The position numbers and the translations under genes are program-made. The notes under the pieces were generated by a model. The model worked only from the letters and a program-made list of their open reading frames with translations. It was not told the origin of the DNA and ran no database searches. 64,000 bases of DNA from a virus. Positions within the stretch are counted from its first letter, which is position 1. Each line of letters begins with the position of its first letter. Below are positions 1-64,000 of the stretch, piece after piece. Where the stretch lies: UHGV virus genome UHGV-0076294; one strand, written 5' to 3'.

Positions 1-91
1 CAACAGTTTCTTTGAGGGGGGAGGTTGCGTTAAACCCGGCTGACGCTACGCCACCCGAGACGGTGTCTCGCGCTAAGAAGAAAAAATAATT

Positions 92-127
92 AGAGGGTGG
101 GGTAATCCCCACCCTCTTTTCTTTTTT
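92..127. terminator. Rho-independent terminator (bidirectional hairpin)
   Basis: agagggtgggg-taat-ccccaccctct followed by tttctttttt; A-tract on the other side. Confidence 0.7.
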
Positions 128-151
128 GTGTAAAAGAGGAGTTAAACGAAA

Positions 152-742
152 ATGGCTGAACGTTGGTCTAAAGAAGGTATCATTGAATCCAAAACCGATT
201 TGGAAGGTGGGTACGTAAACGACCCTGACGACAAAGGTGGAGAAACCTGTCACGGTGTAACTTTAGCTACTGCACGCGAATACGGCTACACAGGGAAAAT
301 GAAAGACCTCACCCGTGCACAAGCGTTTGATATTTACGATCGCGGTTGGTGGAAGAAGCTCAAACTCGATGAGATTTTCGCTATCTCACCGTTACTCGCA
401 GACCGGATGTTTGATTTTGGTATTAACGCAGGGCGTGCTAACTGTGTGAAATCGTTACAACGTATTCTCAACGTTTTAAATAACGAAGGGAAACTTTACG
501 CAGATATTGACACCGACGGCGGTATGGGTCCTAAGACACTGGGTGCGTTGAACGCGTACCTGAAATATCGTAAAGATGAAGGATTGAGCATTTTAATCTT
601 TGCGTTAATCTCGCACCAAGTAACTTACTACACGGAAATCTCCGAAAAACGTAAGAGAAACGAGAAATACACCTACGGATGGTACGGCCGCGTCTTCAGA
701 GAAATGGCAGATTATACGGTAAAAGCGGGGTTAGTAAAATGA
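152..742 (+). CDS. Peptidoglycan hydrolase, GH108-like lysozyme domain plus peptidoglycan-binding-like C-terminal domain (endolysin candidate)
   Basis: SD aagaggag upstream of ATG; N-terminal motif EGGYVNDPDDKGGETCHGVT is typical of GH108 muramidases; C-terminal half resembles PG-binding domain; recognised by eye, not searched. Confidence 0.7.
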   Translation: MAERWSKEGIIESKTDLEGGYVNDPDDKGGETCHGVTLATAREYGYTGKMKDLTRAQAFDIYDRGWWKKLKLDEIFAISPLLADRMFDFGINAGRANCVKSLQRILNVLNNEGKLYADIDTDGGMGPKTLGALNAYLKYRKDEGLSILIFALISHQVTYYTEISEKRKRNEKYTYGWYGRVFREMADYTVKAGLVK

Positions 743-858
743 ACTGGTTTGCTAAACTCTTAGCGTTATTGTGGAAAGCGTTAACGTCTGGTCGAAAACG
801 TAAAGACGAAAAGCGTGGACAAGAGTTCTTCTGGTTTTTGTAAGGAAAGGTGTGGGTA

Positions 859-1524
859 ATGGAAAAGCTTCAATATAAACGTTTAGACAATAAGTGGTTT
901 GTATTAACGGAGGATTACCATTATCCGTTTACGTTACGTGAGATTTATCACGACCACGTACACTTAGACCGTGCGGTTTATTTAACGGGCGTATTGCCTG
1001 ACACGCAACTGTGGTTAACAGCACCGAAAGGGTTCGTTACCGATTTAGCGTCAATTCCTGAACACCTCCAGGGAATTTTCCATCCTGACGGGCCTTGGGC
1101 ACCCGCAGCCTGTATTCACGACTTGTTATACCAAAAATGCAGTACGGAACGTAGCTACCCTATGACTCCTGGCGGTAACGTTTCGCGTATTATCGATAAA
1201 GAGTTCTCTGACTTAACATTCCTGCGTATTATGCAGTCGTTAGAAATCTCACCGTATATCTGCCAAACGTTTTATAAAGCCGTGGCGGGGTTCGGTTGGG
1301 ATGCTTACGTAGACCCTAACGCGAAACCGTCTTATACCACTAACGATTACCGTACGTTAGATTACAATCGAAACTATTTGTTCGTTCGTGAGTTTAGGGA
1401 GCCTGCTATTCCTGACCACGAACGTGTTGATATCACCACAGGTTGTCCCGTTAATGTCAAATACCTGAACATCAAACGGGCTTTTCTGTCTGGGAGGGAA
1501 GATGTTTCATCCAAATCCGAGTAA
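859..1524 (+). CDS. DUF1353-like protein
   Basis: Motif GFVTDLASIP resembles the TDxASIP signature of DUF1353; ATG at 859 preferred over GTG at 850 because of SD aggaaagg spacing. Confidence 0.5.
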   Translation: MEKLQYKRLDNKWFVLTEDYHYPFTLREIYHDHVHLDRAVYLTGVLPDTQLWLTAPKGFVTDLASIPEHLQGIFHPDGPWAPAACIHDLLYQKCSTERSYPMTPGGNVSRIIDKEFSDLTFLRIMQSLEISPYICQTFYKAVAGFGWDAYVDPNAKPSYTTNDYRTLDYNRNYLFVREFREPAIPDHERVDITTGCPVNVKYLNIKRAFLSGREDVSSKSE

Positions 1525-2017
1525 CTTTAAACTCAAAGAGTTAGTACCACAATCGTACATCGCCAAATACGGTGATTCTGCAATTCGGTTTATGAACCCG
1601 TTGTTAATGATCTCCCTACAACAGATTCGTAACCGTTTCGGCAGAATGGTGATTAACTCGTCTGCTGCGCAACAGCGTGGCCTAAGAACCTTAGACTTTT
1701 TCATCAACCAAGAAAAGCCTAAGGGCGGTAACTATAAACAACGTGCGTTACAACTCTACTCTGATTCAGGGAGTCAACACAAGTTCGGTAACGCAATTGA
1801 CGCGACACTGTTAGACTCAACGGTAAAACAAGTCCACGACTATATCGCCGCTAATCCTGACGAATTTCCATTCATTCACTTTATCGAATGCGACATCAGT
1901 TGGTTGCATATCGACGTTCGTAACCAACCGAATATCACGTTCTGGTCACCGAATCGCGGTACTGTGAAAGTCGTGAAACAAAGCCCTATCGATTGGAGCG
2001 CCTTAGTTAAAATCTAA
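1502..2017 (+). CDS. Peptidase M15-like (zinc D-Ala-D-Ala carboxypeptidase fold) cell-wall hydrolase candidate
   Basis: SD gggaggga before ATG; motif SQHKFGNAIDAT matches SxHxxGxAxD of M15 peptidases, later WLHID; start overlaps preceding gene. Confidence 0.5.
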   Translation: MFHPNPSNFKLKELVPQSYIAKYGDSAIRFMNPLLMISLQQIRNRFGRMVINSSAAQQRGLRTLDFFINQEKPKGGNYKQRALQLYSDSGSQHKFGNAIDATLLDSTVKQVHDYIAANPDEFPFIHFIECDISWLHIDVRNQPNITFWSPNRGTVKVVKQSPIDWSALVKI

Positions 2018-2079
2018 GCGCATAATCCTTAACTTAGGGTGATTGTACCTTATTTTGTATAAACCGTCTTAGAACGCGC

Positions 2080-2093
2080 TAGAACGCGTTCTA
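2080..2093. promoter_or_regulatory. 14-bp perfect palindrome tagaacgcgttcta (with adjacent direct repeat agaacgcg)
   Basis: Read directly between convergent genes; could be an operator or part of the terminator. Confidence 0.3.
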
Positions 2094-2108
2094 CGGACAA
2101 AATAAACC

Positions 2109-2142
2109 TACCCTCCTGCTTAGCAGGAGGGTATTTATTATT
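2109..2142. terminator. Rho-independent terminator between convergent genes
   Basis: ccctcctgc-tta-gcaggaggg followed by tatttattatt. Confidence 0.65.
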
Positions 2143-2617
2143 CTACCGGGTGCAGCATAGTGCCGGTATCCGGAATGCTACCTTCGTGACATCTGAAGAA
2201 CGTTACGCCTTTCCCTTCACCCGTTTTGTAGTTGATGGTAGAATACGCAAACGTTGGGGTTTTCGACAGTAACCCGTTTACACGGTAATAGCGCTCACCG
2301 GTAACGACGTTTAAGTTACCGTCAACTTTTCCTAACAAATCTTTATAAAGTTGCGGAGATTCGATTTTACCTTCGTTCCATGAAGCGACCCAATTCGCCC
2401 CTGTATCCATGACTAACACCGAAAGGGGCATCAGTTTTAGGCTAGACGGTACCGGTTTAAAATCAACGAATTCTTGGGAAGCGCCTGTACAGGTGTAAAT
2501 GACCATATCATGTTGGTCAACAGGTACGGTAGAGAACTGACCTTCTGCGTTCGGCTGAATAGCACAACTTGCCAATGTCATTACAAAAGCAACGACCACG
2601 AGAATGCGTTTTAGCAT
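2138..2617 (-). CDS. Putative lipoprotein
   Basis: N-terminal signal peptide with lipobox LASC (MLKRILVVVAFVMTLASC); SD aagggtgag. Confidence 0.55.
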   Translation of the reverse strand: MLKRILVVVAFVMTLASCAIQPNAEGQFSTVPVDQHDMVIYTCTGASQEFVDFKPVPSSLKLMPLSVLVMDTGANWVASWNEGKIESPQLYKDLLGKVDGNLNVVTGERYYRVNGLLSKTPTFAYSTINYKTGEGKGVTFFRCHEGSIPDTGTMLHPVE

Positions 2618-2757
2618 AATCTCACCCTTATTAAAATTAAGAAAAAATATTTTTTCAGGTTAGCGCCTACTGCCAACCGTCATATCTATATTTTACGAAA
2701 TGTCTAAAATAACATTCTTATGCAATCCACCCCTACCACTTACGAGGTAAAAAAAAG

Positions 2758-3285
2758 ATGGCTAAAGCCTTCAATCAACAGCTCATCGAAGCTGTAATTG
2801 CTAAAAACTCAGGAACCGCTTCTAATCTGACGGTTGGTGATGTCGATTTTGGTGCTGTTGCTGAGTTCAGCGGAGACGCTGGCCGCAACACTAAAATTAC
2901 ACTGACCGCCAAGGCAGAAAGCCAGAACTTCAAAGGCGAGAAAGAATTCCACTACACTCGTCTGGTCTCGCAAAGCCTCATTACGCTGACGGAAGTTACA
3001 GCAGAAACTACTGAAGTCGAAGATTCTGTTATCATCGCAAAACTCAACGAAGATATAGTCGCTAAAGGCTATACTGACGACGAGTTCAAAGCCGAAGAAT
3101 TGACCATTCAGAAAACTGATGCAGGTGAAGGTAATTTCAATTACACCGTTAGTGTAAACGAAGGTCATATCAAATTCTTAGCTGGACAAATCGCTGTTTA
3201 TAGCTATAAAAAGCCAGCGCCTGAAAAAGTAGCTCTGAGCGGTCTGGAAGGTGAGCTCGACGCCTTCACAGCTCCAGTAGCCTAA
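2758..3285 (+). CDS. Hypothetical protein, paralog of 3337-3870
   Basis: Strong SD gaggtaaaaaaaag; shares C-terminal GELDAFTA/GELDGFTA and internal NTKITLTA/NTKVTMTA with neighbour; followed by hairpin terminator. Confidence 0.6.
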   Translation: MAKAFNQQLIEAVIAKNSGTASNLTVGDVDFGAVAEFSGDAGRNTKITLTAKAESQNFKGEKEFHYTRLVSQSLITLTEVTAETTEVEDSVIIAKLNEDIVAKGYTDDEFKAEELTIQKTDAGEGNFNYTVSVNEGHIKFLAGQIAVYSYKKPAPEKVALSGLEGELDAFTAPVA

Positions 3286-3304
3286 TGCTTTTAACAACCA
3301 AACT

Positions 3305-3330
3305 AAGGCGGTAAATCCGCCTTATTAGGA
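3305..3330 (+). terminator. Hairpin terminator after 2758-3285
   Basis: aaggcgg-taaat-ccgcctt then att. Confidence 0.5.
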
Positions 3331-3336
3331 GAAAAA

Positions 3337-3870
3337 ATGGATAGTCAAGCTACTAACCAAATGCAGCTAGTCGAGTTATATAACGCTGCCAACACTGGTT
3401 TGCCGCACAAATTGGTGTCGTCTGAAGTAAAATTTGGTCTGCCCTCTGCAAACGACGACGGTGAAAAAAATACCAAAGTTACAATGACCGCTTTACCCGG
3501 CTCAGAAAATTTCCGTGGTCAGATTGAACTTAAGTACGACCGATTAAACCCCTCCATAATTTCTGATTCTCTGGGAGTGGTCAAACTCGAGGGGGAGATA
3601 GAAAAATGGCGGGAAGATAACTATGTTCGCGCCTATCTGCAACATTATATTAACCAAGTAAAACCCAAAGACACAATAGCCACAGGCGATATTGTTTATA
3701 GTTACGAAGAAGTAAAAGAACAGGATAAACTTGTCGCACTACGAGTTACCTGCACTGTCGCTGAAAGAAACCATAAATATCTGCAAGGCGTAATGCTTGT
3801 CTTTGAAGTTAGTCCAGAAAAGATCGATCTTTCCACCACCAACGGTGAGTTGGACGGTTTTACTGCTTAA
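3337..3870 (+). CDS. Hypothetical protein, paralog of 2758-3285
   Basis: SD aggagaaaaa; paralogous motifs as above; followed by bidirectional terminator. Confidence 0.6.
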   Translation: MDSQATNQMQLVELYNAANTGLPHKLVSSEVKFGLPSANDDGEKNTKVTMTALPGSENFRGQIELKYDRLNPSIISDSLGVVKLEGEIEKWREDNYVRAYLQHYINQVKPKDTIATGDIVYSYEEVKEQDKLVALRVTCTVAERNHKYLQGVMLVFEVSPEKIDLSTTNGELDGFTA

Positions 3871-3909
3871 TCGCTAAGTCAACTATTATAACAAAAAAAT
3901 AATAAGTTT

Positions 3910-3945
3910 ACCTACCTCCTTTACGGAGGTAGGTACTTTTTTTAT
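3910..3945. terminator. Bidirectional terminator between convergent operons
   Basis: acctacctcc-tttacg-gaggtaggt followed by actttttttatttt. Confidence 0.7.
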
Positions 3946-4616
3946 TTTATCCCCATTTCTAAAGCGTACGCTCGGATGGTATCATAATCACGCTGCTCGG
4001 CTAAAAGTCGAAGCTCTTTTTTCTGCTCGGTTTTCTGATTATGCAATTTCTGATCGCGTTTCACAATCGTTGCCATCAGTTCCTTACACTGCTCCAATGT
4101 GAACGGTTCCACTCGAGCGTTTGATGTGTCCAACCAGTAATCCGGTGCGGTTTCTGATTGGATATACTGACTTAACATCTGTCTTGACGTTGAGTCTGTT
4201 TGGAAATAACGTCCGTTTAATTCAATAGGCGCATAACGTTGCTCCTCATAAAGACGCTCCATCTCTATCATGATTTTCTGAACATCCTGATAGATATACC
4301 GCACCGTAGAACGAACGTTATTTCGTATTTCTTCTAAATCAATCTCAAGAACATCAGAGATAAATTCTTTCGCTTTCTGTAGCGTAAAATTAGCCTCAAT
4401 CTCTGACATATCATAACTGCGCATCTGTTCGATTGCGGCCTTATCTTCCAACCCTTCGATTAATTTGTAATGTAGAAGCGCACAAAAACCTGCACGGCCA
4501 CGATCCTCATTGCCAATTCGTTCCATGTAATTACCGTGCCGATCGATTGGAAGCCCTCGTGAGAAATAACGTTGGCGTATTTCCTCTTTCGTTAAGCTTT
4601 CGTCAATAACAGACAT
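3942..4616 (-). CDS. Hypothetical protein (last gene of radical SAM cluster operon)
   Basis: Long ORF, start overlaps upstream gene end; no recognisable motif. Confidence 0.5.
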   Translation of the reverse strand: MSVIDESLTKEEIRQRYFSRGLPIDRHGNYMERIGNEDRGRAGFCALLHYKLIEGLEDKAAIEQMRSYDMSEIEANFTLQKAKEFISDVLEIDLEEIRNNVRSTVRYIYQDVQKIMIEMERLYEEQRYAPIELNGRYFQTDSTSRQMLSQYIQSETAPDYWLDTSNARVEPFTLEQCKELMATIVKRDQKLHNQKTEQKKELRLLAEQRDYDTIRAYALEMGIK

Positions 4617-5164
4617 TCATCATCTCCTTTAACTAAACCCAGTTCAATTAACAATTCAAAATCGATTTGGCGAAATTTGTTATCAAAACCAGAATCCCAA
4701 TCGATATGTAACCCTTGTCGTTCTTCATCGGTAAGTTCAGGATAAATTAAACCAAGGAACGCTTCACGTTCTTCGTAAAATCCATCGATAGTAGAATCTG
4801 GATTTCGTGTTGCATAGATCGTAATGCCCGGAAAGGATAATCCTAATGCTGTTATAGATTCGACGCTCGGTTCTTGCAAGGCCCTGCGTAAAAGCACGAT
4901 TTTATGTCGTGGAAATTCTAGTACACGTTGTTCAAATCCAGGATTCCGTTTCTCAATTTCTGTAACTGAAAGATCGGTGAGTTCTGTGCAATACATTGGG
5001 ATAACTACGGTTACTCCGTGACGAATTAATAGTCGTTTAACATCGTCAGTGAAGTCTTCACCGTTAATTTGCACATAACAACCAAACAGTTTTGTGCTCT
5101 CTAAAAACTTTTCCAAAAAACGGAATTTACGCTTCGTAATATTGTGGATCAGAATTGGTTTCAT
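4592..5164 (-). CDS. Hypothetical protein (radical SAM cluster)
   Basis: ORF overlapping both neighbours (coupled translation); no recognisable motif. Confidence 0.5.
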   Translation of the reverse strand: MKPILIHNITKRKFRFLEKFLESTKLFGCYVQINGEDFTDDVKRLLIRHGVTVVIPMYCTELTDLSVTEIEKRNPGFEQRVLEFPRHKIVLLRRALQEPSVESITALGLSFPGITIYATRNPDSTIDGFYEEREAFLGLIYPELTDEERQGLHIDWDSGFDNKFRQIDFELLIELGLVKGDDECLLLTKA

Positions 5165-6449
5165 CTTTGGCTTCTCTCAATTGTTTTTCTTTCTGGGCAC
5201 GTTCACGTACGCAACGAGGGCAATAACACATGCTATTATCGTGAAAATCTTTCACTGACGTCGTGCCCATTTTCTGTTTCCAATATTCCGCAACCATCAA
5301 TTTTGCAGTTGTCCAGCCGCATTGACGGCGTTCGGCGTGATAAGCTTTGCGATCTTCTAGCGTCCCTTCTCCATTCTCGTAAGATGCAGCCGCACAACTA
5401 CCACAAGCGTGCTTCATTGGACAACCTAAACAGGTTTCAGGATAGTTGGTATATTGCGTCTGAATCTCTTCCAGCAATTTCCCGTCATCTAAGCTAACGA
5501 ATTCCCGGCCAACTAATTCAAATACGGCAGAACGTGATGTTACGGTTGACATGAAACGGTTACAACCGAAGATCTTACGATCGAATCCTAAGCAGGTCAT
5601 GTGTGTTAACGTACCGCAGAACGGACGTAAACGTTCTGGATTCAAACGTACAGTATCGTTATACAATAATTGGTCGCGCCAGTTTGGTTCCCAGATAGTA
5701 TCAAAATCTAACCCGTCTGGAATGATGTGCGACAAGGTGTTACGTGGGTTGGTGTGTAAGCCCTTCTCAACCCAATAATCAACCACATCCATCATCTGCA
5801 ATGCGATTGAAGTAGCCATGCTCCGTGGCATAATGTCTTCGAAGGTTACGTTGCCGGAAATAGTTCCACCGCCAGTAATATCAATTAATGATTTCATTCC
5901 AGCAGCATAGAACGGTAACGTTTCCAACGTAAAGGTCGCTTTTACACCAAGTTCTGCAATACCGACTTCTTTTAAGTAATTATAGCCCCGCACAGCGGCC
6001 TCGTAAGATCCTTCACGAGTTGTTGTAAAAATCCGGTACTTATCGTGCGATTCGGGCAATCCATCAATAGACACCCCAATAGAAAGCCTGTCTTTCCAAC
6101 GTTCAATAATTTCTCTATTCAAAGGTCTATCTAACAATGTTCCGTTAGTAGAAATGCTAAACATAAACGGCCGATTATGTTTTTCGCATAACTCTTCTGC
6201 GGTTTCAAATGCCGCCATTAATAACTTAGGCTGCATAAACGGCTCGCCGCCGATAATGTCGATAACGACCTCGATGTTTGTCAGGTCTTTATCCCTTTCG
6301 AAACAGGCATGTAAAAAATCAACGATATCTGCCGCTTTGTTATTCCGAGGATACTTACGTTCGTAACAATACTCACAGTCTAGGTTACACGATAAATTTG
6401 TAACGATCTGATAAGTCAGTTGTTTAGGATAACTATTTTCTTGACTCAT
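5127..6449 (-). CDS. Radical SAM enzyme with C-terminal SPASM/twitch-like Cys-rich domain
   Basis: CNLDCEYC (CxxxCxxC) near N-terminus, GGEP motif; C-terminal CGTLTHMTC...GC and CLGCPMKHACGSC cysteine clusters typical of SPASM auxiliary Fe-S domains. Confidence 0.8.
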   Translation of the reverse strand: MSQENSYPKQLTYQIVTNLSCNLDCEYCYERKYPRNNKAADIVDFLHACFERDKDLTNIEVVIDIIGGEPFMQPKLLMAAFETAEELCEKHNRPFMFSISTNGTLLDRPLNREIIERWKDRLSIGVSIDGLPESHDKYRIFTTTREGSYEAAVRGYNYLKEVGIAELGVKATFTLETLPFYAAGMKSLIDITGGGTISGNVTFEDIMPRSMATSIALQMMDVVDYWVEKGLHTNPRNTLSHIIPDGLDFDTIWEPNWRDQLLYNDTVRLNPERLRPFCGTLTHMTCLGFDRKIFGCNRFMSTVTSRSAVFELVGREFVSLDDGKLLEEIQTQYTNYPETCLGCPMKHACGSCAAASYENGEGTLEDRKAYHAERRQCGWTTAKLMVAEYWKQKMGTTSVKDFHDNSMCYCPRCVRERAQKEKQLREAKDETNSDPQYYEA

Positions 6450-7356
6450 TTTCCGCCCCTCTATTACGTTCTGCCATCACTACACGACGAATGTACTCGT
6501 AAGCTTCTACACCTATTGAGGAGGCTAGTTGGTTACACCCTGCTTTCGTAGCTATTGGTACATTTTTAAGTTGGTTTTCTTCCCCGTCCGCGTCTATCCT
6601 GAGACTTTCGCTACAGGCGTTACAAGCATGATCGAAGAATCTGTTTACAATAAAGCCGCAGTCTCTAGAATTTAGAACATTCAGTCTTTCTATATTCTCC
6701 TGAATTCTAAAATACCCGTAAATAAAGTTCATAACGTGATCGGGAGATAACGGTTTTGGCATGTTTTTGTCTAGTAATAAGGACATAGAACGAAAACCGT
6801 AATGGTAGATAGCAGTATATAATTGAATGATATCTTCATGCCATCTTTTATTGGATAAATTCTCCCTCGTAACAACAGCCCAAGTGTTAACATTATTCAA
6901 GCTGTAAATTACTTCTAACGCCTCATGGCAATTATCATCAATAAAGCGCTTAAAAGGCCGTTCAGAAAGATTAAACCCATCGATGCTAACATATATAGCA
7001 TCGAATTGTTTTAACAACGGTAGATGCGATTTACGCATTTTTAAACCGTTCGTGAACATTTGGTGTTTGAGTTCAGGACGGATCGTTTTTAATTCGTCAA
7101 CAAACGCCTCAATCTTTCGAGTTGCCAGTAGCGGTTCACCGCCAGTCCACTGAATTTCAGTAATGGTTGGGTTAGACGACAACGCTTTCAAAATTCGTTC
7201 ACGTTGAAACTCTCGCGGAGAATCTTCACGATGCATGTAATAGGCTCCGCCGCAGAAGCTACAGTCCAGATTACATTTGGATGTAGCAACTACGGACAAT
7301 ACGGTGGGTTTATTGTATAAACGATTCGATAACCTTGGCTCTACGTCGGTTGTCAT
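6433..7356 (-). CDS. Radical SAM enzyme (paralog of 9406-10320)
   Basis: CNLDCSFCGG (CxxxCxxC) and GGEPLL motifs; ATG at 7356 preferred (SD ggag) over 7371; 3' end overlaps start of SPASM gene. Confidence 0.8.
   Translation of the reverse strand: MTTDVEPRLSNRLYNKPTVLSVVATSKCNLDCSFCGGAYYMHREDSPREFQRERILKALSSNPTITEIQWTGGEPLLATRKIEAFVDELKTIRPELKHQMFTNGLKMRKSHLPLLKQFDAIYVSIDGFNLSERPFKRFIDDNCHEALEVIYSLNNVNTWAVVTRENLSNKRWHEDIIQLYTAIYHYGFRSMSLLLDKNMPKPLSPDHVMNFIYGYFRIQENIERLNVLNSRDCGFIVNRFFDHACNACSESLRIDADGEENQLKNVPIATKAGCNQLASSIGVEAYEYIRRVVMAERNRGAENESRK
6679..6773. repeat. 95-nt block identical to 9643-9737 (within paralogous radical SAM genes)
   Basis: Read directly; flanking coding sequence of the two paralogs is clearly diverged. 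Confidence 0.85.
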
Positions 7357-7377
7357 TGCAGGTGACTCCATCTATTT

Positions 7378-8265
7378 TTAAATATAGCCAATGGATAACA
7401 AAGGATCGTCGTAAGCGTTAACTCCGGGTTTTAATACAAATGGTGAATTGTAAGCCTCGATAATGCGATTAAGGTCCTTATAACGCACGTTTAAACGTTC
7501 TAAATCCGCCAACGTTACGTTACGTTCCAATACCGCCGACACTGCTGCTTTTTCTTCATCAGTTAACGTGACTTTCGTCATTAAGAAACTAACAAGTTTT
7601 GCTAAATCTGCTTCCGATGACGGGTGTTCACCAATACGTGTTTGAATTAAATGTTGCATCCACGGCTTACGAATACGTTTTGTGATTTCATGTTCATCTG
7701 TAAGGGCAACCCACACAGAGCGTTCGCGATCCCACACAAATTTATAACTGTACGCCATCAGATCGGCTAAGCAGTTGATGCCAAGCTCCTCGTAACCTTC
7801 TATTTCAATGTACGGTTCGGTATCAACATAGTTTTTTGTTTCTACAGGAACCAGTGCATAAAAGTACGGGAATGAACCGAGATAGTCTGGAGACCACCAA
7901 CGACGTGCTACAGGCTTCGCATTCAACTCTTTAAATGGCGTAAAGAACAATTCCAAATCTACAGAATTATTCAGAATACCGTCACTAAAGAAATATTTAC
8001 CGTCAACCAATTTACCGCGTAAATCTGAATCACCGGTAAACACCACTACGCTTTCTGCTGACAGATCGCGTATTTTAAAAGTGTTTTCTACTGAATAGTT
8101 ATTGCGATCGGTAAAAAAACGACCGCGCACTTTGGGCCATTCGCCAGGTAACTGAGTTAACAAACGAACTTTATCTTCCAAATGAGCGCGTATTGAATCG
8201 GGGGAAGAAATATGAAGTGGGTGGTTGAAAATTGTTTTATAGGCTAAATGCAAATCGTTTTTCAT
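7378..8265 (-). CDS. Hypothetical protein (radical SAM cluster)
   Basis: Long ORF between Cys-rich genes and radical SAM gene; no recognisable motif. Confidence 0.5.
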   Translation of the reverse strand: MKNDLHLAYKTIFNHPLHISSPDSIRAHLEDKVRLLTQLPGEWPKVRGRFFTDRNNYSVENTFKIRDLSAESVVVFTGDSDLRGKLVDGKYFFSDGILNNSVDLELFFTPFKELNAKPVARRWWSPDYLGSFPYFYALVPVETKNYVDTEPYIEIEGYEELGINCLADLMAYSYKFVWDRERSVWVALTDEHEITKRIRKPWMQHLIQTRIGEHPSSEADLAKLVSFLMTKVTLTDEEKAAVSAVLERNVTLADLERLNVRYKDLNRIIEAYNSPFVLKPGVNAYDDPLLSIGYI

Positions 8266-8277
8266 TGATTACTCCAA

Positions 8278-8757
8278 TTATTTTACGGTCAATCTGACGT
8301 TCAAGGTATAGAACCCGCCACGCCATTGCCTGCCGGTAACTTCAAATTCCGCAGTAAAGCCGTTTGATTTACTCGGTTGCTGCGTAATCGCCATGGTTCC
8401 GCCGGAATTACTTAATACTTCTAACGAGATAGAAACAGAAGATGCATTACCGATAGAGTCTATCTTAAAACTAGCCGCGTCTGTAAAATTGACACTGATA
8501 CCGTTACCCATCGCAACTTGTGGATAGGCGTAAGACTTGCCAGACAGTAACGATTTAAAGATCCTCATCGGTTTTTCTTTACCGGTTAATGTTGCGCATT
8601 GAATAAAGACGGTCCCAGTAGAGAAATTGATACGGACAACATCTTTAGCGTGTAGCTTAGACTCAACATAAACAACGGCTTTGTTATCGTAGGCGGGTCT
8701 TGATGGGGTTGGTGTGGAACCGCCGCCGGAGGGCTTACTTACCCCCCCCCCGCTCCC
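8278..8757 (-). CDS. Hypothetical protein; frame is open upstream of the first ATG (8568) up to the C10 tract, candidate frameshift fusion partner of the Cys-rich ORF 8739-8945
   Basis: ORF track gives 8278-8568; same frame has no stop from 8757 down to 8568 and no obvious SD before the ATG at 8568. Confidence 0.4.
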   Translation of the reverse strand, partial: GSGGGVSKPSGGGSTPTPSRPAYDNKAVVYVESKLHAKDVVRINFSTGTVFIQCATLTGKEKPMRIFKSLLSGKSYAYPQVAMGNGISVNFTDAASFKIDSIGNASSVSISLEVLSNSGGTMAITQQPSKSNGFTAEFEVTGRQWRGGFYTLNVRLTVK

Positions 8758-8945
8758 TTACTACAGCTACCGCTGCACGACCAACTACAACCACCGTTAC
8801 AATTATAATGACTTAAAGGTAACCCAGCTAGATTGTTGGTTGAAGAAACCGTCCCTTGGTTTGCAATATAGTTGTTTGCATTAGCGGTGGTGATATATCC
8901 CTCCGCTGTTACTAACCTGTCGCGTATGTTTTTAAGACTTATCAT
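8739..8945 (-). CDS. Cys-rich leader+core peptide C (short core, ends in poly-Gly encoded by C10 tract)
   Basis: Leader MISLKNIRDRL and junction HYNCNGGCSWSCSGSCS are paralogous to peptides A and B; start 3 nt after stop of peptide B. Confidence 0.55.
   Translation of the reverse strand: MISLKNIRDRLVTAEGYITTANANNYIANQGTVSSTNNLAGLPLSHYNCNGGCSWSCSGSCSKGAGGG
8742..8751 (-). repeat. C10 homopolymer (G10 on coding strand) at 3' end of Cys-rich ORF C
   Basis: Read directly; encodes the terminal GGG; a 1-nt frame change here joins an open downstream frame. Confidence 0.9.
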
Positions 8946-8948
8946 TTC

Positions 8949-9347
8949 TTATCTTCCAGTACACGATTGCTGACATCCGCCTCGACATGAACCCGAACAT
9001 GTTCCGGTGCAACTACTTGAACAACCACCCGAGCAGTTACCTGTGCACCCTCCTGAGCAGGTACTGCTACAACCTGTACAACCTGTACTACATCCTGAAA
9101 CACAGTTCGCTGAACAGGAAGAACCGCAGCCACCGGAGGCGTTGCCGGTGCAGCCGCCCGAACAACTTGAGCATGTCCAGCTACAGCTACCTCCGCAGTC
9201 ATAGTGAGTTCTCGGCTGTCCTCCAAACAGATCGCTATTATTAGTGGCTTTACCACGAATATAGTTCTGCACCGCACCAGTGTTTTTTAATGCAGTAGAG
9301 TCTATGTTATCCAGCCGGGCCTTTAAAGAAGATAAACCAATCGCCAT
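8949..9347 (-). CDS. Cys-rich leader+core peptide B (precursor-like; about 24 Cys at C-x3-C spacing)
   Basis: Leader about 45 aa then DCGGSCSWTCS followed by repeats such as CSGGCTGNCSGGCSSSC; SD aggt. Confidence 0.65.
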   Translation of the reverse strand: MAIGLSSLKARLDNIDSTALKNTGAVQNYIRGKATNNSDLFGGQPRTHYDCGGSCSWTCSSCSGGCTGNASGGCGSSCSANCVSGCSTGCTGCSSTCSGGCTGNCSGGCSSSCTGTCSGSCRGGCQQSCTGR

Positions 9348-9405
9348 TTTAATACCTACTGGTTTAGTGCCCCCTAGGACACATTATAATTCATTTTCTG
9401 TAAAA

Positions 9406-10320
9406 TTATCGTAGTTTTTCTGAGACTCTATTCTTAGCCCCTACCACACGACGTATATAGTCGTAAGCATCTAATCCAACCTTTCTGGCCAAGTCACTAC
9501 AACCATGCTGCGTTACGATTTCAACGTTCTTTACTTGGTTCTGGGCACCGTCAGACTCAATGCGAAAACAACGACTACACGTATTACAGGGTTCATCAAA
9601 TAACGCATTTAGCGTAAACGCACATTCACTTCGATTGGACGAATTCAGTCTTTCTATATTCTCCTGAATTCTAAAATACCCGTAAATAAAGTTCATAACG
9701 TGATCGGGAGATAACGGTTTTGGCATGTTTTTGTCTAAAACCAGCGACATCTCACAAAAACCATAATGGTAAATGTGGTTATGTAACGCAATTATATCTT
9801 CGTACCAACGTTTATCCCCAATACGCTCGCGTGTCAAGACCGCCCAAGTACGAATATTTTTCAATTCGTAAATTGTCTCCAAAACCTCGTATTGTTTTTC
9901 TTCGATAATCCTCATGAACGGACGCTCTGATTCTTTGAATCCATCCATGCTAAAAAAGATACTATCAAAACCCTTTAACAACGGTAGATGCGATTTACGC
10001 ATTTTTAAACCATTGGTATACAGGTAATGTTCGCAACGAGGATACTTCTCCCTTATCTCTTCTATAAGGGTATCAATTTTACGCGAGGCAAGTAATGGTT
10101 CGCCCCCTGACCATTGGATATTTGTGATAGTCGGGTTATTTTCCAGCGCCTCGATAATACTTTCCTTTTGTACTTCTGTGGTTGTATCCTCTCTATGCAT
10201 GTAATAGGCTCCGCCGCAGAAGCTACAGTCCAGATTACATTTGGACGTTGTAATCACGTTTAACGTTCTCGGATTACTGTAGAGCTTATCGGATACCGTC
10301 GGTCTAGTAAGTTCTTCCAT
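9406..10320 (-). CDS. Radical SAM enzyme (paralog of 6433-7356)
   Basis: CNLDCSFCGG motif; SD aagga; begins 19 nt after stop of peptide A. Confidence 0.8.
   Translation of the reverse strand: MEELTRPTVSDKLYSNPRTLNVITTSKCNLDCSFCGGAYYMHREDTTTEVQKESIIEALENNPTITNIQWSGGEPLLASRKIDTLIEEIREKYPRCEHYLYTNGLKMRKSHLPLLKGFDSIFFSMDGFKESERPFMRIIEEKQYEVLETIYELKNIRTWAVLTRERIGDKRWYEDIIALHNHIYHYGFCEMSLVLDKNMPKPLSPDHVMNFIYGYFRIQENIERLNSSNRSECAFTLNALFDEPCNTCSRCFRIESDGAQNQVKNVEIVTQHGCSDLARKVGLDAYDYIRRVVGAKNRVSEKLR
9643..9737. repeat. 95-nt block identical to 6679-6773
   Basis: Read directly. Confidence 0.85.
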
Positions 10321-10339
10321 TCGAACTGATCCTTATTTT

Positions 10340-10735
10340 TTATGGGTTAGAACAACCACCTGCACAAGAACCACTACACCCCGAGGAACAACGTCCAGCA
10401 CATCCCCCAGTACAAGTCCCACTACATCCTGAACAACCACCCGAACATGTTCCGGTGCAACCACTGCATTGATTACCACACGCAGAGGAACAGCTTCCTA
10501 CGCACACCGATGTACATGTACCTGAACAACTCGTACAACCATGCGTACAACCGTTTGAGCATGTCCAGCTACAGCTACCTCCGCAGTCTAATCGACCGGG
10601 TGTCCAACCTGAAAATGAATCAGCAGCATTATGTGCTTTCGACGCAACTTGCGGATCAACACGTGGCCCAGTTGCTATTCGGTTCTCTACGTTGGTGATT
10701 CGGTCACGTACGTTTTTAACACTGATCGCCATCAC
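10340..10735 (-). CDS. Cys-rich leader+core peptide A (precursor-like)
   Basis: Leader MMAISVKNVRDRITNVENRI..., junction RLDCGGSCSWTCS, core of C/G/S/T with C-x3-C periodicity; SD aaggat. Confidence 0.65.
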   Translation of the reverse strand: MMAISVKNVRDRITNVENRIATGPRVDPQVASKAHNAADSFSGWTPGRLDCGGSCSWTCSNGCTHGCTSCSGTCTSVCVGSCSSACGNQCSGCTGTCSGGCSGCSGTCTGGCAGRCSSGCSGSCAGGCSNP

Positions 10736-10754
10736 ATATCCTTAAAATAAAAAA

Positions 10755-10790
10755 GAATGGAGGACTACGTCCATAAACATAGTTCCTCCT
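10755..10790 (-). terminator. Imperfect hairpin with U-rich tail on minus strand between fibre gene and Cys-rich peptide A
   Basis: ggaggact...agttcctcc; minus strand reads hairpin then attctttttatttt. Confidence 0.4.
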
Positions 10791-10799
10791 GTAATTAAA

Positions 10800-11999
10800 T
10801 TATTTCGTACCCGCTTCTGCTTGTACGTCATCACGAGACGTCAGGTTAGCGTTAACGTGCACTGGGGCCTGAACCACGCCACCGTATCTCTTGTGGAGAT
10901 AACCTGTATGTGGGTTATCTGCCGCAATGTGGTTTTGTAGGTTTTGGTTCGCCTGACTGATTGCGTTCGTGTTATTATTAACCTGCTGTTTAAGCGCATC
11001 CAGGTTTTGTTGTAACTGATCGATTTTCTGATCGGTTTCTTGGCCATGTTGCTCTAACGCTTCAACACGCTGAATAACCTGATTCAGTTTTGTATTTAAA
11101 TCGTTGACACTCTTTTGCAGTTGTAACACTAACGAGTTCAGGTTCGCTAACGCTAAAGCCATTTTCTGGTAGTTTTGAGCAACCACGTTAAGTTGGTCGT
11201 TCCACGCTTCCAGAGAGCTGACAACAGCGTCAATACGCTTACCTAAAGCTTCATCTGCTTTCTTCAGTGCATTGATTTCCGTAATCGTTGCGTCGATAGC
11301 AGACTGGACGTCACGAATAAGCGCACGGATTTCAGTTTCTGTTAGTCCATTAACCTGATGGATATCAAGTTGGTGGACGTTACCGGTTGCATTGATGTGC
11401 GCATTTAAAGCGTCCAAGAAGTCGTTTTTCAGACTTTCCAGAATCGCTTTAATGTTCTCTAACTGTACCGCATCGCCAGAACTGATCGCGTCCTTAATGC
11501 CCGCCAATACAGCGATGATATATTCAAAGCCATAAATGTCACCTACGTCTTTATACGTCGGCGCTGACGGGAATGTATCTGGTACGTTACGTAAGTCTTT
11601 AAATGCAACTGTACGGTTATCGAGGTTTAGCTCAGCAATCGCTTGTTCGATAGCCACGATGTTTGCAGACTGTGGGCCACCAACTACCTGCGCAGATACC
11701 GTAATGTCTGTCGGAATCGCTGTGTTAGTGACCACAACCGCCATGACAATCTCGCGGTTTTTAGTCAGCTTTTCATAAGCCGGGTGTGCAAAAATCAACT
11801 CATAATCGGTACCACGTTCGTAGGTTGCATCCGGTCGGTTAGCAACGCGCAAACGAAACGTGTCCGCAAAGAACGGGCCGTCAGGAAAAGCAAAAGCACG
11901 GTTTACTTTACCTGTACCTAACGTAACCTGACGCTCCACAGCGTTAGACGTTAGCGAGCCTGTTAAATCTAAAGGATATTGGTAAACAATGGAGGCCAT
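10800..11999 (-). CDS. Tail fibre-like protein with coiled-coil region
   Basis: N-terminal module shared with the three large downstream proteins (PDGPFFADTFRL...GTDYEL); long Q/N/L-rich heptad-like segment; ATG at 11999 preferred over GTG at 12005. Confidence 0.5.
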   Translation of the reverse strand: MASIVYQYPLDLTGSLTSNAVERQVTLGTGKVNRAFAFPDGPFFADTFRLRVANRPDATYERGTDYELIFAHPAYEKLTKNREIVMAVVVTNTAIPTDITVSAQVVGGPQSANIVAIEQAIAELNLDNRTVAFKDLRNVPDTFPSAPTYKDVGDIYGFEYIIAVLAGIKDAISSGDAVQLENIKAILESLKNDFLDALNAHINATGNVHQLDIHQVNGLTETEIRALIRDVQSAIDATITEINALKKADEALGKRIDAVVSSLEAWNDQLNVVAQNYQKMALALANLNSLVLQLQKSVNDLNTKLNQVIQRVEALEQHGQETDQKIDQLQQNLDALKQQVNNNTNAISQANQNLQNHIAADNPHTGYLHKRYGGVVQAPVHVNANLTSRDDVQAEAGTK

Positions 12000-12039
12000 G
12001 GCCACTCTCCTTTATTCGAGACGTCCTTGTCCCGAGTCA

Positions 12040-15000
12040 TTAAGATGTAAACATAAGATTGAACTGGAGTTTGTCGATATCTCGAGTTTCAGCCGGATTC
12101 AACGCATCGAACGTAGTTGCCACATAAACCGTTAGCGTACCATCATCATACGAAGATTTCACCGGCGGATTAGTTCCAGTCTGACCATCTCTCACAACGA
12201 GTGCAGGCTCGCTGGGAAGATTATCAAACTGCCCTTTAACCGCTTTGTATACCAAACCGGACTGTGCAGATAACTCCGTGTCTGTGTACACACAGAACGG
12301 TGTATCGATGTCAGCTTGTTTGATAGTGGTACCGGATTCGACATCAATCAACTGTACTGCTCCAAACTTCGTGCGATAACTTTCATATTCGTTCTTCGGA
12401 ATAACAAAAGTAACGTGAACACGAACTTCTTCAGCGGGCTTAAAGCCAGTATGTTCTTTTTCCAAATACTGATTGGCTGATAGCGTCACTTTTTGTTCGG
12501 CCATCGAACCACCTGCCTGATTTATTCCGTACCGGGCTTCAACAATACCGGTTGGTGCAGCAAGTCGCAATTTCAGAGTTCGATTCGCCGTTCCTGGATT
12601 ACCTGGCACTTGAACGCGCAAACTCAATGCTAAGTAAGCATACGTTCCGGTAGTCGGTTTCGTATACGCACCTATCCATTTCATGTTCGCAGACGCTGCC
12701 TGCGAGTTCTCAGAAGCAGTAGCTGTCGCAATGTTAGCAGCTACCGCTTTCTGCCAGAATTGGTCGGCGCAGTTCTCATACGCTACTCTGGCCACGCTCT
12801 TATAACCCGAATACGTTTCCTGGATTGGTATCTTAGGACGCGTCGTGATGCCAGACAATGAACCCCATTTCTGGCCGTCAACATACCCTTCGCCCTTCGA
12901 CGCAGACGCCGTAGGTGCTTTAACGGGCTTGTTAATCAGTGTTAATAGAGGACCCGTCTTTCTGTCGAACGCTGCCGCTACATCGTGTTGGTCGATAATT
13001 GCTGCGTGGTCTTCCAGCTCTTTCACACGACCCAAGCGTTTTACTTTGTCGATACTGATATCAGTAATACGGCTGGAATCGGTGGTTACTGTCCCAACGA
13101 ACAGTCTTGTTGAAGTATCGGCTAACTGCTCCAAACCGATGCGGTATTGCGCGGTAGAACCCGACACCTCAGCGTGCACGTAGAACGTCTGGTTAGCGTG
13201 ATTGGACGGGAACTCGCTGCTTAAATCCACAGACCACGTTGGGAGTGTATAGCTGCTACTACCGAAATCTAACTTGACTTCTTCAGTCAGATACAGAATC
13301 CAACCTTCCGCTGTTTCCACACCGGCGATGATAACAGCCTGACCTCCGGTTGAGAAGGTCGTGTCGTTAACAAACTCTGCGGCTGTATACGCGTTACCTG
13401 AGCAGAAAACGCGGTCAGCTTTAGAGAAAATCAACGCCATCTTGTCCCAGTTACCCGCACCCATATAGCACCCAGATTCTGGGTTATGTGCAGGAGCCAT
13501 CTGTCGTAACTGCGACTTACCAGGAACGCGAGACCAACCTGAACCTGGGTCGTAGGTATACTTCGCGGCGTAACCTAGTGCGTTTAAGTCCCCGATATTT
13601 CGGATAGTTAACGTATAAGGTAGCCAGATACCGAAGTTAGTTCCATCCGCAGAAGCGAAAATAGGCTGTCCGACGCGACGGGTCTTATTACCAGCCTCCT
13701 CTCTTAACGACTGATAACTTAAACCGTAATCTTTATCCAGGAACCAATCCACCAACTTAAAGGTAGCTGAGTTGAACCGTAAGTAGCCATTCTCTTTAGA
13801 TGGACTCACCATGAAGTAATAGATATCAAGAATTCGACGTCCGTTACTTAAGGTTTTCATGCACGAAACTTGCAACAAGTCAAACTCGCACACGGTATTG
13901 ATACCCAACATCCAAAGAGCAAACAAGGCATTACCGGTTTGATGTGCAGCACTAATACGCTCGTTTGCGTATCCGTTCGCTTCACCAGAAGGCGCACCGT
14001 CAACGATCATCTGAATCATTTTCTGACGATCGGTTTCTTCTAACGTTAAGCGTTCAGAAGACAACGCAAAGTTACCGTAGATGTTACGATACGGGAACGT
14101 TTCTGCTTTGGTCAAATACCAACCATTTAATTGACCGTGACGTTCTTCAGGGATCATGCACGCCGCCATACAGCTAAGCTGTTCGTAAAGCGTTGCATCG
14201 ACTTCACGACGGTTGTTATTCGGTCCGTAGCCACTGTAACCCGGAACGTCGTAAGGTTTATTCGGATCAACTTCCACTTCGATGGTATAACGGTTACGTG
14301 GGTTTGACAACCACACCTTATTCGAACCACCAATTCCGACAGGATGAGAAAGACCGATGGTATAAATAGAACCACGACCTTTATCCCAGGTAAACGTTCC
14401 TTCGCCTGAGGTATTGTTTGGGTTATCGTAACGCAGATAATCGAAAAGCTCTTTGCCTTGCGTTCCTTTAATAGAAACGTTAGGCATCTGGTCTGCATCG
14501 TTAATCTGCCAACAGGAAAGCATCATTCCCGTACCGTTGGGTTTAGCATACGTCGCGAAACAACGATTGTTTGCTTGACCACCGCCCCACTTACGGCTGG
14601 TTTCTACAGTTGAACCATCCGCGAAAGAGAGTGTAGTAGCATCAGCCTTGATGGGGAAGCGTTCGCGGCCTTCTAACGTAACCTTGCCCGTCGACGTATC
14701 GATTGTAAAACTTGTTGCCCATTGACGAAAGTTAATTTGTGAGCTGTCAGCCGCTGCAAACCACACAGTAGGCATATGGTTCACACGAATCACGCCGTCG
14801 CGCACTGCACAAGCATGGTTACATTCTGGACCGTGAACAAAGTTGCAACCAATTGTCCATTTAGCCCGTGCTTCCGGCGTCAAATACGTAAAGAACTGAC
14901 CCGTTTGTGACTCTTCGGTTTTCTGGCCAATGCGTAGGCAGAGGTTATCTCCAAATTGTCCCATCTCCCCGTTTAGTGTTACGCGTTCAAACTCCAGCGT

Positions 15001-17223
15001 GGTGCTAGTAGACAAATCGTCCTTACGTAGACGCCAAGCTGCTACTGCGTAAGCAGAGTTATTTACCGTAGAGCGGAGAAGATAAACGTAATCCTCAACC
15101 AACACAACATCATCGGCTTCTGGCCACGGATTCCAGGTTTGTTCCACAGTACCGCTGGGGTTGCCGTTACGGTACACGGGCATCGTAACGCGACATACCA
15201 CCGTGTGTTTAGTGTGATCCATCGAACCATTAAACAACACCAAATAACGGTTATTATCAGAACCCAGACAAATAATCGCTTCCTGACCACCGATCAATAT
15301 AGCTTTCAGGGTCACTTCAGGATATTTACTCATCCCGGCAGGGTGATATTTCACTGAGGTCTGCTGCGGATTTACAAACGCGTTTGACGTGTTAATGTCA
15401 GCATAGCCGTAATAAATGGCTTCTGTACCCGGTACGCCGTTAGAACCGTTACGGAGCGAATAAACCTTACCCTGCTGATACCCAACAACCCCTTTTTGAT
15501 AAGACTGGTTTTTGGTATAACCCGAATAGTTACCTAGCGCTGGGATAGGTAAGAAGTTCTTGTTACCGAACTTCGCACCACCTACCGTCCACGCCGGTAA
15601 GATGGTATTCAGTTTATCAGAGACTTTCTTAATCTCTTTTGCGAACAGCCACCCTTGACGCGACGTGACAGCTTTATCGTTAGTAGTGTCAATCGCATCC
15701 CAGAGCTGCAAGATGCCGTCAACCGTTGCACTACCAATTGGAATGTTAACCAAGTCAGCAGTGGTGTGTGTATGCGTCTTCAAACTCTTGTTTTTCAACA
15801 CGTTCGTTAACGCTTTCGTCACCGGCTTAGCACTTGGCGTGGTGTTATCCATCTTATCGATACCGAAATCGGTTTTCGTTAAGGTTAACACCATACTGTC
15901 GCCTACCTTAACAAACCCTTTACCGTTAACGGTATAGTCATCGTCAACGTACAGGTCCAAGCGGTCTTTTAATTCGGTTACGGCTTTCTGGGAGATAGCA
16001 GTACCTAACGCCGCAGACGTGGAGATATTCGTAATCGAGAACAACCCATAAACTGATTCGGTCGCTGTGGGAATATTCGCGTTTAACGTAACCGGGTTAG
16101 TCTGTTTTGCGGTACCGTACGGTTTTACAGTGTCTGACGCTTTGAAATACGCGTTTGCTTCGAGCAACGTTACTGACGTCAGGTACATGTTCACCATTTC
16201 TGGCGTAACCAGATACACGGAGTTATAAACTGGCGCTAATACATCCTGTTCTGACCCCGAGTGAACCCAAAGCGTATTCAGACCCGCACTGAATTCAACC
16301 GCTAAACCCGATTCGTTGTTGTCCTGGTCTGCTTTAATCACCAACGGTTGTGGCGAGGTAATTAACCACTTATCACCACGAATACTGATGATGTGGCCAC
16401 CTGACGTTTTAAACGTTAATTCATTACTGTTCGTGGTACCCCATCGACCGTAAACGGTGCCGAGGGCTTCACCCATTAACTGGTCAACGTCCGATTGCTC
16501 AATACCCGCTGAACCCATCAGCGTAGCCAACTCGTCAATCGTCAACCCAAACGCTTTTGTAGCGTCAACAGCACGTCCTAATACGGGAAGAGCAGCAATG
16601 TCATCAGTGGTATAATGATGCGCGTTAGGGTTACGGTGATGCTGGTATAATTCTTCGTCGAAAACCTTTTTCCCGTTCTCGTAAATCAGGTTAGTGACTT
16701 CACTGAACGCAGCATCTAACTCCGTAGAACGCTTAATGATTTTCTTGCGAATGTCTTCTAACGCCTTAACAACCTCATCCCTCAGAATCGCTTCTTCTAA
16801 GTTAGCAGGCGGGTCGATAGGCTGAATAACCGGCGCATACGCCATTAGTTCAGACCAGTCCACGTTACGTGGGTCTTTCAGGTCAGTACGAACTAAGAAC
16901 TTCCCGATTTCAGATTGCGGTACACGATATTGACGTGCTACCCCTAAAATCTCATATTCGATTTCTGTTGCAGTAAGCAACATAAACCCGCCGTAAATCT
17001 GATCTTGTTCAGCTTCTGCGAGTTCTTTAAAGTAATAGCCTAAATAGTAGTCCAACCCCTCAATCAGAGTACGACGTCCGTTAGGCGCGGTATCGTCGGC
17101 TACTGTGAGTTTTAATCCGATACGATAAAAAGGTCCTTCAGGTGGAATGACCACGTTAAATCGGTTAGGGTACGTTGCTGTGCTTAGCGTACCGTTAAAC
17201 TGCGCCGCGTCTTCTCTCGGCAT
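12040..17223 (-). CDS. Large structural protein, tail fibre/spike candidate (1727 aa)
   Basis: SD aggagtc; N-terminal module IPPEGPFYRIGLKL...GLDYYL resembles tail-fibre attachment domains; G/S/T/N-rich beta-like composition. Confidence 0.5.
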   Translation of the reverse strand: MPREDAAQFNGTLSTATYPNRFNVVIPPEGPFYRIGLKLTVADDTAPNGRRTLIEGLDYYLGYYFKELAEAEQDQIYGGFMLLTATEIEYEILGVARQYRVPQSEIGKFLVRTDLKDPRNVDWSELMAYAPVIQPIDPPANLEEAILRDEVVKALEDIRKKIIKRSTELDAAFSEVTNLIYENGKKVFDEELYQHHRNPNAHHYTTDDIAALPVLGRAVDATKAFGLTIDELATLMGSAGIEQSDVDQLMGEALGTVYGRWGTTNSNELTFKTSGGHIISIRGDKWLITSPQPLVIKADQDNNESGLAVEFSAGLNTLWVHSGSEQDVLAPVYNSVYLVTPEMVNMYLTSVTLLEANAYFKASDTVKPYGTAKQTNPVTLNANIPTATESVYGLFSITNISTSAALGTAISQKAVTELKDRLDLYVDDDYTVNGKGFVKVGDSMVLTLTKTDFGIDKMDNTTPSAKPVTKALTNVLKNKSLKTHTHTTADLVNIPIGSATVDGILQLWDAIDTTNDKAVTSRQGWLFAKEIKKVSDKLNTILPAWTVGGAKFGNKNFLPIPALGNYSGYTKNQSYQKGVVGYQQGKVYSLRNGSNGVPGTEAIYYGYADINTSNAFVNPQQTSVKYHPAGMSKYPEVTLKAILIGGQEAIICLGSDNNRYLVLFNGSMDHTKHTVVCRVTMPVYRNGNPSGTVEQTWNPWPEADDVVLVEDYVYLLRSTVNNSAYAVAAWRLRKDDLSTSTTLEFERVTLNGEMGQFGDNLCLRIGQKTEESQTGQFFTYLTPEARAKWTIGCNFVHGPECNHACAVRDGVIRVNHMPTVWFAAADSSQINFRQWATSFTIDTSTGKVTLEGRERFPIKADATTLSFADGSTVETSRKWGGGQANNRCFATYAKPNGTGMMLSCWQINDADQMPNVSIKGTQGKELFDYLRYDNPNNTSGEGTFTWDKGRGSIYTIGLSHPVGIGGSNKVWLSNPRNRYTIEVEVDPNKPYDVPGYSGYGPNNNRREVDATLYEQLSCMAACMIPEERHGQLNGWYLTKAETFPYRNIYGNFALSSERLTLEETDRQKMIQMIVDGAPSGEANGYANERISAAHQTGNALFALWMLGINTVCEFDLLQVSCMKTLSNGRRILDIYYFMVSPSKENGYLRFNSATFKLVDWFLDKDYGLSYQSLREEAGNKTRRVGQPIFASADGTNFGIWLPYTLTIRNIGDLNALGYAAKYTYDPGSGWSRVPGKSQLRQMAPAHNPESGCYMGAGNWDKMALIFSKADRVFCSGNAYTAAEFVNDTTFSTGGQAVIIAGVETAEGWILYLTEEVKLDFGSSSYTLPTWSVDLSSEFPSNHANQTFYVHAEVSGSTAQYRIGLEQLADTSTRLFVGTVTTDSSRITDISIDKVKRLGRVKELEDHAAIIDQHDVAAAFDRKTGPLLTLINKPVKAPTASASKGEGYVDGQKWGSLSGITTRPKIPIQETYSGYKSVARVAYENCADQFWQKAVAANIATATASENSQAASANMKWIGAYTKPTTGTYAYLALSLRVQVPGNPGTANRTLKLRLAAPTGIVEARYGINQAGGSMAEQKVTLSANQYLEKEHTGFKPAEEVRVHVTFVIPKNEYESYRTKFGAVQLIDVESGTTIKQADIDTPFCVYTDTELSAQSGLVYKAVKGQFDNLPSEPALVVRDGQTGTNPPVKSSYDDGTLTVYVATTFDALNPAETRDIDKLQFNLMFTS

Positions 17224-17239
17224 CGTAAAGACTCCTACT

Positions 17240-17280
17240 TTTTAAATAAAATGGATACCCCTCCCCATTACAGGGAGGGG
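17240..17280 (-). terminator. Hairpin terminator between large fibre genes (minus strand)
   Basis: cccctcccc-attaca-gggagggg; minus strand tail T-rich. Confidence 0.55.
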
Positions 17281-17318
17281 TTACCTACGGACACACAACT
17301 GCCCGCAGGCAGCCTGTC

Positions 17319-20300
17319 CTAAGTACGATCCCCTAACTGCTTCCCGTTAAGTTCTCGTTTCAGTACAGAAAGTATCCATTTCCACGCTTTACTCGTGATA
17401 TGGTACGGATTCCGTTTCTCCATTAAGAACTGCTTTTCACCGCTACGCAGTTCGAAGCTCTGCGCATTAAGGTAGTCCTGACGATAGATTTTCTCATCAA
17501 AAACTTCCAATGAACAGGTAAAGTTAAGTTCGTACCCTTCAGGATTATTACCTGGTGGTTCTAAGACAATATAAATGTCCTGACCTACGCGTAAATCCCT
17601 TGGAGTGATGGTAATCGCTTTACCTACATCAGCGCTTGTTGACAGTGCAAACTCCGCACTATCGGTGGACGCTAAGTACGGGTCTTTCCCTGCATCGCCT
17701 ATAATTACCTTACCCGGCCAGTTGCACTTCACCGTCCCGGACACCTTTGCAATCCGATATTGTTGTCTCTCAACACCTTGTGCAAAACGGAGAATGAGTT
17801 TGTGACGATAACGACTTGCAGCGGCTTTAGTCGTACTCCACTCATTGTTCCAGGAGGTATGAAGTTCATTTTTCTTGGCCATTAATGCGCCACGAGACAG
17901 CTTACGTGGGAAGAATTGTGCTGGTAATTGCCCATCGTGGGAGGTCGCCACTCCCCCTTGTCCGGTTGGAAGTGCTATTGTTTCCGTAGGACAATAACTT
18001 AACTCGTACTCGTATGTTGCAGGATCGATCAATTTCTGATAGTAATCGCCGTCCTTACTGTTTGCTAACCAACCAACGGAAGAGTCCATATACGATTCAA
18101 ACAGTGAACGTAAATAATGATACTTATCAATATCGATATTACCCGTTTTTGGATCAATCAGCGCATGGTTAATAGTGAGGAGACACTTTTCACTCAAACC
18201 TTTAAACGCTAAACCCACTCCATCGCCGGTAAAGTAGTCTACCAGGTCAAATGGAAACGCCATCTCTATTTGTCGCAAGTCGATAGTCGTTGAACCAAAC
18301 TGCGAAAAAGATAGTGCTAATCGAAGTACACGAGTATTAACGTTATAACGATAACGAATCATCCCACGTGGCGCATGGTTAGCGGAGATCTTATCACCGC
18401 TTGGTCCCCAGCCAATTAAGTCGAGTATTTCGGCATTCGTTACTTCTCCATTAAACAAAACGTCTTTAGTCGTGACTTCAACCGATGTTTCCCTTCCGGC
18501 ATCCATTAACATCGAACCGTTATTCAACTCGAAGTTCTTAAGCCAGACTTCTGAAGTCGAACCGGCACCTACGCCCACCTTACAAGTTTTACTAGTAAGG
18601 TTAATACGCACATAACGACGTCCCGCCGTACCGCCCTGCGAGCTTGCACACAAAATAAGATCAGGTGCCGCAGACAGTGCCTTGGTCCCTCCAATGTCGT
18701 CGACATCGAAAACGAATGAGCCTTCGAACGTTGGTGCGTTATTTTCCTTCGGGTTAAATGGCGTAAACCAACAATAAGGCGTCGCACCCTCGGTTGAGAA
18801 AATCAACTCTAAGTCAGTTTTAACATTTAATCCGTGGGAATAAGAGAAAAGTCCCCGACTTAAGGTACAAAGCGTACCGCCACTTCCGCTACCTAACATT
18901 TTTCGATAAACTAAGGCACGTGGTTCAGCAATAGCGCGATTTAACAACGGCAGTCGTGGGTTATCCGTTAACGTCCAGTCGACAGAGCTGAGTCCGTGTG
19001 CCTTGCGAGTACCAATGTGTTCACTAACCTCGGCACTTTTCCCGAAATCGAACGTGGTTTCAAATCTCACGGTTTTATTCGCGTAGGATGATACACCCGC
19101 AACAATATCAACATAGCCGATATAACCACGCTCAGGATCGACCTCAAATCCTTGAACTGGTTCAGCACGCGAATACAAAGAGCCTGTGAGCATGTTAACG
19201 TACAGATAATGACGAATCCCTACATGCGTTGTAACAAACTCCTGAAGAAGCTCTACGCGCGTTTCAGGGCCACTGAAGTAAACAGGATAGTCACCATCGT
19301 AAACTTCAAATTGTACAGCTGCCGATTTTGCAGTATCGCTACATTCTGCTTTAACAGCAATTGTGTAGTTTTCAACATCTGGAGACGTTCCATAGTTCAT
19401 TAACAATGGCGACTCACCAGTAGCACCCACAACACCATTTACATAAACGGTTATTGTCCCACCGCCAGCGGCATAAACAAACAGCCTTTTCTGATGGGCT
19501 TTGACGCGCGTTTTAGCCAGCACCGATACAACGGACTGATCGCCCATCTGCGTAGCGCTTTTACCTACCGGAACTGACTGAAACCCCATTATTGGAGGAT
19601 CAACAATTCCATCCCAACTAATCCCGGTACCTTTACTAACCTTACCCGTAGGCCAAGTCAGTTCAAGCTGGTTATTCGGTGAGAACCAGTTAAACATTGG
19701 GGTAGTTTGCAGGTCAATCGCACCGGTAACGGTACTGTCGCCTTTCATACCGTTCAGCAAATAGAAACATTTCAAATCCTGAACAGAAATTGCAGTACCC
19801 TGGCTATTGAAACGCCAGTCTGCGCCTTTCACAGCAGCGAAATCCGTTACTGTTCCTTCTTTCGCGTTTGCTATCGCAGCAGCCACCACATCTAAACGGG
19901 CTGAAAGCTCTTTTAAGATGTCCGGTACAACCGCACGGTTCTCAACCAACCCGTTCTGGTTAGATGCATAACGACCAATACCGTAAATCGACTGCGAGGC
20001 TTTATAAATGCCTAACTCTGACCAGTCGTGGTGGTGACCGACATCTGCTAAACCACTAACCGATATATTCAGTTCAGTAGACAACGGTTTGTCGAGGTCT
20101 GCGGTGTTATCCGCTTGCCCTAATCCCAGGTCAGCTTTCGTGATCGTCCTGGAGCCGTCGTTCATTGACTTACCGTTAATCATGGTCGTTTTAGTCACGT
20201 ACCCTGATAAGTCGGTTGAATATGGCGTTAGTGACGCAGGGGTTGCTGCAACCCCAACCGTTTCTGTGCCTTTACCGGTTTTAAGTTTAACGACACCTTT

Positions 20301-21524
20301 TTCAGTGGTTGACGCTTTCGTCGGGTCGATAGCCCCCACGATAGGATCGGCTCGAGAACCTTTACCAGTGAAACTGATCCCATTACGGCCTTCGATATAC
20401 ACTTTGGAGTCATCAGGGTCGCTACCGCCACCAGAACCCGCATCCGGGTCTTGTTGGTATTCCATAAGTGCGGTGGTGGTCAGTAACGGGTTACCGTTTA
20501 GGGTGAGTTTGTTCATCCCTAAAGCATCTCCCGTTGACTCGATGCGTAACGTGTTTTTACCAGCACGCCAGTTAATGTAACGTCCCGCATCAGTGCCTTC
20601 CAGATGCCCTACCGCTAATACCACAGAACCATCGGATTTTAACGTAAAGCCGTCATTTGCAAAAACGATTTCTGACTCGCCGTTTTTTGAACGGAACTGT
20701 GCGCGGTTTCCTGACACCGTACAGTTAAACACACCCTGTACTTCCGAAGAAATCCAGTGGGAGATATACGTGTCGATAACCGACTGTGGCAAACGAAACG
20801 CTTTCAGTTCTTCCGTTAACGCTTTCAATTTTAACCCGTACGCCATAAAGGTGTCAGGTGTTTTCAGGTCAACGGGATGTGCATTAATTTGTGCGCTCGT
20901 GGTTTCGTGCGGGTTCGTCGCGGCGATATGTGCTGGGTAGTTAAACGCCTCGATTTCTTTACCCAACGCAGTCACTAGCGCTTTAACTTCGGCTAATTTA
21001 TCTTTAATTAGCTGGTTAGCGTCATCGGTTTTCAACTCAATATCGTGAATCGCTGACGCTAAGTATTTTTTGTTCAGCAAATCCGCCCAGGACGTTGCCG
21101 CAGGCGTAGCTGGGTATAACGACGGTCTACCGTCTAACAACAGCCAGTCTACACTGACTGGGTTATTCAAATATTTCACCAACTCGTCGAGCATGTCAAC
21201 GAACGGGTCGTAGAACGTACCGCCGAGCATTTGTCCTTCAAAGGTTACAATACCTTTAATGGATGGGTTGATAAGGTGTACCCCACAATACACGTTGGCT
21301 GCTACCGAGTCATCCAGTTCTGTCAGTTGGTATTGCAGTTCGTAGTCCACCCCACGACTTAGTGGGGTGGTTGAACCCGGTTGTCTGACGACCAAATCTT
21401 CAAAGAACGGGCGATGGTCTAAAATCACCACCCGATCGTTGTTGTTTTCTGACCCGATGATACGCTCCTCTAAGAAGTGATTCTCGGTTTTCGTCCCCCG
21501 AGGATCGTAAGGATACGCTTTCAT
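17319..21524 (-). CDS. Large structural protein, tail fibre/spike candidate (about 1400 aa)
   Basis: SD ggaga before ATG at 21524; N-terminal module LDHRPFFEDLVV...GVDYEL shared with neighbours. Confidence 0.5.
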   Translation of the reverse strand: MKAYPYDPRGTKTENHFLEERIIGSENNNDRVVILDHRPFFEDLVVRQPGSTTPLSRGVDYELQYQLTELDDSVAANVYCGVHLINPSIKGIVTFEGQMLGGTFYDPFVDMLDELVKYLNNPVSVDWLLLDGRPSLYPATPAATSWADLLNKKYLASAIHDIELKTDDANQLIKDKLAEVKALVTALGKEIEAFNYPAHIAATNPHETTSAQINAHPVDLKTPDTFMAYGLKLKALTEELKAFRLPQSVIDTYISHWISSEVQGVFNCTVSGNRAQFRSKNGESEIVFANDGFTLKSDGSVVLAVGHLEGTDAGRYINWRAGKNTLRIESTGDALGMNKLTLNGNPLLTTTALMEYQQDPDAGSGGGSDPDDSKVYIEGRNGISFTGKGSRADPIVGAIDPTKASTTEKGVVKLKTGKGTETVGVAATPASLTPYSTDLSGYVTKTTMINGKSMNDGSRTITKADLGLGQADNTADLDKPLSTELNISVSGLADVGHHHDWSELGIYKASQSIYGIGRYASNQNGLVENRAVVPDILKELSARLDVVAAAIANAKEGTVTDFAAVKGADWRFNSQGTAISVQDLKCFYLLNGMKGDSTVTGAIDLQTTPMFNWFSPNNQLELTWPTGKVSKGTGISWDGIVDPPIMGFQSVPVGKSATQMGDQSVVSVLAKTRVKAHQKRLFVYAAGGGTITVYVNGVVGATGESPLLMNYGTSPDVENYTIAVKAECSDTAKSAAVQFEVYDGDYPVYFSGPETRVELLQEFVTTHVGIRHYLYVNMLTGSLYSRAEPVQGFEVDPERGYIGYVDIVAGVSSYANKTVRFETTFDFGKSAEVSEHIGTRKAHGLSSVDWTLTDNPRLPLLNRAIAEPRALVYRKMLGSGSGGTLCTLSRGLFSYSHGLNVKTDLELIFSTEGATPYCWFTPFNPKENNAPTFEGSFVFDVDDIGGTKALSAAPDLILCASSQGGTAGRRYVRINLTSKTCKVGVGAGSTSEVWLKNFELNNGSMLMDAGRETSVEVTTKDVLFNGEVTNAEILDLIGWGPSGDKISANHAPRGMIRYRYNVNTRVLRLALSFSQFGSTTIDLRQIEMAFPFDLVDYFTGDGVGLAFKGLSEKCLLTINHALIDPKTGNIDIDKYHYLRSLFESYMDSSVGWLANSKDGDYYQKLIDPATYEYELSYCPTETIALPTGQGGVATSHDGQLPAQFFPRKLSRGALMAKKNELHTSWNNEWSTTKAAASRYRHKLILRFAQGVERQQYRIAKVSGTVKCNWPGKVIIGDAGKDPYLASTDSAEFALSTSADVGKAITITPRDLRVGQDIYIVLEPPGNNPEGYELNFTCSLEVFDEKIYRQDYLNAQSFELRSGEKQFLMEKRNPYHITSKAWKWILSVLKRELNGKQLGDRT

Positions 21525-21537
21525 CAAAAAAATCTCC

Positions 21538-24500
21538 TTAATCGCGAATGATTACCGCCTGCACTTTATTGCTGGTGTCGATAAACGACATTACGCGCTC
21601 CTTATTAAGATAAGGAGGTATCGGTAACGCAGCATAATCCGCCAGGTTGTTATTAAATTCAGTTGCCACTAACGCATTAAGCGTTTCGGGGTCTGAACTG
21701 GCACCGGCCAATTCCATAACGCGCACACGATTTAATGAGGAATAGTTGCTAATATAGTCCAACAACGTACCATAGACTTTATTCGCAGTTGCACTGTCTC
21801 CCGCAGAACGGACGTCGGCACGGACCTCATCCTCATAAAGTCCCCCTAAACCGTAGTAAATAGGGGTATACGGATCGTTAACGATAGGTTCAATATTGAA
21901 GCCAGTTAAACGGTCGGTTAATGGGATTTTCTGCGTAGTTCCCCCTGCTGCCGTACAGCTTACATATTTGTCCGTCGCAGATAAATGCACCCCGACAGTA
22001 TACGCAGTCCCCGCTAAGGTCAGTCTTGCACTAAACGTTATTGCGTTGGTTGCACTACGGGTGTGGGTAAATGATACTACAGGTTGTAATGAACTCCACG
22101 GTGCAGGTGTAACACGTTTCGTTGGTGTGAAACCTAACACTACTGATTTCCCGCTACCGAAGTTCAAACCGAACCCTGCGTAACAATACTCACCGTTACT
22201 GTCAGTTAAACGATATCCGCGAGTGATAAGTAACGACAACCGCATAAACTCGCCATCGGTGTTTTTCCAACAACCTAAAATGGTTTCTAACACCGTGCCG
22301 GTTTTTGCGTTGCTTTCTGTTTCCCAACTTACCCGCATTCCTGCGTTCTTAAAAGCTGGGAACATGTTGTGGATAAACCCGTGAACGTTATCGCTTACCC
22401 CTTTCGCATCAAACACCCACTTCGACGCAAGCTGATCGTATTTCACACCATCGAGTGCTTTATATCCACCGCCAACCACATAACGCCAATCTGCCTCGCC
22501 ACGCACAACCGCTTGAAGTCCAGAAGCCCAGCAGGGCGCACCTACTGTTAAATTGCTTAACCCCAGCACTGCACGCGGAGCAGAACGCTGAATATGTGCG
22601 TTGTCATTAGCGACGTGGTCTTTCAGCTCACGGAAATCGCCTAACCGTGTCACGTTTCGGAGTTCCACTACGTCAACTTGGGAAAGTTCGTTAACAATAA
22701 GCTTCCCAACACGCGTCATGGTGTCGGTTTCAGCTTGATTGTAACTATCGTGGACGATATACATTGCTCTATTGTCGACGATATCAACAAAGATCCCTGC
22801 GTGGATTAACGTTTGTGGGTTTGTGAAACGTTCGGTAACGTTAACCGTCATTAACGGTACGTCATACGTCTCACCACCAACGAAATACGTTGAAGCGGGG
22901 AGTGTAAGCAGAATGTTATCCTTAACGGTAACGTCAATTAAGTCGTTACCGGACTTACCAAAGCGAATAATGTCAACGCGAGCACCCGAGTCAACGCCAC
23001 CGACGGTATTCTCCAAATCTTCAATCTGGGAAGTCTGCGCCATCACCACACTACCATCGAGTGCTAAAGTGGCATCATCCACTTCCAGACCGAATTTAAT
23101 CAGACCCCGTTTCGTGGTGTCTGCGTTCGCAACACCGAATACGGAAGACGGGTGTTGGTGAACCTTCGGTGAGTATTTGTCCAGCTCGGTCTGCTGTGCA
23201 ACAGAAATCGGTAAGTCAACGTCCGGGGTATTCGCAACGTTACCTAAACCAAAGGTAATTTTGTCGATAGTAACCGAACTGGTAAGCTGCATGTCGTTGA
23301 TGTACGACTTGGCGGCAACTAACTTACCGGTAAACTCTGCGTCCAGTTTTTCAATTAACGCAGGGGTTGCTGCGAGGTTTTCAGCCGTACCGAATTCGTC
23401 CGTTAACTGCCAGCAGGCTAACGTCGTGACGTCGTTGGCAACCGGAAGGATAAACGTTGCGACAAACGGCGACGCTTTAATCCCGCTACCAGTAAGTTCC
23501 ACTGTAGCTGTAGATGCACCGTAGAATAATCCCGTGCCGCCTGCGGTATTACCCGGCAAATACGGCGCTACCGTAGTGGGGTCTAAGAGTTTCTTACCAC
23601 GCCACAATAATCCACGATCATCAGGGTATAGCACAAGCTGGTTATCGCCCGCCTGTAACGTTACCGGGTTGTTACCCACGTTAACGTCAGTAGAACCTTG
23701 ACCGATGAACTTAATGGATTTCGGATCAACGACAAACTGGGCACCTAAACGTGTCTCGTCAACAACATCAGGTGCTTTCTTAATGGTAACCGTGTTACCT
23801 TTGTTTTGCGAACTAATGGTGACAGCATCAGCAACGTTGTTAATCCACGTTTTAAAATGATATTGATTTTCCAACGCTTCTAGCGCAGAATCCATGTTAT
23901 CAAAATTAATTCTGGCACTGTAAGTTTTACCGTTTACCGTAACGACAGCATCGAACACGTTCCCCGTGCGCTTCAACTGGAAACGTAATGAGAAATCGCT
24001 GTTAGGTATTGCCGGATCAGGAGCTTGAGAAATATACCTTACCTGCGGAACTGTACCAACAGTATTAAGGCTTAGCGAAACTTCAATAGAGATAGTATCG
24101 CCCCAGATTCCGGCTTTTATCTCGACAAACTTGCCAGCGTTTGTGCCCGAGTTCTCGTAAAACCGCATAATCGCGGAACCGACCGCCTCATTACCCGACG
24201 CAGTTTTTATACCAGTGGCAATAAAGTCAATATCTTGCAGGTTAGCGGGTACCGCATTAAAAGAAGCACTAAATCCATTCTTCGTTCCTGTGTAACGAAG
24301 CTCGCCGTGATACCTGTGACCACTACTAACATAGCTTTCGCTAAAATAAGGGCTCACGTATTTAGACATCGAAACCGGATCAACTTCTGTCGTGAACGAA
24401 GTAAAACCGGGCAGCGTTCCAATGGTTCCGTCGGCCGTTTTCGTAGTTGACGTGCGCAGTAGTTTCTTTTGCGCAGTCAATGTTTCTTGCGTTGGATACT

Positions 24501-25863
24501 TAGCATTAACATAATCTGTTAACTGCGGCTTCGTTTTTCCGTAAGCTAACGCTGTATCCGTCGCAATACCGTTCAACTCTAACGCACGGATCGGGCCCCA
24601 CGTGTCGCTATGCGGATTGTCCTTACGTGTAACGTGTTCGTGCGCAGGTGCGTTGCGATAGAGCTGTTCTACTAACTGATGGTACTTAACGATTAGCTGA
24701 TAAACGTCGTTACTTACGTCTGCTTCTGGCGCACCAGGTAACGCAAGGAATTGAGCGTAATCGTTTTCAGCCGCCCACCAGTTTAAGTTAACGTTGGTTT
24801 TGTATTTCAGCCACTTCGCAACATCCGTTTTGGTGTAACCTGCTGAGAATTCGTCTGGCGGTGTGTCAACGTTAAAGGTGTAGTCCATAGACTGTTTGTT
24901 GGTCTTCACCTCGATAACGTATACACCGTTACCCGGTTGACGAACAACGCTAAACGTTAACTCGCCTTTTAATTCATCGTCGGTCAAACCGTTGATTAAC
25001 GTATAATCATAATCAGTTGAACCGCTGCCTAACGCAACCGTCAGTCGTAGGCCGATTTTACGTTGTTTTAATTGGAGACGAAGGATACTTGCGCCACCGT
25101 TCGCGTAGCACAACATCCAATCGATTTGTTCGTTCGGATTAATACTCCCCATGTTCGGAAAAATAGCCGGGATACGGTATTTCATCGACAGGGAATATTC
25201 ATTTAACGTGGTGGTTTTGTACGTAACGGAGAAACGACGTTTAGCGGTATTGTAAGTATACCCACCTTTGTTGTCGTACGTTGCGTACTGTTCAGACGTG
25301 ATAACCGTACCATTAGCGCGATGCTCGATATCTAACGTGTTACGCGCAATCGGGTCTACCCGATTCACCACGTTACCTAACGAATCACCTAAGCCTGCAA
25401 TGGCTTGCATTAATTCCAGTTCACCTTTCCAGTTTTCCCAGTCGAACTGAATGTCGACCGGTGGAAAGTAAACATCGCCGATAACGGTATCCCATTGACA
25501 CGCAGACGGGTATTTATCTTTATTGAGTTCGCGTTCTGCGGTAATCTGTTCTTGGGTCGCTTCACCGCAACCTACGGCGTGGTAATCTACCGTGAAATTC
25601 GATTTGTATTTGTCGTTAACAATCCAAATCATCCCGTGCACGAGGTAGGCTGTGCGCAACATACCGGTCTCGTACGGGTGTGTAATAACGTAATCGTCGC
25701 CTAAGGTCAGTATTTTGCCGCCGCTCTTGACCACCAGGGATGTGGTGAAAAAAGGGGCGTGGGCAGGTACCAACATTCGGTACTTCGTACCAATGACGGC
25801 GACCGCTTCACCGGTTATTTTATTCCCCGGTTCTTTGAAGTGTGGGTCTAGGACGACAGCCAT
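21538..25863 (-). CDS. Large structural protein, tail fibre/spike candidate (1441 aa)
   Basis: SD aggagtag; N-terminal module PAHAPFFTTSLVV...GDDYVI shared with neighbours. Confidence 0.5.
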   Translation of the reverse strand: MAVVLDPHFKEPGNKITGEAVAVIGTKYRMLVPAHAPFFTTSLVVKSGGKILTLGDDYVITHPYETGMLRTAYLVHGMIWIVNDKYKSNFTVDYHAVGCGEATQEQITAERELNKDKYPSACQWDTVIGDVYFPPVDIQFDWENWKGELELMQAIAGLGDSLGNVVNRVDPIARNTLDIEHRANGTVITSEQYATYDNKGGYTYNTAKRRFSVTYKTTTLNEYSLSMKYRIPAIFPNMGSINPNEQIDWMLCYANGGASILRLQLKQRKIGLRLTVALGSGSTDYDYTLINGLTDDELKGELTFSVVRQPGNGVYVIEVKTNKQSMDYTFNVDTPPDEFSAGYTKTDVAKWLKYKTNVNLNWWAAENDYAQFLALPGAPEADVSNDVYQLIVKYHQLVEQLYRNAPAHEHVTRKDNPHSDTWGPIRALELNGIATDTALAYGKTKPQLTDYVNAKYPTQETLTAQKKLLRTSTTKTADGTIGTLPGFTSFTTEVDPVSMSKYVSPYFSESYVSSGHRYHGELRYTGTKNGFSASFNAVPANLQDIDFIATGIKTASGNEAVGSAIMRFYENSGTNAGKFVEIKAGIWGDTISIEVSLSLNTVGTVPQVRYISQAPDPAIPNSDFSLRFQLKRTGNVFDAVVTVNGKTYSARINFDNMDSALEALENQYHFKTWINNVADAVTISSQNKGNTVTIKKAPDVVDETRLGAQFVVDPKSIKFIGQGSTDVNVGNNPVTLQAGDNQLVLYPDDRGLLWRGKKLLDPTTVAPYLPGNTAGGTGLFYGASTATVELTGSGIKASPFVATFILPVANDVTTLACWQLTDEFGTAENLAATPALIEKLDAEFTGKLVAAKSYINDMQLTSSVTIDKITFGLGNVANTPDVDLPISVAQQTELDKYSPKVHQHPSSVFGVANADTTKRGLIKFGLEVDDATLALDGSVVMAQTSQIEDLENTVGGVDSGARVDIIRFGKSGNDLIDVTVKDNILLTLPASTYFVGGETYDVPLMTVNVTERFTNPQTLIHAGIFVDIVDNRAMYIVHDSYNQAETDTMTRVGKLIVNELSQVDVVELRNVTRLGDFRELKDHVANDNAHIQRSAPRAVLGLSNLTVGAPCWASGLQAVVRGEADWRYVVGGGYKALDGVKYDQLASKWVFDAKGVSDNVHGFIHNMFPAFKNAGMRVSWETESNAKTGTVLETILGCWKNTDGEFMRLSLLITRGYRLTDSNGEYCYAGFGLNFGSGKSVVLGFTPTKRVTPAPWSSLQPVVSFTHTRSATNAITFSARLTLAGTAYTVGVHLSATDKYVSCTAAGGTTQKIPLTDRLTGFNIEPIVNDPYTPIYYGLGGLYEDEVRADVRSAGDSATANKVYGTLLDYISNYSSLNRVRVMELAGASSDPETLNALVATEFNNNLADYAALPIPPYLNKERVMSFIDTSNKVQAVIIRD

Positions 25864-25930
25864 TATCTACTCCTATAGTCCGTGGGCGTCGAGTTCATAC
25901 TATGACTTGAATCTATTGAGGAAAAGAGCT

Positions 25931-27193
25931 GTGACTACTGCTTATCAAGTACGGCCTGACAGCGCTTTTGGCTTCTCTCGAGAGACCCGTACCTGGGGAG
26001 CCATCGACGTCACGCAACCCTTAGAAACCTTGTGTTCTGATTACCATATTTTCGAAGTCGGTCTGAGTGCGCTTGGTAAAGACTATACGTTAATTAGCCA
26101 ATATCACCTCGCTGACTTACAAAACCGTACCGATACGTTACAAGACTGGCTGAATGAAAAAGCCGGTGTGGTTATCTCTGCGTTGAAAGACGGTTTACCG
26201 ACGTTAGAGTTTGATTGGGCACACTACCAATCGATTAATGCTGATGTTCCAGTAGAAACCTACCTGTGTCCTCACGGTTATCACTACAGTCAAGATTTCA
26301 GTATAGACGATGCTGACGACGTTGTGATTGTTTGCGAAGATAAATGGAGAGACAAATACCGTAACGGGGTGTTGTACAACATCAACGGACAATGGGTACC
26401 ACATCAGTCGGATACTGTTGGTGTACGTTTACCGGGTGCGGGTAAGATAGTACGTCGTGCAGGGACACCGGATATCGGGTGCATGGTCTTTAGTAAATTG
26501 GGGAATGTTAAAACGTACCCCATTGCTAATTTGACCTTAAACAAACTCGACACCACCCGTGACTATTATTCCACGTTAATGATTTCTTTACCGGAATCTA
26601 TTACGGGTAAAACCGTGGGGTTTGTTATCGGGGGTCTGATACACTGGTTACCGGTTACTGGGTACTTCTCCGACAAAGCCATTATGGTCTCGTTACCGAA
26701 CTTTGACGTTGCGCGTACTGTGCTAGAAACCCGACGTTATTACGACTGGGATAGCATCGGCGTTGGCGATCTGTCATCCCCGACCAGCGTACAGCGTATC
26801 CGCAACCCAGAAACGTTAAAGGCGCTTTTAACCCACGAGTCGTCGTTTATCTTTACGGTGGATAATCCGTATCTGGAAGAAGAAGTTGTGGGGGTTTCTC
26901 ACAACGCTATCTGGGGACGTTTATACCTTAAAGATCCTAATGATCCTGATGGGGAAAAACAACTGGGCTATCTGTTAAACCGCTTCGGTAAAACCGTTGC
27001 TTATTGGCCGACGTGGGAAGAAGGGGAATGGGTATTTAACACCACGGAATTCGACAGTCAAAACTACGTGTTCCGTGAAGCCCGCTGGTATAACCAGAAG
27101 AAAATTAACGATGCACAGGCAATCGTAGGGCCTTTCGGTCCCTGGGAAAAAGTCTATTTGGAAATGCATCGTTTCCGTGCAAGAAAAAAATAA
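25931..27193 (+). CDS. Hypothetical protein
   Basis: ORF track start 25715 lies inside the divergent fibre gene; GTG at 25931 with SD gaggaaaagag is the likely start; followed by strong terminator. Confidence 0.45.
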   Translation: MTTAYQVRPDSAFGFSRETRTWGAIDVTQPLETLCSDYHIFEVGLSALGKDYTLISQYHLADLQNRTDTLQDWLNEKAGVVISALKDGLPTLEFDWAHYQSINADVPVETYLCPHGYHYSQDFSIDDADDVVIVCEDKWRDKYRNGVLYNINGQWVPHQSDTVGVRLPGAGKIVRRAGTPDIGCMVFSKLGNVKTYPIANLTLNKLDTTRDYYSTLMISLPESITGKTVGFVIGGLIHWLPVTGYFSDKAIMVSLPNFDVARTVLETRRYYDWDSIGVGDLSSPTSVQRIRNPETLKALLTHESSFIFTVDNPYLEEEVVGVSHNAIWGRLYLKDPNDPDGEKQLGYLLNRFGKTVAYWPTWEEGEWVFNTTEFDSQNYVFREARWYNQKKINDAQAIVGPFGPWEKVYLEMHRFRARKK

Positions 27194-27197
27194 GTAA

Positions 27198-27240
27198 CCT
27201 CCTACCCTCTAAGAGGGTAGGAGTAGCACGTTTTTTTTTT
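27198..27240. terminator. Bidirectional terminator
   Basis: tcctaccctc-taa-gagggtagga followed by T10. Confidence 0.7.
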
Positions 27241-27243
27241 CAC

Positions 27244-27453
27244 TTAGTCTTTTTTGTAGACGATCGCGTTACCGTGCAGTTTGTTGTTACCGGAAATACC
27301 GATAACTTTAAACGCTTCACCGCCGATCTTTTCAGCTTCGACAGCCAGCTTAGCAGTAACGTCGTCTACGGTGTCACCGAAAGCGCTTACGTTACCGATT
27401 TTCTTGAACTCTTCAGGAATGTGTTCAGCAGAAGAGAATTCTTTAATAGCCAT
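27244..27453 (-). CDS. DUF1471 (YdgH/BhsA/McbA-like) small protein lacking a signal peptide
   Basis: IGNVSAFGDTVDDVTAKLAVEAEKIGGEAFKVIGISGNNKLHGNAIVYK closely follows the BhsA-family pattern (GTISA...LHGTAVIYK); SD ggagag. Confidence 0.7.
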   Translation of the reverse strand: MAIKEFSSAEHIPEEFKKIGNVSAFGDTVDDVTAKLAVEAEKIGGEAFKVIGISGNNKLHGNAIVYKKD

Positions 27454-27512
27454 AGCTACTCTCCAGTTAAAGAAAGGAAGGACTGTATCGTGTTACAACC
27501 AAAGCATAAGAT

Positions 27513-27537
27513 AGCTCCTCCCGGAAGGGAGGAGTAG
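27513..27537. other. GC-rich hairpin without U-tract
   Basis: ctcctccc-ggaa-gggaggag between DUF1471 gene and 27654-28619. Confidence 0.35.
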
Positions 27538-27653
27538 AGTGCGCGAAAAAAAGTGGCCTGCTTAACTAAACGATGAGGTTTAAGAAAAGTGTTGATAAGA
27601 AGCTTACCAACGTCAGGTCACAATATATAATACCAACGTAAGAAAAAGGGGAA

Positions 27654-28619
27654 TTATTGTGGTGGTGAAGTTGGGCCATGCTTGCCTTGGTGAATGTGTA
27701 CACTGAAGGTAATACCGGAAATCACCGCATCCTTAACTGTAAAGACACCCACACCTTCACCCGTACCACCGTATTTGAAGTTCTTAGCAACTTCCAAATT
27801 ACCGGTGAACATCGCTTCATTACCTTCTTGCTTAAAGTTCGGCGTTTTATACGTTGTGGAACCGGAGGCTTCGGTTAGCCATGTTTCTGTTTTAAAGGTA
27901 ACCGATTTCGACGCTTCAGTATTCCGAACTTCGCATTTCTCATTAATCGTTTTCGTTTCCAGGTTAATCGAACGTTTTGCGTAAATGAACGCATCTTCTT
28001 TGTTGATGTTCACTTTCGAAAGCATCGCGTTCTCAAAACCTAAATCGTCTTCCACCGAGTTAATGTAATACTTATTCCCTTTATGGTCAACGCACTGCCA
28101 CGATCCGTTAGCGTTATCGAATTGGAATAACCACGCCGCTTTCTCCCCGTTCACCATACTTGTTCTTAGCGTAACGTGTTTGTCAATCGTTGAGACGTTT
28201 AACACATACGCGTTCGACAAGTCATCCGCCATCTGGTTTTCAGGGTCAGCCGACCACGCGTAAACCGCATCTTCTAATCGCTTAACGTTAGCGAAGTTCA
28301 GATCAATCCAAAAATAAATATCCGTTTTCCCCAAACGTAACAAGATAACGTAATCTTCTCGTTTAACGTCAGGGGAATTAATTCGATTGGAGTTAAACTT
28401 CCACCACTTTGCCGTTATCGTGTTACCCGTCTTAATGGTTAGGTTATCTGTTGCACCAGATGTTTCATGCGTCTTTTCAGTTGCTGAAGAAACAGATTGT
28501 ACCACGGTAGGGTTAGCAAAGTTGGTTTCAATTGGTATCACTTTTACCCGATCTGTACCACGGGGTTTGTCTTCCGCGACGATACCAATTGAGAAAAAAT
28601 CAACGCTGGATTTCTCCAT
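27654..28619 (-). CDS. Hypothetical protein (possible baseplate/spike-associated; His-rich C-terminus)
   Basis: 321-aa beta-rich ORF; C-terminal GITFSVHIHQGKHG; functional assignment speculative. Confidence 0.4.
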   Translation of the reverse strand: MEKSSVDFFSIGIVAEDKPRGTDRVKVIPIETNFANPTVVQSVSSATEKTHETSGATDNLTIKTGNTITAKWWKFNSNRINSPDVKREDYVILLRLGKTDIYFWIDLNFANVKRLEDAVYAWSADPENQMADDLSNAYVLNVSTIDKHVTLRTSMVNGEKAAWLFQFDNANGSWQCVDHKGNKYYINSVEDDLGFENAMLSKVNINKEDAFIYAKRSINLETKTINEKCEVRNTEASKSVTFKTETWLTEASGSTTYKTPNFKQEGNEAMFTGNLEVAKNFKYGGTGEGVGVFTVKDAVISGITFSVHIHQGKHGPTSPPQ

Positions 28620-28647
28620 TAGGTCGTTCCTTAGATCGGAAATGTAA

Positions 28648-28670
28648 TCAGATATATTTTACTTAGGTGA
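28648..28670 (+). promoter_or_regulatory. Conserved intergenic motif cAGATATATTTTACTTAGGTGAG (candidate phage promoter)
   Basis: Near-identical copy at 32954-32976; related copies upstream of other plus-strand genes. Confidence 0.4.
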
Positions 28671-28673
28671 GTA

Positions 28674-28697
28674 GGGGCTGAAGTGCGAATTCAGCCC
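28674..28697 (+). other. Hairpin immediately downstream of candidate promoter motif
   Basis: ggggctgaa-gtgcg-ttcagcccc. Confidence 0.35.
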
Positions 28698-28926
28698 CTA
28701 TAGGCACGTTTCTTTTCGAAACGGATACTAACAATAGCGGAGGCTACCATGCTTGCTGAACAGAAAGACGGTATCGAAGAGGTAGTGAGACTCTTCCGTC
28801 ACTATTCACCTTATCTACCACGGTAATCATAGTATTACTTAAAATTTACAGATTGTCCCTTTATTCTGCTACTCGGGATACCGGTAGGGGGTAGGGGGCA
28901 ATCTGTATACGGATATAAATAGCGGA

Positions 28927-28943
28927 GGTATACGTAGTATACC
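28927..28943. promoter_or_regulatory. Inverted repeat ggtatac-gta-gtatacc (operator-like) upstream of 29005 gene
   Basis: 7-bp arms, 3-nt spacer, read directly. Confidence 0.3.
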
Positions 28944-29004
28944 GACATACTCTTCCCAGAGGAACGTAGTGACTTCCTTATTCCTTTTTAGGAGAATAAA
29001 CCCC

Positions 29005-29739
29005 ATGAGAGAATTATTAGACGATATCTTTACCAACACCAGTTTAGAACTTTCTTCTACGCTGGTTAACGAATTAATAAAACAATACCAACCTGCTAAG
29101 TTAGTCACTGTCAGGGTAGTTAACCCTAAAGATTATCTAGGCTGCGATATCATAGACGGTACGATCGATGAGTACGCAATTGGTATTTACGCCGACCGGG
29201 TCTTCTTTGTTCTTAATACCGAAACCGGTGTCATGTTAACCTACACGATGAGTAGTGATGCCGAACACGAAGTTGTAGCGGAACATATTCGCCACATTGC
29301 CAGCACGCCTACCTTTTCCGACGTTACGTTTATTGGGGGAAGCACTATGCTGACGTTATTCTCTTACTTCCCACTGTTTAGACATGGGGTAGGGCTAATC
29401 AAGCATGTAGAAAACCTTCCCGCTGATGTAGAATTAACGTTGCTCGGTCGGGACATCAGTCTTTATCCCTTAAAAGATAACGGTAAGTTATACGGTTTAC
29501 GTATCTATGTTTCTTGGTTAAAGGGATACCGTGTTATTGAACTGATTGCATCAGATTTAACAAAACAAATCCCAGAAGTGGAAACGATTTCTAAAGCCAC
29601 CCACCTAGTTGAGATTAACCCAGACGATCCGTTTTTACAGTATCACACAGAAATTGCCCTTCGTGGTATCGCTGCCGTAAAAGGGTGGGGGCGTGCTGAG
29701 CTTACGAAGGACTATCTGCTGTTAATTAAAACCGCGTAA
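29005..29739 (+). CDS. Hypothetical protein, member of GW...LL C-terminal paralog family
   Basis: SD aggagaa before ATG 29005 (GTG 28969 alternative); C-terminus AAVKGWGRAELTKDYLLLIK. Confidence 0.5.
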   Translation: MRELLDDIFTNTSLELSSTLVNELIKQYQPAKLVTVRVVNPKDYLGCDIIDGTIDEYAIGIYADRVFFVLNTETGVMLTYTMSSDAEHEVVAEHIRHIASTPTFSDVTFIGGSTMLTLFSYFPLFRHGVGLIKHVENLPADVELTLLGRDISLYPLKDNGKLYGLRIYVSWLKGYRVIELIASDLTKQIPEVETISKATHLVEINPDDPFLQYHTEIALRGIAAVKGWGRAELTKDYLLLIKTA

Positions 29740-29765
29740 GTAAAAAACCTAAAGGAGAAAATATC

Positions 29766-30323
29766 ATGTCTACTATTGAACTGAAACAACAAGTTATTGG
29801 ATTTGTTAAGCTGGGTGCAGGTAAACACCAACTTGATTATCCTTGCGTTATACAGTCTAACATTATCCCGGTCGATACAATGATTACCGGTCTTCAAGTT
29901 GAAGAATTTGATGGAGATGCTGTGGTTTGGGAACGCCATTTCACACGACTTAATTATCGTAAAGTCGGAGATAGTTTTACCGAAATATTCCGTCATCTGT
30001 TTTCCGGTACCGGATGGAAAGTAACGAGTGCGTTCTACGGTGGGAATGTTATTACGCTTCTAGACACGGGGAATGCACGTTATCTCGTGAACTTTACTTT
30101 CGCAAGACGCTACGCATATTTCCCCAACCCGCTTACGTGTACGTTAAGTAACCCAGGAATGCTACTAACAGATAAAGAAGCAGACGTTCTACTCGCCGAA
30201 CTGCGAAAAGACGGTTGCGACGTTGACGATTGGGAAACATTGATCGCTGTCGCTAAAGCACACGGTTGGTATACCGTACGTAAAATCGGTCGACAGTTGT
30301 TGTTCTTAGCTTATAATGTTTAA
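29766..30323 (+). CDS. Hypothetical protein, GW...QLLF paralog family
   Basis: SD aaaggagaaa; C-terminus AHGWYTVRKIGRQLLFLAYNV. Confidence 0.55.
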   Translation: MSTIELKQQVIGFVKLGAGKHQLDYPCVIQSNIIPVDTMITGLQVEEFDGDAVVWERHFTRLNYRKVGDSFTEIFRHLFSGTGWKVTSAFYGGNVITLLDTGNARYLVNFTFARRYAYFPNPLTCTLSNPGMLLTDKEADVLLAELRKDGCDVDDWETLIAVAKAHGWYTVRKIGRQLLFLAYNV

Positions 30324-30334
30324 AGGATGATATC

Positions 30335-31462
30335 ATGCATATCTACCATAACTCACCGTCACATAAACTTTATCTTGAATTGCTTTTCGAGGATTACAAG
30401 AAAGGTGTACCGAAAATACTACTCAGTATCCCCTGTGCCACACAAACTGATTTGTTCGGTCGCGTTTTTGGTTGTACTGTTAACGCTTTGCCAGAACCAA
30501 TCTGTGCACCTATAGATAATTGTGTTTTCGACGAGCGAATTGAGGGTTTTCAATTCACCTTTTACGTAAACGATTCTTTACCGTACGACAAACTTTACGT
30601 TCGTGAGTTGAAATCAAATCAGCGGTTAATGTACCGCGTCTACCCACCCCACAAAGGATCGTTACTGGAGTATAAAATCAGGCGGCTACCTTACGAGGGT
30701 GTGAAATTACTCGACCAGCAGGATATAGCTTTTCTGGAAGAACTTTGCGGATTCGAAATTGAGAAAATTCACGTAACCCAGGAAATATCCCGAAACGTAC
30801 CTAGTCGTCTCACCCCTAACGGCGGGTTTCCGTACGAGTTCACCGACACAGGGCTAAGGCTCGTAACCGAATTTAACGACGTAATGTATTACGCAGTGTG
30901 TATTGAACGTAAAGTAGTGGAGAAAGAAATGGCAAGTACATTGAAAGAAGAATTAGCTCAATTCATTCGTGACGTCGAAGAGAAAAGCAAGAGCGATCAC
31001 ATTTTCTCACAACGCTATCCTGAACTTATTGACGAAACCACCGATAGTGTCGTCGATGGTATACGCATTTTCCCAAGCAACCTTGCAACTTACCGACTGC
31101 CCAGCCTTAACCAGCTTAAAGTCATGGAAATGCTAAAAGACGTTTTAGCAAAAGCGGGTTGGGAATATCGTTTCGATTGCAATTTCGAAGGGATGGCGTT
31201 ATTCGTTACAAAGAAAAATTATAATTTGACAATCGATCTGCCCAAAAGTCAGTATTACAGTTTCTTCCCGAAAGCGGATGACCGCACTGAAAAAGAACCT
31301 GCGTTGTTACTTGATGCGGCAGAATCCAATACGCTAATGATGCGTCTGCGGATGGTTGACAAAAAGTTAAATACCGGCCATCTAACGACGATCGGTAAAG
31401 ATTACGGTTGGAAATCTGTCGAACCGTACGGCAGTCAGCTGCTGTTTGTTGCTGACCTTTAA
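30335..31462 (+). CDS. Hypothetical protein, GW...QLLF paralog family
   Basis: SD aaggatg; C-terminus LMMRLRMVD...YGWKSVEPYGSQLLFVADL. Confidence 0.55.
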   Translation: MHIYHNSPSHKLYLELLFEDYKKGVPKILLSIPCATQTDLFGRVFGCTVNALPEPICAPIDNCVFDERIEGFQFTFYVNDSLPYDKLYVRELKSNQRLMYRVYPPHKGSLLEYKIRRLPYEGVKLLDQQDIAFLEELCGFEIEKIHVTQEISRNVPSRLTPNGGFPYEFTDTGLRLVTEFNDVMYYAVCIERKVVEKEMASTLKEELAQFIRDVEEKSKSDHIFSQRYPELIDETTDSVVDGIRIFPSNLATYRLPSLNQLKVMEMLKDVLAKAGWEYRFDCNFEGMALFVTKKNYNLTIDLPKSQYYSFFPKADDRTEKEPALLLDAAESNTLMMRLRMVDKKLNTGHLTTIGKDYGWKSVEPYGSQLLFVADL

Positions 31463-31497
31463 TAAGTGAAACTACACTTTCTCTAACTGCCGCGCTT

Positions 31498-31524
31498 TAG
31501 TCGCGGCTTTTGTTAAGAAGGAAA
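31498..31524 (+). terminator. Hairpin terminator
   Basis: gccgcg-ctttagt-cgcggc followed by ttttgtt. Confidence 0.5.
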
Positions 31525-31529
31525 AAGAA

Positions 31530-32303
31530 ATGAAAATCCATTTAGACGACCTCTTTAAATCTGAACCGTATATGGTTAAAGGTTCGCTGGCTTCATTGTT
31601 GCTAGACGATAGATTTCATCGAACGCTGCAATTACAATCGGTCGAATCCGCGCCAACAGAAGACGTGGGTCTTTATCAACGTATCACTTATACGCGCGGA
31701 GAATATCGGCGATATAAACCTGATACGCTAACCGTTAAACTCTGGCAAGTGGCCACAGGCAAAGTATTAACTTATCGCGCTGTTGGTCTGTACTACGTTG
31801 AACGTGCCTACGCATGGTTAGAAGAAGTTAAAGAAATGGATTACGGCCGTTTAAGCAAAAGACTGCGCGATAATAACGCCAGTTTACCGCTACGTAATTA
31901 TTTCTCCACAATTGAAAATAGTCGTTGTTTCGTTTCACGCGAATCCATGATATTGCCTGGGGCTGATGTTCAGACGACACTAAAAGATGTGGTTGTGAGG
32001 AAAATCTTTCATGAATCTGAACACGTTGGATTTCGTATCTATTTAACGCACAAGAGGCCATTTACCGTGATTCATCTTGTTACCGTACCCGAAGGCTCGG
32101 CAGTCGTACGTGAACTTCCTGACGCACGTGACCGTAGTCCTAATGAGCCACTTTACTTAATGTCAGGAACAAAATCAGAATCTTTGATGTCCCGTTACAG
32201 CATGGTTGATGTTGTTGATACTGCTATGAAATTAGGTTGGAAAGAAGTACAACAGCACGGCAAACAATTGCTGTTTATCGCAGATGTAAATCTCAATAAC
32301 TAA
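31530..32303 (+). CDS. Hypothetical protein, GW...QLLF paralog family
   Basis: SD aagaaggaaaaag; C-terminus LMSRYSMVD...LGWKEVQQHGKQLLFIADV. Confidence 0.55.
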   Translation: MKIHLDDLFKSEPYMVKGSLASLLLDDRFHRTLQLQSVESAPTEDVGLYQRITYTRGEYRRYKPDTLTVKLWQVATGKVLTYRAVGLYYVERAYAWLEEVKEMDYGRLSKRLRDNNASLPLRNYFSTIENSRCFVSRESMILPGADVQTTLKDVVVRKIFHESEHVGFRIYLTHKRPFTVIHLVTVPEGSAVVRELPDARDRSPNEPLYLMSGTKSESLMSRYSMVDVVDTAMKLGWKEVQQHGKQLLFIADVNLNN

Positions 32304-32315
32304 AGAGGTGGTACC

Positions 32316-32894
32316 GTGTACCGATTAATAGAAATGAGAAAAGACGTTTGGTTGGAAAACCTCGTCGACGGGGAGCTTGAGGGAATAGAGCTTTCCTTAC
32401 CAGAGAGAGCGGACACGGTATTGGCCTTTCTGGTAAAACAGGCAGACCGTGAGCCGGTAGGAATCTTCAGCGTGGACTATAAAGACCCGCGAGGGATTCA
32501 TTTACGGAACATTTGCAGTGGTTTGGAAAACTTACCGGCTAATCCGTTCTTAAACTACGCAAAACGTAAACTCCGACCGGGACAACACCTCTGGGTAACG
32601 TTAGCGCCTGACATTAGAATCATGCGTGACGATTACTCGGCGTTTGTACAGGCAACGAAAGTCAGTCTGTATAACCCGAACGCAGAGCGTACCGATATGC
32701 CGTTTATAATTACCTTAGAAGACGATGGAACGCAAGAAGGTATTGAGGCAATTACGGAATTAGTAAACTCTTATCCGGTTGCCACTATCGAGTTAGAAAA
32801 CCCAAGTCGTTTACAACTGGGTGACCTGCTCGAATGGATTGAACTGAATACAGAATTCTTAATCAATTCTCGTCAGTATCGATTCGACGTTTAA
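32316..32894 (+). CDS. Hypothetical protein
   Basis: GTG start with SD aagaggtgg; followed by terminator. Confidence 0.5.
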   Translation: MYRLIEMRKDVWLENLVDGELEGIELSLPERADTVLAFLVKQADREPVGIFSVDYKDPRGIHLRNICSGLENLPANPFLNYAKRKLRPGQHLWVTLAPDIRIMRDDYSAFVQATKVSLYNPNAERTDMPFIITLEDDGTQEGIEAITELVNSYPVATIELENPSRLQLGDLLEWIELNTEFLINSRQYRFDV

Positions 32895-32898
32895 CAAC

Positions 32899-32930
32899 GG
32901 TGGGGTGTAAACCCCACCTTTTATTTTTTG
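32899..32930 (+). terminator. Rho-independent terminator
   Basis: ggtgggg-tgtaaa-ccccacc followed by ttttattttttg. Confidence 0.7.
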
Positions 32931-32953
32931 TTCTCTAACATTAAAAATAATCT

Positions 32954-32976
32954 CAGATATATATTACTTAGGTGAG
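32954..32976 (+). promoter_or_regulatory. Conserved motif cAGATATATATTACTTAGGTGAG (candidate promoter)
   Basis: Second near-identical copy; sits between terminator and secreted-protein gene block. Confidence 0.4.
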
Positions 32977-33023
32977 AGTTAAGATTAACTCTTTTACTTG
33001 TTAACCCCACGAGGAGAAAAACA

Positions 33024-33485
33024 ATGAAAATCTTCACTTCCTTTTTAATCGGCCTTCTCGCAATCGGATTCAATACTGCACACGCTGCAATCAATAGTTG
33101 GGAACAACTACAGAACCCAGGTCAAGCTGTTTACGAAATCGAAGACACCACCGGAAACGGACTGTCTATCAACTGTGACACTGAAACCGCGAATCGCAAA
33201 TTTTACGGTCGCATGGTTTGGTATTACGGGGAACCTGTAGGTGCAACTAACGCTGAAGACAACACGCTGGATATTGTCGTAAATGGCAAAACTTACAACA
33301 TCCCTACCGTGGATGGTAGTGACAAAGCAGAACTCGCTTGGGTGGCTTTCGTTAATGCTATCGGCAATGCCAAAACTTTCAGTGTGAATATCAACGGAAA
33401 CGAAGCCGCTAACTTTACCGTAGAAGGCGAACGTCTGTCTGAAACTTTCTTCCAGAACTGTGGACACACCCGTCCTAACAAATAA
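33024..33485 (+). CDS. Small secreted protein (signal peptide)
   Basis: SD gaggagaaaaa; N-terminus MKIFTSFLIGLLAIGFNTAHA. Confidence 0.55.
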   Translation: MKIFTSFLIGLLAIGFNTAHAAINSWEQLQNPGQAVYEIEDTTGNGLSINCDTETANRKFYGRMVWYYGEPVGATNAEDNTLDIVVNGKTYNIPTVDGSDKAELAWVAFVNAIGNAKTFSVNINGNEAANFTVEGERLSETFFQNCGHTRPNK

Positions 33486-33512
33486 GTATTAATCTTTTTA
33501 GAGTGCGTGAAA

Positions 33513-33899
33513 ATGAATATCAGAACTATACTTTATACCATCATTATTTTCTGTGCAGTCGGTATTACTGCCACTTATGCTTTCGGTGATTCGGATGTCC
33601 GCTATTACGAACCGGCTCCTGACTCACCGATTATCAACCCGGATGAGTCGCCTACGTTAATGCGCAGTTTCGGTAAACTGCAAGTTTATCGTTTAGTGCG
33701 TGGTGAATCGTGTACCGGATTACTCATTGCTGACACCCGTGCACAAGTCTACCAACGTCTGACGGATATCGCCTGCGAACAACCAAAAGTCATGTCGGTC
33801 AGTATTCATCCGTTAGAGGTCGGTAACTATACTGCTGTGGACTTCTTCCATAATGCAGAACTGATTGGTCGTATTACTTTAAATCGTAGCGCTGAATAA
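33513..33899 (+). CDS. Small secreted protein (signal peptide)
   Basis: N-terminus MNIRTILYTIIIFCAVGITATYA; ATG 33513 preferred over GTG 33507. Confidence 0.5.
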   Translation: MNIRTILYTIIIFCAVGITATYAFGDSDVRYYEPAPDSPIINPDESPTLMRSFGKLQVYRLVRGESCTGLLIADTRAQVYQRLTDIACEQPKVMSVSIHPLEVGNYTAVDFFHNAELIGRITLNRSAE

Positions 33900-33917
33900 T
33901 TTAATGGAGAAATTACA

Positions 33918-34400
33918 ATGAAACGTTTACACACCCTGATGCTCTTCGTGGCTATTCTGTTCACGGGCTTTAACTTTAACGCAGAAGCGGCTAGTGTAAA
34001 ACAAGCACTTAGTTGTAACCCGGAAGCCTGGGCTGAACAACCCGGTGCGTGTCCTGATATCAATACGCTCTATACCGACGACGCTACTTATAAAGCCGCG
34101 ATCGATAAAGCGTTGAAACCGGTCGGACTGGACGGATTATTCGGTAAAGATGGTGTAATGAATGGTCCTGGCGGCGATGTTATTCCCGTGCAAATCAACG
34201 GCAAAATCTGGCTTGAAGCTACTGGTTGTAAAAGCAATGCTTGTGGTTGGGAATACATCACGACGCTTTATAACCCGCAGACCCATGTCGTGGTAGGTTA
34301 CTATTACAACGTCGACCCAGGTTACCTGGTTTGGTTTGGCGATATCGGCGTTAATGAATTCGCCTATCTGGTTAAGAAATACGTAGCTACGGTTAATTAA
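33918..34400 (+). CDS. Small secreted protein (signal peptide, several Cys)
   Basis: SD tggaga; N-terminus MKRLHTLMLFVAILFTGFNFNAEA; paired cysteines suggest disulfides. Confidence 0.55.
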   Translation: MKRLHTLMLFVAILFTGFNFNAEAASVKQALSCNPEAWAEQPGACPDINTLYTDDATYKAAIDKALKPVGLDGLFGKDGVMNGPGGDVIPVQINGKIWLEATGCKSNACGWEYITTLYNPQTHVVVGYYYNVDPGYLVWFGDIGVNEFAYLVKKYVATVN

Positions 34401-34415
34401 TTTAAGGAGTCTGTC

Positions 34416-34826
34416 ATGAAAACGTTTATCAAAACTTTACTCGTTGCTGTAACTGTTCTGTTCTCTCTTAACGTAGCAGCAAAAACAGTAAAACTACCGG
34501 CGGGTATCAAATACGTCAACAGTACCGATGAATTCTACTGCACAGAAATCGACGGTCTGTATTGCCAGACAAAGAATTTGTTTGAATACAAAGGTAACAG
34601 ATATGTTTTCGTTGTTGAGCAAGGTGGTGCCTGGTGCTACGACAGCCCTATGTCGGTACTCAACCTGGAAACTTGGAAAGCACAGAAAATTGAATACAAA
34701 GACAACCAATTGTGTTCAGGCGAAAACAAACCGTTCTTCAAAATCAAAAATGGTGTCCCGACTGTAGGTATTATCGACACCTCTGGAGCACCAATCGTTG
34801 TAGCTCAGGACAAACTTAAAATCTAA
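34416..34826 (+). CDS. Small secreted protein (signal peptide)
   Basis: SD aaggag; N-terminus MKTFIKTLLVAVTVLFSLNVAA. Confidence 0.55.
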   Translation: MKTFIKTLLVAVTVLFSLNVAAKTVKLPAGIKYVNSTDEFYCTEIDGLYCQTKNLFEYKGNRYVFVVEQGGAWCYDSPMSVLNLETWKAQKIEYKDNQLCSGENKPFFKIKNGVPTVGIIDTSGAPIVVAQDKLKI

Positions 34827-34836
34827 GGAGTAAACC

Positions 34837-35226
34837 ATGCGTCTTATCTGCGCTTTGTTGGCGTTTTTCTCAATCGGAGTTATGGCTTCTACACACATCG
34901 ACGATTTATTACTTACCCCGGCAACGAACACAGACTATCACTACAACCCACCGGGTTTTGAAGTCTGCGAAGGCGATGCAGGCGAATGCCAAGAAGTTGG
35001 CGCAGATGGACGCTATATACTCGTAAAAGCAGACGGAGGAACAACCTGCCCTGCGGGTTATTATTTCGTACTTGACTCTGTAGCAAAAGAGGTACTTCCT
35101 GTAACGACCAAAACGTGTGACCCCACAGTTGTACTAACGCTTGCGAAAAGCAAATCACGTGACCGTCACTTTATTGTCATCGAAGAACGCGGTGAGATGT
35201 TAGGTGCTATCGAATTAGATTACTGA
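34837..35226 (+). CDS. Small secreted protein (signal peptide)
   Basis: SD aaggag; N-terminus MRLICALLAFFSIGVMAS; followed by terminator. Confidence 0.55.
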   Translation: MRLICALLAFFSIGVMASTHIDDLLLTPATNTDYHYNPPGFEVCEGDAGECQEVGADGRYILVKADGGTTCPAGYYFVLDSVAKEVLPVTTKTCDPTVVLTLAKSKSRDRHFIVIEERGEMLGAIELDY

Positions 35227-35237
35227 TGTGTAGTCTT

Positions 35238-35276
35238 GACCCCGGCACGTGCCGATTCGTCCGGGGTCCTTTTTAC
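35238..35276 (+). terminator. Hairpin terminator
   Basis: gaccccgg...ccggggtc followed by ctttttac. Confidence 0.55.
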
Positions 35277-35305
35277 GACCTGTTTTACCTAAAGGAGAAT
35301 TAAAA

Positions 35306-35782
35306 ATGCGTTTATCTAATGTTTATCAAGCGGCCCAATTCCATCACGAGCTGACGGCTAAGCCTGAATATATTCGCCACAACTTAACGGTGGCTTGGAA
35401 ACTGCTATTGATTGCTGATGCTGCACGACACAACGACCAGGAAACTATTATCAAAACCGTGCGTACTTTACGCCCTATTGACCTGGAAACAATTTGGTCG
35501 TTTGACTTAACTCGAATTTATCATCGTCGCTTTAATGCGGCGGTGGATGCGATACGTCCTTATTTCCACTATTTGCAAGCAACATCAGACTGTGGTCCAT
35601 CCTTAGAGTGGGTCTTGGTACAAAGCGTATGGAGCGATTACATTTATCTCCTATCTTTAGAGACGGGTGAATGCATTATCGCTAACGAGGTATTCTCAAC
35701 CAACGCCGAAATGTATCGTTCCCACGCTACTATCCAGGGTGTCTCACAGCCTATCTTATCACTCACGCACTTAGGGCTGTGA
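35306..35782 (+). CDS. Hypothetical protein
   Basis: SD aaaggagaa before ATG 35306; ORF-track start 35249 lies within the upstream terminator hairpin. Confidence 0.5.
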   Translation: MRLSNVYQAAQFHHELTAKPEYIRHNLTVAWKLLLIADAARHNDQETIIKTVRTLRPIDLETIWSFDLTRIYHRRFNAAVDAIRPYFHYLQATSDCGPSLEWVLVQSVWSDYIYLLSLETGECIIANEVFSTNAEMYRSHATIQGVSQPILSLTHLGL

Positions 35783-35785
35783 TTA

Positions 35786-35819
35786 GCCCGGCCCCGCTGT
35801 GTACGGGGCTTCTTTTTTG
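35786..35819 (+). terminator. Rho-independent terminator
   Basis: gccccg-ctgtgta-cggggc followed by ttctttttt. Confidence 0.65.
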
Positions 35820-35836
35820 CCAAAGGAAACTGAAAC

Positions 35837-36445
35837 ATGAACGAAATTACTTTGGTTCGTTTTATCGAAGCGATGCGACTAAACGAAGCTAATCCTCACT
35901 CTCCGTTATTTATCGATTTAATGGAGGAAGAAGTCGAAGGGTTCTTAGCGTACCCGCGTTTGAAAGCGTATTTCGAACGTAAAACACCAACCGCTTACGA
36001 AAAGCTGATGTACGCGTTAGATAACCGTACTACGCTAAATAATACGCCGTTTAAAGCGCTGGAAGCAATAGACCCTACCGGGGGTGCAGGTATCCCACAA
36101 CGTGTTGTGTTCTACTACATCGACAACGGTCGTATTAAGGCCGACGTTGTAAATTGGATCTCTGAAGGGGAAATTCCAGAAACGCGTACTTTTAACCTCT
36201 GCCCGGTAGAAGAAGGTTGGGTCGCAGGAACACATTATTCCTATCCGTATCAAAGCATCAAATCACCTTATCTGTACCCGGTGTATTTGGATGACGTTAC
36301 GCCAGGCAAATGTGTTCCCGTTACCAATCTGATTTGTTTACTGACGATGGAAGTTGTTGCGTCTGACGCAGGCCAGGCTTGGGTTGAGCAATCGAAAAAT
36401 ATCCAAAACTGGCAGGGGATGGGTTACAAACTCTACCAGCCGTAA
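35837..36445 (+). CDS. Hypothetical protein
   Basis: SD aaggaaa; no phosphoesterase motifs (not an Mre11/SbcD). Confidence 0.5.
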   Translation: MNEITLVRFIEAMRLNEANPHSPLFIDLMEEEVEGFLAYPRLKAYFERKTPTAYEKLMYALDNRTTLNNTPFKALEAIDPTGGAGIPQRVVFYYIDNGRIKADVVNWISEGEIPETRTFNLCPVEEGWVAGTHYSYPYQSIKSPYLYPVYLDDVTPGKCVPVTNLICLLTMEVVASDAGQAWVEQSKNIQNWQGMGYKLYQP

Positions 36446-36451
36446 TACCAC

Positions 36452-36492
36452 GAGAGAACCTTCGGGTTCTCTCCCTTCTCTTTTATTTTTTT
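36452..36492 (+). terminator. Rho-independent terminator upstream of Rad50-like gene
   Basis: gagagaacc-ttcg-ggttctctc followed by T-rich tract. Confidence 0.7.
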
Positions 36493-36528
36493 CTTTTTAC
36501 ACCACGCTCCGTGAATATGGAGGTGGAC

Positions 36529-39033
36529 ATGTTAAAAGTTGAACGTATTGTACTTAAAGGGTTTACCGGAATGGGATTACACGAAATCGAAACCTTCGAT
36601 TTTACTATCCATTCCCCAACCACCATTATCCTCGGTGGTAACGGCTGCGGTAAGACCAGCTTACTGTCCGTGTTTCTACCTATCGCACCTTCGAAATCCG
36701 AATTCCGTGACGGGGGTTCTTACACCAACATCTGTTTGGTTAACGACCATCGTTACAAATTTAAGGTTGCACGTAAAGGCAACTCACTGGTTTGCGATAT
36801 CGAGAACCTGACGACGGGCACCAAAATCGTCGAACAAGGTAATGCGAAAGTGTATAACTCTCGTGTAGAAGAAATCACGGGCATTACAAAAGAGATTAAA
36901 GAGTTACTGAACGGAGAAGTGCTTTTAACGGATGCAGGAACGGAACTGCGTCGTAAGTGGTTCTACCGTTTAAGTACGTCAGACTTAACTTACGCGTTAG
37001 GTTTTTATCAACGTTTACGAAAAAACCTGACGATGTTAAACGGCGGTATTGAAATCACCAGCCGCAAGATTGCAGAGTTGCGTACCCGCGTGATTGATAA
37101 CGAGGAAGAACGTCAGCAGTTAGCAACACGGTTAAAAGCATTAGAAGTGGATTTACGTGAAGTCAACAAACAGATTGAACAACTGCCTGGTCTGAATCGC
37201 GACGTTACGGTGGCAACGATTCAATCGCTATTGCTTAAAATCGAAGCACCGATTAATGCTATCTTGGAACACCGTGGCGGATTACCTACGGAAGAACGGG
37301 TAGAGGAAGCACGACGCGTTGAAGCCACTGCCCGTGAAGCGGTGGTCTCTGCTGAAACAGAACTGTCCATGCTAAACAAAGATTTGTCTTTGTTGATGGA
37401 CGAGTCTACCCGCCAAGATTACCTGATGCGGAATCACGAAGGGTTAAAGAACACGGTTGCAAAACTGCGTGAGTTATTAAAGCAGTGGGACACCGAACAT
37501 CTTTTCCCTGAACTGTTTGCGGAGACCGTTAACATCGACCAGCTTAAAGCAGCGACGGATGCGCGTGTCTGGGGACAACGTTTAGGAACAACGCTGGACG
37601 CCATTAAATCGACAGAACGGTTGAACGTACTGGAAGAGAAACTGTTGACCTTAGACCAAAACTCATCTGGGTTGCGTGACCGACTACAACGCGTTGAAAA
37701 CGTATTGCAGAACCTCAACCACGAACGGAATCACTATTTGGAAACCGCCGAGGTTGATTGTCCGCAGTGTCAATTTAAATTCCGTCCGGGCGTGCGTCGT
37801 TCTTTGCCTGAATTGGAAGAAGCCATTCGTGGACAAATGGAGCAACGTAATACGTTACAGACTCAGCTTGATTCCGTATTGCGAGACCGTACGGAATTAG
37901 AGTCGGACGTTAATTACATGCGTCAAGTACGAGAAATCGTTTTAACATACTCGAAAGACCCGGTATTGAGTTTGTTCTTTAAACGTCTCCAGGAGCGGAA
38001 TGTCTTTACGGATAACCGCAGTCAATTCGGCAGTTTGTGTGCAGAGTTCGATCGTGAACTTTATTCCGCAATTGAATACCACGAAACGAAACACCGTTTT
38101 GCTAAAGCGGAAAAAGAGTGGGCAAACGCAGTTGCAGCGGTAGGTAACGTTGACGGTGCACTACAGCAGAAAATTGCCTTCCAGCAGGAGCGTTTGGGTA
38201 AGGCGACAGAAACGCTCTCAGAGCGCCGTAGAGAGCACGCAGTTGCTAATGATACCTTTTGTTATCTAAACGAACTTAAAGCCACTGTAGACAATTTTAA
38301 TGCGGTTTTTGAGCGTTTAGAGAACGATGTTAAGGTAACATTAACCAATACGGTGGTCGAAACGTTATTAAACGCCCGAGAAAACAAGTTGGATGCGTTC
38401 ACCACAGCACGGGAACGGTACCGTCAGATGGAAAACGAGCTCAACCAACTTACTGCGTTAGAAAAGGAGTTATCGGATTTACAGGCACAGCAATTCAATA
38501 ACAAACTGATGATTCAAGCGTTCTCGCCCGAGAAAGGGGTATTACGCAAATACTTCTACAACGCTATCGTGAGAATCACAGAATTAATGACGCGCTATAT
38601 CGAACAAGTCTGGACCTACCCTATGCGGGTCATGCCGTGTGACTTAACCGATGGTGACTTAGACTACACGTTCCCAGTGCAGTTAAAAACCCATCCTGAA
38701 CCGGTACCTGACGTGCGGAAAGGGTCGAAAGCACAGCGAGCCATCTTTAATTTGATGTTTCGTTTAACCGCTTACAAAGCCCTGAAACTTCATCAGTATC
38801 CGCTACTGTTGGATGAACCGTCAGAAGGGATGGATGAGGAACACCGAAATAACCTCGTCGGGTTTATTAAAACCCTGGCGAATTCCGGTGAGTTCTCTCA
38901 GTTACTGGTGGTATCTCACGAAGCAGAAATTCATTCAAAACTTAACGAAGCCGCATACTGTGTTATTGAACCTGAAGGCGTAACACTGCCTGCGGTATAC
39001 AACGAGGGAGTAAAAATTGTCTACGCAAACTGA
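36529..39033 (+). CDS. Rad50/SbcC-like recombination ATPase (T4 gp46-like)
   Basis: Walker A GGNGCGKTS near N-terminus, long coiled-coil middle with CPQC zinc-hook-like motif, C-terminal Walker B LLLDEPSEGMD and following SHE; SD ggaggtgg before ATG 36529. Confidence 0.75.
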   Translation: MLKVERIVLKGFTGMGLHEIETFDFTIHSPTTIILGGNGCGKTSLLSVFLPIAPSKSEFRDGGSYTNICLVNDHRYKFKVARKGNSLVCDIENLTTGTKIVEQGNAKVYNSRVEEITGITKEIKELLNGEVLLTDAGTELRRKWFYRLSTSDLTYALGFYQRLRKNLTMLNGGIEITSRKIAELRTRVIDNEEERQQLATRLKALEVDLREVNKQIEQLPGLNRDVTVATIQSLLLKIEAPINAILEHRGGLPTEERVEEARRVEATAREAVVSAETELSMLNKDLSLLMDESTRQDYLMRNHEGLKNTVAKLRELLKQWDTEHLFPELFAETVNIDQLKAATDARVWGQRLGTTLDAIKSTERLNVLEEKLLTLDQNSSGLRDRLQRVENVLQNLNHERNHYLETAEVDCPQCQFKFRPGVRRSLPELEEAIRGQMEQRNTLQTQLDSVLRDRTELESDVNYMRQVREIVLTYSKDPVLSLFFKRLQERNVFTDNRSQFGSLCAEFDRELYSAIEYHETKHRFAKAEKEWANAVAAVGNVDGALQQKIAFQQERLGKATETLSERRREHAVANDTFCYLNELKATVDNFNAVFERLENDVKVTLTNTVVETLLNARENKLDAFTTARERYRQMENELNQLTALEKELSDLQAQQFNNKLMIQAFSPEKGVLRKYFYNAIVRITELMTRYIEQVWTYPMRVMPCDLTDGDLDYTFPVQLKTHPEPVPDVRKGSKAQRAIFNLMFRLTAYKALKLHQYPLLLDEPSEGMDEEHRNNLVGFIKTLANSGEFSQLLVVSHEAEIHSKLNEAAYCVIEPEGVTLPAVYNEGVKIVYAN

Positions 39034-39217
39034 TTGGTGGCGTCAGTTACTAAGCGTTTTAGGGTTTAGCGTCATGGTGCTGGTTGCCATTCTGTACGTG
39101 CTATTTTGTATAACGGCGATTTTATGGGTGGTCTTAGCGTACGCGATTAGGCTCACCTGGGGTTCAATTTGGCACCAACGCGAATGTGAGTGGCGGTGTG
39201 TTGGAGGGAAGTCATGA
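39017..39217 (+). CDS. Small membrane protein candidate
   Basis: TTG start with SD gagggag; hydrophobic stretch VLGFSVMVLVAILYVLFCITAILWVVLAYAI. Confidence 0.3.
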   Translation: MSTQTDWWRQLLSVLGFSVMVLVAILYVLFCITAILWVVLAYAIRLTWGSIWHQRECEWRCVGGKS

Positions 39218-39324
39218 TTGAGGGTATTCTGTTAACACTTGGGTCGTTGTGGATTATTGGGAAATCCCTCAACTGGCTGATTAATAAGTACGGATGGGCT
39301 TTCAAAGGCTCTACGCACAGTTAA
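39214..39324 (+). CDS. Small hydrophobic peptide candidate (36 aa; not in ORF track)
   Basis: SD ggaggg 5 nt before ATG; ATGA overlap with previous ORF; MIEGILLTLGSLWIIGKSLNWL...; followed by hairpin. Confidence 0.35.
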   Translation: MIEGILLTLGSLWIIGKSLNWLINKYGWAFKGSTHS

Positions 39325-39331
39325 GTTAGGA

Positions 39332-39360
39332 CCCCCTCCTGGGTAACTGGGAGGGTGTTT
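39332..39360 (+). terminator. Hairpin terminator
   Basis: ccctcc...ggaggg followed by tgtttt. Confidence 0.45.
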
Positions 39361-39374
39361 TACGAGGGAAAACC

Positions 39375-39503
39375 ATGACTGTTGTCAATACTACCAATGC
39401 TGCAATTGGCGCTTTATACAACGCGGAACTAACATGGGGTGCGGGTTTTATTACCGTACTACTTCTTGCCGCAGCCGCTTTTATCATTGGACGTTGGTTT
39501 TAA
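39375..39503 (+). CDS. Small membrane peptide candidate (42 aa; not in ORF track)
   Basis: SD gaggga; MTVVNTTNAAIGALYNAELTWGAGFITVLLLAAAAFIIGRWF has a clear TM segment. Confidence 0.35.
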   Translation: MTVVNTTNAAIGALYNAELTWGAGFITVLLLAAAAFIIGRWF

Positions 39504-39535
39504 TTTCATCTTTTTGCGTCTGTAAGGTCTGATAA

Positions 39536-39979
39536 ATGGAAATTTATTTGTTGAACGCACTTTCTAAAATCGGTGAAGAACAAGCGAAAGATTTACTCGC
39601 ACTTCATTACCGTTACTTAGATCATCAAGCAACGATGCTGAAAATCAAAACCGCTGTACCGAAATTAAACGTGCGTCAACTGATCGAAGGCAACTGTGTT
39701 GTTCTGATTTATATCGACGATGTTGCGGCGGGTTATTGCAGTTACCGTAATCGCAACGGGGTACTCAAAATTCGTTCGCTATACGTGCTGCCCGATTACC
39801 GTCAGCGTGGGGTAATGAAAGAAATCTTCAAAGCGATAGCCGCTGATGAAGCATTCGGTGAAATTGCAATTGGGATGTACACGAAGTGCAAAGAAGCGAA
39901 AGAGTATTTCATTCGTCGTGGCTACAAAGCAACCTATTCTCACGATAAAGAATGGGTGGATTTCAGTAAAACTTTCTAA
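39536..39979 (+). CDS. GNAT-family N-acetyltransferase
   Basis: Motif VLPDYRQRGVMKEIF matches the GNAT acetyl-CoA binding region (R/Q-x-x-G-x-G/A). Confidence 0.6.
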   Translation: MEIYLLNALSKIGEEQAKDLLALHYRYLDHQATMLKIKTAVPKLNVRQLIEGNCVVLIYIDDVAAGYCSYRNRNGVLKIRSLYVLPDYRQRGVMKEIFKAIAADEAFGEIAIGMYTKCKEAKEYFIRRGYKATYSHDKEWVDFSKTF

Positions 39980-40045
39980 AACAATAAAGGCTCTCTTGAC
40001 GTTCCTCACTATGAGTGTGAGAATTTTACGTCGGGAGAGCTACTT

Positions 40046-40282
40046 ATGTTAAACAGTTTCGGTGTAGGTGGAATGGATACAAGCATTTGCTGGAAAGAAT
40101 ACGAACGCGCAAAGGCATTTCTCCAGCATCCCAACGTGGGTAAGATCGGTCAGGTGTGCTTTGGTAAACCTGCACTGACAGCCTGTATTCAAGGTGCGTT
40201 AGGGACGCTGCCACCTGAATCACCTTTCGAGCCTAAGGAGAATCCAGATGTTACCAGGAACCCAAACCCCGTATCTATTTAG
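40046..40282 (+). CDS. Hypothetical protein
   Basis: SD gggagag; short ORF. Confidence 0.45.
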   Translation: MLNSFGVGGMDTSICWKEYERAKAFLQHPNVGKIGQVCFGKPALTACIQGALGTLPPESPFEPKENPDVTRNPNPVSI

Positions 40283-40622
40283 TGAACCACTGGATAACAG
40301 CGACATCTTACAAATCTGCTATCAGTGTCACGAAATCGGTGGTAGTGAACTTACGCGGGTTAATAAACTGCTGTGGCTGATTCCAGAAATCGAATTACCG
40401 TTTGTTAAGCCTAGCTTGTGGCGTCGTGGTGCGTGTCGCGAAGCGTATATGCTGTCAAAATTTAACATTAATCTGGAGAAGGTCTGGGAGAAGATGAACG
40501 ACACCCAAACCCGAGAACAGATTACTCACACGCTGGAATTGCACCTTGCCATGAAACGCCTCGGTCTCGAACACGAAGGACTGGAGTCCGTTATCAGTCA
40601 ATGGGTGAAAAGGAATCGTTAA
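40248..40622 (+). CDS. Hypothetical protein
   Basis: SD aaggagaa; overlaps previous gene. Confidence 0.5.
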   Translation: MLPGTQTPYLFSEPLDNSDILQICYQCHEIGGSELTRVNKLLWLIPEIELPFVKPSLWRRGACREAYMLSKFNINLEKVWEKMNDTQTREQITHTLELHLAMKRLGLEHEGLESVISQWVKRNR

Positions 40623-40695
40623 TGTCTAAAACGTATATAGCGATTTTGGTTGAGTTGGCGATTGGTGGTACGCGGTTTATCCCTGTGCATCAATT

Positions 40696-41220
40696 ATGCT
40701 TACCTCACTCGGTAAGACCGTTATGCTAACGATACTTCCAGAATCGGATATTGACAACGACCTGTTTAACGCCCCTGAGCGCTTCAAGGTCGTTACGATA
40801 AATTGTGTAGGGGCAATGGGTCGGGGTATCGCTTTAGCGTGCAGAGAACGCTATCCTGGTCTTTATCAGGACTACCGAGAACGTTGCTTCGCTAACGAGA
40901 TACGAATAGGGAATGTGTACGTTTATCCCGAGGAAAACTGCATTCTCTTACCAACTAAAACACATTGGAAACTGAAATCCCAGGTTTCTTATGTTATCGC
41001 GGGTATCACCGCGTTGGCAGATGCCGCAGAAAACTTAGAGGGTGGGGTGGCTTTACCGCCGTTAGGGATGGCCACCGGTTGGTTGACAAAAGCTGAACGT
41101 CAACAAATCTTTTTGTTTATCGAAAAGAAACTCGTACCAAGGAGACAACATTACCGTTTCTATTTACCCGAACCGCTTTACCAAGAAGCAAAACCTTTAA
41201 TTCCAAACCTTTTTAAATAG
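40696..41220 (+). CDS. Macro-domain-like protein (ADP-ribose binding/processing candidate)
   Basis: VVTINCVGAMGRGIALA resembles macro-domain VNAAN..GGGV motif and GGVALPPLGMATG resembles the IAFPAIStGiyG motif; start uncertain (40696 or 40723). Confidence 0.45.
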   Translation: MLTSLGKTVMLTILPESDIDNDLFNAPERFKVVTINCVGAMGRGIALACRERYPGLYQDYRERCFANEIRIGNVYVYPEENCILLPTKTHWKLKSQVSYVIAGITALADAAENLEGGVALPPLGMATGWLTKAERQQIFLFIEKKLVPRRQHYRFYLPEPLYQEAKPLIPNLFK

Positions 41221-41235
41221 ATATTATCATTAGGG
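41218..41235 (+). promoter_or_regulatory. AGATATTAT-type motif (candidate promoter) upstream of lytic transglycosylase gene
   Basis: tAGATATTATCATTAGGG; variant of the motif at 28648 and 32954. Confidence 0.3.
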
Positions 41236-41320
41236 CACACAACAAAGGAGTACCAGCTGTCCGCGCCGTGATTTCGTTCTACGGAATACGGAAATGTATA
41301 AATCCAACTGGAGAACTAGT

Positions 41321-42007
41321 ATGTTTCGTATCTTCTTTCTTTTACTGGTAACACTTTTCGCGTTTAACGCATACGCATCCAAATCCGCACCCAGTGCCAA
41401 ACACCATCGTGAATTCGAAATGATTCAAGACCGTTTCGAACGGGTAAAACCGTTGATTGTGGAAATCTCTCGAAAGCAGGGTGTTGATCCTAATTTAATG
41501 ACCACGCTAATCTATCGAGAGTCACGGTTTAATCCGAAGGCGTATAATCGAACGTCTAAAGCGCACAGTCTGGTTCAGATGCTACCGAGCACAAAGCGCA
41601 ATTTGCTAAAACTCTACGGTGCCGAAATCGGACTTAGTCGCAATGCGGATTTGTACAATCCTCGTAATGCGGTGCTATTGGCTTCCGTCTACGTTAAACA
41701 TTTAGAAAAGGGGTTAACTAAACGACTCAAACGCAAGCCCACTATTGCAGAAATAGCATTGGCTTATCACTGGGGTGAAAGCGGTGCACACGCCAGGATT
41801 AAAAGCAAGTCTCGGGCAGCACAACGAGAAATGGCGAGCTTTATGAAAGATGCAACGTTCTACAGTGCGAAAATCAACAAGCCTGTAGCATCTCGTCAGC
41901 TTGCGTTTGCGAAGAAACCAGAACGCCAGATTCAGTTAGCAGAAGTTAACCGAATTTGGGATACGATAAACACCAGTTTTCCATTTAAACAAGGAGTCAC
42001 CCTTTGA
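41321..42007 (+). CDS. Lytic transglycosylase (SLT domain) with signal peptide
   Basis: SD tggagaa before ATG 41321; signal peptide MFRIFFLLLVTLFAFNAYA; catalytic-region motif YRESRFNPKAYN...AHSLVQMLPST. Confidence 0.7.
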   Translation: MFRIFFLLLVTLFAFNAYASKSAPSAKHHREFEMIQDRFERVKPLIVEISRKQGVDPNLMTTLIYRESRFNPKAYNRTSKAHSLVQMLPSTKRNLLKLYGAEIGLSRNADLYNPRNAVLLASVYVKHLEKGLTKRLKRKPTIAEIALAYHWGESGAHARIKSKSRAAQREMASFMKDATFYSAKINKPVASRQLAFAKKPERQIQLAEVNRIWDTINTSFPFKQGVTL

Positions 42008-42513
42008 GCATCGTTGTAACCGATTGGTATAAAGGTATCACTAAGGCTACCCAAATTACTGCCCAGGACGTGTACAGTATCGTTCGTAGCAGTAACGAAG
42101 ACCAGATAAAGTCCGACGAAGACTTTGCAACGCGTCATGAGTTTTACGATGCCCTTAAAACGGCTTTCGGTGACGACGAAGAAGAAGGTTTAGAGTTTGA
42201 CTGGAACGTCAACCTTGCCTTATTGTGGATTTGCGGATTGCGTCCGAGTGTGAGAGACACGGAGCAAGGAAAAGTTCTGTTGTGGCATCACACCGGTAAA
42301 TACAATCCGAACCAGGTCTTTAAAGAAGCGTATATGGAAGCCACTGTAGAGTTACAGAATCTGCTGTTGGGTGAGAACACCTACTGTCAACGCAGCTTCC
42401 TGACGATTCTGGAGAAACTGGCGTCTACACACAAAATCTGGCGTCAGGCAGATGCCCCTGAGCACATCTTCGTTCTGGAATTTGCTGTGATTCCAAACCA
42501 GCCGTTCTTTTAA
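42004..42513 (+). CDS. Hypothetical protein
   Basis: TTG start with SD aaggag, overlapping previous stop; followed by terminator. Confidence 0.45.
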   Translation: MSIVVTDWYKGITKATQITAQDVYSIVRSSNEDQIKSDEDFATRHEFYDALKTAFGDDEEEGLEFDWNVNLALLWICGLRPSVRDTEQGKVLLWHHTGKYNPNQVFKEAYMEATVELQNLLLGENTYCQRSFLTILEKLASTHKIWRQADAPEHIFVLEFAVIPNQPFF

Positions 42514-42519
42514 TACTTG

Positions 42520-42554
42520 CCCCTAATCCAATCGGATTAGGGGTACTTTTATTT
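42520..42554 (+). terminator. Rho-independent terminator
   Basis: cccctaatcc-aatc-ggattagggg followed by tacttttattt. Confidence 0.7.
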
Positions 42555-42576
42555 ATTCCCCTAAAGGAGCAAAGGT

Positions 42577-43056
42577 ATGTTGAAGTTTATCTGGCGTTAC
42601 CCAACCCGCTTTTGGTTCGTGGTATTAGAGGTAATCACCGTTTTACTGTTAGTGACGTTCGTAAACGCCTCTACGAAACAAATGGTGATTTTCTGTGTAT
42701 TCGACGCTATACCGTTGTGGGTATTTGCAAAGATTATTAAGTTTTACATGATAAGCTGGGCGAACTACACCTGTCCATTTAAACCCAGAGAAATCATGAA
42801 CTGGTTGATGTATATCGAAGACCGTTTACCCGCTCAGTCTAAAACGTTAGGCTGGCAATCGATGTTGGATATTGCGCTAGAAACAAACGCAAAATTCCCT
42901 GGGTCAAAGAATCCTTATTTGCTGCTGGCTGTTATTGTTGCCCAGCAGAAACGTGCAGGCGAACGTTGGTTACCGAAAGAAGCGAAAGAGTATATTCGTA
43001 AACATCCGAAGGCTTTCTATTCCGTAGGTCAATGGCGTAACCTCCCACTCTTTTAA
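42577..43056 (+). CDS. Membrane protein (two predicted TM helices)
   Basis: SD aaaggagcaaagg; hydrophobic segments FWFVVLEVITVLLLVTFV and MVIFCVFDAIPLWVFAKII. Confidence 0.5.
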   Translation: MLKFIWRYPTRFWFVVLEVITVLLLVTFVNASTKQMVIFCVFDAIPLWVFAKIIKFYMISWANYTCPFKPREIMNWLMYIEDRLPAQSKTLGWQSMLDIALETNAKFPGSKNPYLLLAVIVAQQKRAGERWLPKEAKEYIRKHPKAFYSVGQWRNLPLF

Positions 43057-43109
43057 CTTTTTTACAAAACCCTTAGTTGATTTGAATAAACCTAAAGAGG
43101 ACTATTAAA

Positions 43110-44045
43110 ATGACTTTTCCATCTGAAGTAATTTACGAACTGGCTAACACACTACGTCGTCACTATAGCGCCAAGATGATGCAAACCCATGTGGGTGCGA
43201 CCGCTGACTTTTTGCGCGGCCATTTCCTGGGCAATAACCCGCCATCTATTACACAGGAAACGGTTTTCTCTATCGATCGTGCCTCCTTAATTCTTCCAAT
43301 CGACCACGCCATTGCGGTTCAAGAAGGGAATACGTTCAACTTCTCTATGGGAATGCGACGTTCGTCTATCGCCGTTAACTCAAACATGGGAAATAACCCG
43401 TCTTTCGTACAGAACACGCACTCTGCAGAACACGGTAACTGGTTCGTTGTTGTAGAACAAGGCGTGAATCAGTATGACGTTGTTGCAGCTCGCGATGAAT
43501 CTTTCTTTGAGCTGGGACAGATTTCTCGCCGTCGTGAAATTGCGCTTGACCTACGTCAAGGTAATATCGGATTAAGTGGGACCAGTGTCTATTTCATCCT
43601 GAGCAGTTGGGCACATGTAAGTTATGTGCTGAAAAATGCCAGTCCGACGTTCCACGCAACGACGGTAGAATTTCGTGGCCTTGAGATAGAATATCGTGAC
43701 GAAGAAGAAACGGTACCTGGCACAGAGGTCGCCATTTGTGAAAACTACGATGATCTGAAATCTGTGCTTGTTAAGCGTGATGTTTTCGAATCGTTAAACT
43801 TGGATTTCCCCGGCGATGAAAATGAAATATCCGTAGCTGACCTGGTAGAAACATTGTGTCAGAAAGACCAAGCTAACGAAATTAGCGACGAAGAAGCAGA
43901 ACTCTTCCAAGTTCAACAACTCATCAGCAAGGTTATCGGCGGTCAGGAAATTGTTGACACCCTTATGGCTTTACCACCGAAGAAACGTACTCAAAAGTAC
44001 ATTCGTGAACTGGTTCTTGAAAACCTGGGTCAAGCCAAAAAGTAA
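43110..44045 (+). CDS. Hypothetical protein, paralog of 44107-44655
   Basis: SD aagagga; N-terminal similarity to next gene; followed by terminator. Confidence 0.55.
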   Translation: MTFPSEVIYELANTLRRHYSAKMMQTHVGATADFLRGHFLGNNPPSITQETVFSIDRASLILPIDHAIAVQEGNTFNFSMGMRRSSIAVNSNMGNNPSFVQNTHSAEHGNWFVVVEQGVNQYDVVAARDESFFELGQISRRREIALDLRQGNIGLSGTSVYFILSSWAHVSYVLKNASPTFHATTVEFRGLEIEYRDEEETVPGTEVAICENYDDLKSVLVKRDVFESLNLDFPGDENEISVADLVETLCQKDQANEISDEEAELFQVQQLISKVIGGQEIVDTLMALPPKKRTQKYIRELVLENLGQAKK

Positions 44046-44052
44046 TTTAAAT

Positions 44053-44087
44053 CCCCTACTCCCGGAGGAGTAGGGTTAATTCTTTTT
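44053..44087 (+). terminator. Rho-independent terminator
   Basis: cccctactcc-cgga-ggagtaggg followed by ttaattcttttt. Confidence 0.65.
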
Positions 44088-44106
44088 CCATCTTAGGAGT
44101 ATTAAA

Positions 44107-44655
44107 ATGTTTCCATCATCTGAATATTTAACCCACCTGGCTTACGGTATTCGTCGAGGTTCTGTTTTCCGTACACGTTTAAAGGACGTAAATTTCCTGG
44201 CTAATTTCTTATTTAACCATTTGGGAGATGGAACTAACGTTTACAAAAAGATCACCACAACACAACTTTATTCCCTTATAGCGGCGTCTGAAATTGTACC
44301 TACAGATATTTGGCGATTCAAGCGTTATAACGGAGATATTACGATCAGTTTTCTTGATCATTCTCCTATTACCGTTGAAATCGTCGAACGCGTTGATATT
44401 AATAGTGAAGTGTCTGGTTGGAAGATTCTGTTTGATTGTGGCAATCGTTATGCGGTACTTGGCTCCTCTGATGAACGTGACTTCCCATTCGACAAACCCT
44501 ACTACTACCTCAGCGAAGATGATTTCCCGGATAAAGAATCCAATATCTTTTTAAACGGGGATACCGTTTACTTCATTTTTCGTACTTGGAACGATGTTGC
44601 TGCTATGATTGCTCAAGGTGTCATCGATTACCGTAAACTAGAAGTCGACATTTAA
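44107..44655 (+). CDS. Hypothetical protein, paralog of 43110-44045
   Basis: SD aggag; followed by bidirectional terminator. Confidence 0.55.
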   Translation: MFPSSEYLTHLAYGIRRGSVFRTRLKDVNFLANFLFNHLGDGTNVYKKITTTQLYSLIAASEIVPTDIWRFKRYNGDITISFLDHSPITVEIVERVDINSEVSGWKILFDCGNRYAVLGSSDERDFPFDKPYYYLSEDDFPDKESNIFLNGDTVYFIFRTWNDVAAMIAQGVIDYRKLEVDI

Positions 44656-44661
44656 AATAAA

Positions 44662-44700
44662 AGCTACCCTACTCCTTTTCGGGAGTAGGGTAATTTCTTT
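44662..44700. terminator. Bidirectional terminator between convergent genes
   Basis: ccctactcc-ttttcg-ggagtaggg followed by taatttctttt. Confidence 0.65.
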
Positions 44701-45323
44701 TAGTTAACTAACCCGTTAGCTTTAAGAATCTCTAACATCTGGTTGTTTAACTCTTTTAATTTTTTGTTTTCGTTTGTCAACGAAGTAACTTGTTCTGACA
44801 ACGGAATAGCCTCTCGAATTTTCCTTTTCCGAGCCGCTTCCATTTGCAGGTGTTGCTCCTCCGTCACTTTCCCTTCATACTCCATGGTCGTGATTTCGAC
44901 TTTCGGGTCGATACCCAACGTACGGGTAAGAATATCCGAAACGTCTTTAGTCATCACCGACACATCTACATAATCCGGTACAAACGATAAGTCCACCACC
45001 ATCACATTACGCTGGTACGCGATTCCCGATAAACCGGGGCACGATTCTACGTAAGTGTCGGGGATATAAACGACTTGACCATCGCGTGATTTAAACGTAA
45101 GTATTGACGCGTTAACAGTGGCATCAGCAAGATATTCTTCTCGCTCCAACCCAACGGGCTTGTAATACTCGTTGTAAACATCAATATTCTGACGTACTAA
45201 ATCTGGGAAGGTACGTGATGCCTCCACCGTGAAGATAACCGTTTCGGCTAACGTAAACGGTGTTTTTACCTTAAATAAACCCGTTGTGTTAACGGGAACC
45301 AAAAGAGGTAAACGCGTAGCCAT
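44700..45323 (-). CDS. Hypothetical protein
   Basis: ORF on minus strand ending at bidirectional terminator; C-terminal coiled-coil-like KKLKELNNQMLEILK. Confidence 0.5.
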   Translation of the reverse strand: MATRLPLLVPVNTTGLFKVKTPFTLAETVIFTVEASRTFPDLVRQNIDVYNEYYKPVGLEREEYLADATVNASILTFKSRDGQVVYIPDTYVESCPGLSGIAYQRNVMVVDLSFVPDYVDVSVMTKDVSDILTRTLGIDPKVEITTMEYEGKVTEEQHLQMEAARKRKIREAIPLSEQVTSLTNENKKLKELNNQMLEILKANGLVN

Positions 45324-45326
45324 TCA

Positions 45327-46760
45327 TTACTCCTCGTCGATTTCAGTGTACCATTTCGCTTTACGAGACAGTATGCGATATTCGACGTTATCGTATTCAA
45401 ACACCCAGAAGTAGTTATCGGGATCAGCTTCATCAACGAGTTTCACGACATCCAGACTGGTCTGGTACGGATGGTATTCTTCCGCTGCTATTAGTGCCTG
45501 GAAGAACAATGCTAACCACTCGGTGGTGGATTTTGACATTCGTGCAATGTCTGGGTTCGTTGTTGCAATCAGTGCGTAGTCTGGTAACGTCTCGTGTAAG
45601 GTATTCTTACGAGTGTCGTTCTCAGGGCCACTGATAACCACCATGTTCAGCGATTTATACACGGTAGGTAAATCGGTAACATCCGTTGTCGGTTTGCTTA
45701 CCGTATTACTATTTCTTTCTGCAACAGACTGATCAGACCATTCCCCAAACTTTGTAATGGCTTTGACCCAGAAATCATATGGAAGGATGGGGGAATAGAG
45801 AGCCGCCACGTCTTCCTCATTCGGTATACCACGGATTTTCCACCCCGGAACCATTGTGAATTTCGTAGTGGTAAAGATCTCAGGGAATACCTTCACCCCA
45901 ATCGGAACCGTAAAGCTGGAGTTTGCAAGAATATGTTCACGCAACGCTTGCTTTATTTTCGTTGGGTTTTTTCCTGCACGTCCGTAAATGATAACCGACA
46001 TTGGAACAACCAGTGTTGACTCGTAGTTTTCTTGGTCATGCCAGGTGTAGTAGTTAGTTTGGATGGCAGTATACGGGAACCCTGCCATTAACTCGTTGAT
46101 TTTCTTATGGTGTTCGGTAAGGTTAAACCCTTCCATCGCTTTTTCAACGACTGACTTTGTGGCCAAGAATGTGTCGATTGGCTCAATCGGCATCTGTACT
46201 TCGATTTCAAAACCCGTGTAGTCCTGGTCGAAGTCTTCATCCGAGAACCAAACTATGATTTGGTTATCTACATCAGTGTCATCTTGTACTTGATCTGCTG
46301 TTGCTTCATATTTCCAGCTCACCCAACGTGGGAACCAGTTACTGTTCGTCTGGATCATCGCACCGGACTGAACACCGGAAATGGTTGTTTGGAATTGACC
46401 TAATAATAGGCGCTGGAATTCAAGTTCGTCATTTCTCAGATTCCCCAAGATGGCTTGCTGGTAAATCCATTGAGAAACGGTTAGAATATGATCAGAAAAC
46501 TCGGCTGGAACAACAACCGTCTGTTTTTCTCGTTTAGACGTAAATGTCACCAACTGCACTTGCAGATTGGATTTAGTAAACGTCTGTTTACTCTTCGCGT
46601 ACGAGAGGGTCAGATCAGACAGCTCACCTACCGGAGCGGTGACGCCGTCCTGATTGTCAAACAGAGCCGGTATCTGAATAAAACCTTGTAAGTCTAACAT
46701 AATTAAAAATACTCCGAGGTGAGCAATGGGTTCATTTCTTAAAGTGCTTCCGTTCTTCAT
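45327..46760 (-). CDS. Hypothetical protein (477 aa)
   Basis: Long ORF; start uncertain (46760 overlaps the divergent plus-strand gene; in-frame ATG at 46700 is an alternative). Confidence 0.45.
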   Translation of the reverse strand: MKNGSTLRNEPIAHLGVFLIMLDLQGFIQIPALFDNQDGVTAPVGELSDLTLSYAKSKQTFTKSNLQVQLVTFTSKREKQTVVVPAEFSDHILTVSQWIYQQAILGNLRNDELEFQRLLLGQFQTTISGVQSGAMIQTNSNWFPRWVSWKYEATADQVQDDTDVDNQIIVWFSDEDFDQDYTGFEIEVQMPIEPIDTFLATKSVVEKAMEGFNLTEHHKKINELMAGFPYTAIQTNYYTWHDQENYESTLVVPMSVIIYGRAGKNPTKIKQALREHILANSSFTVPIGVKVFPEIFTTTKFTMVPGWKIRGIPNEEDVAALYSPILPYDFWVKAITKFGEWSDQSVAERNSNTVSKPTTDVTDLPTVYKSLNMVVISGPENDTRKNTLHETLPDYALIATTNPDIARMSKSTTEWLALFFQALIAAEEYHPYQTSLDVVKLVDEADPDNYFWVFEYDNVEYRILSRKAKWYTEIDEE

Positions 46761-47229
46761 TCAGATGTTGATGGAAGCATTTAAACCAGGAGAAGGAGAG
46801 AACGTATCAAGAGCAAACAAGATAATGACTTTAATCATCACGGTCTTGTTATCCTACTCGGCTTTCGTCTCCTATGCGTACGTAGTGCAGTTTCACAAGC
46901 TCGTTACAGTACAATCGCATGATCAATACATGTCGCAATCTTACCAAGAGATGAAGCAAGATCGTGACAAACTGAAAGATGATAATGGTAGATTATACGA
47001 CAAGCTCTTTATTTGCCTCGGCCAGAAACCGCCATATGAAAGCGGGTACAGCTCGGTAAAAGAAGACGTCTCTGCCAAAGATTTAACACCTAAGAAACCA
47101 GAAACTCCTGTTAGCCCAGCTTCAACACCAGAACAACGCAAAGAAGCTTCGGCACGACCTGTTGGTAGTCAAGACGCTAACAGTTTCCGTCAGGAGATCA
47201 TAAAGACGTTATCGTCACCTAAGGAGTAA
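46726..47229 (+). CDS. Membrane-anchored protein (N-terminal TM, charged coiled-coil-like and Pro/Ser-rich tail)
   Basis: SD gaggtga; TM segment IMTLIITVLLSYSAFVSYAYVV. Confidence 0.5.
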   Translation: MGSFLKVLPFFIQMLMEAFKPGEGENVSRANKIMTLIITVLLSYSAFVSYAYVVQFHKLVTVQSHDQYMSQSYQEMKQDRDKLKDDNGRLYDKLFICLGQKPPYESGYSSVKEDVSAKDLTPKKPETPVSPASTPEQRKEASARPVGSQDANSFRQEIIKTLSSPKE

Positions 47230-47232
47230 CTG

Positions 47233-47688
47233 ATGAAATCGCTGTTATTCATCATGATTTTGTGCGTGGGTTTGGTGAGTAATAGCTATGGAGAACCCGG
47301 TAAACGGTCATCCTATACTGCGTTACAGCCTCCGCCAGCGCCACCTATCATGTTAAATTGGAAAATTGATAAAGACGCGATGCGGGAATATGTTGCGGAT
47401 GTGAATACATACGCTTATTACGTTTATCTCTACACACGAAACTTAAATCAGCAAGCAGTCAAACGCGGGTGGAATCCACCGATGTTAGCACCTATCTGCG
47501 AACGGTTTGAAATTCCTAAATTACATTCCGTTCCAGAAAAGATGCTATTAGACGAGAAAGCGTTAACGCCACAAGAAATCAGTCGGGATTTATCACGTAA
47601 ACTGAATTCGTTGTTGTGGAATTATCGCTCTGACCGGCAAGCTTTATTAGACGCCTACGATCAGTATCTGACAACGTGTTTGAACTGA
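47233..47688 (+). CDS. Secreted protein (signal peptide, Pro-rich N-terminal region)
   Basis: SD aaggag; MKSLLFIMILCVGLVSNSYG then LQPPPAPP; followed by terminator. Confidence 0.5.
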   Translation: MKSLLFIMILCVGLVSNSYGEPGKRSSYTALQPPPAPPIMLNWKIDKDAMREYVADVNTYAYYVYLYTRNLNQQAVKRGWNPPMLAPICERFEIPKLHSVPEKMLLDEKALTPQEISRDLSRKLNSLLWNYRSDRQALLDAYDQYLTTCLN

Positions 47689-47693
47689 CAACG

Positions 47694-47733
47694 CCTCCTG
47701 TATCCTTCGGGGTACAGGAGGTATTTTCTTTTT
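47694..47733 (+). terminator. Rho-independent terminator
   Basis: cctcctgtatcc-ttcg-gggtacaggagg followed by tattttcttttt. Confidence 0.65.
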
Positions 47734-47775
47734 AACGTTTAACCCCCTTCTAATGTATAGAGAAAGGAGCTTAAC

Positions 47776-48510
47776 ATGACATACCCGAAAACGATTCAAC
47801 CCACCTTACCGACGCTGGTAATTGGTGCTGACGCAGAAACCAAATCACTGCGTCCTGATGCGTATTTGTTAACCACAGGCTTAGTTGCCTTTGACGTACC
47901 GACTTTAAAAATGGTAGGGTCGTCGTATATGCGTATTGATCCTAACGACCCTAAAGCAAAAGCTGTGTTCCACGAAGACCCGCAAACCGTGGGGTGGTGG
48001 GAAGGTAAAGGAGAACCTGAATACGCGCCGTCTCGTGAAGCCTACACGGAAGCATGGGGTGGTACAACTCCTATGCCGGAAGCGCTGTGGGCAATGCGGA
48101 AGTGGTTAGACGAAATCACCGGCAAACACAATTTCGTTATTACCATGCGTGGGCCAGATTTCGATTCTCCGATTTTCATGAACGCGTTCGCACAATGTGA
48201 CGTCCCTCCAGGTAAGTTCCGTAAGTTTAGTGCGTTAGACAGCGACCGCACCGCAGAGCGTTTAGCGCTGGCGTTTGGTTTTGAGCCTGACTTGACCGTT
48301 GAGCAAGTTTACTGGACGCGGGGTAAACCGGCATTTGAACACCATGCTTTGTGGGATGCCGCGAAAGAAGCGTACACCACCGCACGTATTTATCACCTTG
48401 CACTGATTACCCGCGAGTATGGGTACGAACGTGCTAAAACCTGTCACGAAGAACTGAAAACCGGTGAGTATATTCCACCACAGATTCGTGATCAGTTAAC
48501 CAGGGATTAA
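47776..48510 (+). CDS. DEDDh-type 3'-5' exonuclease (DexA-like)
   Basis: SD aaaggagc; Exo I-like GADAET near N-terminus and Exo III-like HHALWDAAKEAYTTARIY near C-terminus. Confidence 0.6.
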   Translation: MTYPKTIQPTLPTLVIGADAETKSLRPDAYLLTTGLVAFDVPTLKMVGSSYMRIDPNDPKAKAVFHEDPQTVGWWEGKGEPEYAPSREAYTEAWGGTTPMPEALWAMRKWLDEITGKHNFVITMRGPDFDSPIFMNAFAQCDVPPGKFRKFSALDSDRTAERLALAFGFEPDLTVEQVYWTRGKPAFEHHALWDAAKEAYTTARIYHLALITREYGYERAKTCHEELKTGEYIPPQIRDQLTRD

Positions 48511-48512
48511 GA

Positions 48513-50024
48513 ATGAAGAACGTTGATGTTGCTGTACTTTATACCGACGGTAGCCATTTAACCTCACCGATGGGAACAGGCGGTGGGATTCACGGCTACC
48601 TGTTTAACAAGGAAGAGATTGTTGACGGTGGCGTTTATCGCCACCCTACCATTCCCGAAGGGATTACGACCTCTGGTTATCGTCAGATTAACAAAGAGGA
48701 AAAACTTCCTGCGTTACCAGACTCTGTTGAGTTCGTAGACTGTGTTATTCCGGTACCGAAACACCACCACTCTGATGTTGCAGAGATTGTTGCTTTTTTA
48801 ACCGTTTTCGAAAAAGCACCGTTCGTTGCAAAAAACTACGTTATCTATATCGACGCGTCTTACGTTGTGAATACGTTTAACGATTGGATTGACGGTTGGG
48901 CTAAGCGGGACTGGCGACGGGCTGATGGAACCCCTATCGCGAACCTTGAACTGGTTCAACGGATGTGGGAAATTAAGAAACGTCTGAAGAGAGAAGGGAA
49001 AGGGATTCGTGTTCTTAAAATCAAAGGACACTCTGGTCACTACGGTAACGAACGGGCTGACGGGCTGGCACGAAAGGGATCATCCATCTCTGCGCACGGA
49101 GAAGGTTTAGATTATCAGGCGTACTGGTCAGCAGACGAAATCCCGGAAGAACAGCAGGAAGAAATCGTCAGTGAAGGCGTTAACGTTGCCGCGTTTCCTG
49201 ATATTTGCGTAACTAAGTTCTGTTACCCGATGGTAAATGAGCAACACCCTACGGTTAAAGTAAACGGTGAAAATCTCTATTACATGTTCGGGGGTAACCA
49301 CGCAAAACAGAAGGACGATATTGTCTTCGTCGGAAAATACATCCCTGATGCGCAGTTTTGTGTGATGTTTACACGTGAACCGTGGACGAACGTTTACGAT
49401 TTGGTTAACGCCCACGCTGCTAAAGCCTGGGAGGGCGTACCACGTTTGCGTCAGTTTGACCCTATCGCTGTTGTGTTCAACCTGTTCGTAAAACGTAAGA
49501 AGTTTGCGGAAGCAGCGGCTAACGGTATCCCGGTTGACAAAATGCACTTTAGCGAAGACAAAAACCTGTGGATGTACGAAGACTTGTCTATCAGTCGTAT
49601 TCTGCGTCCCGCGTTATTGTCATACCGCTGCGTAACCATTCGTGATGAACTGGCAGAGTGGCTGCGTGACTGTTTGGAAGGCAAATCGAACGTTGTCTTA
49701 AATGACATTACCGATTTGCTTTATGACGAAAAAGGTAAACCCACCAAAGACTTTTACCGAAACGTGGATAAAGGGTTTGACGTTTCCATTAAAATTCCTA
49801 ACGGGAAGGTTGACGTTAAAACTATTCTGACGCGTGCTATCGACATACCGACACGTACGGAAATCAACCGTATCAAAGAACCAAACGGGAGATTCTACAT
49901 TGCCGTACGACGTCCAGAACGTCAGTATATTGAATATGCGTTAGTGTATATCGGTGAGAAGTATCATGGTCTGTGGTGTGGTTATTATTCAAACAAACGA
50001 ATATTGACCGATAAGGAACTTTGA
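48513..50024 (+). CDS. RNase HI-like domain protein with about 300-aa C-terminal extension
   Basis: LYTDGS, IDASYVVN, and KIKGHSGHYGNERADGLARKG match catalytic motifs of type 1 RNase H; C-terminal two-thirds has no recognisable motif. Confidence 0.7.
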   Translation: MKNVDVAVLYTDGSHLTSPMGTGGGIHGYLFNKEEIVDGGVYRHPTIPEGITTSGYRQINKEEKLPALPDSVEFVDCVIPVPKHHHSDVAEIVAFLTVFEKAPFVAKNYVIYIDASYVVNTFNDWIDGWAKRDWRRADGTPIANLELVQRMWEIKKRLKREGKGIRVLKIKGHSGHYGNERADGLARKGSSISAHGEGLDYQAYWSADEIPEEQQEEIVSEGVNVAAFPDICVTKFCYPMVNEQHPTVKVNGENLYYMFGGNHAKQKDDIVFVGKYIPDAQFCVMFTREPWTNVYDLVNAHAAKAWEGVPRLRQFDPIAVVFNLFVKRKKFAEAAANGIPVDKMHFSEDKNLWMYEDLSISRILRPALLSYRCVTIRDELAEWLRDCLEGKSNVVLNDITDLLYDEKGKPTKDFYRNVDKGFDVSIKIPNGKVDVKTILTRAIDIPTRTEINRIKEPNGRFYIAVRRPERQYIEYALVYIGEKYHGLWCGYYSNKRILTDKEL

Positions 50025-50692
50025 TGCTGATTGTTTTTAGTCAAGCGTTATCGATGGCACCGAGTTATATCCAGATACGCTTTTCAGCAATTGCGCGTCA
50101 GCAGTGGGGCTTTAAAGCCCCCTATTCTGACGACCACTATACACTCGGTGAAGTAGCACTTGAACTTGCTTTACGTTCATTGTGGGAAATCATTGCATTG
50201 TACAATGCAGGTTGTGATATACCGAAAGATTGTTTCCCACAGCGGGTGATTGCACAAGGCACTACGAACACTTACGGTAATCCGGCATTGGTGGAAGAGT
50301 GCTTAGGCTACGCTAACCAGTCTGGGGAACTGCAACATAACTTTAATCTGGTGATTAACAAAGTCTGGAGTGAGCTGGAAAGCTACCCTGAAAAGATTAT
50401 CTGGTTTGATCGTAACCAATTCGTTAAGGAGGTGGCCAGTAAACGACCCGTACGTTTAGTTGCCTTAAAGCCCACCGACCTTGATTTGAAACAAACCTAT
50501 CCCTTCCCAGAGGAAATTCGACTTTCTCCAGAAACCGTAGGTCACACTATTTTCAAACAAGGTGACGCCTGGATACTTCCTCACGATCTAGACCGTTTCC
50601 TGCTCAACTCCGATCAGATTCACTCCGGCTATGATTCTCTCGTAAAAGAGTTTCACATCGATCCCTATTTCGCTAAAAACTTTCTTAGATAG
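50024..50692 (+). CDS. Hypothetical protein
   Basis: SD aagga before ATG 50024, overlapping previous stop. Confidence 0.5.
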   Translation: MLIVFSQALSMAPSYIQIRFSAIARQQWGFKAPYSDDHYTLGEVALELALRSLWEIIALYNAGCDIPKDCFPQRVIAQGTTNTYGNPALVEECLGYANQSGELQHNFNLVINKVWSELESYPEKIIWFDRNQFVKEVASKRPVRLVALKPTDLDLKQTYPFPEEIRLSPETVGHTIFKQGDAWILPHDLDRFLLNSDQIHSGYDSLVKEFHIDPYFAKNFLR

Positions 50693-50706
50693 ATATTATT
50701 CAGGTG
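50691..50706 (+). promoter_or_regulatory. AGATATTAT-type motif (candidate promoter)
   Basis: tAGATAGATATTATTCAGGTG upstream of 50730 gene. Confidence 0.3.
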
Positions 50707-50729
50707 TAGAACCCTCGGAGTTAATCACC

Positions 50730-51467
50730 ATGTTGAAAGTTTATGTCCCTCAATTACAACGTATTAATCCCTCGTTGTTCGAGGGATTCTTTTATAAAAT
50801 TTGGCCACAATACTTCAATGAACACCTGAAAGACTCAAAATGGTCATCTGTCCAAGGAGAATTCTTTTACACCGCACAATCAGCCTGTACAAATGTCTTT
50901 ACCCACCTCATCTCTGAGGTTATTGACGCTGTCAACACCAACCGAAACTTTGACCTTCGTGACGTCATAATAGATCTCTCAGCGATCTTCGATAACTACG
51001 ATTGCGATGACGCAGTATTCGAACATTTCTCCTCTGAAGATGTGTGGGAGGCCGTTTATCAATGGCTAGAATACTACGTGAATTTTCTACTTTCCTCGAA
51101 CATGTTAGAAAATTACAATAAAGCACTCTTTCCCATTTATAACGACTTAATGAACGTTAAACTGACAAAGAATCTCGTTGGTTTTTGGTATTCGACCTAC
51201 GACGCTGAAAGCAGGTTGTGGGAAAAAGAAATGATCGCTTACGGCATCGAGCGCGGCGATTATGATGAATTATATCGATGTTATTGGCCATTCAATCATT
51301 ACGAAAAAGGGTGTCAAGGCGATCCGTATTTGTGGTCTTTTTATTTCTGTAATCAGACTGGTGTTATTTATCTTGAAGACACCGGTGTACGAATCCCTAA
51401 CGGTACTGATGTAACATACTGCCAATTACGTAAAGACCGGGCTGACGCCATTTATCAGGATTATTAA
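50730..51467 (+). CDS. Hypothetical protein
   Basis: ORF preceded by conserved AGATATTAT motif and SD ggag. Confidence 0.5.
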   Translation: MLKVYVPQLQRINPSLFEGFFYKIWPQYFNEHLKDSKWSSVQGEFFYTAQSACTNVFTHLISEVIDAVNTNRNFDLRDVIIDLSAIFDNYDCDDAVFEHFSSEDVWEAVYQWLEYYVNFLLSSNMLENYNKALFPIYNDLMNVKLTKNLVGFWYSTYDAESRLWEKEMIAYGIERGDYDELYRCYWPFNHYEKGCQGDPYLWSFYFCNQTGVIYLEDTGVRIPNGTDVTYCQLRKDRADAIYQDY

Positions 51468-51468
51468 C

Positions 51469-52011
51469 ATGAAATTACTTATCGATTTTTCTCTGAGTTC
51501 GTCACGCGACAGGCTAAATAAAATACTTACTGAAATGCGAAGTAAAGTGACGTTAGAATTGCACGATGCGATAGCGGTATACGAGAGAAAGCTAACGAAA
51601 GAGAACAACGGGGAGACCGTGGTGATCTTAGACGCTAAAGCGATGGTGGATTTTCTGGTAGACGTTTTAGAAAGACGGATACACGCAGTGATAGAACGAC
51701 CCTACCTGGTTCGTGTGACCGACCCAGACACTACGGTAGATTCGATACTGGAAAAAGCATTCGTTGACGCAGCACACTATTTACAAAATCATTCCCCAGA
51801 CGATTTCGAAACGATTTACGTTGGTGTTATACAGCAACAGAATGCTGAAACCAACATAGTCGATACTGTGTGCTGGAGCGATATTCTTACTAATGAAACC
51901 ATGTCTCGCATTCGAGATATCTTTATTGAAAATTTGGCATTAGTAAAAAGGGTGTGTAGTTCCGAGATTATTTATTTATCATCGAAATACGAAAAACCTA
52001 AAGGGGTATAA
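51469..52011 (+). CDS. Hypothetical protein
   Basis: Start immediately after previous stop (taacATG). Confidence 0.5.
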   Translation: MKLLIDFSLSSSRDRLNKILTEMRSKVTLELHDAIAVYERKLTKENNGETVVILDAKAMVDFLVDVLERRIHAVIERPYLVRVTDPDTTVDSILEKAFVDAAHYLQNHSPDDFETIYVGVIQQQNAETNIVDTVCWSDILTNETMSRIRDIFIENLALVKRVCSSEIIYLSSKYEKPKGV

Positions 52012-52013
52012 CC

Positions 52014-52538
52014 ATGGATATTTTAATTCAGCTTCGTAAGAAAACAACCATTGCCACGCCGATAGCGTTAGAGGAGAAAATCTCTGGCGCGGTTGCACGC
52101 AAGCTCTGTGGTGCTCACGGCTTTAGCAGTCATCAGGAACAGGTCGTTACTGCCGCCACATTACACAACTTACGGCACACAGTACATTACTGTTTAGCTG
52201 ACAACGTCACCATCACTCTTGATGATGGCGCAGCAGCCGACCAACTGCGTCGTGAAATTGACCACAAGATCGGCGTTTATAAAAGACGTTTTGATCGTGC
52301 CTGTGCACGTTTAACCGATGACAAGGAATTATGGAAACGTTTGAAACTTGAAATTGAGTATGCGGCGCAGCGTTACGGGATTGGCGGTACCGAACCGTTG
52401 CTGTCCGAACAAGAAATCATGTTAGCAATCGAAGTTTACATCACCGTTTGTATCGCCATCCTGAAAGAAACCGACTACGAAATTACAAAAGCGTTGTTAA
52501 ACACCGCAGACAGACTCACCCCAATTTTAGGACAGTAA
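52014..52538 (+). CDS. Hypothetical protein
   Basis: SD aaagggg; tightly packed. Confidence 0.5.
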   Translation: MDILIQLRKKTTIATPIALEEKISGAVARKLCGAHGFSSHQEQVVTAATLHNLRHTVHYCLADNVTITLDDGAAADQLRREIDHKIGVYKRRFDRACARLTDDKELWKRLKLEIEYAAQRYGIGGTEPLLSEQEIMLAIEVYITVCIAILKETDYEITKALLNTADRLTPILGQ

Positions 52539-52539
52539 A

Positions 52540-53025
52540 ATGAACTTAAATGCAATTATCAATCTCTCTAATAGCGACATTGTCCACGAGTTTCTGAACC
52601 ACTGCGATCGCACAGAACAGTCTATCCGTAACATGTTAGCTCCGAAAACAGTGGATGCCATTTGGATAGCTTCACAGGCAGCGGGCGTTATCGTTGCAAG
52701 ATATCGCGCGACATTACTAATGAGTCTGGACATTTTCTTCGATCGACCAGGGCCTATTACATGGACTTCTATCGGACGTCGGCTTTATGACATACGTATC
52801 GAAACCCTACGCTCGATAATTAATGGCTGGCACAACGGGTATATGCCTGACGTAATAGTACCCTACACTGTTCCCGAATGGCGACGCTTTTATAGTCAGA
52901 TTTGGAGTAATGAAAGCGTTTATCATGAAATAGTGGCTCTTATCAGTGCTGACCAAAGCCAACTTGCATACCAGCTATGGGAGTGGCTAAAAGCTAATTA
53001 TCCTGATTACGTCAAAATCGACTAA
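52540..53025 (+). CDS. Hypothetical protein
   Basis: Start 1 nt after previous stop; followed by terminator. Confidence 0.5.
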   Translation: MNLNAIINLSNSDIVHEFLNHCDRTEQSIRNMLAPKTVDAIWIASQAAGVIVARYRATLLMSLDIFFDRPGPITWTSIGRRLYDIRIETLRSIINGWHNGYMPDVIVPYTVPEWRRFYSQIWSNESVYHEIVALISADQSQLAYQLWEWLKANYPDYVKID

Positions 53026-53030
53026 TAGAC

Positions 53031-53063
53031 ACCCTAGCTTCGGCTAGGGTTACTTTATTTTTA
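53031..53063 (+). terminator. Rho-independent terminator
   Basis: ccctagc-ttcg-gctaggg followed by ttactttattttt. Confidence 0.65.
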
Positions 53064-53084
53064 ACCATTTTAGGAGAATATACC

Positions 53085-54017
53085 ATGTATTTGTACAAAA
53101 GTAAAAAAGTAAAAGGTATTAAAGACTGCCTTAGACAAATGGGGAGTCAGCATCTAGAAAATGTCATGGAAGAAAATCAAACAAAAGAAAATCCTGTCTC
53201 GAAATGGATAAAAAAGAATCGTAATCATCTAACCAATAGCTTTATACCGTATAATGAAGATTTAGGTCTCAAAGATCCACGTTCCCTTCACGCTCAAACA
53301 TTGGCAATTGGATGGCTATACGGCGGGGCTTCCTTAATATCCGATCGAGCACTTAGAGAACTTGTTTTTGAGACTGAGATGCCCAGTAAATTCCCTGAAG
53401 AATGGTTGGACTTTATACCTACTTGGACTGTGGCAATCGATGTAGGTAAAGAGGATGAGACTTTCTTTCTCGGTTATCGAAAAAATGGGAAGAGAAGGTT
53501 TATTATAATTGCTACAAATACTGATTACGGGTTAACAGAAGGCGTTACCACGATTGCCACTTGTTCGTTAGAGCTTCGTAGTGCAGGAAACGGACTTGTG
53601 GAAATCGACTATGCCGACGGTGTGGAGAACGAACAAGAAAAGATGCTATGGTTATCTCTGGCCAAAGCCGCCACATCGATGATATTTCTGTGTACGCTAA
53701 TCCCACCTAATCTCAAAACGTCTTACAATGACGTTAAGTTCAAAGAAATCAAAAAGAACGGCAGTATTAGCTACGAAGTCAAACCTCGTGAACGTGATGT
53801 TAAAGTGGATATCACACCAGGACAAGTAAAATATCTAAAAGGATTTAACACCGACTTGAAAGCCATGCAGGGTATCAAACACGCTAAAGCTGCGCACATT
53901 CGTCGTGCCCACTGGCGTAGATACTGGGTTGGTCCAAGAAACGGTGAAAGAAAAAGAAAACTTTGCTGGATTCCACCGACATTTGTTCGCGGCTACGTAC
54001 CCCACACGCAAGACTAG
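53085..54017 (+). CDS. Hypothetical protein, paralog of 54028-54912 (C-terminal AHIRRAHW...W.GP...W.W..PTF motif)
   Basis: SD aggagaa; C-terminus AAHIRRAHWRRYWVGPRNGERKRKLCWIPPTFVRG. Confidence 0.55.
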   Translation: MYLYKSKKVKGIKDCLRQMGSQHLENVMEENQTKENPVSKWIKKNRNHLTNSFIPYNEDLGLKDPRSLHAQTLAIGWLYGGASLISDRALRELVFETEMPSKFPEEWLDFIPTWTVAIDVGKEDETFFLGYRKNGKRRFIIIATNTDYGLTEGVTTIATCSLELRSAGNGLVEIDYADGVENEQEKMLWLSLAKAATSMIFLCTLIPPNLKTSYNDVKFKEIKKNGSISYEVKPRERDVKVDITPGQVKYLKGFNTDLKAMQGIKHAKAAHIRRAHWRRYWVGPRNGERKRKLCWIPPTFVRGYVPHTQD

Positions 54018-54027
54018 GAGAATTATA

Positions 54028-54912
54028 ATGTTAAGACGCAGAATTTATGGAGACACGCTTCGACGTATTAGTGAAGCTATAGAGACTGCACACAAAGACT
54101 TGTTTGGTCTGAAGGAAGATCGTTTTCTAACGTTTGTCAGGGAACACAAGAGGCAACTTCCTGTAACCTTTCTGCCCGTTAACGACCCAACGTACCGTGT
54201 GTTCGGCACCACCAAACAGGTGCCGTATTCTATTCGCCAATCGTTAGGTTTGGGCTGGCAATACGCAGGTATTGAAATTATCTCTGATAAAGAGTTGATG
54301 GGACTACTTGCAGACACAGAACGTTTAACGGATATTCCGTACGCGTGGATTGAAGCAATTCCTTCATTCACCTTTTCCGTGACTGTAAAGATTAACGAAC
54401 TACCCGCTACGCTCTTTATCGGTCGTCGTAAATTCGAAGGTGAGGAAGTATTGTTCGTTTTACGATGGGTGGAGATAAATCAGCGGCACTGTTGGTCAAC
54501 CAAGATTTATCGGTTCAACAGAAAGGCAGATGACTTTGTTAGTTTAGAGCCTTACTTTGCTAACGAGTCAAAGGACGAGGAACTTCTGGATGAGGTACAT
54601 ATCGGTTTATATCTTTCCTCGCGGGTGAAGAAATCGGAACGCGAGAGACGGGAATACCGTGGTAGAACGACACGTTACGTACCTGATACAGAAATCCTCC
54701 CACGCAGAGAACCTGTCGTCGTTGACGTAAGTCCAGTACAACGCGAAGACTTAGAAAAACAACGCAGGGAAGGCAGGAGAATCTGTTTAACGCCTCATCG
54801 CGCAGCACACATACGCAGGGCTCATTGGAAACGGGTCTGGTGTGGGCCAATGACAGGACCACGCTGGCAGGAGTGGCGATGGATTGCACCCACCTTTATA
54901 TCTGGTTTTTAA
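54028..54912 (+). CDS. Hypothetical protein, paralog of 53085-54017
   Basis: SD aggagaa before ATG 54028; C-terminus AAHIRRAHWKRVWCGPMTGPRWQEWRWIAPTFISGF. Confidence 0.55.
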   Translation: MLRRRIYGDTLRRISEAIETAHKDLFGLKEDRFLTFVREHKRQLPVTFLPVNDPTYRVFGTTKQVPYSIRQSLGLGWQYAGIEIISDKELMGLLADTERLTDIPYAWIEAIPSFTFSVTVKINELPATLFIGRRKFEGEEVLFVLRWVEINQRHCWSTKIYRFNRKADDFVSLEPYFANESKDEELLDEVHIGLYLSSRVKKSERERREYRGRTTRYVPDTEILPRREPVVVDVSPVQREDLEKQRREGRRICLTPHRAAHIRRAHWKRVWCGPMTGPRWQEWRWIAPTFISGF

Positions 54913-54928
54913 TGTGAAAATAAAGATT

Positions 54929-54976
54929 ACCCCTAGACCACAAGGTCTAGGGGTAGCTTTTACTTTTTATTTTTTG
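54929..54976. terminator. Bidirectional terminator between convergent genes
   Basis: cccctagacc-acaa-ggtctagggg followed by tagcttttactttttatttttt. Confidence 0.7.
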
Positions 54977-55722
54977 TTTGCCTTCAGCGCTTTCAGGCGT
55001 TCAGCCGTCACGTTCAGACATTCAATCAATTCGTTCACCTGTTTCATGAACAAACCAAACAGTTCAACCCAATCGGATGCAAAGTCTAACATCGCTGTCA
55101 GTTCTTTTGCCACGTTAGGATGAATGTTTTGTTCAGACAGAATCGTTGCAGAGGCTTTAATAGACTCGATGGATTTGTCGATGTTCGTACGAAGTTTCTT
55201 CGTGATTTCAACGTTCAGTGCTTTTGCACGGTTAAACGCAATATCGATCTCCGTAGCACTGTGGTACGTTTTCTCAATCGGACGCTGGTCAATAACGTTG
55301 TTGATGTAAGACTTAGCCAACTGGTTAACCAGGTCTTTCGGATTCACGTTACGTAACGGAATGTTAACGTTTTTATAACGGAAACCGATAGGTAATGACA
55401 GTACGCCCACATCATGTGTAAGGGCGGAAAGTTGCAACTCAACAGGTAAAAGGACACCGTCGTAGATCTTCTGTAATGAACTCCATACCGATTCTAAGCG
55501 GTTAATGTGATCCATTACGTAGGTATTGAAGCCTGGCGGTACAATAACCAACATGCCTGCAAAGTGTAAGAATTTTTCCTGTTGCATCCACTTGGAAACG
55601 TCTGACATGTCGTCGTAAGTGGTTAATGCAATCTCTTGTTGAGGGCCACTGAACCCTTTGGGTAAGATTGCAGACGCTTTAGCGGCAAAGCTAGTTAACG
55701 CTGCAAGTGGATTTACGTTCAT
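54967..55722 (-). CDS. Hypothetical protein
   Basis: Minus-strand ORF bracketed by bidirectional terminator. Confidence 0.5.
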   Translation of the reverse strand: MNVNPLAALTSFAAKASAILPKGFSGPQQEIALTTYDDMSDVSKWMQQEKFLHFAGMLVIVPPGFNTYVMDHINRLESVWSSLQKIYDGVLLPVELQLSALTHDVGVLSLPIGFRYKNVNIPLRNVNPKDLVNQLAKSYINNVIDQRPIEKTYHSATEIDIAFNRAKALNVEITKKLRTNIDKSIESIKASATILSEQNIHPNVAKELTAMLDFASDWVELFGLFMKQVNELIECLNVTAERLKALKANKK

Positions 55723-55819
55723 TTAAAACCTCGGATTATAAGTCAGGGTTACATAGTAAAGTCTTTTTACAGTTCATCCTGAACTTATGACCGAGATTAT
55801 CTCATAAAGGTAAAGCTCG

Positions 55820-56119
55820 ATGAAAATCAAATTACTGACTCGAAACACCACGCCTCGTCTGGAACCGGAAATCTATCTTACCCCGGTGAAAAAAGACAAA
55901 GAAGGTAAGCCTATTCAAGTAGGTAAGATTCTTAGCGTGACCTCTTTACCTAACGGTAAGCGCGTGATGGAATTAGAAATCGACGAGCGCAACAAACGTC
56001 GTTTCGAGTCTATTGAGAACCCCTATCCTGAAAAATCGGAAGAAGTCACCGAGTGGGTAGAGACCTACTTTGAATTCTGGCACAAACGCCGTCTTCTTCT
56101 TCCGACCAAGAATCGTTAA
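55820..56119 (+). CDS. Hypothetical protein
   Basis: SD aaaggtaaag; basic C-terminus. Confidence 0.45.
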   Translation: MKIKLLTRNTTPRLEPEIYLTPVKKDKEGKPIQVGKILSVTSLPNGKRVMELEIDERNKRRFESIENPYPEKSEEVTEWVETYFEFWHKRRLLLPTKNR

Positions 56120-56134
56120 TTATTGGAGCGCTAA

Positions 56135-57631
56135 ATGGCAGGCCCAACTAAGCAAGTTATCGGTGAAGTAATTCGTCCTCGTTTTAACGTTTATACCATC
56201 ATGGACCACGCCTTAGGCAACTACGAAAGAGGCGAAGATGGTTTATACTACCTTAACGGTGGTTTTGCCCACATCATGGGTTTCGCGGGTCGTGGTAACA
56301 CCTTCAAATCCACACTGTTGGATTTCTGTATCTTCCAAATCCTACAACGCTATAAAGCAGAGTGGGGTTCGAAATACGATACCGAAGTGTCTGCTGCCCT
56401 CGATCGCTTAGAGACCGGTTATATTTCTGCCATGCACGCCAACGGTATTGACGATGGAACTTCGGTACTGGAACTTATTCACGAAGGTCGTTATAACCTC
56501 GTTGGTTCTGACGTGATGCCAGGGGAACAATATTACAGTGACTATATTCGTGATGAAGTGGAAAAACGCTTCAAGCAGTATATGTCTGGTAAAACGCGTG
56601 TAACGCCGTTCCTCGACCCGGTTCGTCGTAAGCAAAAAGAAATCCTTGACCCGTGGCTGTATTCTATCGACTCCCTGTCGGAGTGGCACTCGTCTTCTCT
56701 GGAAGACAAGCACGCTAAAACGGATATCGGTGATTCCGATCAGAACATCCTCAACGCCCACGACGCCTTACAGAAATCGAACATGATGAGCCGTTGGCCG
56801 TCTGCGTTTGCCCGTGGTGGTTTCTACATGGGCTTTGTTGCACAGATGGCCGATGACTCCGGTAAGGCGATGGCAGGCGGTCGTCAAGGACAGAAAGCAA
56901 ATGCGAAACTGCTGGACGATGCGAACGACGATCTCAAATTCGCAGGGATTCCTCGTCGTCAGTTAAGCTTCCTGACTAACTCGTTTATTGTTGCGACAAA
57001 ATCAGGCGAGCTGAAAAAAGACCAGAGTTATAACGCCCAGACCGGTGTTAACGAAGAACTTTACCCAACCGCACGTTCAAAAGCCATGAACGCGTCGGTT
57101 AACGACCTGAAAGTTATCACCTTTACGCAGTACCGTGCTAAAGGCGGTCACACAGGCGTGAAGTTCCAGATGATCTTCTCGCAAGAGATGGGTCTACTGT
57201 ATCACCTGAGCCTGTGGCACTACCTGAGTGATACCCTGAAAAAATCCGAATTTGGATTTACATCCAGCGGTAGCGGTGGTTCCATTAAAGAACTCCAGAT
57301 TCTGCCTGGTGTTAAATTCCAGCGTACGACGATTCGCGACATGATCGACGATAACCCGAAACTGCGTCGGGCATTAGAAATCACGGCCGCGATTGCGTAC
57401 ATGCAGAACAACTACCATCGTTTAGAGGTTAAATACCACCTCACGATGGAAGAAATCTACAAACTCATTGATGAAAAATGGGATTGGAATGAGATTCTGG
57501 AGAACACCGTAGAATACTGGATGTTTAAAGACCAAGAAACGAAAGGTGGTAAACGTACGTTAACTGCCCGTACGATTCTGGGTATGGCCGTGGACGGCCT
57601 GGAACCGAAGTTCCTCACCAAAAAGAAATAA
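56135..57631 (+). CDS. ATPase candidate with RecA/UvsX-like Walker motifs (recombinase-like, uncertain)
   Basis: GFAGRGNTFKST resembles the UvsX-type P-loop (G....FKS) and LYSIDSL a RecA-type Walker B; length (498 aa) atypical. Confidence 0.3.
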   Translation: MAGPTKQVIGEVIRPRFNVYTIMDHALGNYERGEDGLYYLNGGFAHIMGFAGRGNTFKSTLLDFCIFQILQRYKAEWGSKYDTEVSAALDRLETGYISAMHANGIDDGTSVLELIHEGRYNLVGSDVMPGEQYYSDYIRDEVEKRFKQYMSGKTRVTPFLDPVRRKQKEILDPWLYSIDSLSEWHSSSLEDKHAKTDIGDSDQNILNAHDALQKSNMMSRWPSAFARGGFYMGFVAQMADDSGKAMAGGRQGQKANAKLLDDANDDLKFAGIPRRQLSFLTNSFIVATKSGELKKDQSYNAQTGVNEELYPTARSKAMNASVNDLKVITFTQYRAKGGHTGVKFQMIFSQEMGLLYHLSLWHYLSDTLKKSEFGFTSSGSGGSIKELQILPGVKFQRTTIRDMIDDNPKLRRALEITAAIAYMQNNYHRLEVKYHLTMEEIYKLIDEKWDWNEILENTVEYWMFKDQETKGGKRTLTARTILGMAVDGLEPKFLTKKK

Positions 57632-57636
57632 AGTCG

Positions 57637-57663
57637 TTAGGGTAGGGTAATCCCCTACCCTAG
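57637..57663 (+). other. GC-rich hairpin (weak terminator or RNA processing site)
   Basis: tagggtaggg-taat-cccctaccct, no clear U-tract. Confidence 0.35.
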
Positions 57664-57676
57664 CTAAGGAGTCGTT

Positions 57677-57976
57677 ATGCGTTATCAAACGGAGATTGTG
57701 GAGCGCTTAAGCGAAGGTTTAGCCAGCGTCAGTCTGGAAACAGCAGCGGCATTTCGTGAGACTTTCGCTACTTTCTTTCCCGATCGTGAATCTTTTTGTT
57801 TAAAGGTCGGTGAATATTATTCCAAGTTACTCGAACACTACGGTTACCCGCCGGTGAAATTCGACGTACCTGAAAACACCGACGACATCAGTTATTGGAT
57901 TGAAACCCTCGAAGCAGGGACACTTTCCAACTTGCGTAAGGCGGTAGAAAATGAGACTCGATCCAGCGCGGCGTAA
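57677..57976 (+). CDS. Hypothetical protein
   Basis: SD aaggag. Confidence 0.5.
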   Translation: MRYQTEIVERLSEGLASVSLETAAAFRETFATFFPDRESFCLKVGEYYSKLLEHYGYPPVKFDVPENTDDISYWIETLEAGTLSNLRKAVENETRSSAA

Positions 57977-58619
57977 AAAAGCAGAAGCTTACGCCTTACA
58001 AATCTTAAACCTGGTTGACCCCTCTGGGATTAATGCAGAGGCAGCAAAGAAAGCTTTTGCTCGAATGACAGACGAACAGTTTAATCGTCTTCGTGAAGGG
58101 CTACCGATTTACAACCCGGTTGGCAGCAAAGTTAAAATAGACCACATGCGAAACGTTGAGCTATGTCGTGTTTTAGGTTTGAACCTGGAACAGCGGTTGT
58201 GGTTAACTGAGCCGAAAACGGGTGTTTTCCATCGTACCCGCTACCCACATCTGGTATTGCGCTTGCCTGCGCGTCGTCAAACGCAGATGCAAGAAAAGAA
58301 AATGGCAGTAGCGAAGAACGACAAAGTTCGTGATAAACTCTCCGGTCAAGTTGTTGGTCCTTCTAAAGCATCTGGTGTATCTTTCCCAGAAGCGTACATC
58401 ATGTACTCCGATGGTCACGACTGGACACTGAAAGAGTTTCTGTGGGCGCGTGGGGGTAACGAAGCTTTACAACGTGCGTTCTATCAATCGTTACGTCAAA
58501 CCGGTAAGGGACGTATTGACCTGCCGGGAGCAGAACGTACCAGTTCGAAAGCAACACGTACCTGGTCTGCGTATCTGAAAGCGATGCACATTGGTAACAA
58601 CATAGGCCATCCGTCATGA
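57951..58619 (+). CDS. Hypothetical protein
   Basis: Overlaps previous gene; basic protein. Confidence 0.45.
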   Translation: MRLDPARRKKAEAYALQILNLVDPSGINAEAAKKAFARMTDEQFNRLREGLPIYNPVGSKVKIDHMRNVELCRVLGLNLEQRLWLTEPKTGVFHRTRYPHLVLRLPARRQTQMQEKKMAVAKNDKVRDKLSGQVVGPSKASGVSFPEAYIMYSDGHDWTLKEFLWARGGNEALQRAFYQSLRQTGKGRIDLPGAERTSSKATRTWSAYLKAMHIGNNIGHPS

Positions 58620-59338
58620 GATTTTCTCGACGTTTTTTGATTGATATCGATGCGTTGTTTGACACCCGAATCGGTTGGGTCAAAGCCATCAAACCTGAAA
58701 GATTGGAAATTATGGATTACGACGTTTATCGTCGTCGTTTTACGGAGGAATGGGCGACTGTCTTGGGGTTTGAGAATTGGAAAGAGGAATATCAGAAACG
58801 TGATAAACGCGCGTTAATGAATGCGGAACCCACCGAACTGTTGTTGACGATGAAGAACGAGTTCGAATGTATGTTACTCGAAATCGAGATGCATTCGCCT
58901 ATCGAAAAACCGACGCTGACAATTAACACCTGGCCGTATACTGATCTTACTGACCAAGAAATGCAAACGTTCTTGCAGATGTTCCGTATCTATTACGATA
59001 TGGTGCAGGTTGAGTTAGTGTCGTGGCCGCATTCGGAACTTACGCCGGGTCGTTTAGCGACAGCTTGGGATTGTTGGATAATGTACGATTGGTTCGCTTG
59101 GATTGAACTCAATGCGAAACATCTGAAAAAGCCTATCCCTAGCTTTACCATTACGCACCCTGCCCTGCTAACGCCGGAACTTACAAAAGAGACGGTAGAG
59201 CAGCTTAAACGCGATGGTGTGAATCCGTTCAAGGAACACATCCGGTTTATGGCAGAGTGGGTCGGTGTCGACCCACGTGATTCTGCGCTATTTAGTCTGG
59301 CTCGTCCGAAGAAGGACGCGCAAACGCCGCAGTCATAA
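58616..59338 (+). CDS. Hypothetical protein
   Basis: ATGA overlap with previous stop. Confidence 0.5.
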   Translation: MRFSRRFLIDIDALFDTRIGWVKAIKPERLEIMDYDVYRRRFTEEWATVLGFENWKEEYQKRDKRALMNAEPTELLLTMKNEFECMLLEIEMHSPIEKPTLTINTWPYTDLTDQEMQTFLQMFRIYYDMVQVELVSWPHSELTPGRLATAWDCWIMYDWFAWIELNAKHLKKPIPSFTITHPALLTPELTKETVEQLKRDGVNPFKEHIRFMAEWVGVDPRDSALFSLARPKKDAQTPQS

Positions 59339-59756
59339 TGGACTTCACGTCAATTTGTTCGCCAACCGGAGCCAACTCCCCTTCCGAGATTTCTACGTTA
59401 GGAATGTCTGGAAGGGTGGGTTGGTAACCATTATTTTCATCAAGTTCTTCATCGTGACGTTTTATTTTCACGTTACCGCGTTGCATCAGAATTGTATTCA
59501 GTGCGTTAGCCAAGTCTTGGTTCGCTTCACTGTTTTTCTGGGCAGCGGCAACACGACGTTTAGAAATGATCTGCTTATCTAGGTCGTTTAATAACGTCCC
59601 GATACGATCCACAGTCTTTAAGTCTTTGTGAGCATTAGGATCGTCTAAGATTAGATTGACGATTCTGACACGGGCTTGTTGCGTTTGGCGGAGAAGCGAT
59701 TCTTCGTCGTCTACTTCACCATCTAACGCCTGGTATTTCACTTCTTCTTCAGCCAT
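59292..59756 (-). CDS. Hypothetical protein
   Basis: Minus-strand ORF convergent with 58616-59338, overlapping 3' ends. Confidence 0.45.
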   Translation of the reverse strand: MAEEEVKYQALDGEVDDEESLLRQTQQARVRIVNLILDDPNAHKDLKTVDRIGTLLNDLDKQIISKRRVAAAQKNSEANQDLANALNTILMQRGNVKIKRHDEELDENNGYQPTLPDIPNVEISEGELAPVGEQIDVKSIMTAAFARPSSDEPD

Positions 59757-59787
59757 TTAAAACCACCTCATTTTCAAAAAGAAGTCA

Positions 59788-59808
59788 GACAGATATTATT
59801 TACGTGAG
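59788..59808 (+). promoter_or_regulatory. AGATATTAT-type motif (candidate promoter)
   Basis: cAGACAGATATTATTTACGTGAG upstream of 59829 gene. Confidence 0.3.
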
Positions 59809-59828
59809 ACATTCTTTCGGAGTGAATT

Positions 59829-60377
59829 ATGTTTACAGGATTAATAACACGTTTTAAGAAACGTCTACAGCAAAAGCGTTTACAGGCTCTCAGAGAGTCT
59901 CTAAGGCAGGAGTTTCATAAGAACATCCATAACCCCTGCGCGAGAACGTTTAGCGGCTTACGGTTGCTTACGTTGCCTATAAACGTAGATACCGAACCCT
60001 ACCACCCCAGCTTACGTGGTAATCTCGAGTTACGTATCGCTAATCTCGATATTCTTTACCAACGTCTTGCTTTTTATATCAACGAATACCAACGCACGAT
60101 TAATGGAACCTCTATCGAGTGGTTATCATTGCCAGAGTCGTTAAGTAAACAAAAAGACTCATCGGAAAACCGCTGGTTAGACACTTATTTTGGGACGTCC
60201 AATCCGGCGGTTGCCTATTATAAGCTAACGCAGTTACTCGAGCTTATCGAACCTTACGAAGATATTTTCTTAAAGCCCAAGACCGATGAAGATCGGGCAT
60301 TGGTAAATCACTGTGCACATTTGTTTCGTGAAATGGAGGTACTCATCGAACACTACCTTTTAAACCGACCTGTTTAA
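59829..60377 (+). CDS. Hypothetical protein
   Basis: Preceded by conserved AGATATTAT motif and SD ggag. Confidence 0.5.
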   Translation: MFTGLITRFKKRLQQKRLQALRESLRQEFHKNIHNPCARTFSGLRLLTLPINVDTEPYHPSLRGNLELRIANLDILYQRLAFYINEYQRTINGTSIEWLSLPESLSKQKDSSENRWLDTYFGTSNPAVAYYKLTQLLELIEPYEDIFLKPKTDEDRALVNHCAHLFREMEVLIEHYLLNRPV

Positions 60378-60410
60378 TAATCAGTTAACCCCTTGTAACA
60401 AGGTGAAGTG

Positions 60411-61223
60411 ATGGATAACGAAGCAAAAGCAAAACTGCAACGAGACGAAGAAGAACGTGCGGGTAAACCGTTGCAAAAACTTTACTGGGAATATAAAACT
60501 CAGATTGGGTGGGAACCTAAAGATTATAAGCTTGCAGTTGCAAGACACATCCTGTCCCCTGATTTCCGCACACGTTCGAAGGCCGTTCTCGAAGATCGAG
60601 TACAACGCATCTCAACGAAACTTACCTCAGGTAACAACCGTGACTTACCAGTTGACCTCACGTGGCGAGGTTTCACGGAAGGGTTAGTGATTACCGGGGT
60701 GGAATCGTTGAGAATCTGTATAACGACTTACCGTGGACGTTTCCAGACAAAAACCATTTCTGAAGTCACCACACGAGTGCGTGACGATCTTATCCGCTAC
60801 GATTTTGAAGACTGTAACGAGAAACCGACGGCCAGTGCTAGTACGGAACTGAATCGTTTCTTCCGAGATTGTGCGGGGACAGCAAAGACGATGGAGCACC
60901 CCCTTTCGAGACTCCTGTGGACAATCTTTGCGAATATCAAAATGACTTCGGATTGGTGGCATCGACTTTCAACGAACTATGTTAATAATCCAGAGAACTG
61001 TCTTCCTATCGCTTCTAAACGCAATGACATGCGGCACAATATGCAGCACAACATGCGACTGAAAAAGAAGCTGTCTTGGAAATGGTTTATGAGGATACTC
61101 AAGGCGATTGATGTGAAGAAATTCGATATTCTGTTGACGTTAAAACGCAAAAACGACAACAAGATTTACGAAGTCGTTCACACGGTTGACCTCGAGGCTT
61201 ATCAATTTCGGAGTACAGAATGA
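60411..61223 (+). CDS. Hypothetical protein
   Basis: SD aaggtgaa before ATG 60411. Confidence 0.5.
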   Translation: MDNEAKAKLQRDEEERAGKPLQKLYWEYKTQIGWEPKDYKLAVARHILSPDFRTRSKAVLEDRVQRISTKLTSGNNRDLPVDLTWRGFTEGLVITGVESLRICITTYRGRFQTKTISEVTTRVRDDLIRYDFEDCNEKPTASASTELNRFFRDCAGTAKTMEHPLSRLLWTIFANIKMTSDWWHRLSTNYVNNPENCLPIASKRNDMRHNMQHNMRLKKKLSWKWFMRILKAIDVKKFDILLTLKRKNDNKIYEVVHTVDLEAYQFRSTE

Positions 61224-62494
61224 AACTCGATCAGATAACCGGCCAGATTAACAAAGGTCAATCGGCTATCGACAACTCGGTTAATACCGCGAAGAATGCG
61301 GTTAACCGAGTACAGTCTACGGTAGAGAACGCCGAACGTGGCATTCAGAATACCGTAGATAAAGTCAGCCAGCTTTCCGATCGTGCCGGTGAAACCTTTA
61401 ACAAACTCATCAGCGGTGGAAGTGAACTGACCTCAAAAATCGGTAACCTATTCGGCGGTAGTGACATTGCCAGCGTGGGGGGTACCAAAACAGCAGGCAG
61501 CTCCACCTCCGGTGTTTCCCCAGGACAAAAAGTTCCTGGGTTTGCTTCTAACACTAAAGAGACACTACCTGTTCTCGATCCGCAGAAGCGTGATGTTTCA
61601 GAACCTTTCAAAAAGGTTAATGAGGAAGGGCTTAAAGCACTAGGGTATCTGTCACCCGGTGACTCAGGAAGTTTACTGGGCAAAGGTTGGGACAGCATTT
61701 CGTCGCTGAGTGATTCTCTTCTATCAGGAATTGGTACTGACTTCTCCTCCGTGAAGAAGCGTCTCGAAGGAACGCTGAATATCGCAGGTCAACTGGCTAA
61801 GCTTCCTTCAGAAATCAGTCATGAAGTCAACAACTTTATGTCTGAAGTCAACAGTATGCGTTACCAGATAACCTCGGTTATTGATGACGTACAACACACG
61901 TTTGACAGCTATAAAGACCTTGACGATTTCTTAGCCATCGACAACTTGATTAACAGTTTCAAAGGCAGCGACAGTTTTTCAGCGTTAGACATTAACACGT
62001 CGTCTGCTTTGATCTACGGTCTGTCTACGAAACTTAACAGTTACGGATTGCCTGCAAAAATCGACCCGATGATTCAGGCTATCAGTGACGATCAAGCAAA
62101 AGAGGCGCTTTACGGGGAGCTGATGATTCAAGCTGCTGCTACCGGTAACTTGGACTCAACAGAATATTACCTGAACAAACTTCAGGAAGGTCAGGGCAAA
62201 CAGATTGCGGAAACCGTGATTCAAAACATCATGGCTAACTTGCGTGTGGAAACCGGTACGAGTTTTAGTACGTACGGTACACGAATGTTAGCATTATTTA
62301 AAGCACTTGATGCCAAATGGGATAAAACGAAAAACGTTACTCCTGAAACTACCGAACTGAAACTTTATACTTACGCAGGCGCTAACGCGATACAAGCGCT
62401 GATGACCACCGAAAAACGTAACTACGTTTTAGCGGCAGGTAGTGTAAGTTATCAGTCTACCGATGAAATCGTGGAAGACTACTTTGCAATCTAA
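61220..62494 (+). CDS. Hypothetical protein (Ser/Gly-rich, possible virion internal protein)
   Basis: ATGA overlap; low-complexity S/G/T-rich segments. Confidence 0.5.
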   Translation: MKLDQITGQINKGQSAIDNSVNTAKNAVNRVQSTVENAERGIQNTVDKVSQLSDRAGETFNKLISGGSELTSKIGNLFGGSDIASVGGTKTAGSSTSGVSPGQKVPGFASNTKETLPVLDPQKRDVSEPFKKVNEEGLKALGYLSPGDSGSLLGKGWDSISSLSDSLLSGIGTDFSSVKKRLEGTLNIAGQLAKLPSEISHEVNNFMSEVNSMRYQITSVIDDVQHTFDSYKDLDDFLAIDNLINSFKGSDSFSALDINTSSALIYGLSTKLNSYGLPAKIDPMIQAISDDQAKEALYGELMIQAAATGNLDSTEYYLNKLQEGQGKQIAETVIQNIMANLRVETGTSFSTYGTRMLALFKALDAKWDKTKNVTPETTELKLYTYAGANAIQALMTTEKRNYVLAAGSVSYQSTDEIVEDYFAI

Positions 62495-62504
62495 GAGGCC
62501 GGAT

Positions 62505-63326
62505 ATGTCCGAACCACAATTACTGCGCTCCGTATTAAAGAAAATCAAAAGTCAAAGTGAAGACATTCAATCACTGGCTTTAACGCTCGGTTATGCGCCG
62601 GGTGACTTACGTTCTAAATCCTACGTGAACGCGTCAAGCATTGTACTCACGCCTGATGAGCTCCTTGCTTATGTCCTATACCTGAGACGGTTAGGCTATG
62701 TTTGTGCTTTACCTGAACAACTCCCGTTTACCGATGGGGTGAACCACATCAACTTTTACTCCAACGGTCGTACTACCGTGGGTAAGATGATCAGTAACTT
62801 CTACGCGAAACCTGACGGGTCAAAATTCGACACGATACACGGTCAGTTCCTGACGTTAGAAGGTTACTATCACTACTTGCGTATCGTTGACTACATGTTA
62901 CACATGGGTTACTCGATTAAAACGATGGGACGTCTGGAGACTGAATTTCCTGATATTCTTCGTTTACGTACGTTAACGGGTGCTGAGTGTATTCAGTTAG
63001 GTCGTCGATTAAAAGCGGCAATTTACGGGAAAACGGATTACCGTCCCGGTGAGTTTAGTAGCTACGCGACTGGCGCATTTAAGAATGCGCTGCTGCGTAA
63101 GTTGCACCTGTTGCAATACGACGGGTCTTGTTTAGGTAATACCCTGTCTTACTGCCATTCGATGAATCTTCCGTTCTTGCATTATTACGTCATGAACGGT
63201 CGGGTGATTACACCACCACATTCTGAATGGCTTCCTAATCTGGTGGTTTCTATTGTTGAAAACATCGACTATAACGACTCGACGTTCGATATTACGGACG
63301 TCAGTGAACGTATGGGATTAATCTAA
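62505..63326 (+). CDS. Hypothetical protein
   Basis: SD aagagg before ATG 62505; ORF-track start 62463 lies within previous gene. Confidence 0.5.
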   Translation: MSEPQLLRSVLKKIKSQSEDIQSLALTLGYAPGDLRSKSYVNASSIVLTPDELLAYVLYLRRLGYVCALPEQLPFTDGVNHINFYSNGRTTVGKMISNFYAKPDGSKFDTIHGQFLTLEGYYHYLRIVDYMLHMGYSIKTMGRLETEFPDILRLRTLTGAECIQLGRRLKAAIYGKTDYRPGEFSSYATGAFKNALLRKLHLLQYDGSCLGNTLSYCHSMNLPFLHYYVMNGRVITPPHSEWLPNLVVSIVENIDYNDSTFDITDVSERMGLI

Positions 63327-63985
63327 TGGGATTGTTCGATACCCTAGCGCGGCTGGATAAAGCGCAGGAAGAAGAAATCATTCGTGTTGCTGGTGAGTCC
63401 ATTAAACACGAAGTCGAAAAGGAATACTGCGTTTGGGTAAAACCTACGCAAGCGGGATGGGATTGGCTCCACGCACAAGAAGCCAAGATGTTCATGGACA
63501 TTCTCATGCCGATAGAAGGTGGGCGTCGTCGTATCCGTATTAAAGAAGACGGTACGGCACAGCTAACGCTTAAGCGTAAGTTCCAGGACGGAAAGGTTGA
63601 AGAGAATTCGGATATCGGTATTAGTTCCGCACTCTCTTTTTACAAAGACGGTTATTTGGCACACCTGGTGAAACGTATTCACTTAGAGCCGGGTGAATTA
63701 GCCGAGAAAGGGGCTAAGCATTGGGATATTGATATTTTCACTATCACCACCGGACACCCTGCCATTGAAGTTTCAGCTGACTTTAACGATCTCATCACCG
63801 AGATGCGTAGTAGCACCAGCGTTGGTGACTGGGTGAAAGTTGAACTGGAAGTCGAACGTTACGAGATTGCAGATGTGCTGTCTGTAATTCCGTTTGAGTT
63901 TGACGGCCATATTCCGGCTACGCCGAAAGATCCTGAAGACCAAGAATATCTTCGTGATTACTGGGATTCAGTTACCCGTATGTAA
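63326..63985 (+). CDS. Hypothetical protein
   Basis: TAATG stop/start overlap. Confidence 0.5.
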   Translation: MGLFDTLARLDKAQEEEIIRVAGESIKHEVEKEYCVWVKPTQAGWDWLHAQEAKMFMDILMPIEGGRRRIRIKEDGTAQLTLKRKFQDGKVEENSDIGISSALSFYKDGYLAHLVKRIHLEPGELAEKGAKHWDIDIFTITTGHPAIEVSADFNDLITEMRSSTSVGDWVKVELEVERYEIADVLSVIPFEFDGHIPATPKDPEDQEYLRDYWDSVTRM

Positions 63986-64000
63986 CACCTACCCTACTCC

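Follow-up and report, generated by a model that had tools for sequence, protein, structure and literature searches.

The 64-kb stretch of DNA analyzed here (the window) is, judged from its deduced proteins and gene order, derived from a jumbo phage similar to SPN3US and Asesino. A virion protein of 1727 residues is 56% identical to that of Erwinia phage Asesino and 49% identical to that of SPN3US, and the window is syntenic with SPN3US at ∼135-195 kb. Genes for structural (virion) proteins occupy the minus strand between 4 and 28 kb. The plus-strand gene at 57951-58619 encodes a homolog of SPN3US gp218, a protein of 222 residues that has been listed as the beta-C subunit of the virion RNA polymerase (PMC5105663); the other virion RNA polymerase subunits are encoded outside the window. 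An initial annotation of the sequence described an AT-rich motif in six copies upstream of plus-strand genes and proposed it as a phage promoter. Five of the six copies, here designated c1 to c5 and all on the plus strand, proved to be real and are given below with the neighboring features.

28634..28671, plus strand: candidate promoter c1, class A (...AATCAGATATATTTTACTTAGGTGAG), matched by the hidden Markov model (HMM)
28655-28662, plus strand: core of c1, TATTTTAC; predicted +1 is G at 28669
28671..28701, plus strand: stem-loop of 12 bp following c1, TAGGGGCTGAAG...ATTCAGCCCCTA, at +3 to +33 of the predicted transcript
28749..28826, plus strand: small open reading frame of 25 residues, the first to follow c1, with the ribosome-binding site GGAGG
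32899..32928, plus strand: intrinsic terminator, GGTGGGGTgtaaACCCCACC (32899-32918) followed by a T-run, ending the operon upstream of c2
32939..32976, plus strand: candidate promoter c2, class A with perfect consensus (CATTAAAAATAATCTCAGATATATATTACTTAGGTGAG), matched by the HMM
32960-32967, plus strand: core of c2, TATATTAC; predicted +1 is G at 32974
32974..32993, plus strand: stem-loop of 8 bp following c2, beginning exactly at the predicted +1, GAGAGTTAagatTTAACTCTT
41199..41236, plus strand: candidate promoter c3, class B, the weakest copy (...TAAATAGATATTATCATTAGGGC); predicted +1 is G at 41234
50671..50708, plus strand: candidate promoter c4, class B (...TAGATAGATATTATTCAGGTGTA); predicted +1 is G at 50706
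57951..58619, plus strand: virion RNA polymerase subunit gene, 222 residues, phrog_3233 'RNA polymerase beta subunit' (E 3e-93)
59771..59808, plus strand: candidate promoter c5, class B (...CAGACAGATATTATTTACGTGAG); predicted +1 is G at 59806

With an HMM derived from the five copies, c1 to c5 scored 17.7-25.0 bits and the runner-up in the 128 kb of strand searched scored 4.7 bits. The same five sites were recovered by an independent HMM constructed only from SPN3US sites (E 1e-6 to 0.011; runner-up E 2.3). The two near-identical copies of the initial annotation do exist, as the 22-mers AGATATATTTTACTTAGGTGAG at 28650-28671 and AGATATATATTACTTAGGTGAG at 32955-32976, displaced by 1-2 nt from the positions first given; in 100 shuffles the chance expectation for such a pair was none. 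The copies placed near 41218, 50691 and 59788 were likewise recovered. The weaker copy assigned to 55791..55812 on the plus strand (AGATTATCTCATAAAGGTAAAG) was rejected, as neither HMM detects it and a site is lacking at the equivalent position in SPN3US. The predicted starts are intergenic in all five cases, with 7% of the window being intergenic, and the copies share the orientation of the genes that follow, as initially described. The search of the window with the HMM found no copy in the minus-strand block of structural genes at 4-28 kb.

Each copy had been placed downstream of a terminator, which is true only for c2. The c1 site lies in a divergent region adjoining a minus-strand baseplate gene (27654-28619), and c2 is separated from the ATG at 33024 by 50 nt. 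The c3 site overlaps the stop codon of the gene at 40696-41220 and is 60 nt upstream of a transglycosylase/endolysin-like gene (41294-42007), while c4 overlaps the stop codon of the gene at 50021-50692 and is 24 nt upstream of the ATG at 50730. The remaining site, c5, is in a second divergent region, 23 nt upstream of the ATG at 59829.

Alignment of the five copies revealed the layout A-tract/TTT/CAGATA/TATATTAC-N6-G. The initial annotation recognized the motif in the register AGATAT; a better alignment is obtained with [T/G]AT(A/T)TTA(C/T)-N6-G, in which both the core and the G six bases beyond it, the predicted start, are present in all five copies. In this register c1 and c2 carry TATWTTAC where c3 to c5 carry GATATTAT, which defines classes A and B. 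The two classes have a common framework and spacing and are recovered by a single model. The A-tract and T-run of the window copies occupy positions matching those in the SPN3US consensus, nAnTnnAAnAnATTTCAGATAGATATTATCTnnGTGAn.

DNA similarity to other phages is limited to ∼58 bp around c2. Five aligned sequences, comprising two window copies and those of SPN3US, phiEaH2 and EC001, contain the 24-mer TCAGATATATATTACTTAGGTGAG without variation; the last three are phages of Salmonella, Erwinia and E. coli in which the 24-mer of c2 is found unchanged. The 18-mer core of c2 occurs in 22 IMG/VR stretches, 19 of which are on contigs of jumbo size. When the complete SPN3US genome was scanned with the window-derived model (cut-off E below 1), 20 sites were obtained, every one on the plus strand. 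Eighteen of these are intergenic in a genome that is 5% intergenic (binomial P about 1e-21), and most are 24-90 nt upstream of a start codon. One class B site is 24 nt upstream of SPN3US_0034, annotated as RNA polymerase beta subunit 2. The motif is conserved at matching positions in the two genomes, the proteins of which are only ∼50% identical: c3 corresponds to the SPN3US site at 174975, which precedes the endolysin gene, c4 to that at 184065 before the gene at 184093, and c5 to that at 191623 before the gene at 191651. The c3 site is also conserved in three other loci (L005, L008 and L017).

Early promoters predicted for phages related to phiKZ contain the motifs TATATTAC (phiKZ), TATATTACDWHDGTG (201phi2-1) and ...AKATATTATYWAAGTG (OBP and N1M2), the last assigned to early operons (PMC7058600). 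The c2 site has no mismatch to the 201phi2-1 string and c5 has one mismatch to that of OBP. The early motifs, centered near −10, have been attributed to the virion polymerase in a review of the class (PMC7598289), and the phiKZ early motif has been described as an extended −10 with a T-rich element upstream of −19 (PMC8244752). Within the phiKZ genome, eight TATATTAC sites lie in the first 50 kb, and seven of them are followed by N6 and then G. The early promoters of Bacillus phage AR9 conform to AAATATATATTAT-(6N)-G, with transcription mapped to start at the G, and those AR9 early transcripts that were tested accumulate even under a block of translation (PMC5312081). The promoter class is already described for phiKZ, AR9, 201phi2-1, OBP and N1M2 and is an ordinary feature of this phage group. 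The promoters of phiKZ, 201phi2-1, OBP, N1M2 and EL share with those of the window the core (TATATTAC, or KATATTAT in OBP and N1M2), the G six bases downstream, the T-rich and A-rich elements near −20 and −30, a location before operons of small hypothetical genes, and a genome encoding split beta and beta′ subunits. The SPN3US-like lineage differs from them in its two sub-classes and in an extended consensus of its own, CAGATATATATTACTTAGGTGAG. The core of the AR9 promoters, ATATATTA(T/C), and their 6-nt spacer to the G start are almost identical to the window motif, although AR9 has a Gram-positive host and a uracil-containing genome and its promoters lack the CAGATA and GGTGAG flanks.

Taken with this match to published consensus sequences, the HMM support and the conservation in SPN3US agree with the original proposal of a phage-specific promoter class, and the five sites are very probably early promoters of a jumbo phage related to phiKZ and resembling SPN3US and Asesino. 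By analogy with the mapped starts of AR9 and phiKZ we infer where transcription would begin, and likewise its early timing and the polymerase that would read the sites. A multisubunit RNA polymerase, packaged in the virion and co-injected with the DNA, would recognize an element of ∼38 bp without a host sigma factor. This element would consist of the A-tract near −30, TTT near −20, CAGATA at −20 to −15 and (T/G)AT(A/T)TTA(C/T) at −14 to −7, and transcription would begin at the conserved G six bases past the core (28669, 32974, 41234, 50706 and 59806). The transcripts would span plus-strand operons of small genes of unknown function and genes of DNA metabolism. The polymerase, encoded in part by the gene at 57951-58619, would be the expected reader of c1 to c5.

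The initial annotation compared the motif to middle or late promoters of phages, an analogy that is not supported, since the motif matches the early class and differs from the middle and late motifs published for phiKZ, which have an AT-rich or TACT element near −22/−24 or TATG at the start site (PMC7598289, PMC8244752). The copies have no TATG at the predicted start and show extensive upstream conservation, unlike a phiKZ-type late promoter. A middle or late function could be argued for at least class B, which has GATATTAT in place of the class A TATATTAC, is without a 5′ hairpin, and at c3 precedes an endolysin/transglycosylase-like gene; moreover, middle or late promoters drive some of the 201phi2-1 genes for which early expression would be expected (PMC11512511). 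Such a function is nevertheless unlikely, considering that one model finds both classes, that a class B site precedes the polymerase gene SPN3US_0034, that the early-operon motifs of OBP and N1M2 match class B, and that no copy is found before the minus-strand virion-protein genes. The location of c3 before the transglycosylase/endolysin-like gene, and of c4 and c5 before genes of unknown class, suggests that class B may not be exclusively early. The early motif accompanied only six of the start sites mapped in 201phi2-1, and some genes of the non-virion polymerase are transcribed from middle or late promoters (PMC11512511), exceptions indicating that the link between motif and timing is not absolute.

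The resemblance of the core to TATAAT raises the question of host sigma-70 promoters, with TATATT or TATTAT serving as the −10 and the host RNA polymerase reading the sites at the start of infection. A consensus scan flagged c5 (TTTTCA-17-TATTAT, 9 of 12 positions) but not the other four copies. As the initial annotation had observed, the AT-rich −10-like core is unaccompanied by a −35: no hexamer at a spacing of 16-18 nt is conserved across the five copies, and conservation is found instead in CAGATA, in the base that follows the hexamer and in GGTG at −3 to +1. Sites resembling sigma-70 promoters are also rarer in the window than expected (17 versus 31.3 and 18 versus 26.8). An identical 24-mer in phages of Salmonella, Erwinia and E. 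coli and the same architecture in phages of Pseudomonas and Bacillus further argue against this explanation, as does the independence of phiKZ infection and transcription from host RNA polymerase (PMC4666361; PMC7598289). Recognition by the host enzyme is therefore judged very unlikely. It is also very unlikely that the motif is the operator of a regulatory protein or another DNA signal, for replication, packaging or recombination, even though a 24-mer so highly conserved between genomes that have otherwise diverged might bind a protein and the adjoining inverted repeat could act at the level of DNA. The orientation matches that of the downstream gene in 20 of 20 SPN3US copies and 5 of 5 window copies, the sites are almost always intergenic at a fixed short distance from ribosome-binding sites, and the inverted repeat changes in sequence while pairing is kept, a pattern that an RNA structure fits better than a sequence-specific DNA site.

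Assignment of the five sites as early promoters provides probable operon boundaries and five probable early start points for an uncultured jumbo phage resembling SPN3US and Asesino. Since one 38-nt model transfers between genomes with proteins only ∼50% identical, early operons on metagenomic contigs of jumbo phages can be annotated from sequence alone.

The class A, or high-consensus, promoters are almost always coupled to a hairpin with which the predicted transcript begins. Of 25 class A sites, some of them orthologous and hence not independent, 22 have a stem of 5 bp or more that begins at +1 to +3, versus 26% of 5,961 control GAG sites (Mann-Whitney P 7e-10 for class A against control hairpins, with the same non-independence). 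Class B hairpins did not differ from those of the control GAG sites. Among 23 distinct hairpins, 17 begin at +1, and stem positions +4 to +8 are occupied by 3-4 different pair types, so that sequence varies while pairing is kept. The stems are unequal in length and in sequence, and for this reason RNAalifold, applied to a MAFFT alignment of the hairpins, returned no consensus structure. The 84-nt leader following c1 has a predicted folding energy of −31.2 kcal/mol (z = −3.8). The majority of early promoters within the first 50 kb of phiKZ are without a hairpin, in which the high-consensus class described here differs from them; the hairpin therefore cannot be required for recognition by the polymerase.

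An inverted repeat also accompanies the early promoters of phage N4, which are read by a polymerase carried in the virion. That enzyme is a single-subunit polymerase of the T7 type for which a DNA hairpin upstream of the start is the recognition element. A promoter of the N4 type was rejected for the window, where the hairpin is downstream of the predicted +1, variable in sequence and missing from class B, and where the polymerase is multisubunit. The geometry also resembles that of stem-loops that stabilize bacterial mRNAs, such as the one in the ompA leader of E. coli, in which the stem likewise begins no more than 2 nt from the 5′ end. A 5′-terminal stem-loop blocks attack by RNase E and RppH that depends on a free 5′ end. 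By its geometry, the hairpin described here may likewise shield the mRNAs from c1 and c2 against decay of this kind.

The tight, lineage-specific association of the strongest promoters with a hairpin at the transcript 5′ end might be undescribed, and it might be the sole addition to knowledge made here. The text of the AR9 paper has no mention of 'hairpin' or 'stem-loop' (PMC5312081). A more doubtful proposal is that the high-consensus early promoters of SPN3US-like phages are fixed cassettes of promoter plus leader, in which the hairpin would be an RNA signal of first-wave transcripts. If so, a signal specific to the first wave would constitute an undescribed layer of early-gene control, and the hairpin could guard transcripts from 5′-end-dependent decay by the host until the phage has made its countermeasures. 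On a more speculative view, it could mark transcripts for preferred translation or for exit from the early infection vesicle, a step listed as an open question in a 2026 review (PMC13282480). The order of elements in the cassette is promoter, stem-loop at +1 and, in many copies, a short (A)TCGAC(T/C) before the ribosome-binding site. The orthologue of c1 in IMG/VR locus L034 has the same promoter and a hairpin in which the stem is kept and the loop is different. The start of the L034 orthologue peptide resembles that of the 25-residue open reading frame after c1 (MSTEKKSGLDEVIELF versus MLAEQKDGIEEVVRLF), and the next large gene probably starts at the ATG at 29005.

The initial annotation reported six copies of an intergenic motif on the plus strand, five of which are real. 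The two near-identical 22-mers were confirmed at 28650-28671 and 32955-32976 on the plus strand (copies c1 and c2), where none is expected by chance, and the related copies at about 41218, 50691 and 59788 (c3, c4 and c5) were confirmed in the sequence and by two profile models. When both strands of the window were searched with a profile HMM built from all five, these scored 17.7-25.0 bits and the next best site 4.7 bits. A model built from sites of the Salmonella jumbo phage SPN3US alone, and therefore independent of the window, recovered exactly the same five sites with E values of 1e-6 to 0.011 (next best 2.3). The weaker copy reported near 55791 was detected by neither model. Matches to published degenerate consensus strings with 3 mismatches were not above chance (47 vs 54 expected; 9 vs 9.3), and only the profile models separated signal from background. 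A location just past a terminator, claimed for every copy, is true of c2 only (terminator 32899-32918); c1 and c5 are located in divergent intergenic regions, and c3 and c4 each overlap the upstream gene's stop codon. A better register than the AGATAT alignment first proposed is [T/G]AT(A/T)TTA(C/T)-N6-G, in which the core is TATWTTAC in c1 and c2 and GATATTAT in c3-c5.

This core is the one listed for early promoters of phiKZ-related phages. The published early motif is TATATTAC for phiKZ, TATATTACDWHDGTG for 201phi2-1 and ...YAKATATTATYWAAGTG for OBP and N1M2 (PMC7058600), and that of AR9 is AAATATATATTAT-(6N)-G with the G as the mapped start (PMC5312081). The same architecture, TTTAAACAG-TATATTAC-N6-G, is visible in the first 50 kb of phiKZ. 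Since all five copies fit the published architecture, the predicted transcript starts (+1) were placed at the G six bases past the core.

Predicted starts and leader lengths in the window
28669, plus strand, predicted start of c1, leader 80 nt
32974, plus strand, predicted start of c2, leader 50 nt
41234, plus strand, predicted start of c3, leader 60 nt
50706, plus strand, predicted start of c4, leader 24 nt
59806, plus strand, predicted start of c5, leader 23 nt

Reviews define the early promoters of the virion polymerase by AT-rich motifs centred near -10 (PMC7598289, PMC13282480), and the mapped early motifs of 201phi2-1 (PMC11512511) and phiKZ (PMC8244752) contain further conserved elements near -20 and -30. 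The tested early transcripts of AR9 keep accumulating under translation block and have for this reason been attributed to the injected virion polymerase (PMC5312081). By analogy with these phages, the motif very probably represents a class of early promoters for the virion RNA polymerase. The proposal of a phage-specific promoter without a -35 element is thus retained, while its likening to middle or late promoters gives way to the early class that was matched instead. A literature string search with the exact motif returned no phage paper, and searches for transcriptome, promoter or time-course proteomics papers on SPN3US returned none that was usable.

The complete SPN3US genome was scanned with the window-derived model at a cut-off of E below 1. 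All 20 sites found are on the plus strand, and 18 of them are intergenic in a genome that is 5% intergenic (binomial P about 1e-21), and most of the 20 are 24-90 nt ahead of a start codon. One site is 24 nt ahead of the start of SPN3US_0034, annotated as RNA polymerase beta subunit 2. The genome-wide enrichment ahead of genes on which the initial annotation had made its promoter reading depend was therefore found in SPN3US. The positions of c3, c4 and c5 relative to homologous genes are those of SPN3US sites 174975, 184065 and 191623, and the proteins behind them are only 32-54% identical to their SPN3US counterparts.

In a megablast search of 50,697 phage records, the 8 kb around c1 and c2 matched in a single region, ∼58 bp around c2, with the matches in intergenic DNA of the jumbo phages SPN3US, phiEaH2, EC001 and relatives. 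The 24-mer TCAGATATATATTACTTAGGTGAG is invariant in five aligned sequences (two window copies, SPN3US, phiEaH2 and EC001). Searches of the window against Rfam at gathering thresholds and for tRNAs gave no match, indicating that no known RNA family is behind the conserved ∼58 bp. A virion protein of 1727 aa is 56% identical to that of Erwinia phage Asesino and 49% to that of SPN3US. At 4-28 kb a minus-strand block carries genes for large virion and baseplate proteins; the plus-strand block has genes for SbcC-like, RNase H-like and UvsX-like proteins, and the product of gene 57951-58619 is homologous to gp218 of SPN3US, which is the C-terminal beta fragment of that phage's virion RNA polymerase (PMC5105663). 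Based on the c2-region matches, the virion protein identity, the gene content and the gp218 homologue, the window can be assigned to the SPN3US/Asesino group of phiKZ-related jumbo phages. Matches to the sigma-70 consensus in window 26000-64000 were below shuffled expectation (17 vs 31.3, sd 6.3; 18 vs 26.8, sd 5.1), a shortage that fits a phage independent of the host polymerase.

Sites from the window, SPN3US and IMG/VR loci retrieved with 18- and 20-mer cores fell into two classes. The IMG/VR contig 3300014543_000002 is nearly identical to the window at the compared sites. Three of the 22 IMG/VR 18-mer matches (L016, L020 and L024, all short contigs) have one common unrelated flank and no upstream motif, and were therefore taken as chance or unrelated. 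Class A has the consensus CAGATAT(A/T)T(A/T)TTAC(T/C)TAGGTGAG, with c1 and c2 as window members, and class B the consensus (C/T)AGA(T/C)AGATATTAT...GTGA, with c3, c4 and c5. Directly after class A sites, across all three sources, is a stem-loop.

Hairpins after class A sites in the window
28671-28701, plus strand, c1 hairpin, 12 bp
32974-32993, plus strand, c2 hairpin, 8 bp

At least 5 consecutive pairs starting at +1 to +3 were present in 22 of 25 class A sites, a set that includes some orthologous and thus non-independent sites, versus 26% of 5,961 control GAG sites (Mann-Whitney P 7e-10). Stem pairing in class B (17 sites) was no different from the control GAG sites. Among 23 distinct hairpins, 17 start exactly at the predicted +1, and each of stem positions +4 to +8 has 3-4 pair types, indicating that the pairing is conserved and the sequence is not. 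MAFFT and RNAalifold gave no consensus structure for 15 hairpin sequences because the stems vary in sequence and length and were misaligned by MAFFT; the count anchored at +1 was used in its place.

A terminator function was ruled out by the short AU-rich stems (-6 to -9 kcal/mol), which are not followed by a consistent U-run. An N4-like DNA hairpin promoter was likewise rejected, as the hairpin is downstream of +1, variable and absent from class B, and the polymerase is multisubunit. Most early promoters in the first 50 kb of phiKZ are without a hairpin, which argues that it is lineage-specific and unnecessary for recognition. From its geometry, we tentatively suggest that the hairpin could be a 5'-terminal stem-loop stabilising first-wave mRNAs. 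The coupling of promoter and hairpin, of which no mention was found in the literature examined, may be the only undescribed aspect of a promoter class that is itself already well described.

Outside the five copies, ATCTATATTTTACGAAATGT at 2681-2705, in the divergent region before gene 2758-3285, has a TATTTTAC core without the flanking consensus. This site, which the promoter models did not find, may represent a degenerate early promoter or simply match by chance.

Terminator hairpins at six window sites have in common a CCCTA.../...TAGGG stem and, directly after it, the sequence (C)TTTTAT.

CCCTA/TAGGG terminator hairpins in the window
27199-27223
42518-42545
44054-44075
44665-44692
54927-54956
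57692-57716

Several, at junctions of convergent genes, read as terminators on either strand. The set recalls a conserved terminator motif of phiKZ that ends in TTAT (PMC10914365). At 50766-50797, 36 nt into the ORF after c4, there is also a hairpin resembling a terminator, with a T-run (AATCCCTCGttgttCGAGGGATT CTTTTAT). The full-length match of this ORF to its protein family places the hairpin inside coding sequence, where it might be an attenuator.

The leader of c1 is unusually long, about 336 nt (28669-29005) to the next large gene (ATG 29005), with a counterpart at 6145-6270 of the IMG/VR locus L034. It contains two hairpins and a conserved small ORF of 25 aa (28749-28826), which has a ribosome-binding site of its own; a structured GGTAGGGGGTAGGGGG region follows at 28885-28900. 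The leader could encode an early micro-protein or non-coding RNA. In many class A leaders a second short conserved element, (T)AATCGAC(C/T)ATT or TTCGACTTGTTAACC, follows the 5' hairpin and precedes the ribosome-binding site, as in SPN3US (114030-114045, 223320-223335, 94285-94300 and 65470-65485) and in loci L002, L004, L009, L018 and L023; the c2 leader retains only ACTTGTTAACC (32995-33005). This element suggests a repeated promoter-plus-leader cassette. Downstream of the class A promoter ahead of gp180, both EC001 (L003, 3040-3090) and SPN3US (165709-165760) have the 5' hairpin and, after it, a second one that is GC-rich and has a T-run, GGCTACCCTCGGGTAGCC TATTCTTTTTT. The second hairpin looks like a terminator within the leader, where a short RNA could be made or transcription attenuated.

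What the first reader, a model, noticed from the sequence alone, without database searches (positions are those of the whole stretch)
33024..35226. Array of five consecutive small signal-peptide proteins
Seen in sequence: five adjacent genes (129-160 aa) each start with a classic positively charged N-terminus plus hydrophobic core plus A-x-A-like cleavage region. One (33918-34400) has several paired cysteines. The block is bracketed by terminators and preceded by the conserved promoter-like motif. Inference: a set of periplasm-targeted proteins is unusual in a virulent phage. Candidate roles are superinfection exclusion, inhibition of periplasmic host enzymes, or envelope remodelling.
Basis: partly seen in the sequence, partly recalled or inferred. 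Interest (0 to 1): 0.5.

Follow-up and report, generated by a model that had tools for sequence, protein, structure and literature searches.

The report
Jumbo-phage early secreted-protein cassette with Ivy-like inhibitor
Five neighbouring genes of a giant phage form a predicted early operon of proteins exported to the bacterial periplasm; one is a divergent relative of the bacterial lysozyme inhibitor Ivy, and it and its neighbour also sit on the chromosome of about 41% of complete E. coli genomes, where a relative has been linked to resistance to phage T7.

Summary
Five + strand ORFs (33024-35226) all have Sec-type signal peptides. A terminator and a phiKZ-type early-promoter box lie upstream; a second terminator follows p5. 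The window is from an uncharacterised ~222-kb relative of the SPN3US/phiEaH2 jumbo phages.

The cassette is a mosaic:
- p2, p4, p5 are conserved in the same slot across the clade.
- p4, p5 and the "slot-3" gene of relatives (SPN3US gp181) are diverged paralogues with four conserved Cys and an all-beta fold without a PDB match.
- p1 is a lineage-specific orphan.

SPN3US orthologues are absent from the virion proteome. A p2-remnant/p3/p4 segment sits in CP4-type islands of 2,247 of 5,426 complete E. coli genomes. A preprint reports that knocking down an E. coli O121 Ivy-like gene with the same loop as some of these copies raises T7 plaquing.

Best reading: an early periplasmic anti-muralytic module, Spackle-like in logic but Ivy-like in fold. 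No biochemical activity has been tested. The main rival is control of the phage's own Sec-signal SLT endolysin (41294-42007).

The parts
32899..32928 (+). Intrinsic terminator closing the upstream operon (GGTGGGGT-GTAA-ACCCCACC plus T-run)
   Evidence: Terminator scan. RNA fold -17 kcal/mol, z -4.06, 0 of 200 shuffles as good.
32952..32974 (+). phiKZ-type early (virion-RNAP) promoter box TCAGATATATATTACTTAGGTG; core TATATTAC at 32960-32967
   Evidence: Sequence. 89% identical over ~55 bp to intergenic sites in SPN3US-like phages, including the site upstream of the SPN3US cassette. Matches the published consensus: phiKZ TATATTAC and 201phi2-1 ...TATATTACDWHDGTG (PMC7058600 Table 2). This motif class is assigned to vRNAP early promoters (PMC7598289). 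The transcription start site has not been mapped.
32974..32993 (+). Hairpin directly after the promoter box (AGAGTTAA-GA..-TTAACTCT); predicted 5' stem-loop of the transcript
   Evidence: Fold. The stem is kept with a different sequence in the 228-kb relative L005 (GTGAGAGT..ACTCTCAC), and a hairpin also follows the second promoter copy at 28668-28700. Function unknown.
33024..33485 (+). p1: 153-aa exported protein (AHA|A21; Cys51, Cys146). Lineage-specific orphan added at the front of the cassette.
   Evidence: Only a weak PHROG hit (phrog_3429, E 2.8e-6). No tblastn hit in 50,697 phage records even at E<=1. No PDB, Pfam, NCBIfam or PADLOC hit. Exact or near-exact copies occur only on ~222-226 kb contigs. 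The 228-kb relative has an unrelated, non-secreted 123-aa gene here.
33507..33899 (+). p2: 130-aa protein with a long hydrophobic N-terminus (signal peptide TYA|F25 or signal anchor) and two conserved Cys (69, 90). The most conserved cassette member (SPN3US gp180 orthologue).
   Evidence: phrog_9424, E 6e-42. 46-52% identity to SPN3US gp180, Asesino gp201 and SPAsTU 260 in the same slot. dN/dS 0.04. Relation to the p5 family is not supported once signal peptides are removed (hhalign 4%).
33918..34400 (+). p3: 160-aa exported, divergent Ivy-superfamily protein (AEA|A24; Cys33/45 and Cys104/109). It occupies 'slot 3' of the cassette.
34227..34244 (+). Codons for the C104-K-S-N-A-C109 loop of p3, aligned on Ivy's CKPHDC inhibitory loop; Asn107 replaces the loop His
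   Evidence: HMMER alignment of profile 'saCeahnCg' on Ivy 'SACKPHDCG'. C104, K105, C109, G110 and W111 are invariant in the close family. The His is present in all distant relatives and some E. coli copies (CKAHAC); it is Asn in phage copies and in CKANAC/CKANTC E. coli copies. Loop pLDDT is below 50, so its geometry is not modelled.
34416..34826 (+). p4: 136-aa exported all-beta protein (VAA|K22; Cys42, 50, 74, 100). Member of the four-Cys paralogue family (SPN3US gp182 orthologue).
34837..35226 (+). p5: 129-aa exported protein (VMA|S17; mature Cys44, 51, 71, 94). Second member of the four-Cys family (SPN3US gp183 orthologue).
   Evidence: phrog_5248, E 5e-31. 47-50% identity to SPN3US gp183 and Asesino gp204. 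hhalign on mature regions: p5 vs slot-3 95.1% (3e-8). Shared motif (R)Y-x-(L)V..GG..CPxGxY plus four aligned Cys. PMC5105663 Table S1 (CoreGenes) lists gp183 with phiEaH2 and CR5 counterparts.
35238..35277 (+). Terminator-like hairpin GACCCCGG...CCGGGGTC followed by CTTTTTAC, closing the cassette
   Evidence: RNA fold -24.4 kcal/mol, z -2.0; sequence.
28645..28700 (+). Second copy of the early-promoter box (AATCAGATATATTTTACTTAGGTGAG) plus a 5' hairpin, at the strand-switch point where the + strand block begins
41294..42007 (+). Context gene and candidate target: 237-aa protein with a Sec-type N-terminus (..AYA|SKS) and an SLT lytic-transglycosylase domain; the clade's annotated 'putative endolysin'
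   Evidence: PF01464, E 3.3e-14, 52.9 bits against a cut-off of 21.3. Signal-peptide heuristic. Orthologues at 47-53% identity are annotated 'putative endolysin' or 'transglycosylase' in SPN3US-like, Erskinevirus and Machinavirus phages, aligned from residue ~8.

Best explanation
The five genes form one transcription unit. It is driven by a phiKZ-type early promoter, which in this phage group is read by the RNA polymerase injected with the DNA, so the products should appear within minutes of infection. This timing is inferred from the motif.

All five products are exported by Sec, cleaved by signal peptidase I (p2 possibly stays anchored) and oxidised to disulfide-bonded periplasmic proteins. 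This is inferred from the sequence. They are not virion parts, as shown for the SPN3US orthologues.

p3 is a divergent Ivy-superfamily protein (shown). It most likely works like Ivy, inserting its disulfide-locked C-K-S-N-A-C loop into the active-site cleft of a lysozyme-fold or lytic-transglycosylase enzyme in the periplasm (inferred).

The most likely biological role is competition between mobile elements. It would neutralise the wall-piercing muralytic enzymes of phages that attack an already infected cell, or a cell carrying the island copy. That is the logic of T4 Spackle achieved with a different fold. The same p3(-p4) module has been captured by E. coli CP4-type islands, and a preprint reports that knocking down an Ivy-like E. 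coli O121 gene carrying the CKANTC loop found in some of these copies makes T7 plate better.

p4 and p5 (and the slot-3 paralogue of relatives) are a separate, diversifying family of four-Cys beta proteins. I take them to be further periplasmic binders of unknown target. p2 is a conserved partner and p1 a recent add-on.
For: Operon anatomy:
- Terminator, promoter box, five tightly spaced ORFs (11-22 bp gaps), terminator.
- The box matches the phiKZ and 201phi2-1 early-promoter consensus. That class is recognised by vRNAP.

Export:
- Canonical n/h/c regions in all five, no lipobox, an even number of Cys in every mature part.
- Five contiguous among 9 of 66 signal-peptide-like ORFs.

Not structural:
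- No protein between gp173 and gp193 in the SPN3US virion MS table; orthology is.

Ivy membership of p3:
- Profile to PDB Ivy at E 1.4e-13, with loop-on-loop alignment.
- hhalign 99.9%.
- 10 of 10 bridging relatives pass the Pfam cut-off.

Anti-phage link:
- E. coli O121 Hypo_04657, Ivy-like with loop CKANTC, raises T7 EOP when knocked down (bioRxiv 10.1101/2024.04.20.590424).
- CKANTC is the loop of my E. coli hits P0007, P0008 and P0015, which are 65-75% identical to p3.

Selection outside the phage:
- At least 80% of the p3-p4 module is present in 2,247 of 5,426 complete E. coli genomes.
- It lies in the cargo region of CP4-type islands, where p2 has decayed to a frameshifted remnant but p3 stays intact.
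- dN/dS is 0.12-0.24 for p3.
- p3 diverges about three times faster than its neighbours between two phage lineages (dN 0.31 against 0.08-0.13), as expected for an arms-race interface.

Precedent:
- T4 Spackle is an early, periplasmic, disulfide-bonded inhibitor of the tail lysozyme gp5 (PMC7677548).
Against: - No biochemical or genetic test exists for the phage proteins.
- The loop His, which is invariant in the distant relatives and present in Ivy's CKPHDC motif, is Asn in p3. The loop is the least confident part of the model, so inhibitory activity could be altered or lost.
- E. coli Ivy is only a weak inhibitor of E. coli MltA/B in vitro (PMC10139938).
- The T7 phenotype comes from a preprint CRISPRi screen with clonal validation. 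I could not verify that Hypo_04657 is the same locus as my hits; the link rests on the shared CKANTC loop and Ivy-like fold.
- Early timing is inferred from a motif; no transcript data exist for this phage.
- Signal peptides were judged by my own heuristic.
- p3 is confined to this lineage, so it cannot explain why the rest of the cassette is conserved. p1, p2, p4 and p5 have no functional evidence at all.
- PADLOC has no model matching any of the five.
Confidence: 0.5

Rival explanations
1. Self-regulation of lysis. p3, and perhaps other cassette proteins, accumulate early in the periplasm to hold the phage's own Sec-exported SLT lytic-transglycosylase endolysin (41294-42007) inactive until the programmed lysis time.
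For: The same genome encodes an SLT-domain protein with a strongly hydrophobic, cleavable-looking signal peptide. It is annotated 'putative endolysin' across the clade. Ivy-family proteins inhibit lytic transglycosylases in vitro (Clarke 2010 as cited in PMC3660660 and PMC10139938). An exported endolysin needs some restraint.
Against: The endolysin, with its N-terminal hydrophobic segment, is conserved in SPN3US, Erskinevirus and Machinavirus phages that lack p3, so p3 cannot be its obligatory regulator. E. coli islands keep p3(-p4) without any such endolysin. The T7 phenotype of the E. coli homologue is not explained. The T4 paper argues that its early-expressed inhibitor is unlikely to act on the late endolysin.
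Confidence: 0.17
2. Control of host autolysins. p3 damps the host's lytic transglycosylases to keep the sacculus intact while the cell is reprogrammed and enlarged by a jumbo-phage infection. This is the 'physiological' role proposed for bacterial Ivy.
For: Ivy and MliC are Rcs-induced on peptidoglycan damage and partially inhibit MltA/B in vitro (PMC10139938). P. aeruginosa Ivyp1 and Ivyp2 inhibit MltB (cited there). The predicted early expression fits host takeover.
Against: Inhibition of E. coli LTs by Ivy is weak and gave no in vivo protection. The host already has Ivy and MliC. This does not explain the rapid divergence of p3 or the anti-T7 phenotype.
Confidence: 0.12
3. Protection from animal lysozyme. 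p3 acts as a canonical C-type lysozyme inhibitor that protects the infected or carrier cell, or the island-bearing E. coli, in the gut or urine. It would be a fitness 'moron', not an anti-phage device.
For: Ivy is a potent HEWL inhibitor. The phage is found with clinical and animal Enterobacteriaceae isolates and as a plasmid-like replicon. The island copies are very common in E. coli.
Against: The loop His of the CKPHDC motif is replaced in p3. The chromosomal ivy gene is already present in E. coli. The reported phenotype of the homologue is on phage plaquing.
Confidence: 0.08
4. The cassette is mainly an envelope-remodelling or receptor-masking set (p2, p4, p5 bind LPS, peptidoglycan or outer-membrane receptors). 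p3 is an incidental passenger that replaced one paralogue.
For: p2, p4 and p5 are the conserved core, while slot 3 is variable: absent, a beta paralogue, or Ivy-like. The p4 model resembles beta-propeller/lectin-type meanders, and one 42-residue segment weakly resembles a ricin-B-type trefoil repeat.
Confidence: 0.1

Closest known systems
Ivy, inhibitor of vertebrate lysozyme (E. coli YkfE, PDB 1GPQ/1XS0; P. aeruginosa Ivyp1, 1UUZ/4PS6; Pfam PF08816)
   Different: About 18% identity. p3 alone is below the Pfam and NCBIfam cut-offs. It has an extra N-terminal Cys33-Cys45 pair. The loop is CKSNAC, with Asn in place of the conserved His. It is encoded by a phage early operon and by mobile islands rather than a housekeeping locus. 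Its activity is untested.
E. coli O121 Hypo_04657 (PHAGEPACK preprint, bioRxiv 10.1101/2024.04.20.590424)
   Same: An Ivy-like protein with a CKANTC loop, the loop of my E. coli hits P0007, P0008 and P0015 (65-75% identical to p3). It is the only relative with a phenotype: knock-down increases T7 plaquing.
   Different: Chromosomal, and called as a longer ORF (~225 aa) with an extra N-terminal segment. The preprint did not note the phage origin, the adjacent p4 homologue, the island context or the prevalence. I could not confirm that it is the same locus.
T4 Spackle (gp61.3) superinfection-exclusion protein
   Same: A small early phage protein with a cleaved periplasmic signal and a disulfide bond. 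It inhibits a muralytic enzyme (the gp5 tail lysozyme) of incoming phages. This is the proposed logic for p3.
SPN3US gp180-gp183 and orthologues (PHROGs 9424, 8968, 5248) in Seoulvirus, Erskinevirus and Machinavirus
   Same: p2, p4 and p5 are orthologues in the same slot upstream of the SbcC/SMC gene. A copy of the same promoter box lies upstream of the SPN3US cassette. All carry signal-peptide-like N-termini.
   Different: Those phages have a beta paralogue (gp181 type) or nothing in slot 3, and lack p1 and p3. All are annotated hypothetical and have never been studied.
PliC/MliC, PliI, PliG periplasmic lysozyme inhibitors
   Same: Small, beta-rich periplasmic proteins, as p4 and p5 are.

Membership tests
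Ivy superfamily (PF08816) | N-terminal Sec signal peptide / periplasmic location | tested here: met
   MKRLHTLMLFVAILFTGFNFNAEA|AS by my n/h/c heuristic. No SignalP was available and no experiment exists.
Ivy superfamily (PF08816) | Ivy fold (antiparallel beta-sheet flanked by helices) | tested here: met
Ivy superfamily (PF08816) | Sequence homology detectable by profile methods | tested here: met
   Profile A4 hits 1GPQ/1XS0 at E 1.4e-13. hhalign 99.9%, E 1e-32 to relatives that pass the Pfam cut-off.
Ivy superfamily (PF08816) | The protein itself reaches Pfam's gathering score (21 bits) | tested here: not met
   14 bits, E 0.059. 9 of 13 close relatives give weak hits, best E 0.0077.
Ivy superfamily (PF08816) | Disulfide-closed six-residue loop at the inhibitory position | tested here: met
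   C104-K-S-N-A-C109-G aligns on C-K-P-H-D-C-G. The Cys residues are invariant.
Ivy orthologues (CKPHDC; NCBIfam NF007443 equivalog) | Conserved His (and Pro/Asp) of the CKPHDC loop; equivalog score | tested here: not met
   Asn107 at the His position. NF007443 scores 17 bits against a cut-off of 180.
Ivy superfamily (PF08816) | Inhibits C-type lysozyme and/or lytic transglycosylase | not testable with these tools
   Needs purified protein and enzyme assays.
T4 Spackle-type superinfection exclusion | Early-expressed, exported, disulfide-bonded small phage protein | tested here: inconclusive
   The signal peptide and Cys pairs are present. Early timing is only predicted from a phiKZ-type promoter box.
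T4 Spackle-type superinfection exclusion | Homology or fold of Spackle (alpha-helical bundle) | tested here: not met
T4 Spackle-type superinfection exclusion | Blocks secondary infection by inhibiting a tail muralytic enzyme | not testable with these tools
   There is only indirect support from the T7 knock-down phenotype of an E. coli relative.
PliC/MliC, PliI, PliG lysozyme inhibitors (for p4/p5) | Family fold or Pfam domain | tested here: not met
Four-Cys beta family (p4, p5, SPN3US gp181-type slot-3 proteins) | Mutual homology independent of the signal peptide; four aligned Cys and the GG..CPxGxY core | tested here: met
   hhalign on mature parts: 97.9% (6e-13), 95.1% (3e-8), 78.5% (2e-5). 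Alignment A2. p2 and p1 are not members.
phiKZ-like early (vRNAP) promoters | AT-rich conserved box with a TATATTAC core upstream of operon starts | tested here: met
   TCAGATATATATTACTTAGGTG at 32952-32974, with a second copy at the strand switch. Consensus from PMC7058600 Table 2.
phiKZ-like early (vRNAP) promoters | Mapped transcription start and early kinetics | not testable with these tools
   No transcriptome for this phage. The SPN3US infection proteomics paper (J Virol 2019) is not held.

The most novel reading that the evidence does not exclude
The cassette is a diversifying battery of periplasmic 'entry-blocking' proteins with two unrelated folds: Ivy-like, and a new four-Cys beta fold. 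Jumbo phages deploy it from an early promoter against competing phages. E. coli CP4-type islands have domesticated its p3-p4 core as a very common (about 41% of complete genomes) and so far unrecognised periplasmic anti-phage defence that neutralises the wall-piercing transglycosylases or lysozymes of incoming phages such as T7.
Probability: 0.25. Interest if true: 0.8.

Novelty: new variant of a known kind. Interest (0 to 1): 0.62.

Why it matters
If p3 inhibits phage muralytic enzymes, it would be the first Ivy-fold inhibitor found in a phage genome. No relative exists in 50,697 deposited phage records. It would also be a second, independent solution, after T4 Spackle, to blocking superinfection at the cell-wall step.

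It would give a function to a pair of 'hypothetical' genes present in about 41% of complete E. coli genomes, and a mechanism for a published but unexplained T7-resistance hit. It would also add a periplasmic, pre-DNA-entry layer to the catalogue of mobile-element-borne defences.

The p4/p5/slot-3 family is a conserved, exported protein family of nucleus-forming-type jumbo phages with no known fold relative or function. The cassette gives a defined, small target for genetics in the SPN3US model system.

Tried and rejected
- All five proteins as one family or all Ivy-like: rejected. hhalign gives p4, p5 and slot 3 vs Ivy at <=1.5%. p1 and p2 are unrelated to the others on mature regions.
- p2 as a distant p5 paralogue: suggested by a PHROG cross-hit (9.6e-4) and by hhalign with signal peptides (29%). 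It fell to 4% without them.
- ThreeFoil beta-trefoil hit for the p4/p5 profile (E 6.6e-5): an artefact of three identical designed repeats, each ~8 bits with individual E-values of 26-38. Kept only as a weak lead.
- p3 family profile (A1) alone against PDB sequences: only a spurious mannanase hit. The broader profile A4 was needed.
- PADLOC and NCBIfam: no hits except the sub-threshold Ivy equivalog.
- Sigma-70 promoters: fewer than expected by chance (5 against 10.7), so host-type promoters are not indicated.
- Lipoproteins: no lipobox in any of the five. SPN3US gp180 has an LAAC motif, but it is not conserved in the family.
- Virion component hypothesis: rejected for the orthologues.
- p1: no homologue in phage records at E<=1, PDB or Pfam.
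- Not available: the afdb50 fold library; Abergel 2007 PNAS and the SPN3US infection-proteome paper are not held.
- Budget limits: I had no database search left for p1, and no structure job for p1, p2 or p5.
Full report
**1. Observation**

The five ORFs exist exactly as described.

| Gene | Coordinates | Length | Predicted cleavage site |
|---|---|---|---|
| p1 | 33024-33485 | 153 aa | AHA\|A21 |
| p2 | 33507-33899 | 130 aa | TYA\|F25 |
| p3 | 33918-34400 | 160 aa | AEA\|A24 |
| p4 | 34416-34826 | 136 aa | VAA\|K22 |
| p5 | 34837-35226 | 129 aa | VMA\|S17 |

Each begins with a K/R-containing n-region, an uncharged hydrophobic core and a small-x-small site. None has a lipobox or a second hydrophobic segment. 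Each mature part has an even number of cysteines. p2 has an unusually long h-region and might remain anchored.

The same heuristic applied to 66 gene-like ORFs of the window flags nine, five of them contiguous. My estimate for such a run by chance is about 1e-3.

The block is bracketed by a strong terminator at 32899-32918 and by a G+C-rich hairpin plus T-run at 35238-35277. The consensus scan missed the second one. The next gene therefore probably starts at the ATG at 35306 rather than the GTG at 35249.

**2. Genome and promoter**

The window belongs to an uncharacterised jumbo phage. Its SbcC/SMC protein is only 69% identical to those of Erwinia phages Asesino and phiEaH2, and 57% identical to that of SPN3US.

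The only nucleotide-level similarity of the region to 50,697 phage records is a ~55-bp intergenic element just upstream of p1. It reads TCAGATATATATTACTTAGGTG (32952-32974) followed by a hairpin (32974-32993). The same box precedes the orthologous cassette in SPN3US and in a 228-kb metagenomic relative. In that relative the hairpin stem is kept with a different sequence. A second copy plus hairpin sits at 28645-28700, where the + strand block starts.

The box matches the published early-promoter consensus of phiKZ (TATATTAC) and 201phi2-1 (…TATATTACDWHDGTG) (PMC7058600). This motif class is assigned to the injected virion RNA polymerase (PMC7598289). Host sigma-70-like promoters are not enriched. 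Early expression is therefore predicted, not shown.

**3. The cassette is a mosaic**

tblastn and blastp against fetched loci show a conserved slot just upstream of two small genes and the SbcC/SMC gene.

| Phage group | Cassette content |
|---|---|
| SPN3US (gp180-183), SPAsTU, pEa_SNUABM_29, Asesino, phiEaH2 | p2-like, "slot 3", p4-like, p5-like |
| Machinavirus | p2-like, p4-like, p5-like (no slot 3) |
| This window and the 228-kb relative L005 | p2, Ivy-like p3, p4, p5 |

All carry signal-peptide-like N-termini.

p1 is present only in the window's own lineage. L005 has an unrelated, non-secreted gene at that position. p1 has no homologue in phage records or the PDB and no Pfam family above threshold.

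Profile-profile comparison on mature regions shows that p4, p5 and the slot-3 proteins are diverged paralogues: 97.9% (E 6e-13), 95.1% (3e-8) and 78.5% (2e-5). They share four aligned Cys and a shared (R)Y-x-(L)V…GG..CPxGxY core. p2 is not demonstrably related.

**4. p3 is a divergent Ivy-superfamily protein**

- Alone it scores 14 bits against Pfam Ivy (cut-off 21) and 17 bits against the NCBIfam Ivy equivalog (cut-off 180).
- Its close family used as a profile finds about 30 more distant full-length relatives. All 10 tested pass the Pfam Ivy threshold.
- hhalign between the two sets gives 99.9%, E 1e-32.
- A combined profile hits the solved E. coli and P. aeruginosa Ivy structures at E 1.4e-13 and 2e-9.
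- The invariant C104…C109-G aligns residue for residue on Ivy's C-K-P-H-D-C-G loop.

Other proteinaceous lysozyme inhibitors, Ivy included, work by inserting such a loop into the active site (PMC7677548). In p3 the loop is CKSNAC. The His that is invariant in the distant relatives is Asn in the phage copies, and either His or Asn in E. coli copies (CKAHAC, CKANAC, CKANTC). The loop is the least confident part of the model.

**5. Not structural**

SPN3US gp180-183 are absent from the 83-protein virion mass-spectrometry table. Nothing lies between gp173 and gp193 (PMC5105663 Table S4).

**6. Link to E. coli islands**

- p3 has no relative in deposited phages, but many in E. coli.
- In CP4-type integrative islands the order is: GTPase, dynamin-like, RdcB/YjcZ, patatin, p3 homologue, p4 homologue, DUF932, antirestriction, RadC, YeeT, CbeA/CbtA, next to tRNA genes.
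- The gene order and 15-bp spacing match the phage, and the DNA is colinear at 76% identity over 962 aligned bases.
- Some islands also keep a frameshifted remnant of p2 directly upstream.
- p2 and p4 are native to the jumbo-phage clade, and the island p4 is 79% identical to this phage's p4 against about 30% for SPN3US's. The segment therefore moved from this phage lineage into the islands, probably more than once. Chromosomal copies at >=90% identity also exist.
- 2,247 of 5,426 complete E. coli genomes carry at least 80% of the module, with up to four copies, all annotated hypothetical.
- All genes are under purifying selection (dN/dS 0.04-0.24). p3 diverges about three times faster than its neighbours.

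**7. Functional clue**

The PHAGEPACK preprint reports an E. coli O121 hypothetical protein (Hypo_04657) that superimposes on Ivy, carries a 'CKANTC' loop, and increases T7 plaquing efficiency when knocked down (bioRxiv 10.1101/2024.04.20.590424). CKANTC is the loop of my E. coli hits P0007, P0008 and P0015. I could not verify locus identity.

The authors suggested the cytoplasmic T7 lysozyme as the target. Given a periplasmic inhibitor, I consider the transglycosylase domain of the ejected T7 core protein gp16 more plausible. That rests on my own knowledge and is untested.

**8. Mechanism**

Best reading (confidence ~0.5): an early operon of exported proteins whose Ivy-like member blocks muralytic enzymes in the periplasm, used in competition between mobile elements. 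It is functionally analogous to T4 Spackle, an early, periplasmic, disulfide-bonded inhibitor of the gp5 tail lysozyme, but built on the Ivy fold.

Shown:
- the operon anatomy;
- Ivy-superfamily membership and the loop alignment;
- the paralogy of p4, p5 and slot 3;
- the synteny across the clade;
- the island capture and its prevalence;
- the absence of the orthologues from the virion.

Inferred:
- export to the periplasm;
- early timing;
- inhibitory activity;
- the target;
- the biological role.

ORF 41294-42007 has a Sec-type signal and an SLT lytic-transglycosylase domain, and it is the clade's annotated endolysin. An exported transglycosylase endolysin would need restraint, and Ivy proteins inhibit such enzymes in vitro. 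However, the endolysin is conserved in clade members that lack p3, and the islands keep p3 without it.

Other rivals are control of host transglycosylases, protection from animal lysozyme, and receptor or envelope masking by the conserved p2/p4/p5 core.

**9. Novelty and score**

The closest known entities are bacterial Ivy (same fold and loop; different loop chemistry and genomic setting), the preprint's Hypo_04657 (same subfamily), T4 Spackle (same proposed logic, unrelated fold) and the unstudied SPN3US gp180-183.

I rate it a new variant of a known kind, interest 0.62. It is a concrete, testable candidate for a widespread periplasmic anti-phage inhibitor, together with a new exported protein family. 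No function has been demonstrated for the phage proteins.

Noticed in passing
window 41294-42007 (+): A 237-aa protein with a strongly hydrophobic, cleavable-looking signal peptide (..FAFNAYA|SKS) and an SLT lytic-transglycosylase domain (PF01464, E 3e-14). Its orthologues are annotated 'putative endolysin' across SPN3US-like phages. A Sec-exported transglycosylase endolysin in a Gram-negative jumbo phage is itself unusual, and it is a candidate target of the Ivy-like p3.
   Followed up: partly
whole window; NZ_CP173450.1; L005: This phage has no close relative among 50,697 deposited phage genomes (best 69% aa in SbcC). Yet it occurs as ~222-226 kb contigs in many Salmonella, E. coli, Shigella and Enterobacter isolate assemblies, and as a circular 221,873-bp 'plasmid p98232-contig_4' in a complete clinical E. 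coli genome (96.5% nt). This suggests a carrier state, pseudolysogeny or plasmid-like maintenance, or recurrent contamination. 'Virulent' is not established.
   Followed up: partly
window 32952-32993 and 28645-28700; L002 3396-3480; L005 2165-2215: The early-promoter box is always followed immediately by a hairpin whose stem is conserved in structure but not always in sequence. The first ~55 bp are 89% identical across phage genera, far longer than a promoter needs. In SPN3US the box upstream of gp180 is followed by a terminator-like hairpin with a T-run before the gene, suggesting a 5' leader, attenuator or small RNA.
   Followed up: partly
window 29766-32303 (+): Three consecutive genes (185, 375 and 257 aa) just upstream of the cassette end with the same C-terminal motif: G-x-QLLF-[ILV]-A-[DY]. 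They look like a paralogue array of unknown function, with no Pfam hits for the neighbours tested.
   Followed up: no
window 2138-2617 (-), 47233-47688 (+), 42577-43056 (+): Further envelope-targeted proteins: a 159-aa predicted lipoprotein (MLKRILVVVAFVMTLASC, lipobox LASC), a 151-aa signal-peptide protein, and a 159-aa membrane protein just downstream of the endolysin (possible holin/spanin region). None has a Pfam hit.
   Followed up: partly
L022 6811-7488; P0004, P0007, P0008 (E. coli): In many E. coli islands the p3 homologue is called as a ~225-aa ORF. It fuses a 65-aa upstream segment, which has its own signal-peptide-like start (MKLPVKLLMSLISLVSVIARA), to the normal MKRLH… start of p3. 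This is either an annotation artefact or a real fusion, and it may explain the 'two-domain' description in the PHAGEPACK preprint.
   Followed up: no
L009-L012, L017-L019, L022 (E. coli islands): The p3-p4 module always sits between a GTPase/dynamin-like/RdcB(YjcZ)/patatin gene set and the DUF932-antirestriction-RadC-YeeT-CbeA/CbtA backbone of CP4-type islands. This is a cargo position where defence-like genes might be expected. The dynamin/RdcB/patatin set has no PADLOC assignment that I tested.
   Followed up: no
window 35249-35782: The ORF list gives a GTG start at 35249, which would overlap the terminator hairpin. The ATG at 35306, preceded by AAAGGAGAA, matches the 158-aa length of the homologue in L005 and is the likelier start.
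   Followed up: yes

Follow-up and report, generated by a model that had tools for sequence, protein, structure and literature searches.

Chimalliviruses encode AdfM, the anti-DarT factor macro described by Morgan et al. (Cell Rep 2026; PMC13309987). AdfM is a DarG2-like orphan macrodomain that strips the ADP-ribose attached by DarT2 from phage DNA, and its named members are PhiKZ gp104, PhiPA3 gp108, Goslar gp83 and Asesino gp217. PhiKZ gp104, the only AdfM protein with an enzymatic assay, removes DarT2-ADP-ribose from DNA and is required against DarTG2. On its own AdfM rescues DarT2 toxicity and protects PhiKZ. Localisation to the phage nucleus was shown for AdfM of Asesino, PhiKZ and PhiPA3, that of Asesino having been localised only. 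These published data imply that the phage nucleus by itself does not shield jumbo-phage DNA from DarT2. An acetyltransferase is nowhere mentioned in that paper (PMC13309987).

Free antitoxin activities that undo DNA ADP-ribosylation by DarT are also represented by the anti-DarTG1 NADAR-type enzymes of T-even phages (PMC11825919) and by the antitoxin mimic of a Vibrio phage (PMC11481870). As reported, both differ from the macro protein described below in having another fold (NADAR) or another mechanism and in targeting DarT1, which modifies guanine, rather than DarT2, which modifies thymine. Acetyltransferases of the GNAT type have been characterised in related phages as well, in that phiEaH2 (YP_007237670) and Caitlin (YP_009292176) encode SpeG-like spermidine N-acetyltransferases (SATs; PNAS 2023, PMC9992855).

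Here we analyse a block of small genes with a GNAT and a macro-domain gene (Table 1) in a 64-kb stretch of DNA, called the window. The whole is best explained, with a probability of about 0.78, by an AdfM-type enzyme encoded by the macro gene and a GNAT that is a separate accessory gene and not an obligate partner of AdfM.

Table 1. Features of the GNAT-AdfM block, in window coordinates
Feature	Position	Strand	Remarks
GNAT "family A"	39536..39979	+	147 aa; Pfam, phrog_3810, predicted fold
Structured spacer between GNAT and o78	39989..40041	+	conserved, covarying RNA fold
o78	40046..40282	+	78 aa; conserved; tblastn, phrog_28329
o124	40248..40622	+	124 aa; phrog_11720; overlaps end of o78 by 35 nt
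Putative o35	40622..40729	+	35 aa; sequence reading
Candidate AdfM orthologue (DarG2-type standalone macrodomain)	40723..41220	+	165 aa from the probable start ATG 40723
Intrinsic-terminator-like hairpin	42518..42545	+	12-bp stem and T-run; first strong one downstream of the block

The macro gene encodes a DarG-type macrodomain

Judged by protein-level searches, the window is an undeposited, chimallivirus-like relative of the SPN3US/Asesino jumbo phages. It is syntenic with both phages at 40-86% amino acid identity, and a megablast search with the locus found no match among deposited phages. Asesino forms a phage nucleus (PMC11724907). Because genes for chimallin and PicA were not found within the 64 kb, we infer nucleus formation from this relatedness.

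The longest reading of the macro ORF begins at ATG 40696 (40696-41220, + strand, 174 aa). Yet, because homologues of 161-166 aa align from query residue 10 onwards, ATG 40723 is most likely the true start. The ORF contains VVTINCVGAMGRGIALA and GGVALPPLGMATG; these glycine-rich stretches are the pair of loops with which the macro fold binds ADP-ribose. Pfam Macro scored 19.3 bits against a cut-off of 22 (E 1.2e-3) and was thus just sub-threshold, while DarG profiles gave E-values of about 1e-30. In detail, the ORF matched NCBIfam antitoxin_DarG (NF048014) with E 7e-30 at profile positions 7-154 of 338 only, the 104.4 bits being below the equivalog cut-off of 250, and PADLOC DarG with E 3.3e-30 at positions 7-146 of 329. 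The match to phrog_335 had an E-value of 1.7e-28, and a sequence search of the PDB returned the DarG macrodomains 5m3i and 5m31 (E 1.8e-19 and 4.3e-17). The AlphaFold model (pLDDT 92.9) was most similar in Foldseek to 5m3e, Thermus DarG with bound ADP-ribose (TM 0.84, E 1.3e-13, rmsd 2.1 A); the four top ranks were TaqDarG with ADP-ribose, TaqDarG, MtbDarG and DarTG, followed by TARG1. DarG-specific profiles, PDB matches and fold, all strongly positive, confirm the macro domain that the original prediction had read from the loops alone. As a side observation, Pfam Macro by itself would under-call this ORF; the DarG-specific profiles and the fold were decisive. The outcome that the original prediction had named as its refutation, a lack of macro-domain similarity in profile searches, did not occur.

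The protein has the macrodomain fold of DarG from T. aquaticus and M. tuberculosis (5m31, 5m3e, 5m3i; TM 0.84, 31-39% identity) with equivalents of the catalytic residues N22 and K80, and shares the presumed chemistry, removal of ADP-ribose from thymidine in single-stranded DNA. In contrast to DarG of DarTG2, it consists of the macro half only: the NCBIfam and PADLOC profiles show that the C-terminal, DarT-binding half is absent. Furthermore, Pfam and PADLOC detected no darT gene beside it, the flanks being o124/o35 upstream and an SLT transglycosylase gene downstream, and no neighbouring gene had a PADLOC match. Unlike DarG, the protein is encoded by a phage and would be directed against a host system instead of serving as its antidote.

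The macro protein is 62.2% identical over 164 aa to Asesino gp217 (YP_009290835.1) and 30% identical to PhiKZ gp104. The best deposited match reached 63% identity, and the nearest relatives come from Logan/metagenome contigs. Flanks are shared with the Asesino locus, where SMC lies upstream and SLT downstream (SMC ... GNAT ... AdfM-SLT). Like AdfM, the protein stands alone as a macrodomain of about 160 aa, has a DarG2-like fold and retains the catalytic Asn and Lys, and like AdfM of Asesino and SPN3US it is encoded upstream of the SLT transglycosylase. It differs from the named members in its undeposited lineage and in a Thr, instead of Asn or His, at loop-2 position 127. The present data show the DarG-type fold, the Asn/Lys active site, the orthology and synteny with validated AdfM genes and the lack of a DarG C-terminal domain and of a nearby darT. 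By identity and gene order we assign the macro gene as an AdfM orthologue, a further divergent member of an already published family. The finding is largely explained by the published work on AdfM; the window extends the family by one divergent orthologue, carried by an Enterobacteriaceae-type jumbo phage that had not been sampled.

Active-site residues and Thr127

The catalytic residues are Asn36 (codon 40801-40803) and Lys88 (codon 40957-40959) in the numbering of the long ORF, corresponding to N27 and K79 when counted from Met10. Both are invariant across 31 homologues and align with N22/K80 of TaqDarG and N23/K78 of PhiKZ AdfM. An unusual residue was seen in macro loop 2, where the window has Thr127 (ACC, 41074-41076). 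Among the 31 aligned homologues Thr is unique to the window. Position 127 is Asn in at least 90% of them, including a 97%-identical relative, and in both DarG structures and PhiKZ AdfM; ACC is one base away from the Asn codon AAC. Thr127 could lower the activity of the protein. Taken further, the same data would fit an allele that is weakened or catalytically dead through Asn127Thr, a decaying or neofunctionalised copy. We regard this as highly improbable, because the rest of the protein is intact with a pLDDT of 92.9 and every invariant residue retained, and because His occupies position 127 in Asesino AdfM, Psa21, Moabite and one database homologue, so that the position tolerates change. This natural replacement of Asn by Thr in the ADP-ribose loop could inform structure-function work on AdfM and DarG.

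Proposed function of the macro protein

By analogy with AdfM, the macro protein would hydrolyse the ADP-ribose placed by host DarT2 on thymidines of single-stranded phage DNA, and this removal would keep replication and packaging of the phage genome running in DarTG2 hosts. The protein is probably imported into the phage nucleus as are its relatives in Asesino, PhiKZ and PhiPA3. For the window protein, activity on DNA, nuclear localisation and protection are thus expectations drawn from the literature.

Alternatively, the macrodomain might not act on DNA at all and serve as a housekeeping or other eraser, such as an Appr-1''-p phosphatase, a deacetylase of O-acetyl-ADP-ribose, or an enzyme that clears ADP-ribose from protein or RNA (TARG1-like, or countering RNA-targeting ARTs). 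Homologue records carry names such as "Appr-1-p processing protein", "phosphatase" and "protein-ADP-ribosylation protein", TARG1 and Poa1p occur further down the lists of fold and sequence matches, and related macro genes are found in phages without a nucleus, e.g. phiEco32-like podophages. Yet the legacy names come from automatic annotation and do not reflect any test. DarG macrodomains matched with E 1.8e-19 compared to 0.05 for Poa1p, a difference of about 18 orders of magnitude, DarG tops the fold ranking, and the catalytic Lys of DarG is conserved. Moreover, PhiKZ gp104, 30% identical to the window protein, removes DarT2-ADP-ribose from DNA and is needed against DarTG2 (PMC13309987). A non-DNA substrate is thus very improbable, and we favor the reversal of DNA ADP-ribosylation.

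The anti-defence role suggested by the original prediction is therefore well supported through the orthology with AdfM, though it is narrower than proposed and has been published (PMC13309987). NAD-depleting systems would not be its target, and we saw no sign of a role in an ADP-ribosylation programme of the phage's own.

The GNAT belongs to a clade-restricted family

The assignment of the first gene of the block as a GNAT stood up: the ORF contains SLYVLPDYRQRGVMKEIF, scored above the Pfam cut-offs with Acetyltransf_1 (33.3 bits, cut-off 20.7), Acetyltransf_7 (31.0, cut-off 27) and Acetyltransf_10 (28.2, cut-off 23.6), and matched phrog_3810 with E 2.4e-25. Its model (pLDDT 90.8) has the beta-alpha topology of a GNAT. 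More than 500 GNAT structures matched the model at E<=1e-3, all of them generic neighbours with TM 0.55-0.73 and 10-20% identity; the fold search gave no clue to the substrate.

Motif A reads R89-Q-R-G92-V-M94, where the canonical acetyl-CoA motif is Q/R-x-x-G-x-G/A. Throughout the family Arg89 and Met94 do not vary, so that the last position of the motif is Met instead of Gly or Ala, while the central Gly is replaced in many members (G, K, Y or H at position 92; K in SPN3US). Because motif A is non-canonical, the use of acetyl-CoA is only putative. The family, termed A here, occurs in 53 phage records that all belong to one clade of SPN3US/Erwinia-type jumbo phages, and its 32 database proteins are all on jumbo-phage-type contigs. 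Database searches returned no cellular homologues of the window GNAT. We conclude that the gene encodes a true GNAT from a family confined to one clade.

Known GNAT types were considered in turn. The enzyme shares the GNAT fold with the SpeG-like SATs, and the Erwinia jumbo phages that encode those SATs have a homologue of the window GNAT too. The two are different genes about 95 genes apart, which rules out a SpeG-like spermidine acetyltransferase (PMC9992855): the GNATs of this locus are YP_007237764 in phiEaH2 and YP_009292274 in Caitlin, the assayed SATs YP_007237670 and YP_009292176, and tblastn with the window GNAT (E<=0.01) found a single place per genome. In addition, the SATs have 73%-identical bacterial relatives, in contrast to the window family with no cellular homologues in the searches run. 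With NCBIfam models, a toxin of a TA system was rejected since no TacT/AtaT model matched, as were an aminoglycoside AAC(6') enzyme (13-15 bits against cut-offs of 225-320) and RimI (13.7 against 86 bits); ArsN2 scored 24 bits against a cut-off of 125. Most plausibly, the GNAT is a putative acetyl-CoA-dependent acetylase that would serve takeover or counter-defence by modifying either a protein of host or phage or a small molecule.

A predicted RNA structure lies between the GNAT gene and o78

In every clade member checked o78 lies directly 3' of the GNAT gene. Its counterparts are SPN3US gp074, Asesino gp213, Caitlin gp202 and phiEaH2 gp115; tblastn identities in relatives were 38-49% and the E-value with phrog_28329 was 1.5e-14. 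Searches of Pfam and PADLOC gave no match for o78.

The spacer between the two genes folds with an MFE of -28.9 kcal/mol (z -5.45). In the outer helix nucleotides 39989-40001 pair with 40029-40041, covering the Shine-Dalgarno sequence of o78, GGGAGAG (40033-40039). The helix encloses a hairpin at about 40004-40021 followed by an invariant UUUU(U)ACG (40024-40030). Across the alignment the outer helix was 94.4% paired with 3 compensatory pairs, compared to 40-53% pairing in slid controls, and its covariation was 0.237 versus 0.155 in shuffled alignments (0/500). The element is also carried by Wellington-type phages, its motif occurs once within the 64-kb window, and the spacer had no match in Rfam. 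TTTTTACG was considered as a general promoter or terminator motif of the phage and was rejected, being not enriched and, in context, unique to the GNAT-o78 spacer. Because the adjacency is constant and the intervening spacer covaries, we concluded that the tight partner of the GNAT is o78 rather than AdfM. The predicted helix occludes the ribosome-binding site of o78 and holds a terminator-like hairpin, and would most likely govern translation of o78 or read-through. No cis-regulatory RNA of this kind, a covarying element outside Rfam that hides a ribosome-binding site, was described for nucleus-forming phages in the literature covered.

Further ORFs and transcription of the block

The gene o124 is present in SPN3US, Asesino and phiEaH2 and absent from Caitlin and Phobos. 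The putative o35 is conserved (100%) in the closest relative only and had no Pfam match. Its ATG overlaps the o124 stop codon (TAATG), whereas its own stop codon overlaps the start of AdfM at 40723 (ATGCTAA). Each ORF in the series o78, o124, o35 and AdfM thus overlaps the next.

The weak hairpin in the spacer (40005-40021) is the sole terminator-like site on the + strand from 39355 up to 42518. A transcription unit GNAT ... AdfM-SLT-o169 thus probably ends at the hairpin listed in Table 1, and the GNAT, as a separate accessory gene, would probably be on the same transcript as AdfM. Host sigma-70 promoters were fewer in the block than in shuffled sequence (10 sites versus 15.2), which fits a phage transcribed by RNA polymerases of its own.

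Are GNAT and AdfM a pair?

The original prediction had joined the GNAT and the macro protein as an anti-defence or host-modification pair. As stated, this is unsupported, because the two genes are never adjacent in the clade and AdfM works without a GNAT. In the window at least two genes, o78 and o124, and possibly o35 separate them, and 2-5 variable small genes do so in every clade member. AdfM occurs without a GNAT in a PhiKZ-like phage, 201phi2-1, Psa21, Eowyn, PhiEaH1, RAY-like phages, SA002, RTH11 and Phobos; in Phobos AdfM was kept while the GNAT is absent. PhiKZ, whose AdfM is active and protective (PMC13309987), has no neighbouring GNAT. Hidden GNATs among the upstream "hypothetical" genes of PhiEaH1, Eowyn, a PhiKZ-like phage, Psa21, 201phi2-1, RTH11 and RAY-like phages were not indicated by Pfam or profile searches.

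A second GNAT family, B, is found in Moabite-, FBKp24- and KpLz-type phages (23 records, three genera), where it lies upstream of AdfM-like genes at a distance of 0-1.3 kb. Families A and B are not divergent orthologues, as hhalign aligned the motif-A region only, with a probability of 3.8%. The position of family B argues that GNAT and AdfM may be functionally linked after all.

Such a link would make GNAT and AdfM, perhaps along with o78 and o124, a counter-defence module of two enzymes, in which the GNAT could for instance acetylate and thereby inactivate DarT2 or another defence protein while AdfM repairs DNA modified before. Acetylation as counter-defence has a precedent in the GNAT anti-CRISPR AcrVA5, which acetylates and inactivates Cas12a. 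All 53 cross-checked records of the family-A GNAT have AdfM 1-2.3 kb downstream on the same strand, divergent metagenomic members retain the arrangement, no strong terminator separates the two genes in the window, and the unrelated family B recurs at a similar place as described above. On the other hand, each association goes back to one ancestral syntenic block (SMC...SLT, or RNAP-beta-helicase...), so that the roughly 11 lineages examined contribute no more than two independent events. Because jumbo phages carry several GNATs each, including the SpeG-like SAT and the tandem GNATs of Wellington-type phages, proximity to AdfM by chance is plausible (by a rough estimate, a few per cent per lineage). 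Furthermore, AdfM by itself suffices to relieve DarT2 toxicity and to protect PhiKZ, acetyltransferases do not figure in the paper on AdfM (PMC13309987), and Phobos and many other lineages have AdfM without a GNAT. We therefore consider the module unlikely.

Likewise improbable is a regulated multi-enzyme counter-defence cassette GNAT-o78-(variable genes)-AdfM, for which two unrelated GNAT families would have been recruited or retained just upstream of AdfM in separate branches of the nucleus-forming jumbo phages. Here the GNAT would be wired to o78 by the RBS-occluding, terminator-containing RNA switch, acetylation would neutralise a defence protein or metabolite, and AdfM would repair the DNA. 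While we favor the GNAT as a separate accessory gene, the recurrence of GNAT genes from two unrelated families upstream of AdfM is a cheap lead to a second counter-defence activity. Finally, the neighbours of AdfM in RAY-like phages and SA002 are weakly SLOG/YAcAr-like.

The macro ORF encodes an orphan DarG-type macrodomain

The original prediction had seen a GNAT acetyltransferase and a macro-domain protein as a possible anti-defence or host-modification pair. Both ORFs were found where it had placed them and contained the peptides it had quoted. The Pfam Macro profile, on which the macro-domain call had been staked, gave a marginal 19.3 bits against a cut-off of 22. On the other hand, phrog_335 (E 1.7e-28), the solved DarG macrodomains of M. 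tuberculosis (E 1.8e-19) and Thermus aquaticus (E 4.3e-17), NCBIfam antitoxin_DarG (E 7e-30) and PADLOC DarG (E 3.3e-30) all matched. Thus DarG-specific profiles and structures settled the macro-domain assignment although Pfam Macro alone was ambiguous. The AlphaFold model, built on 31 homologues, had a pLDDT of 92.9 and a pTM of 0.89; in a Foldseek search of the PDB its best four hits were DarG/DarTG structures (5m3e: E 1.3e-13, TM 0.84, rmsd 2.1 Å), followed by human TARG1. The two glycine-rich stretches pointed out originally are the two ADP-ribose-binding loops.

Alignment with PhiKZ gp104, Asesino gp217, SPN3US gp070 and both DarG macrodomains identified Asn36 as the catalytic asparagine (N22 in T. 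aquaticus, N23 in PhiKZ) and Lys88 as the catalytic lysine (K80 and K78, respectively). Both residues were invariant in 31 macro homologues. Because homologues are 161-166 aa long and begin at query residue 10, ATG 40723 is the likely start codon, which is supported by the overlapping stop codon of a preceding 35-aa ORF.

The Asn127Thr variant is a notable side point, as are the recurrent GNAT proximity and the covarying, RBS-occluding RNA described below. Thr127 of the 174-aa ORF (codon ACC, 41074-41076) is located in loop 2 (PPLGMATGW). The position is Asn in at least 90% of macro homologues, including a 97%-identical relative, and in both DarGs and PhiKZ AdfM; the His of Asesino, Psa21 and Moabite shows that it is not strictly fixed. 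ACC is one base away from the Asn codon AAC.

Features of the window and of related loci (L numbers denote extracted loci of relatives with their own coordinates)
Feature	Position	Strand	Remarks
Radical-SAM protein gene	5127-6449	-	
Three consecutive giant virion structural paralogues	12040-25863	-	1727, 1402, 1441 aa; phrog_7449, 8078, 7557, cross-matching each other
GNAT ORF	39536-39979	+	147 aa; ORF calling
Conserved nested RNA structure, GNAT stop to o78 start	39989-40041	+	
o78	40046-40282	+	78 aa; phrog_28329
35-aa ORF (MSKTYIAILVELAIGG...)	40622-40729	+	conserved only in closest relative
Macro ORF	40696-41220	+	174 aa; ORF calling
Two paralogous genes	43110-44045 and 44107-44655	+	both match phrog_11818
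Strong terminator-like hairpins	42518-42545, 44054-44075, 44665-44692		related stems CCCCTAATCC.../CCCTACTCC...GGAGTAGGG
Family B GNAT loci	L003 2529-3438 (Moabite); L015 808-2196 (FBKp24); L017/L018 2941-5105 (KpLz-2_45, MJ359)		
Wellington-type tandem GNAT loci	L022 40-974 (Wellington); L021 34-977; L025 4614-5483; L028 1970-2889		

Relation to AdfM

DarG profiles extend beyond the macro half, yet only this half was matched (7-154 of 338; 7-146 of 329), and profile searches found no darT among the neighbouring genes. This rules out a DarG antitoxin; the gene is therefore an orphan, phage-borne version of DarG, the defining trait of AdfM (anti-DarT factor macro), a DarG2-like macrodomain of chimalliviruses published in April 2026 (Morgan et al., Cell Rep 2026, PMC13309987). 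PhiKZ gp104 strips DarT2-installed ADP-ribose from a DNA oligonucleotide, an activity weakened by N23A; it also rescues E. coli from DarT2 toxicity, and growth on hosts with DarTG2 depends on it. AdfM of Asesino, PhiKZ and PhiPA3 is found in the phage nucleus (PMC13309987). The window protein resembles AdfM in its orphan state and its conserved Asn/Lys, and is 62% identical to Asesino AdfM (gp217, YP_009290835.1; PMC13309987), with which it shares genomic context. We favor the view, with a probability of about 0.78, that the macro gene is orthologous to AdfM and that its product would hydrolyse the thymidine-linked ADP-ribose left by DarT2 on single-stranded phage DNA, probably within the phage nucleus. 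AdfM orthology upholds the proposed anti-defence role, but the target would be DNA ADP-ribosylation by DarT2 and not an NAD-depleting defence. The AdfM part is already known, and the window gene adds a further member to the published family.

phiEco32-like podophages (phiEco32, SU10 etc., about 77 kb) carry a macro protein about 44% identical to that of Moabite; because these phages have no nucleus, the DarG-like orphan macrodomain is not restricted to chimalliviruses. In SA002 (L013 1378-3680) the macrodomain is part of a 290-aa fusion protein; there and in Bosolaphorus/RAY-type phages (L014 1314-3104) the AdfM-like macro is flanked by weakly SLOG/YAcAr-like (PF10686) proteins and not by a GNAT.

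The GNAT gene and its proximity to AdfM

The GNAT call proved correct: three Pfam GNAT models exceeded their curated cut-offs, phrog_3810 'acetyltransferase' matched with E 2.4e-25, and the fold was confirmed by a model with a pLDDT of 90.8. Structural neighbours were generic GNATs of 10-20% identity, and no curated NCBIfam subfamily was close in a profile search. The GNAT belongs to a family (family A) of 32 proteins in a 5.8-billion-protein database, with an atypical acetyl-CoA motif A (R-x-x-[G/K/Y/H]-x-M). Its source-named members come from jumbo phages, and in these searches it is confined to the phage lineage of the window. A literature search found no publication on this family. Spermidine N-acetyltransferases of phiEaH2 and Caitlin have been assayed, that of SPN3US being inactive (PNAS 2023, PMC9992855), but their accessions belong to other, SpeG-like genes at a distance of about 95 genes from this locus. 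In Wellington-type relatives a second acetyltransferase (124-151 aa, about 26% identical to family A) lies directly upstream of the family-A GNAT.

In favour of a functional GNAT-AdfM module, every genome with a family-A GNAT has AdfM downstream on the same strand, and the window has no strong terminator between the two. Yet they are adjacent in no clade member, being separated by 2-5 small variable genes, and Phobos (Derbicusvirus) keeps the SMC-AdfM-lysin order without GNAT, o78 (the 78-aa ORF following GNAT) and o124 (a 124-aa ORF). Furthermore, no GNAT was detectable beside the AdfM-like gene of a PhiKZ-like phage, 201phi2-1, Psa21, Eowyn, PhiEaH1, RTH11, RAY-like phages and SA002, and PhiKZ AdfM functions on its own (PMC13309987). 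A second GNAT family (family B) is located 0-1.3 kb upstream of AdfM-like genes in 23 records of Moabite-, FBKp24- and KpLz-type phages, in an RNAP-beta-helicase-GNAT-macro block. Families A and B are unrelated, with no BLAST similarity and only motif-A similarity in hhalign (probability 3.8%). Thus, in some eleven lineages, GNAT-AdfM proximity arose twice independently; as each of these genomes has several GNATs, this is suggestive but not significant. The proposed pairing was not borne out and a module is improbable; most likely GNAT is an accessory gene in its own right, with o78 as the gene to which it is coupled.

A structured RNA between GNAT and o78

o78 is conserved in SPN3US (gp074), Asesino (gp213), Caitlin (gp202) and phiEaH2 (gp115) with 38-49% identity. 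Its start always follows the GNAT stop by 66-70 nt, a distance that can reach about 80 nt in Wellington-group phages, and alignments showed this spacer to be strikingly conserved. In the window it folds with -28.9 kcal/mol (z -5.45). The GNAT stop is 10 nt before an outer helix of 13-14 bp, the 3' strand of which is the o78 Shine-Dalgarno sequence (GGGAGAGCU); the hairpin inside it is variable and precedes an invariant UUUU(U)ACG. In 12 sequences representing five genera, pairing in the outer helix amounted to 94.4%, while slid controls reached only 40-53%. Compensatory double changes occurred at three pairs, U-A to A-U in SPN3US, C-G to U-A and U-A to C-G in the Wellington group, and preserved the SD-like purine run. 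Overall covariation was 0.237 versus 0.155 in shuffles, and 0 of 500 shuffles reached it. The motif is unique within the window, and the spacer had no match in Rfam.

In the simplest reading the structure acts as an attenuator: expression of o78 and the genes downstream would be held down by the terminator-like hairpin and by the helix that covers the RBS, unless ribosomes finishing GNAT, or another factor, open it. o78 and o124 overlap by 35 nt, o124 and the 35-aa ORF by TAATG, and the 35-aa ORF and AdfM by ATGCTAA; these four are probably translated as a chain. The 35-aa ORF may be a real micro-gene or a mere coupling spacer.

Phage relationships and other genes of the window

Megablast of the locus against 50,697 deposited phages gave no match. 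At the protein level its kin are SPN3US (Seoulvirus), Asesino/phiEaH2 (Erskinevirus) and Machinavirus jumbo phages of roughly 240 kb, with a common gene order of SMC/SbcC-like gene, small ORFs, GNAT, small genes, macro and SLT transglycosylase. The macro protein matched 212 phage records (best identity 63%) and GNAT 53 (40%). The nearest relatives are unannotated Logan/metagenome contigs with 95-99% amino-acid identity over a 16-kb contig. The remaining genes, i.e. giant paralogous virion proteins and radical-SAM, UvsX-like and RNase-H-like genes, are consistent with this phage type. Several SPFM-series Salmonella phages gave fragmentary GNAT and macro ORFs (11-18% coverage, 50-95% identity), which suggests frameshift errors in assemblies rather than biology.

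Between the SMC-like gene and GNAT, small hydrophobic ORFs of 66, 44 and 42 aa (39017-39503, + strand) are partly conserved in SPN3US, Asesino and phiEaH2, with a terminator-like hairpin (39334-39355) in their midst. The first of the two phrog_11818 paralogues was only 65.6% identical to its counterpart in the closest relative, while all neighbours had 94-99%; it is a local diversification hot spot. The hairpins at 44054 and 44665 are palindromic and scored on both strands, the latter at the convergence of plus- and minus-strand genes.
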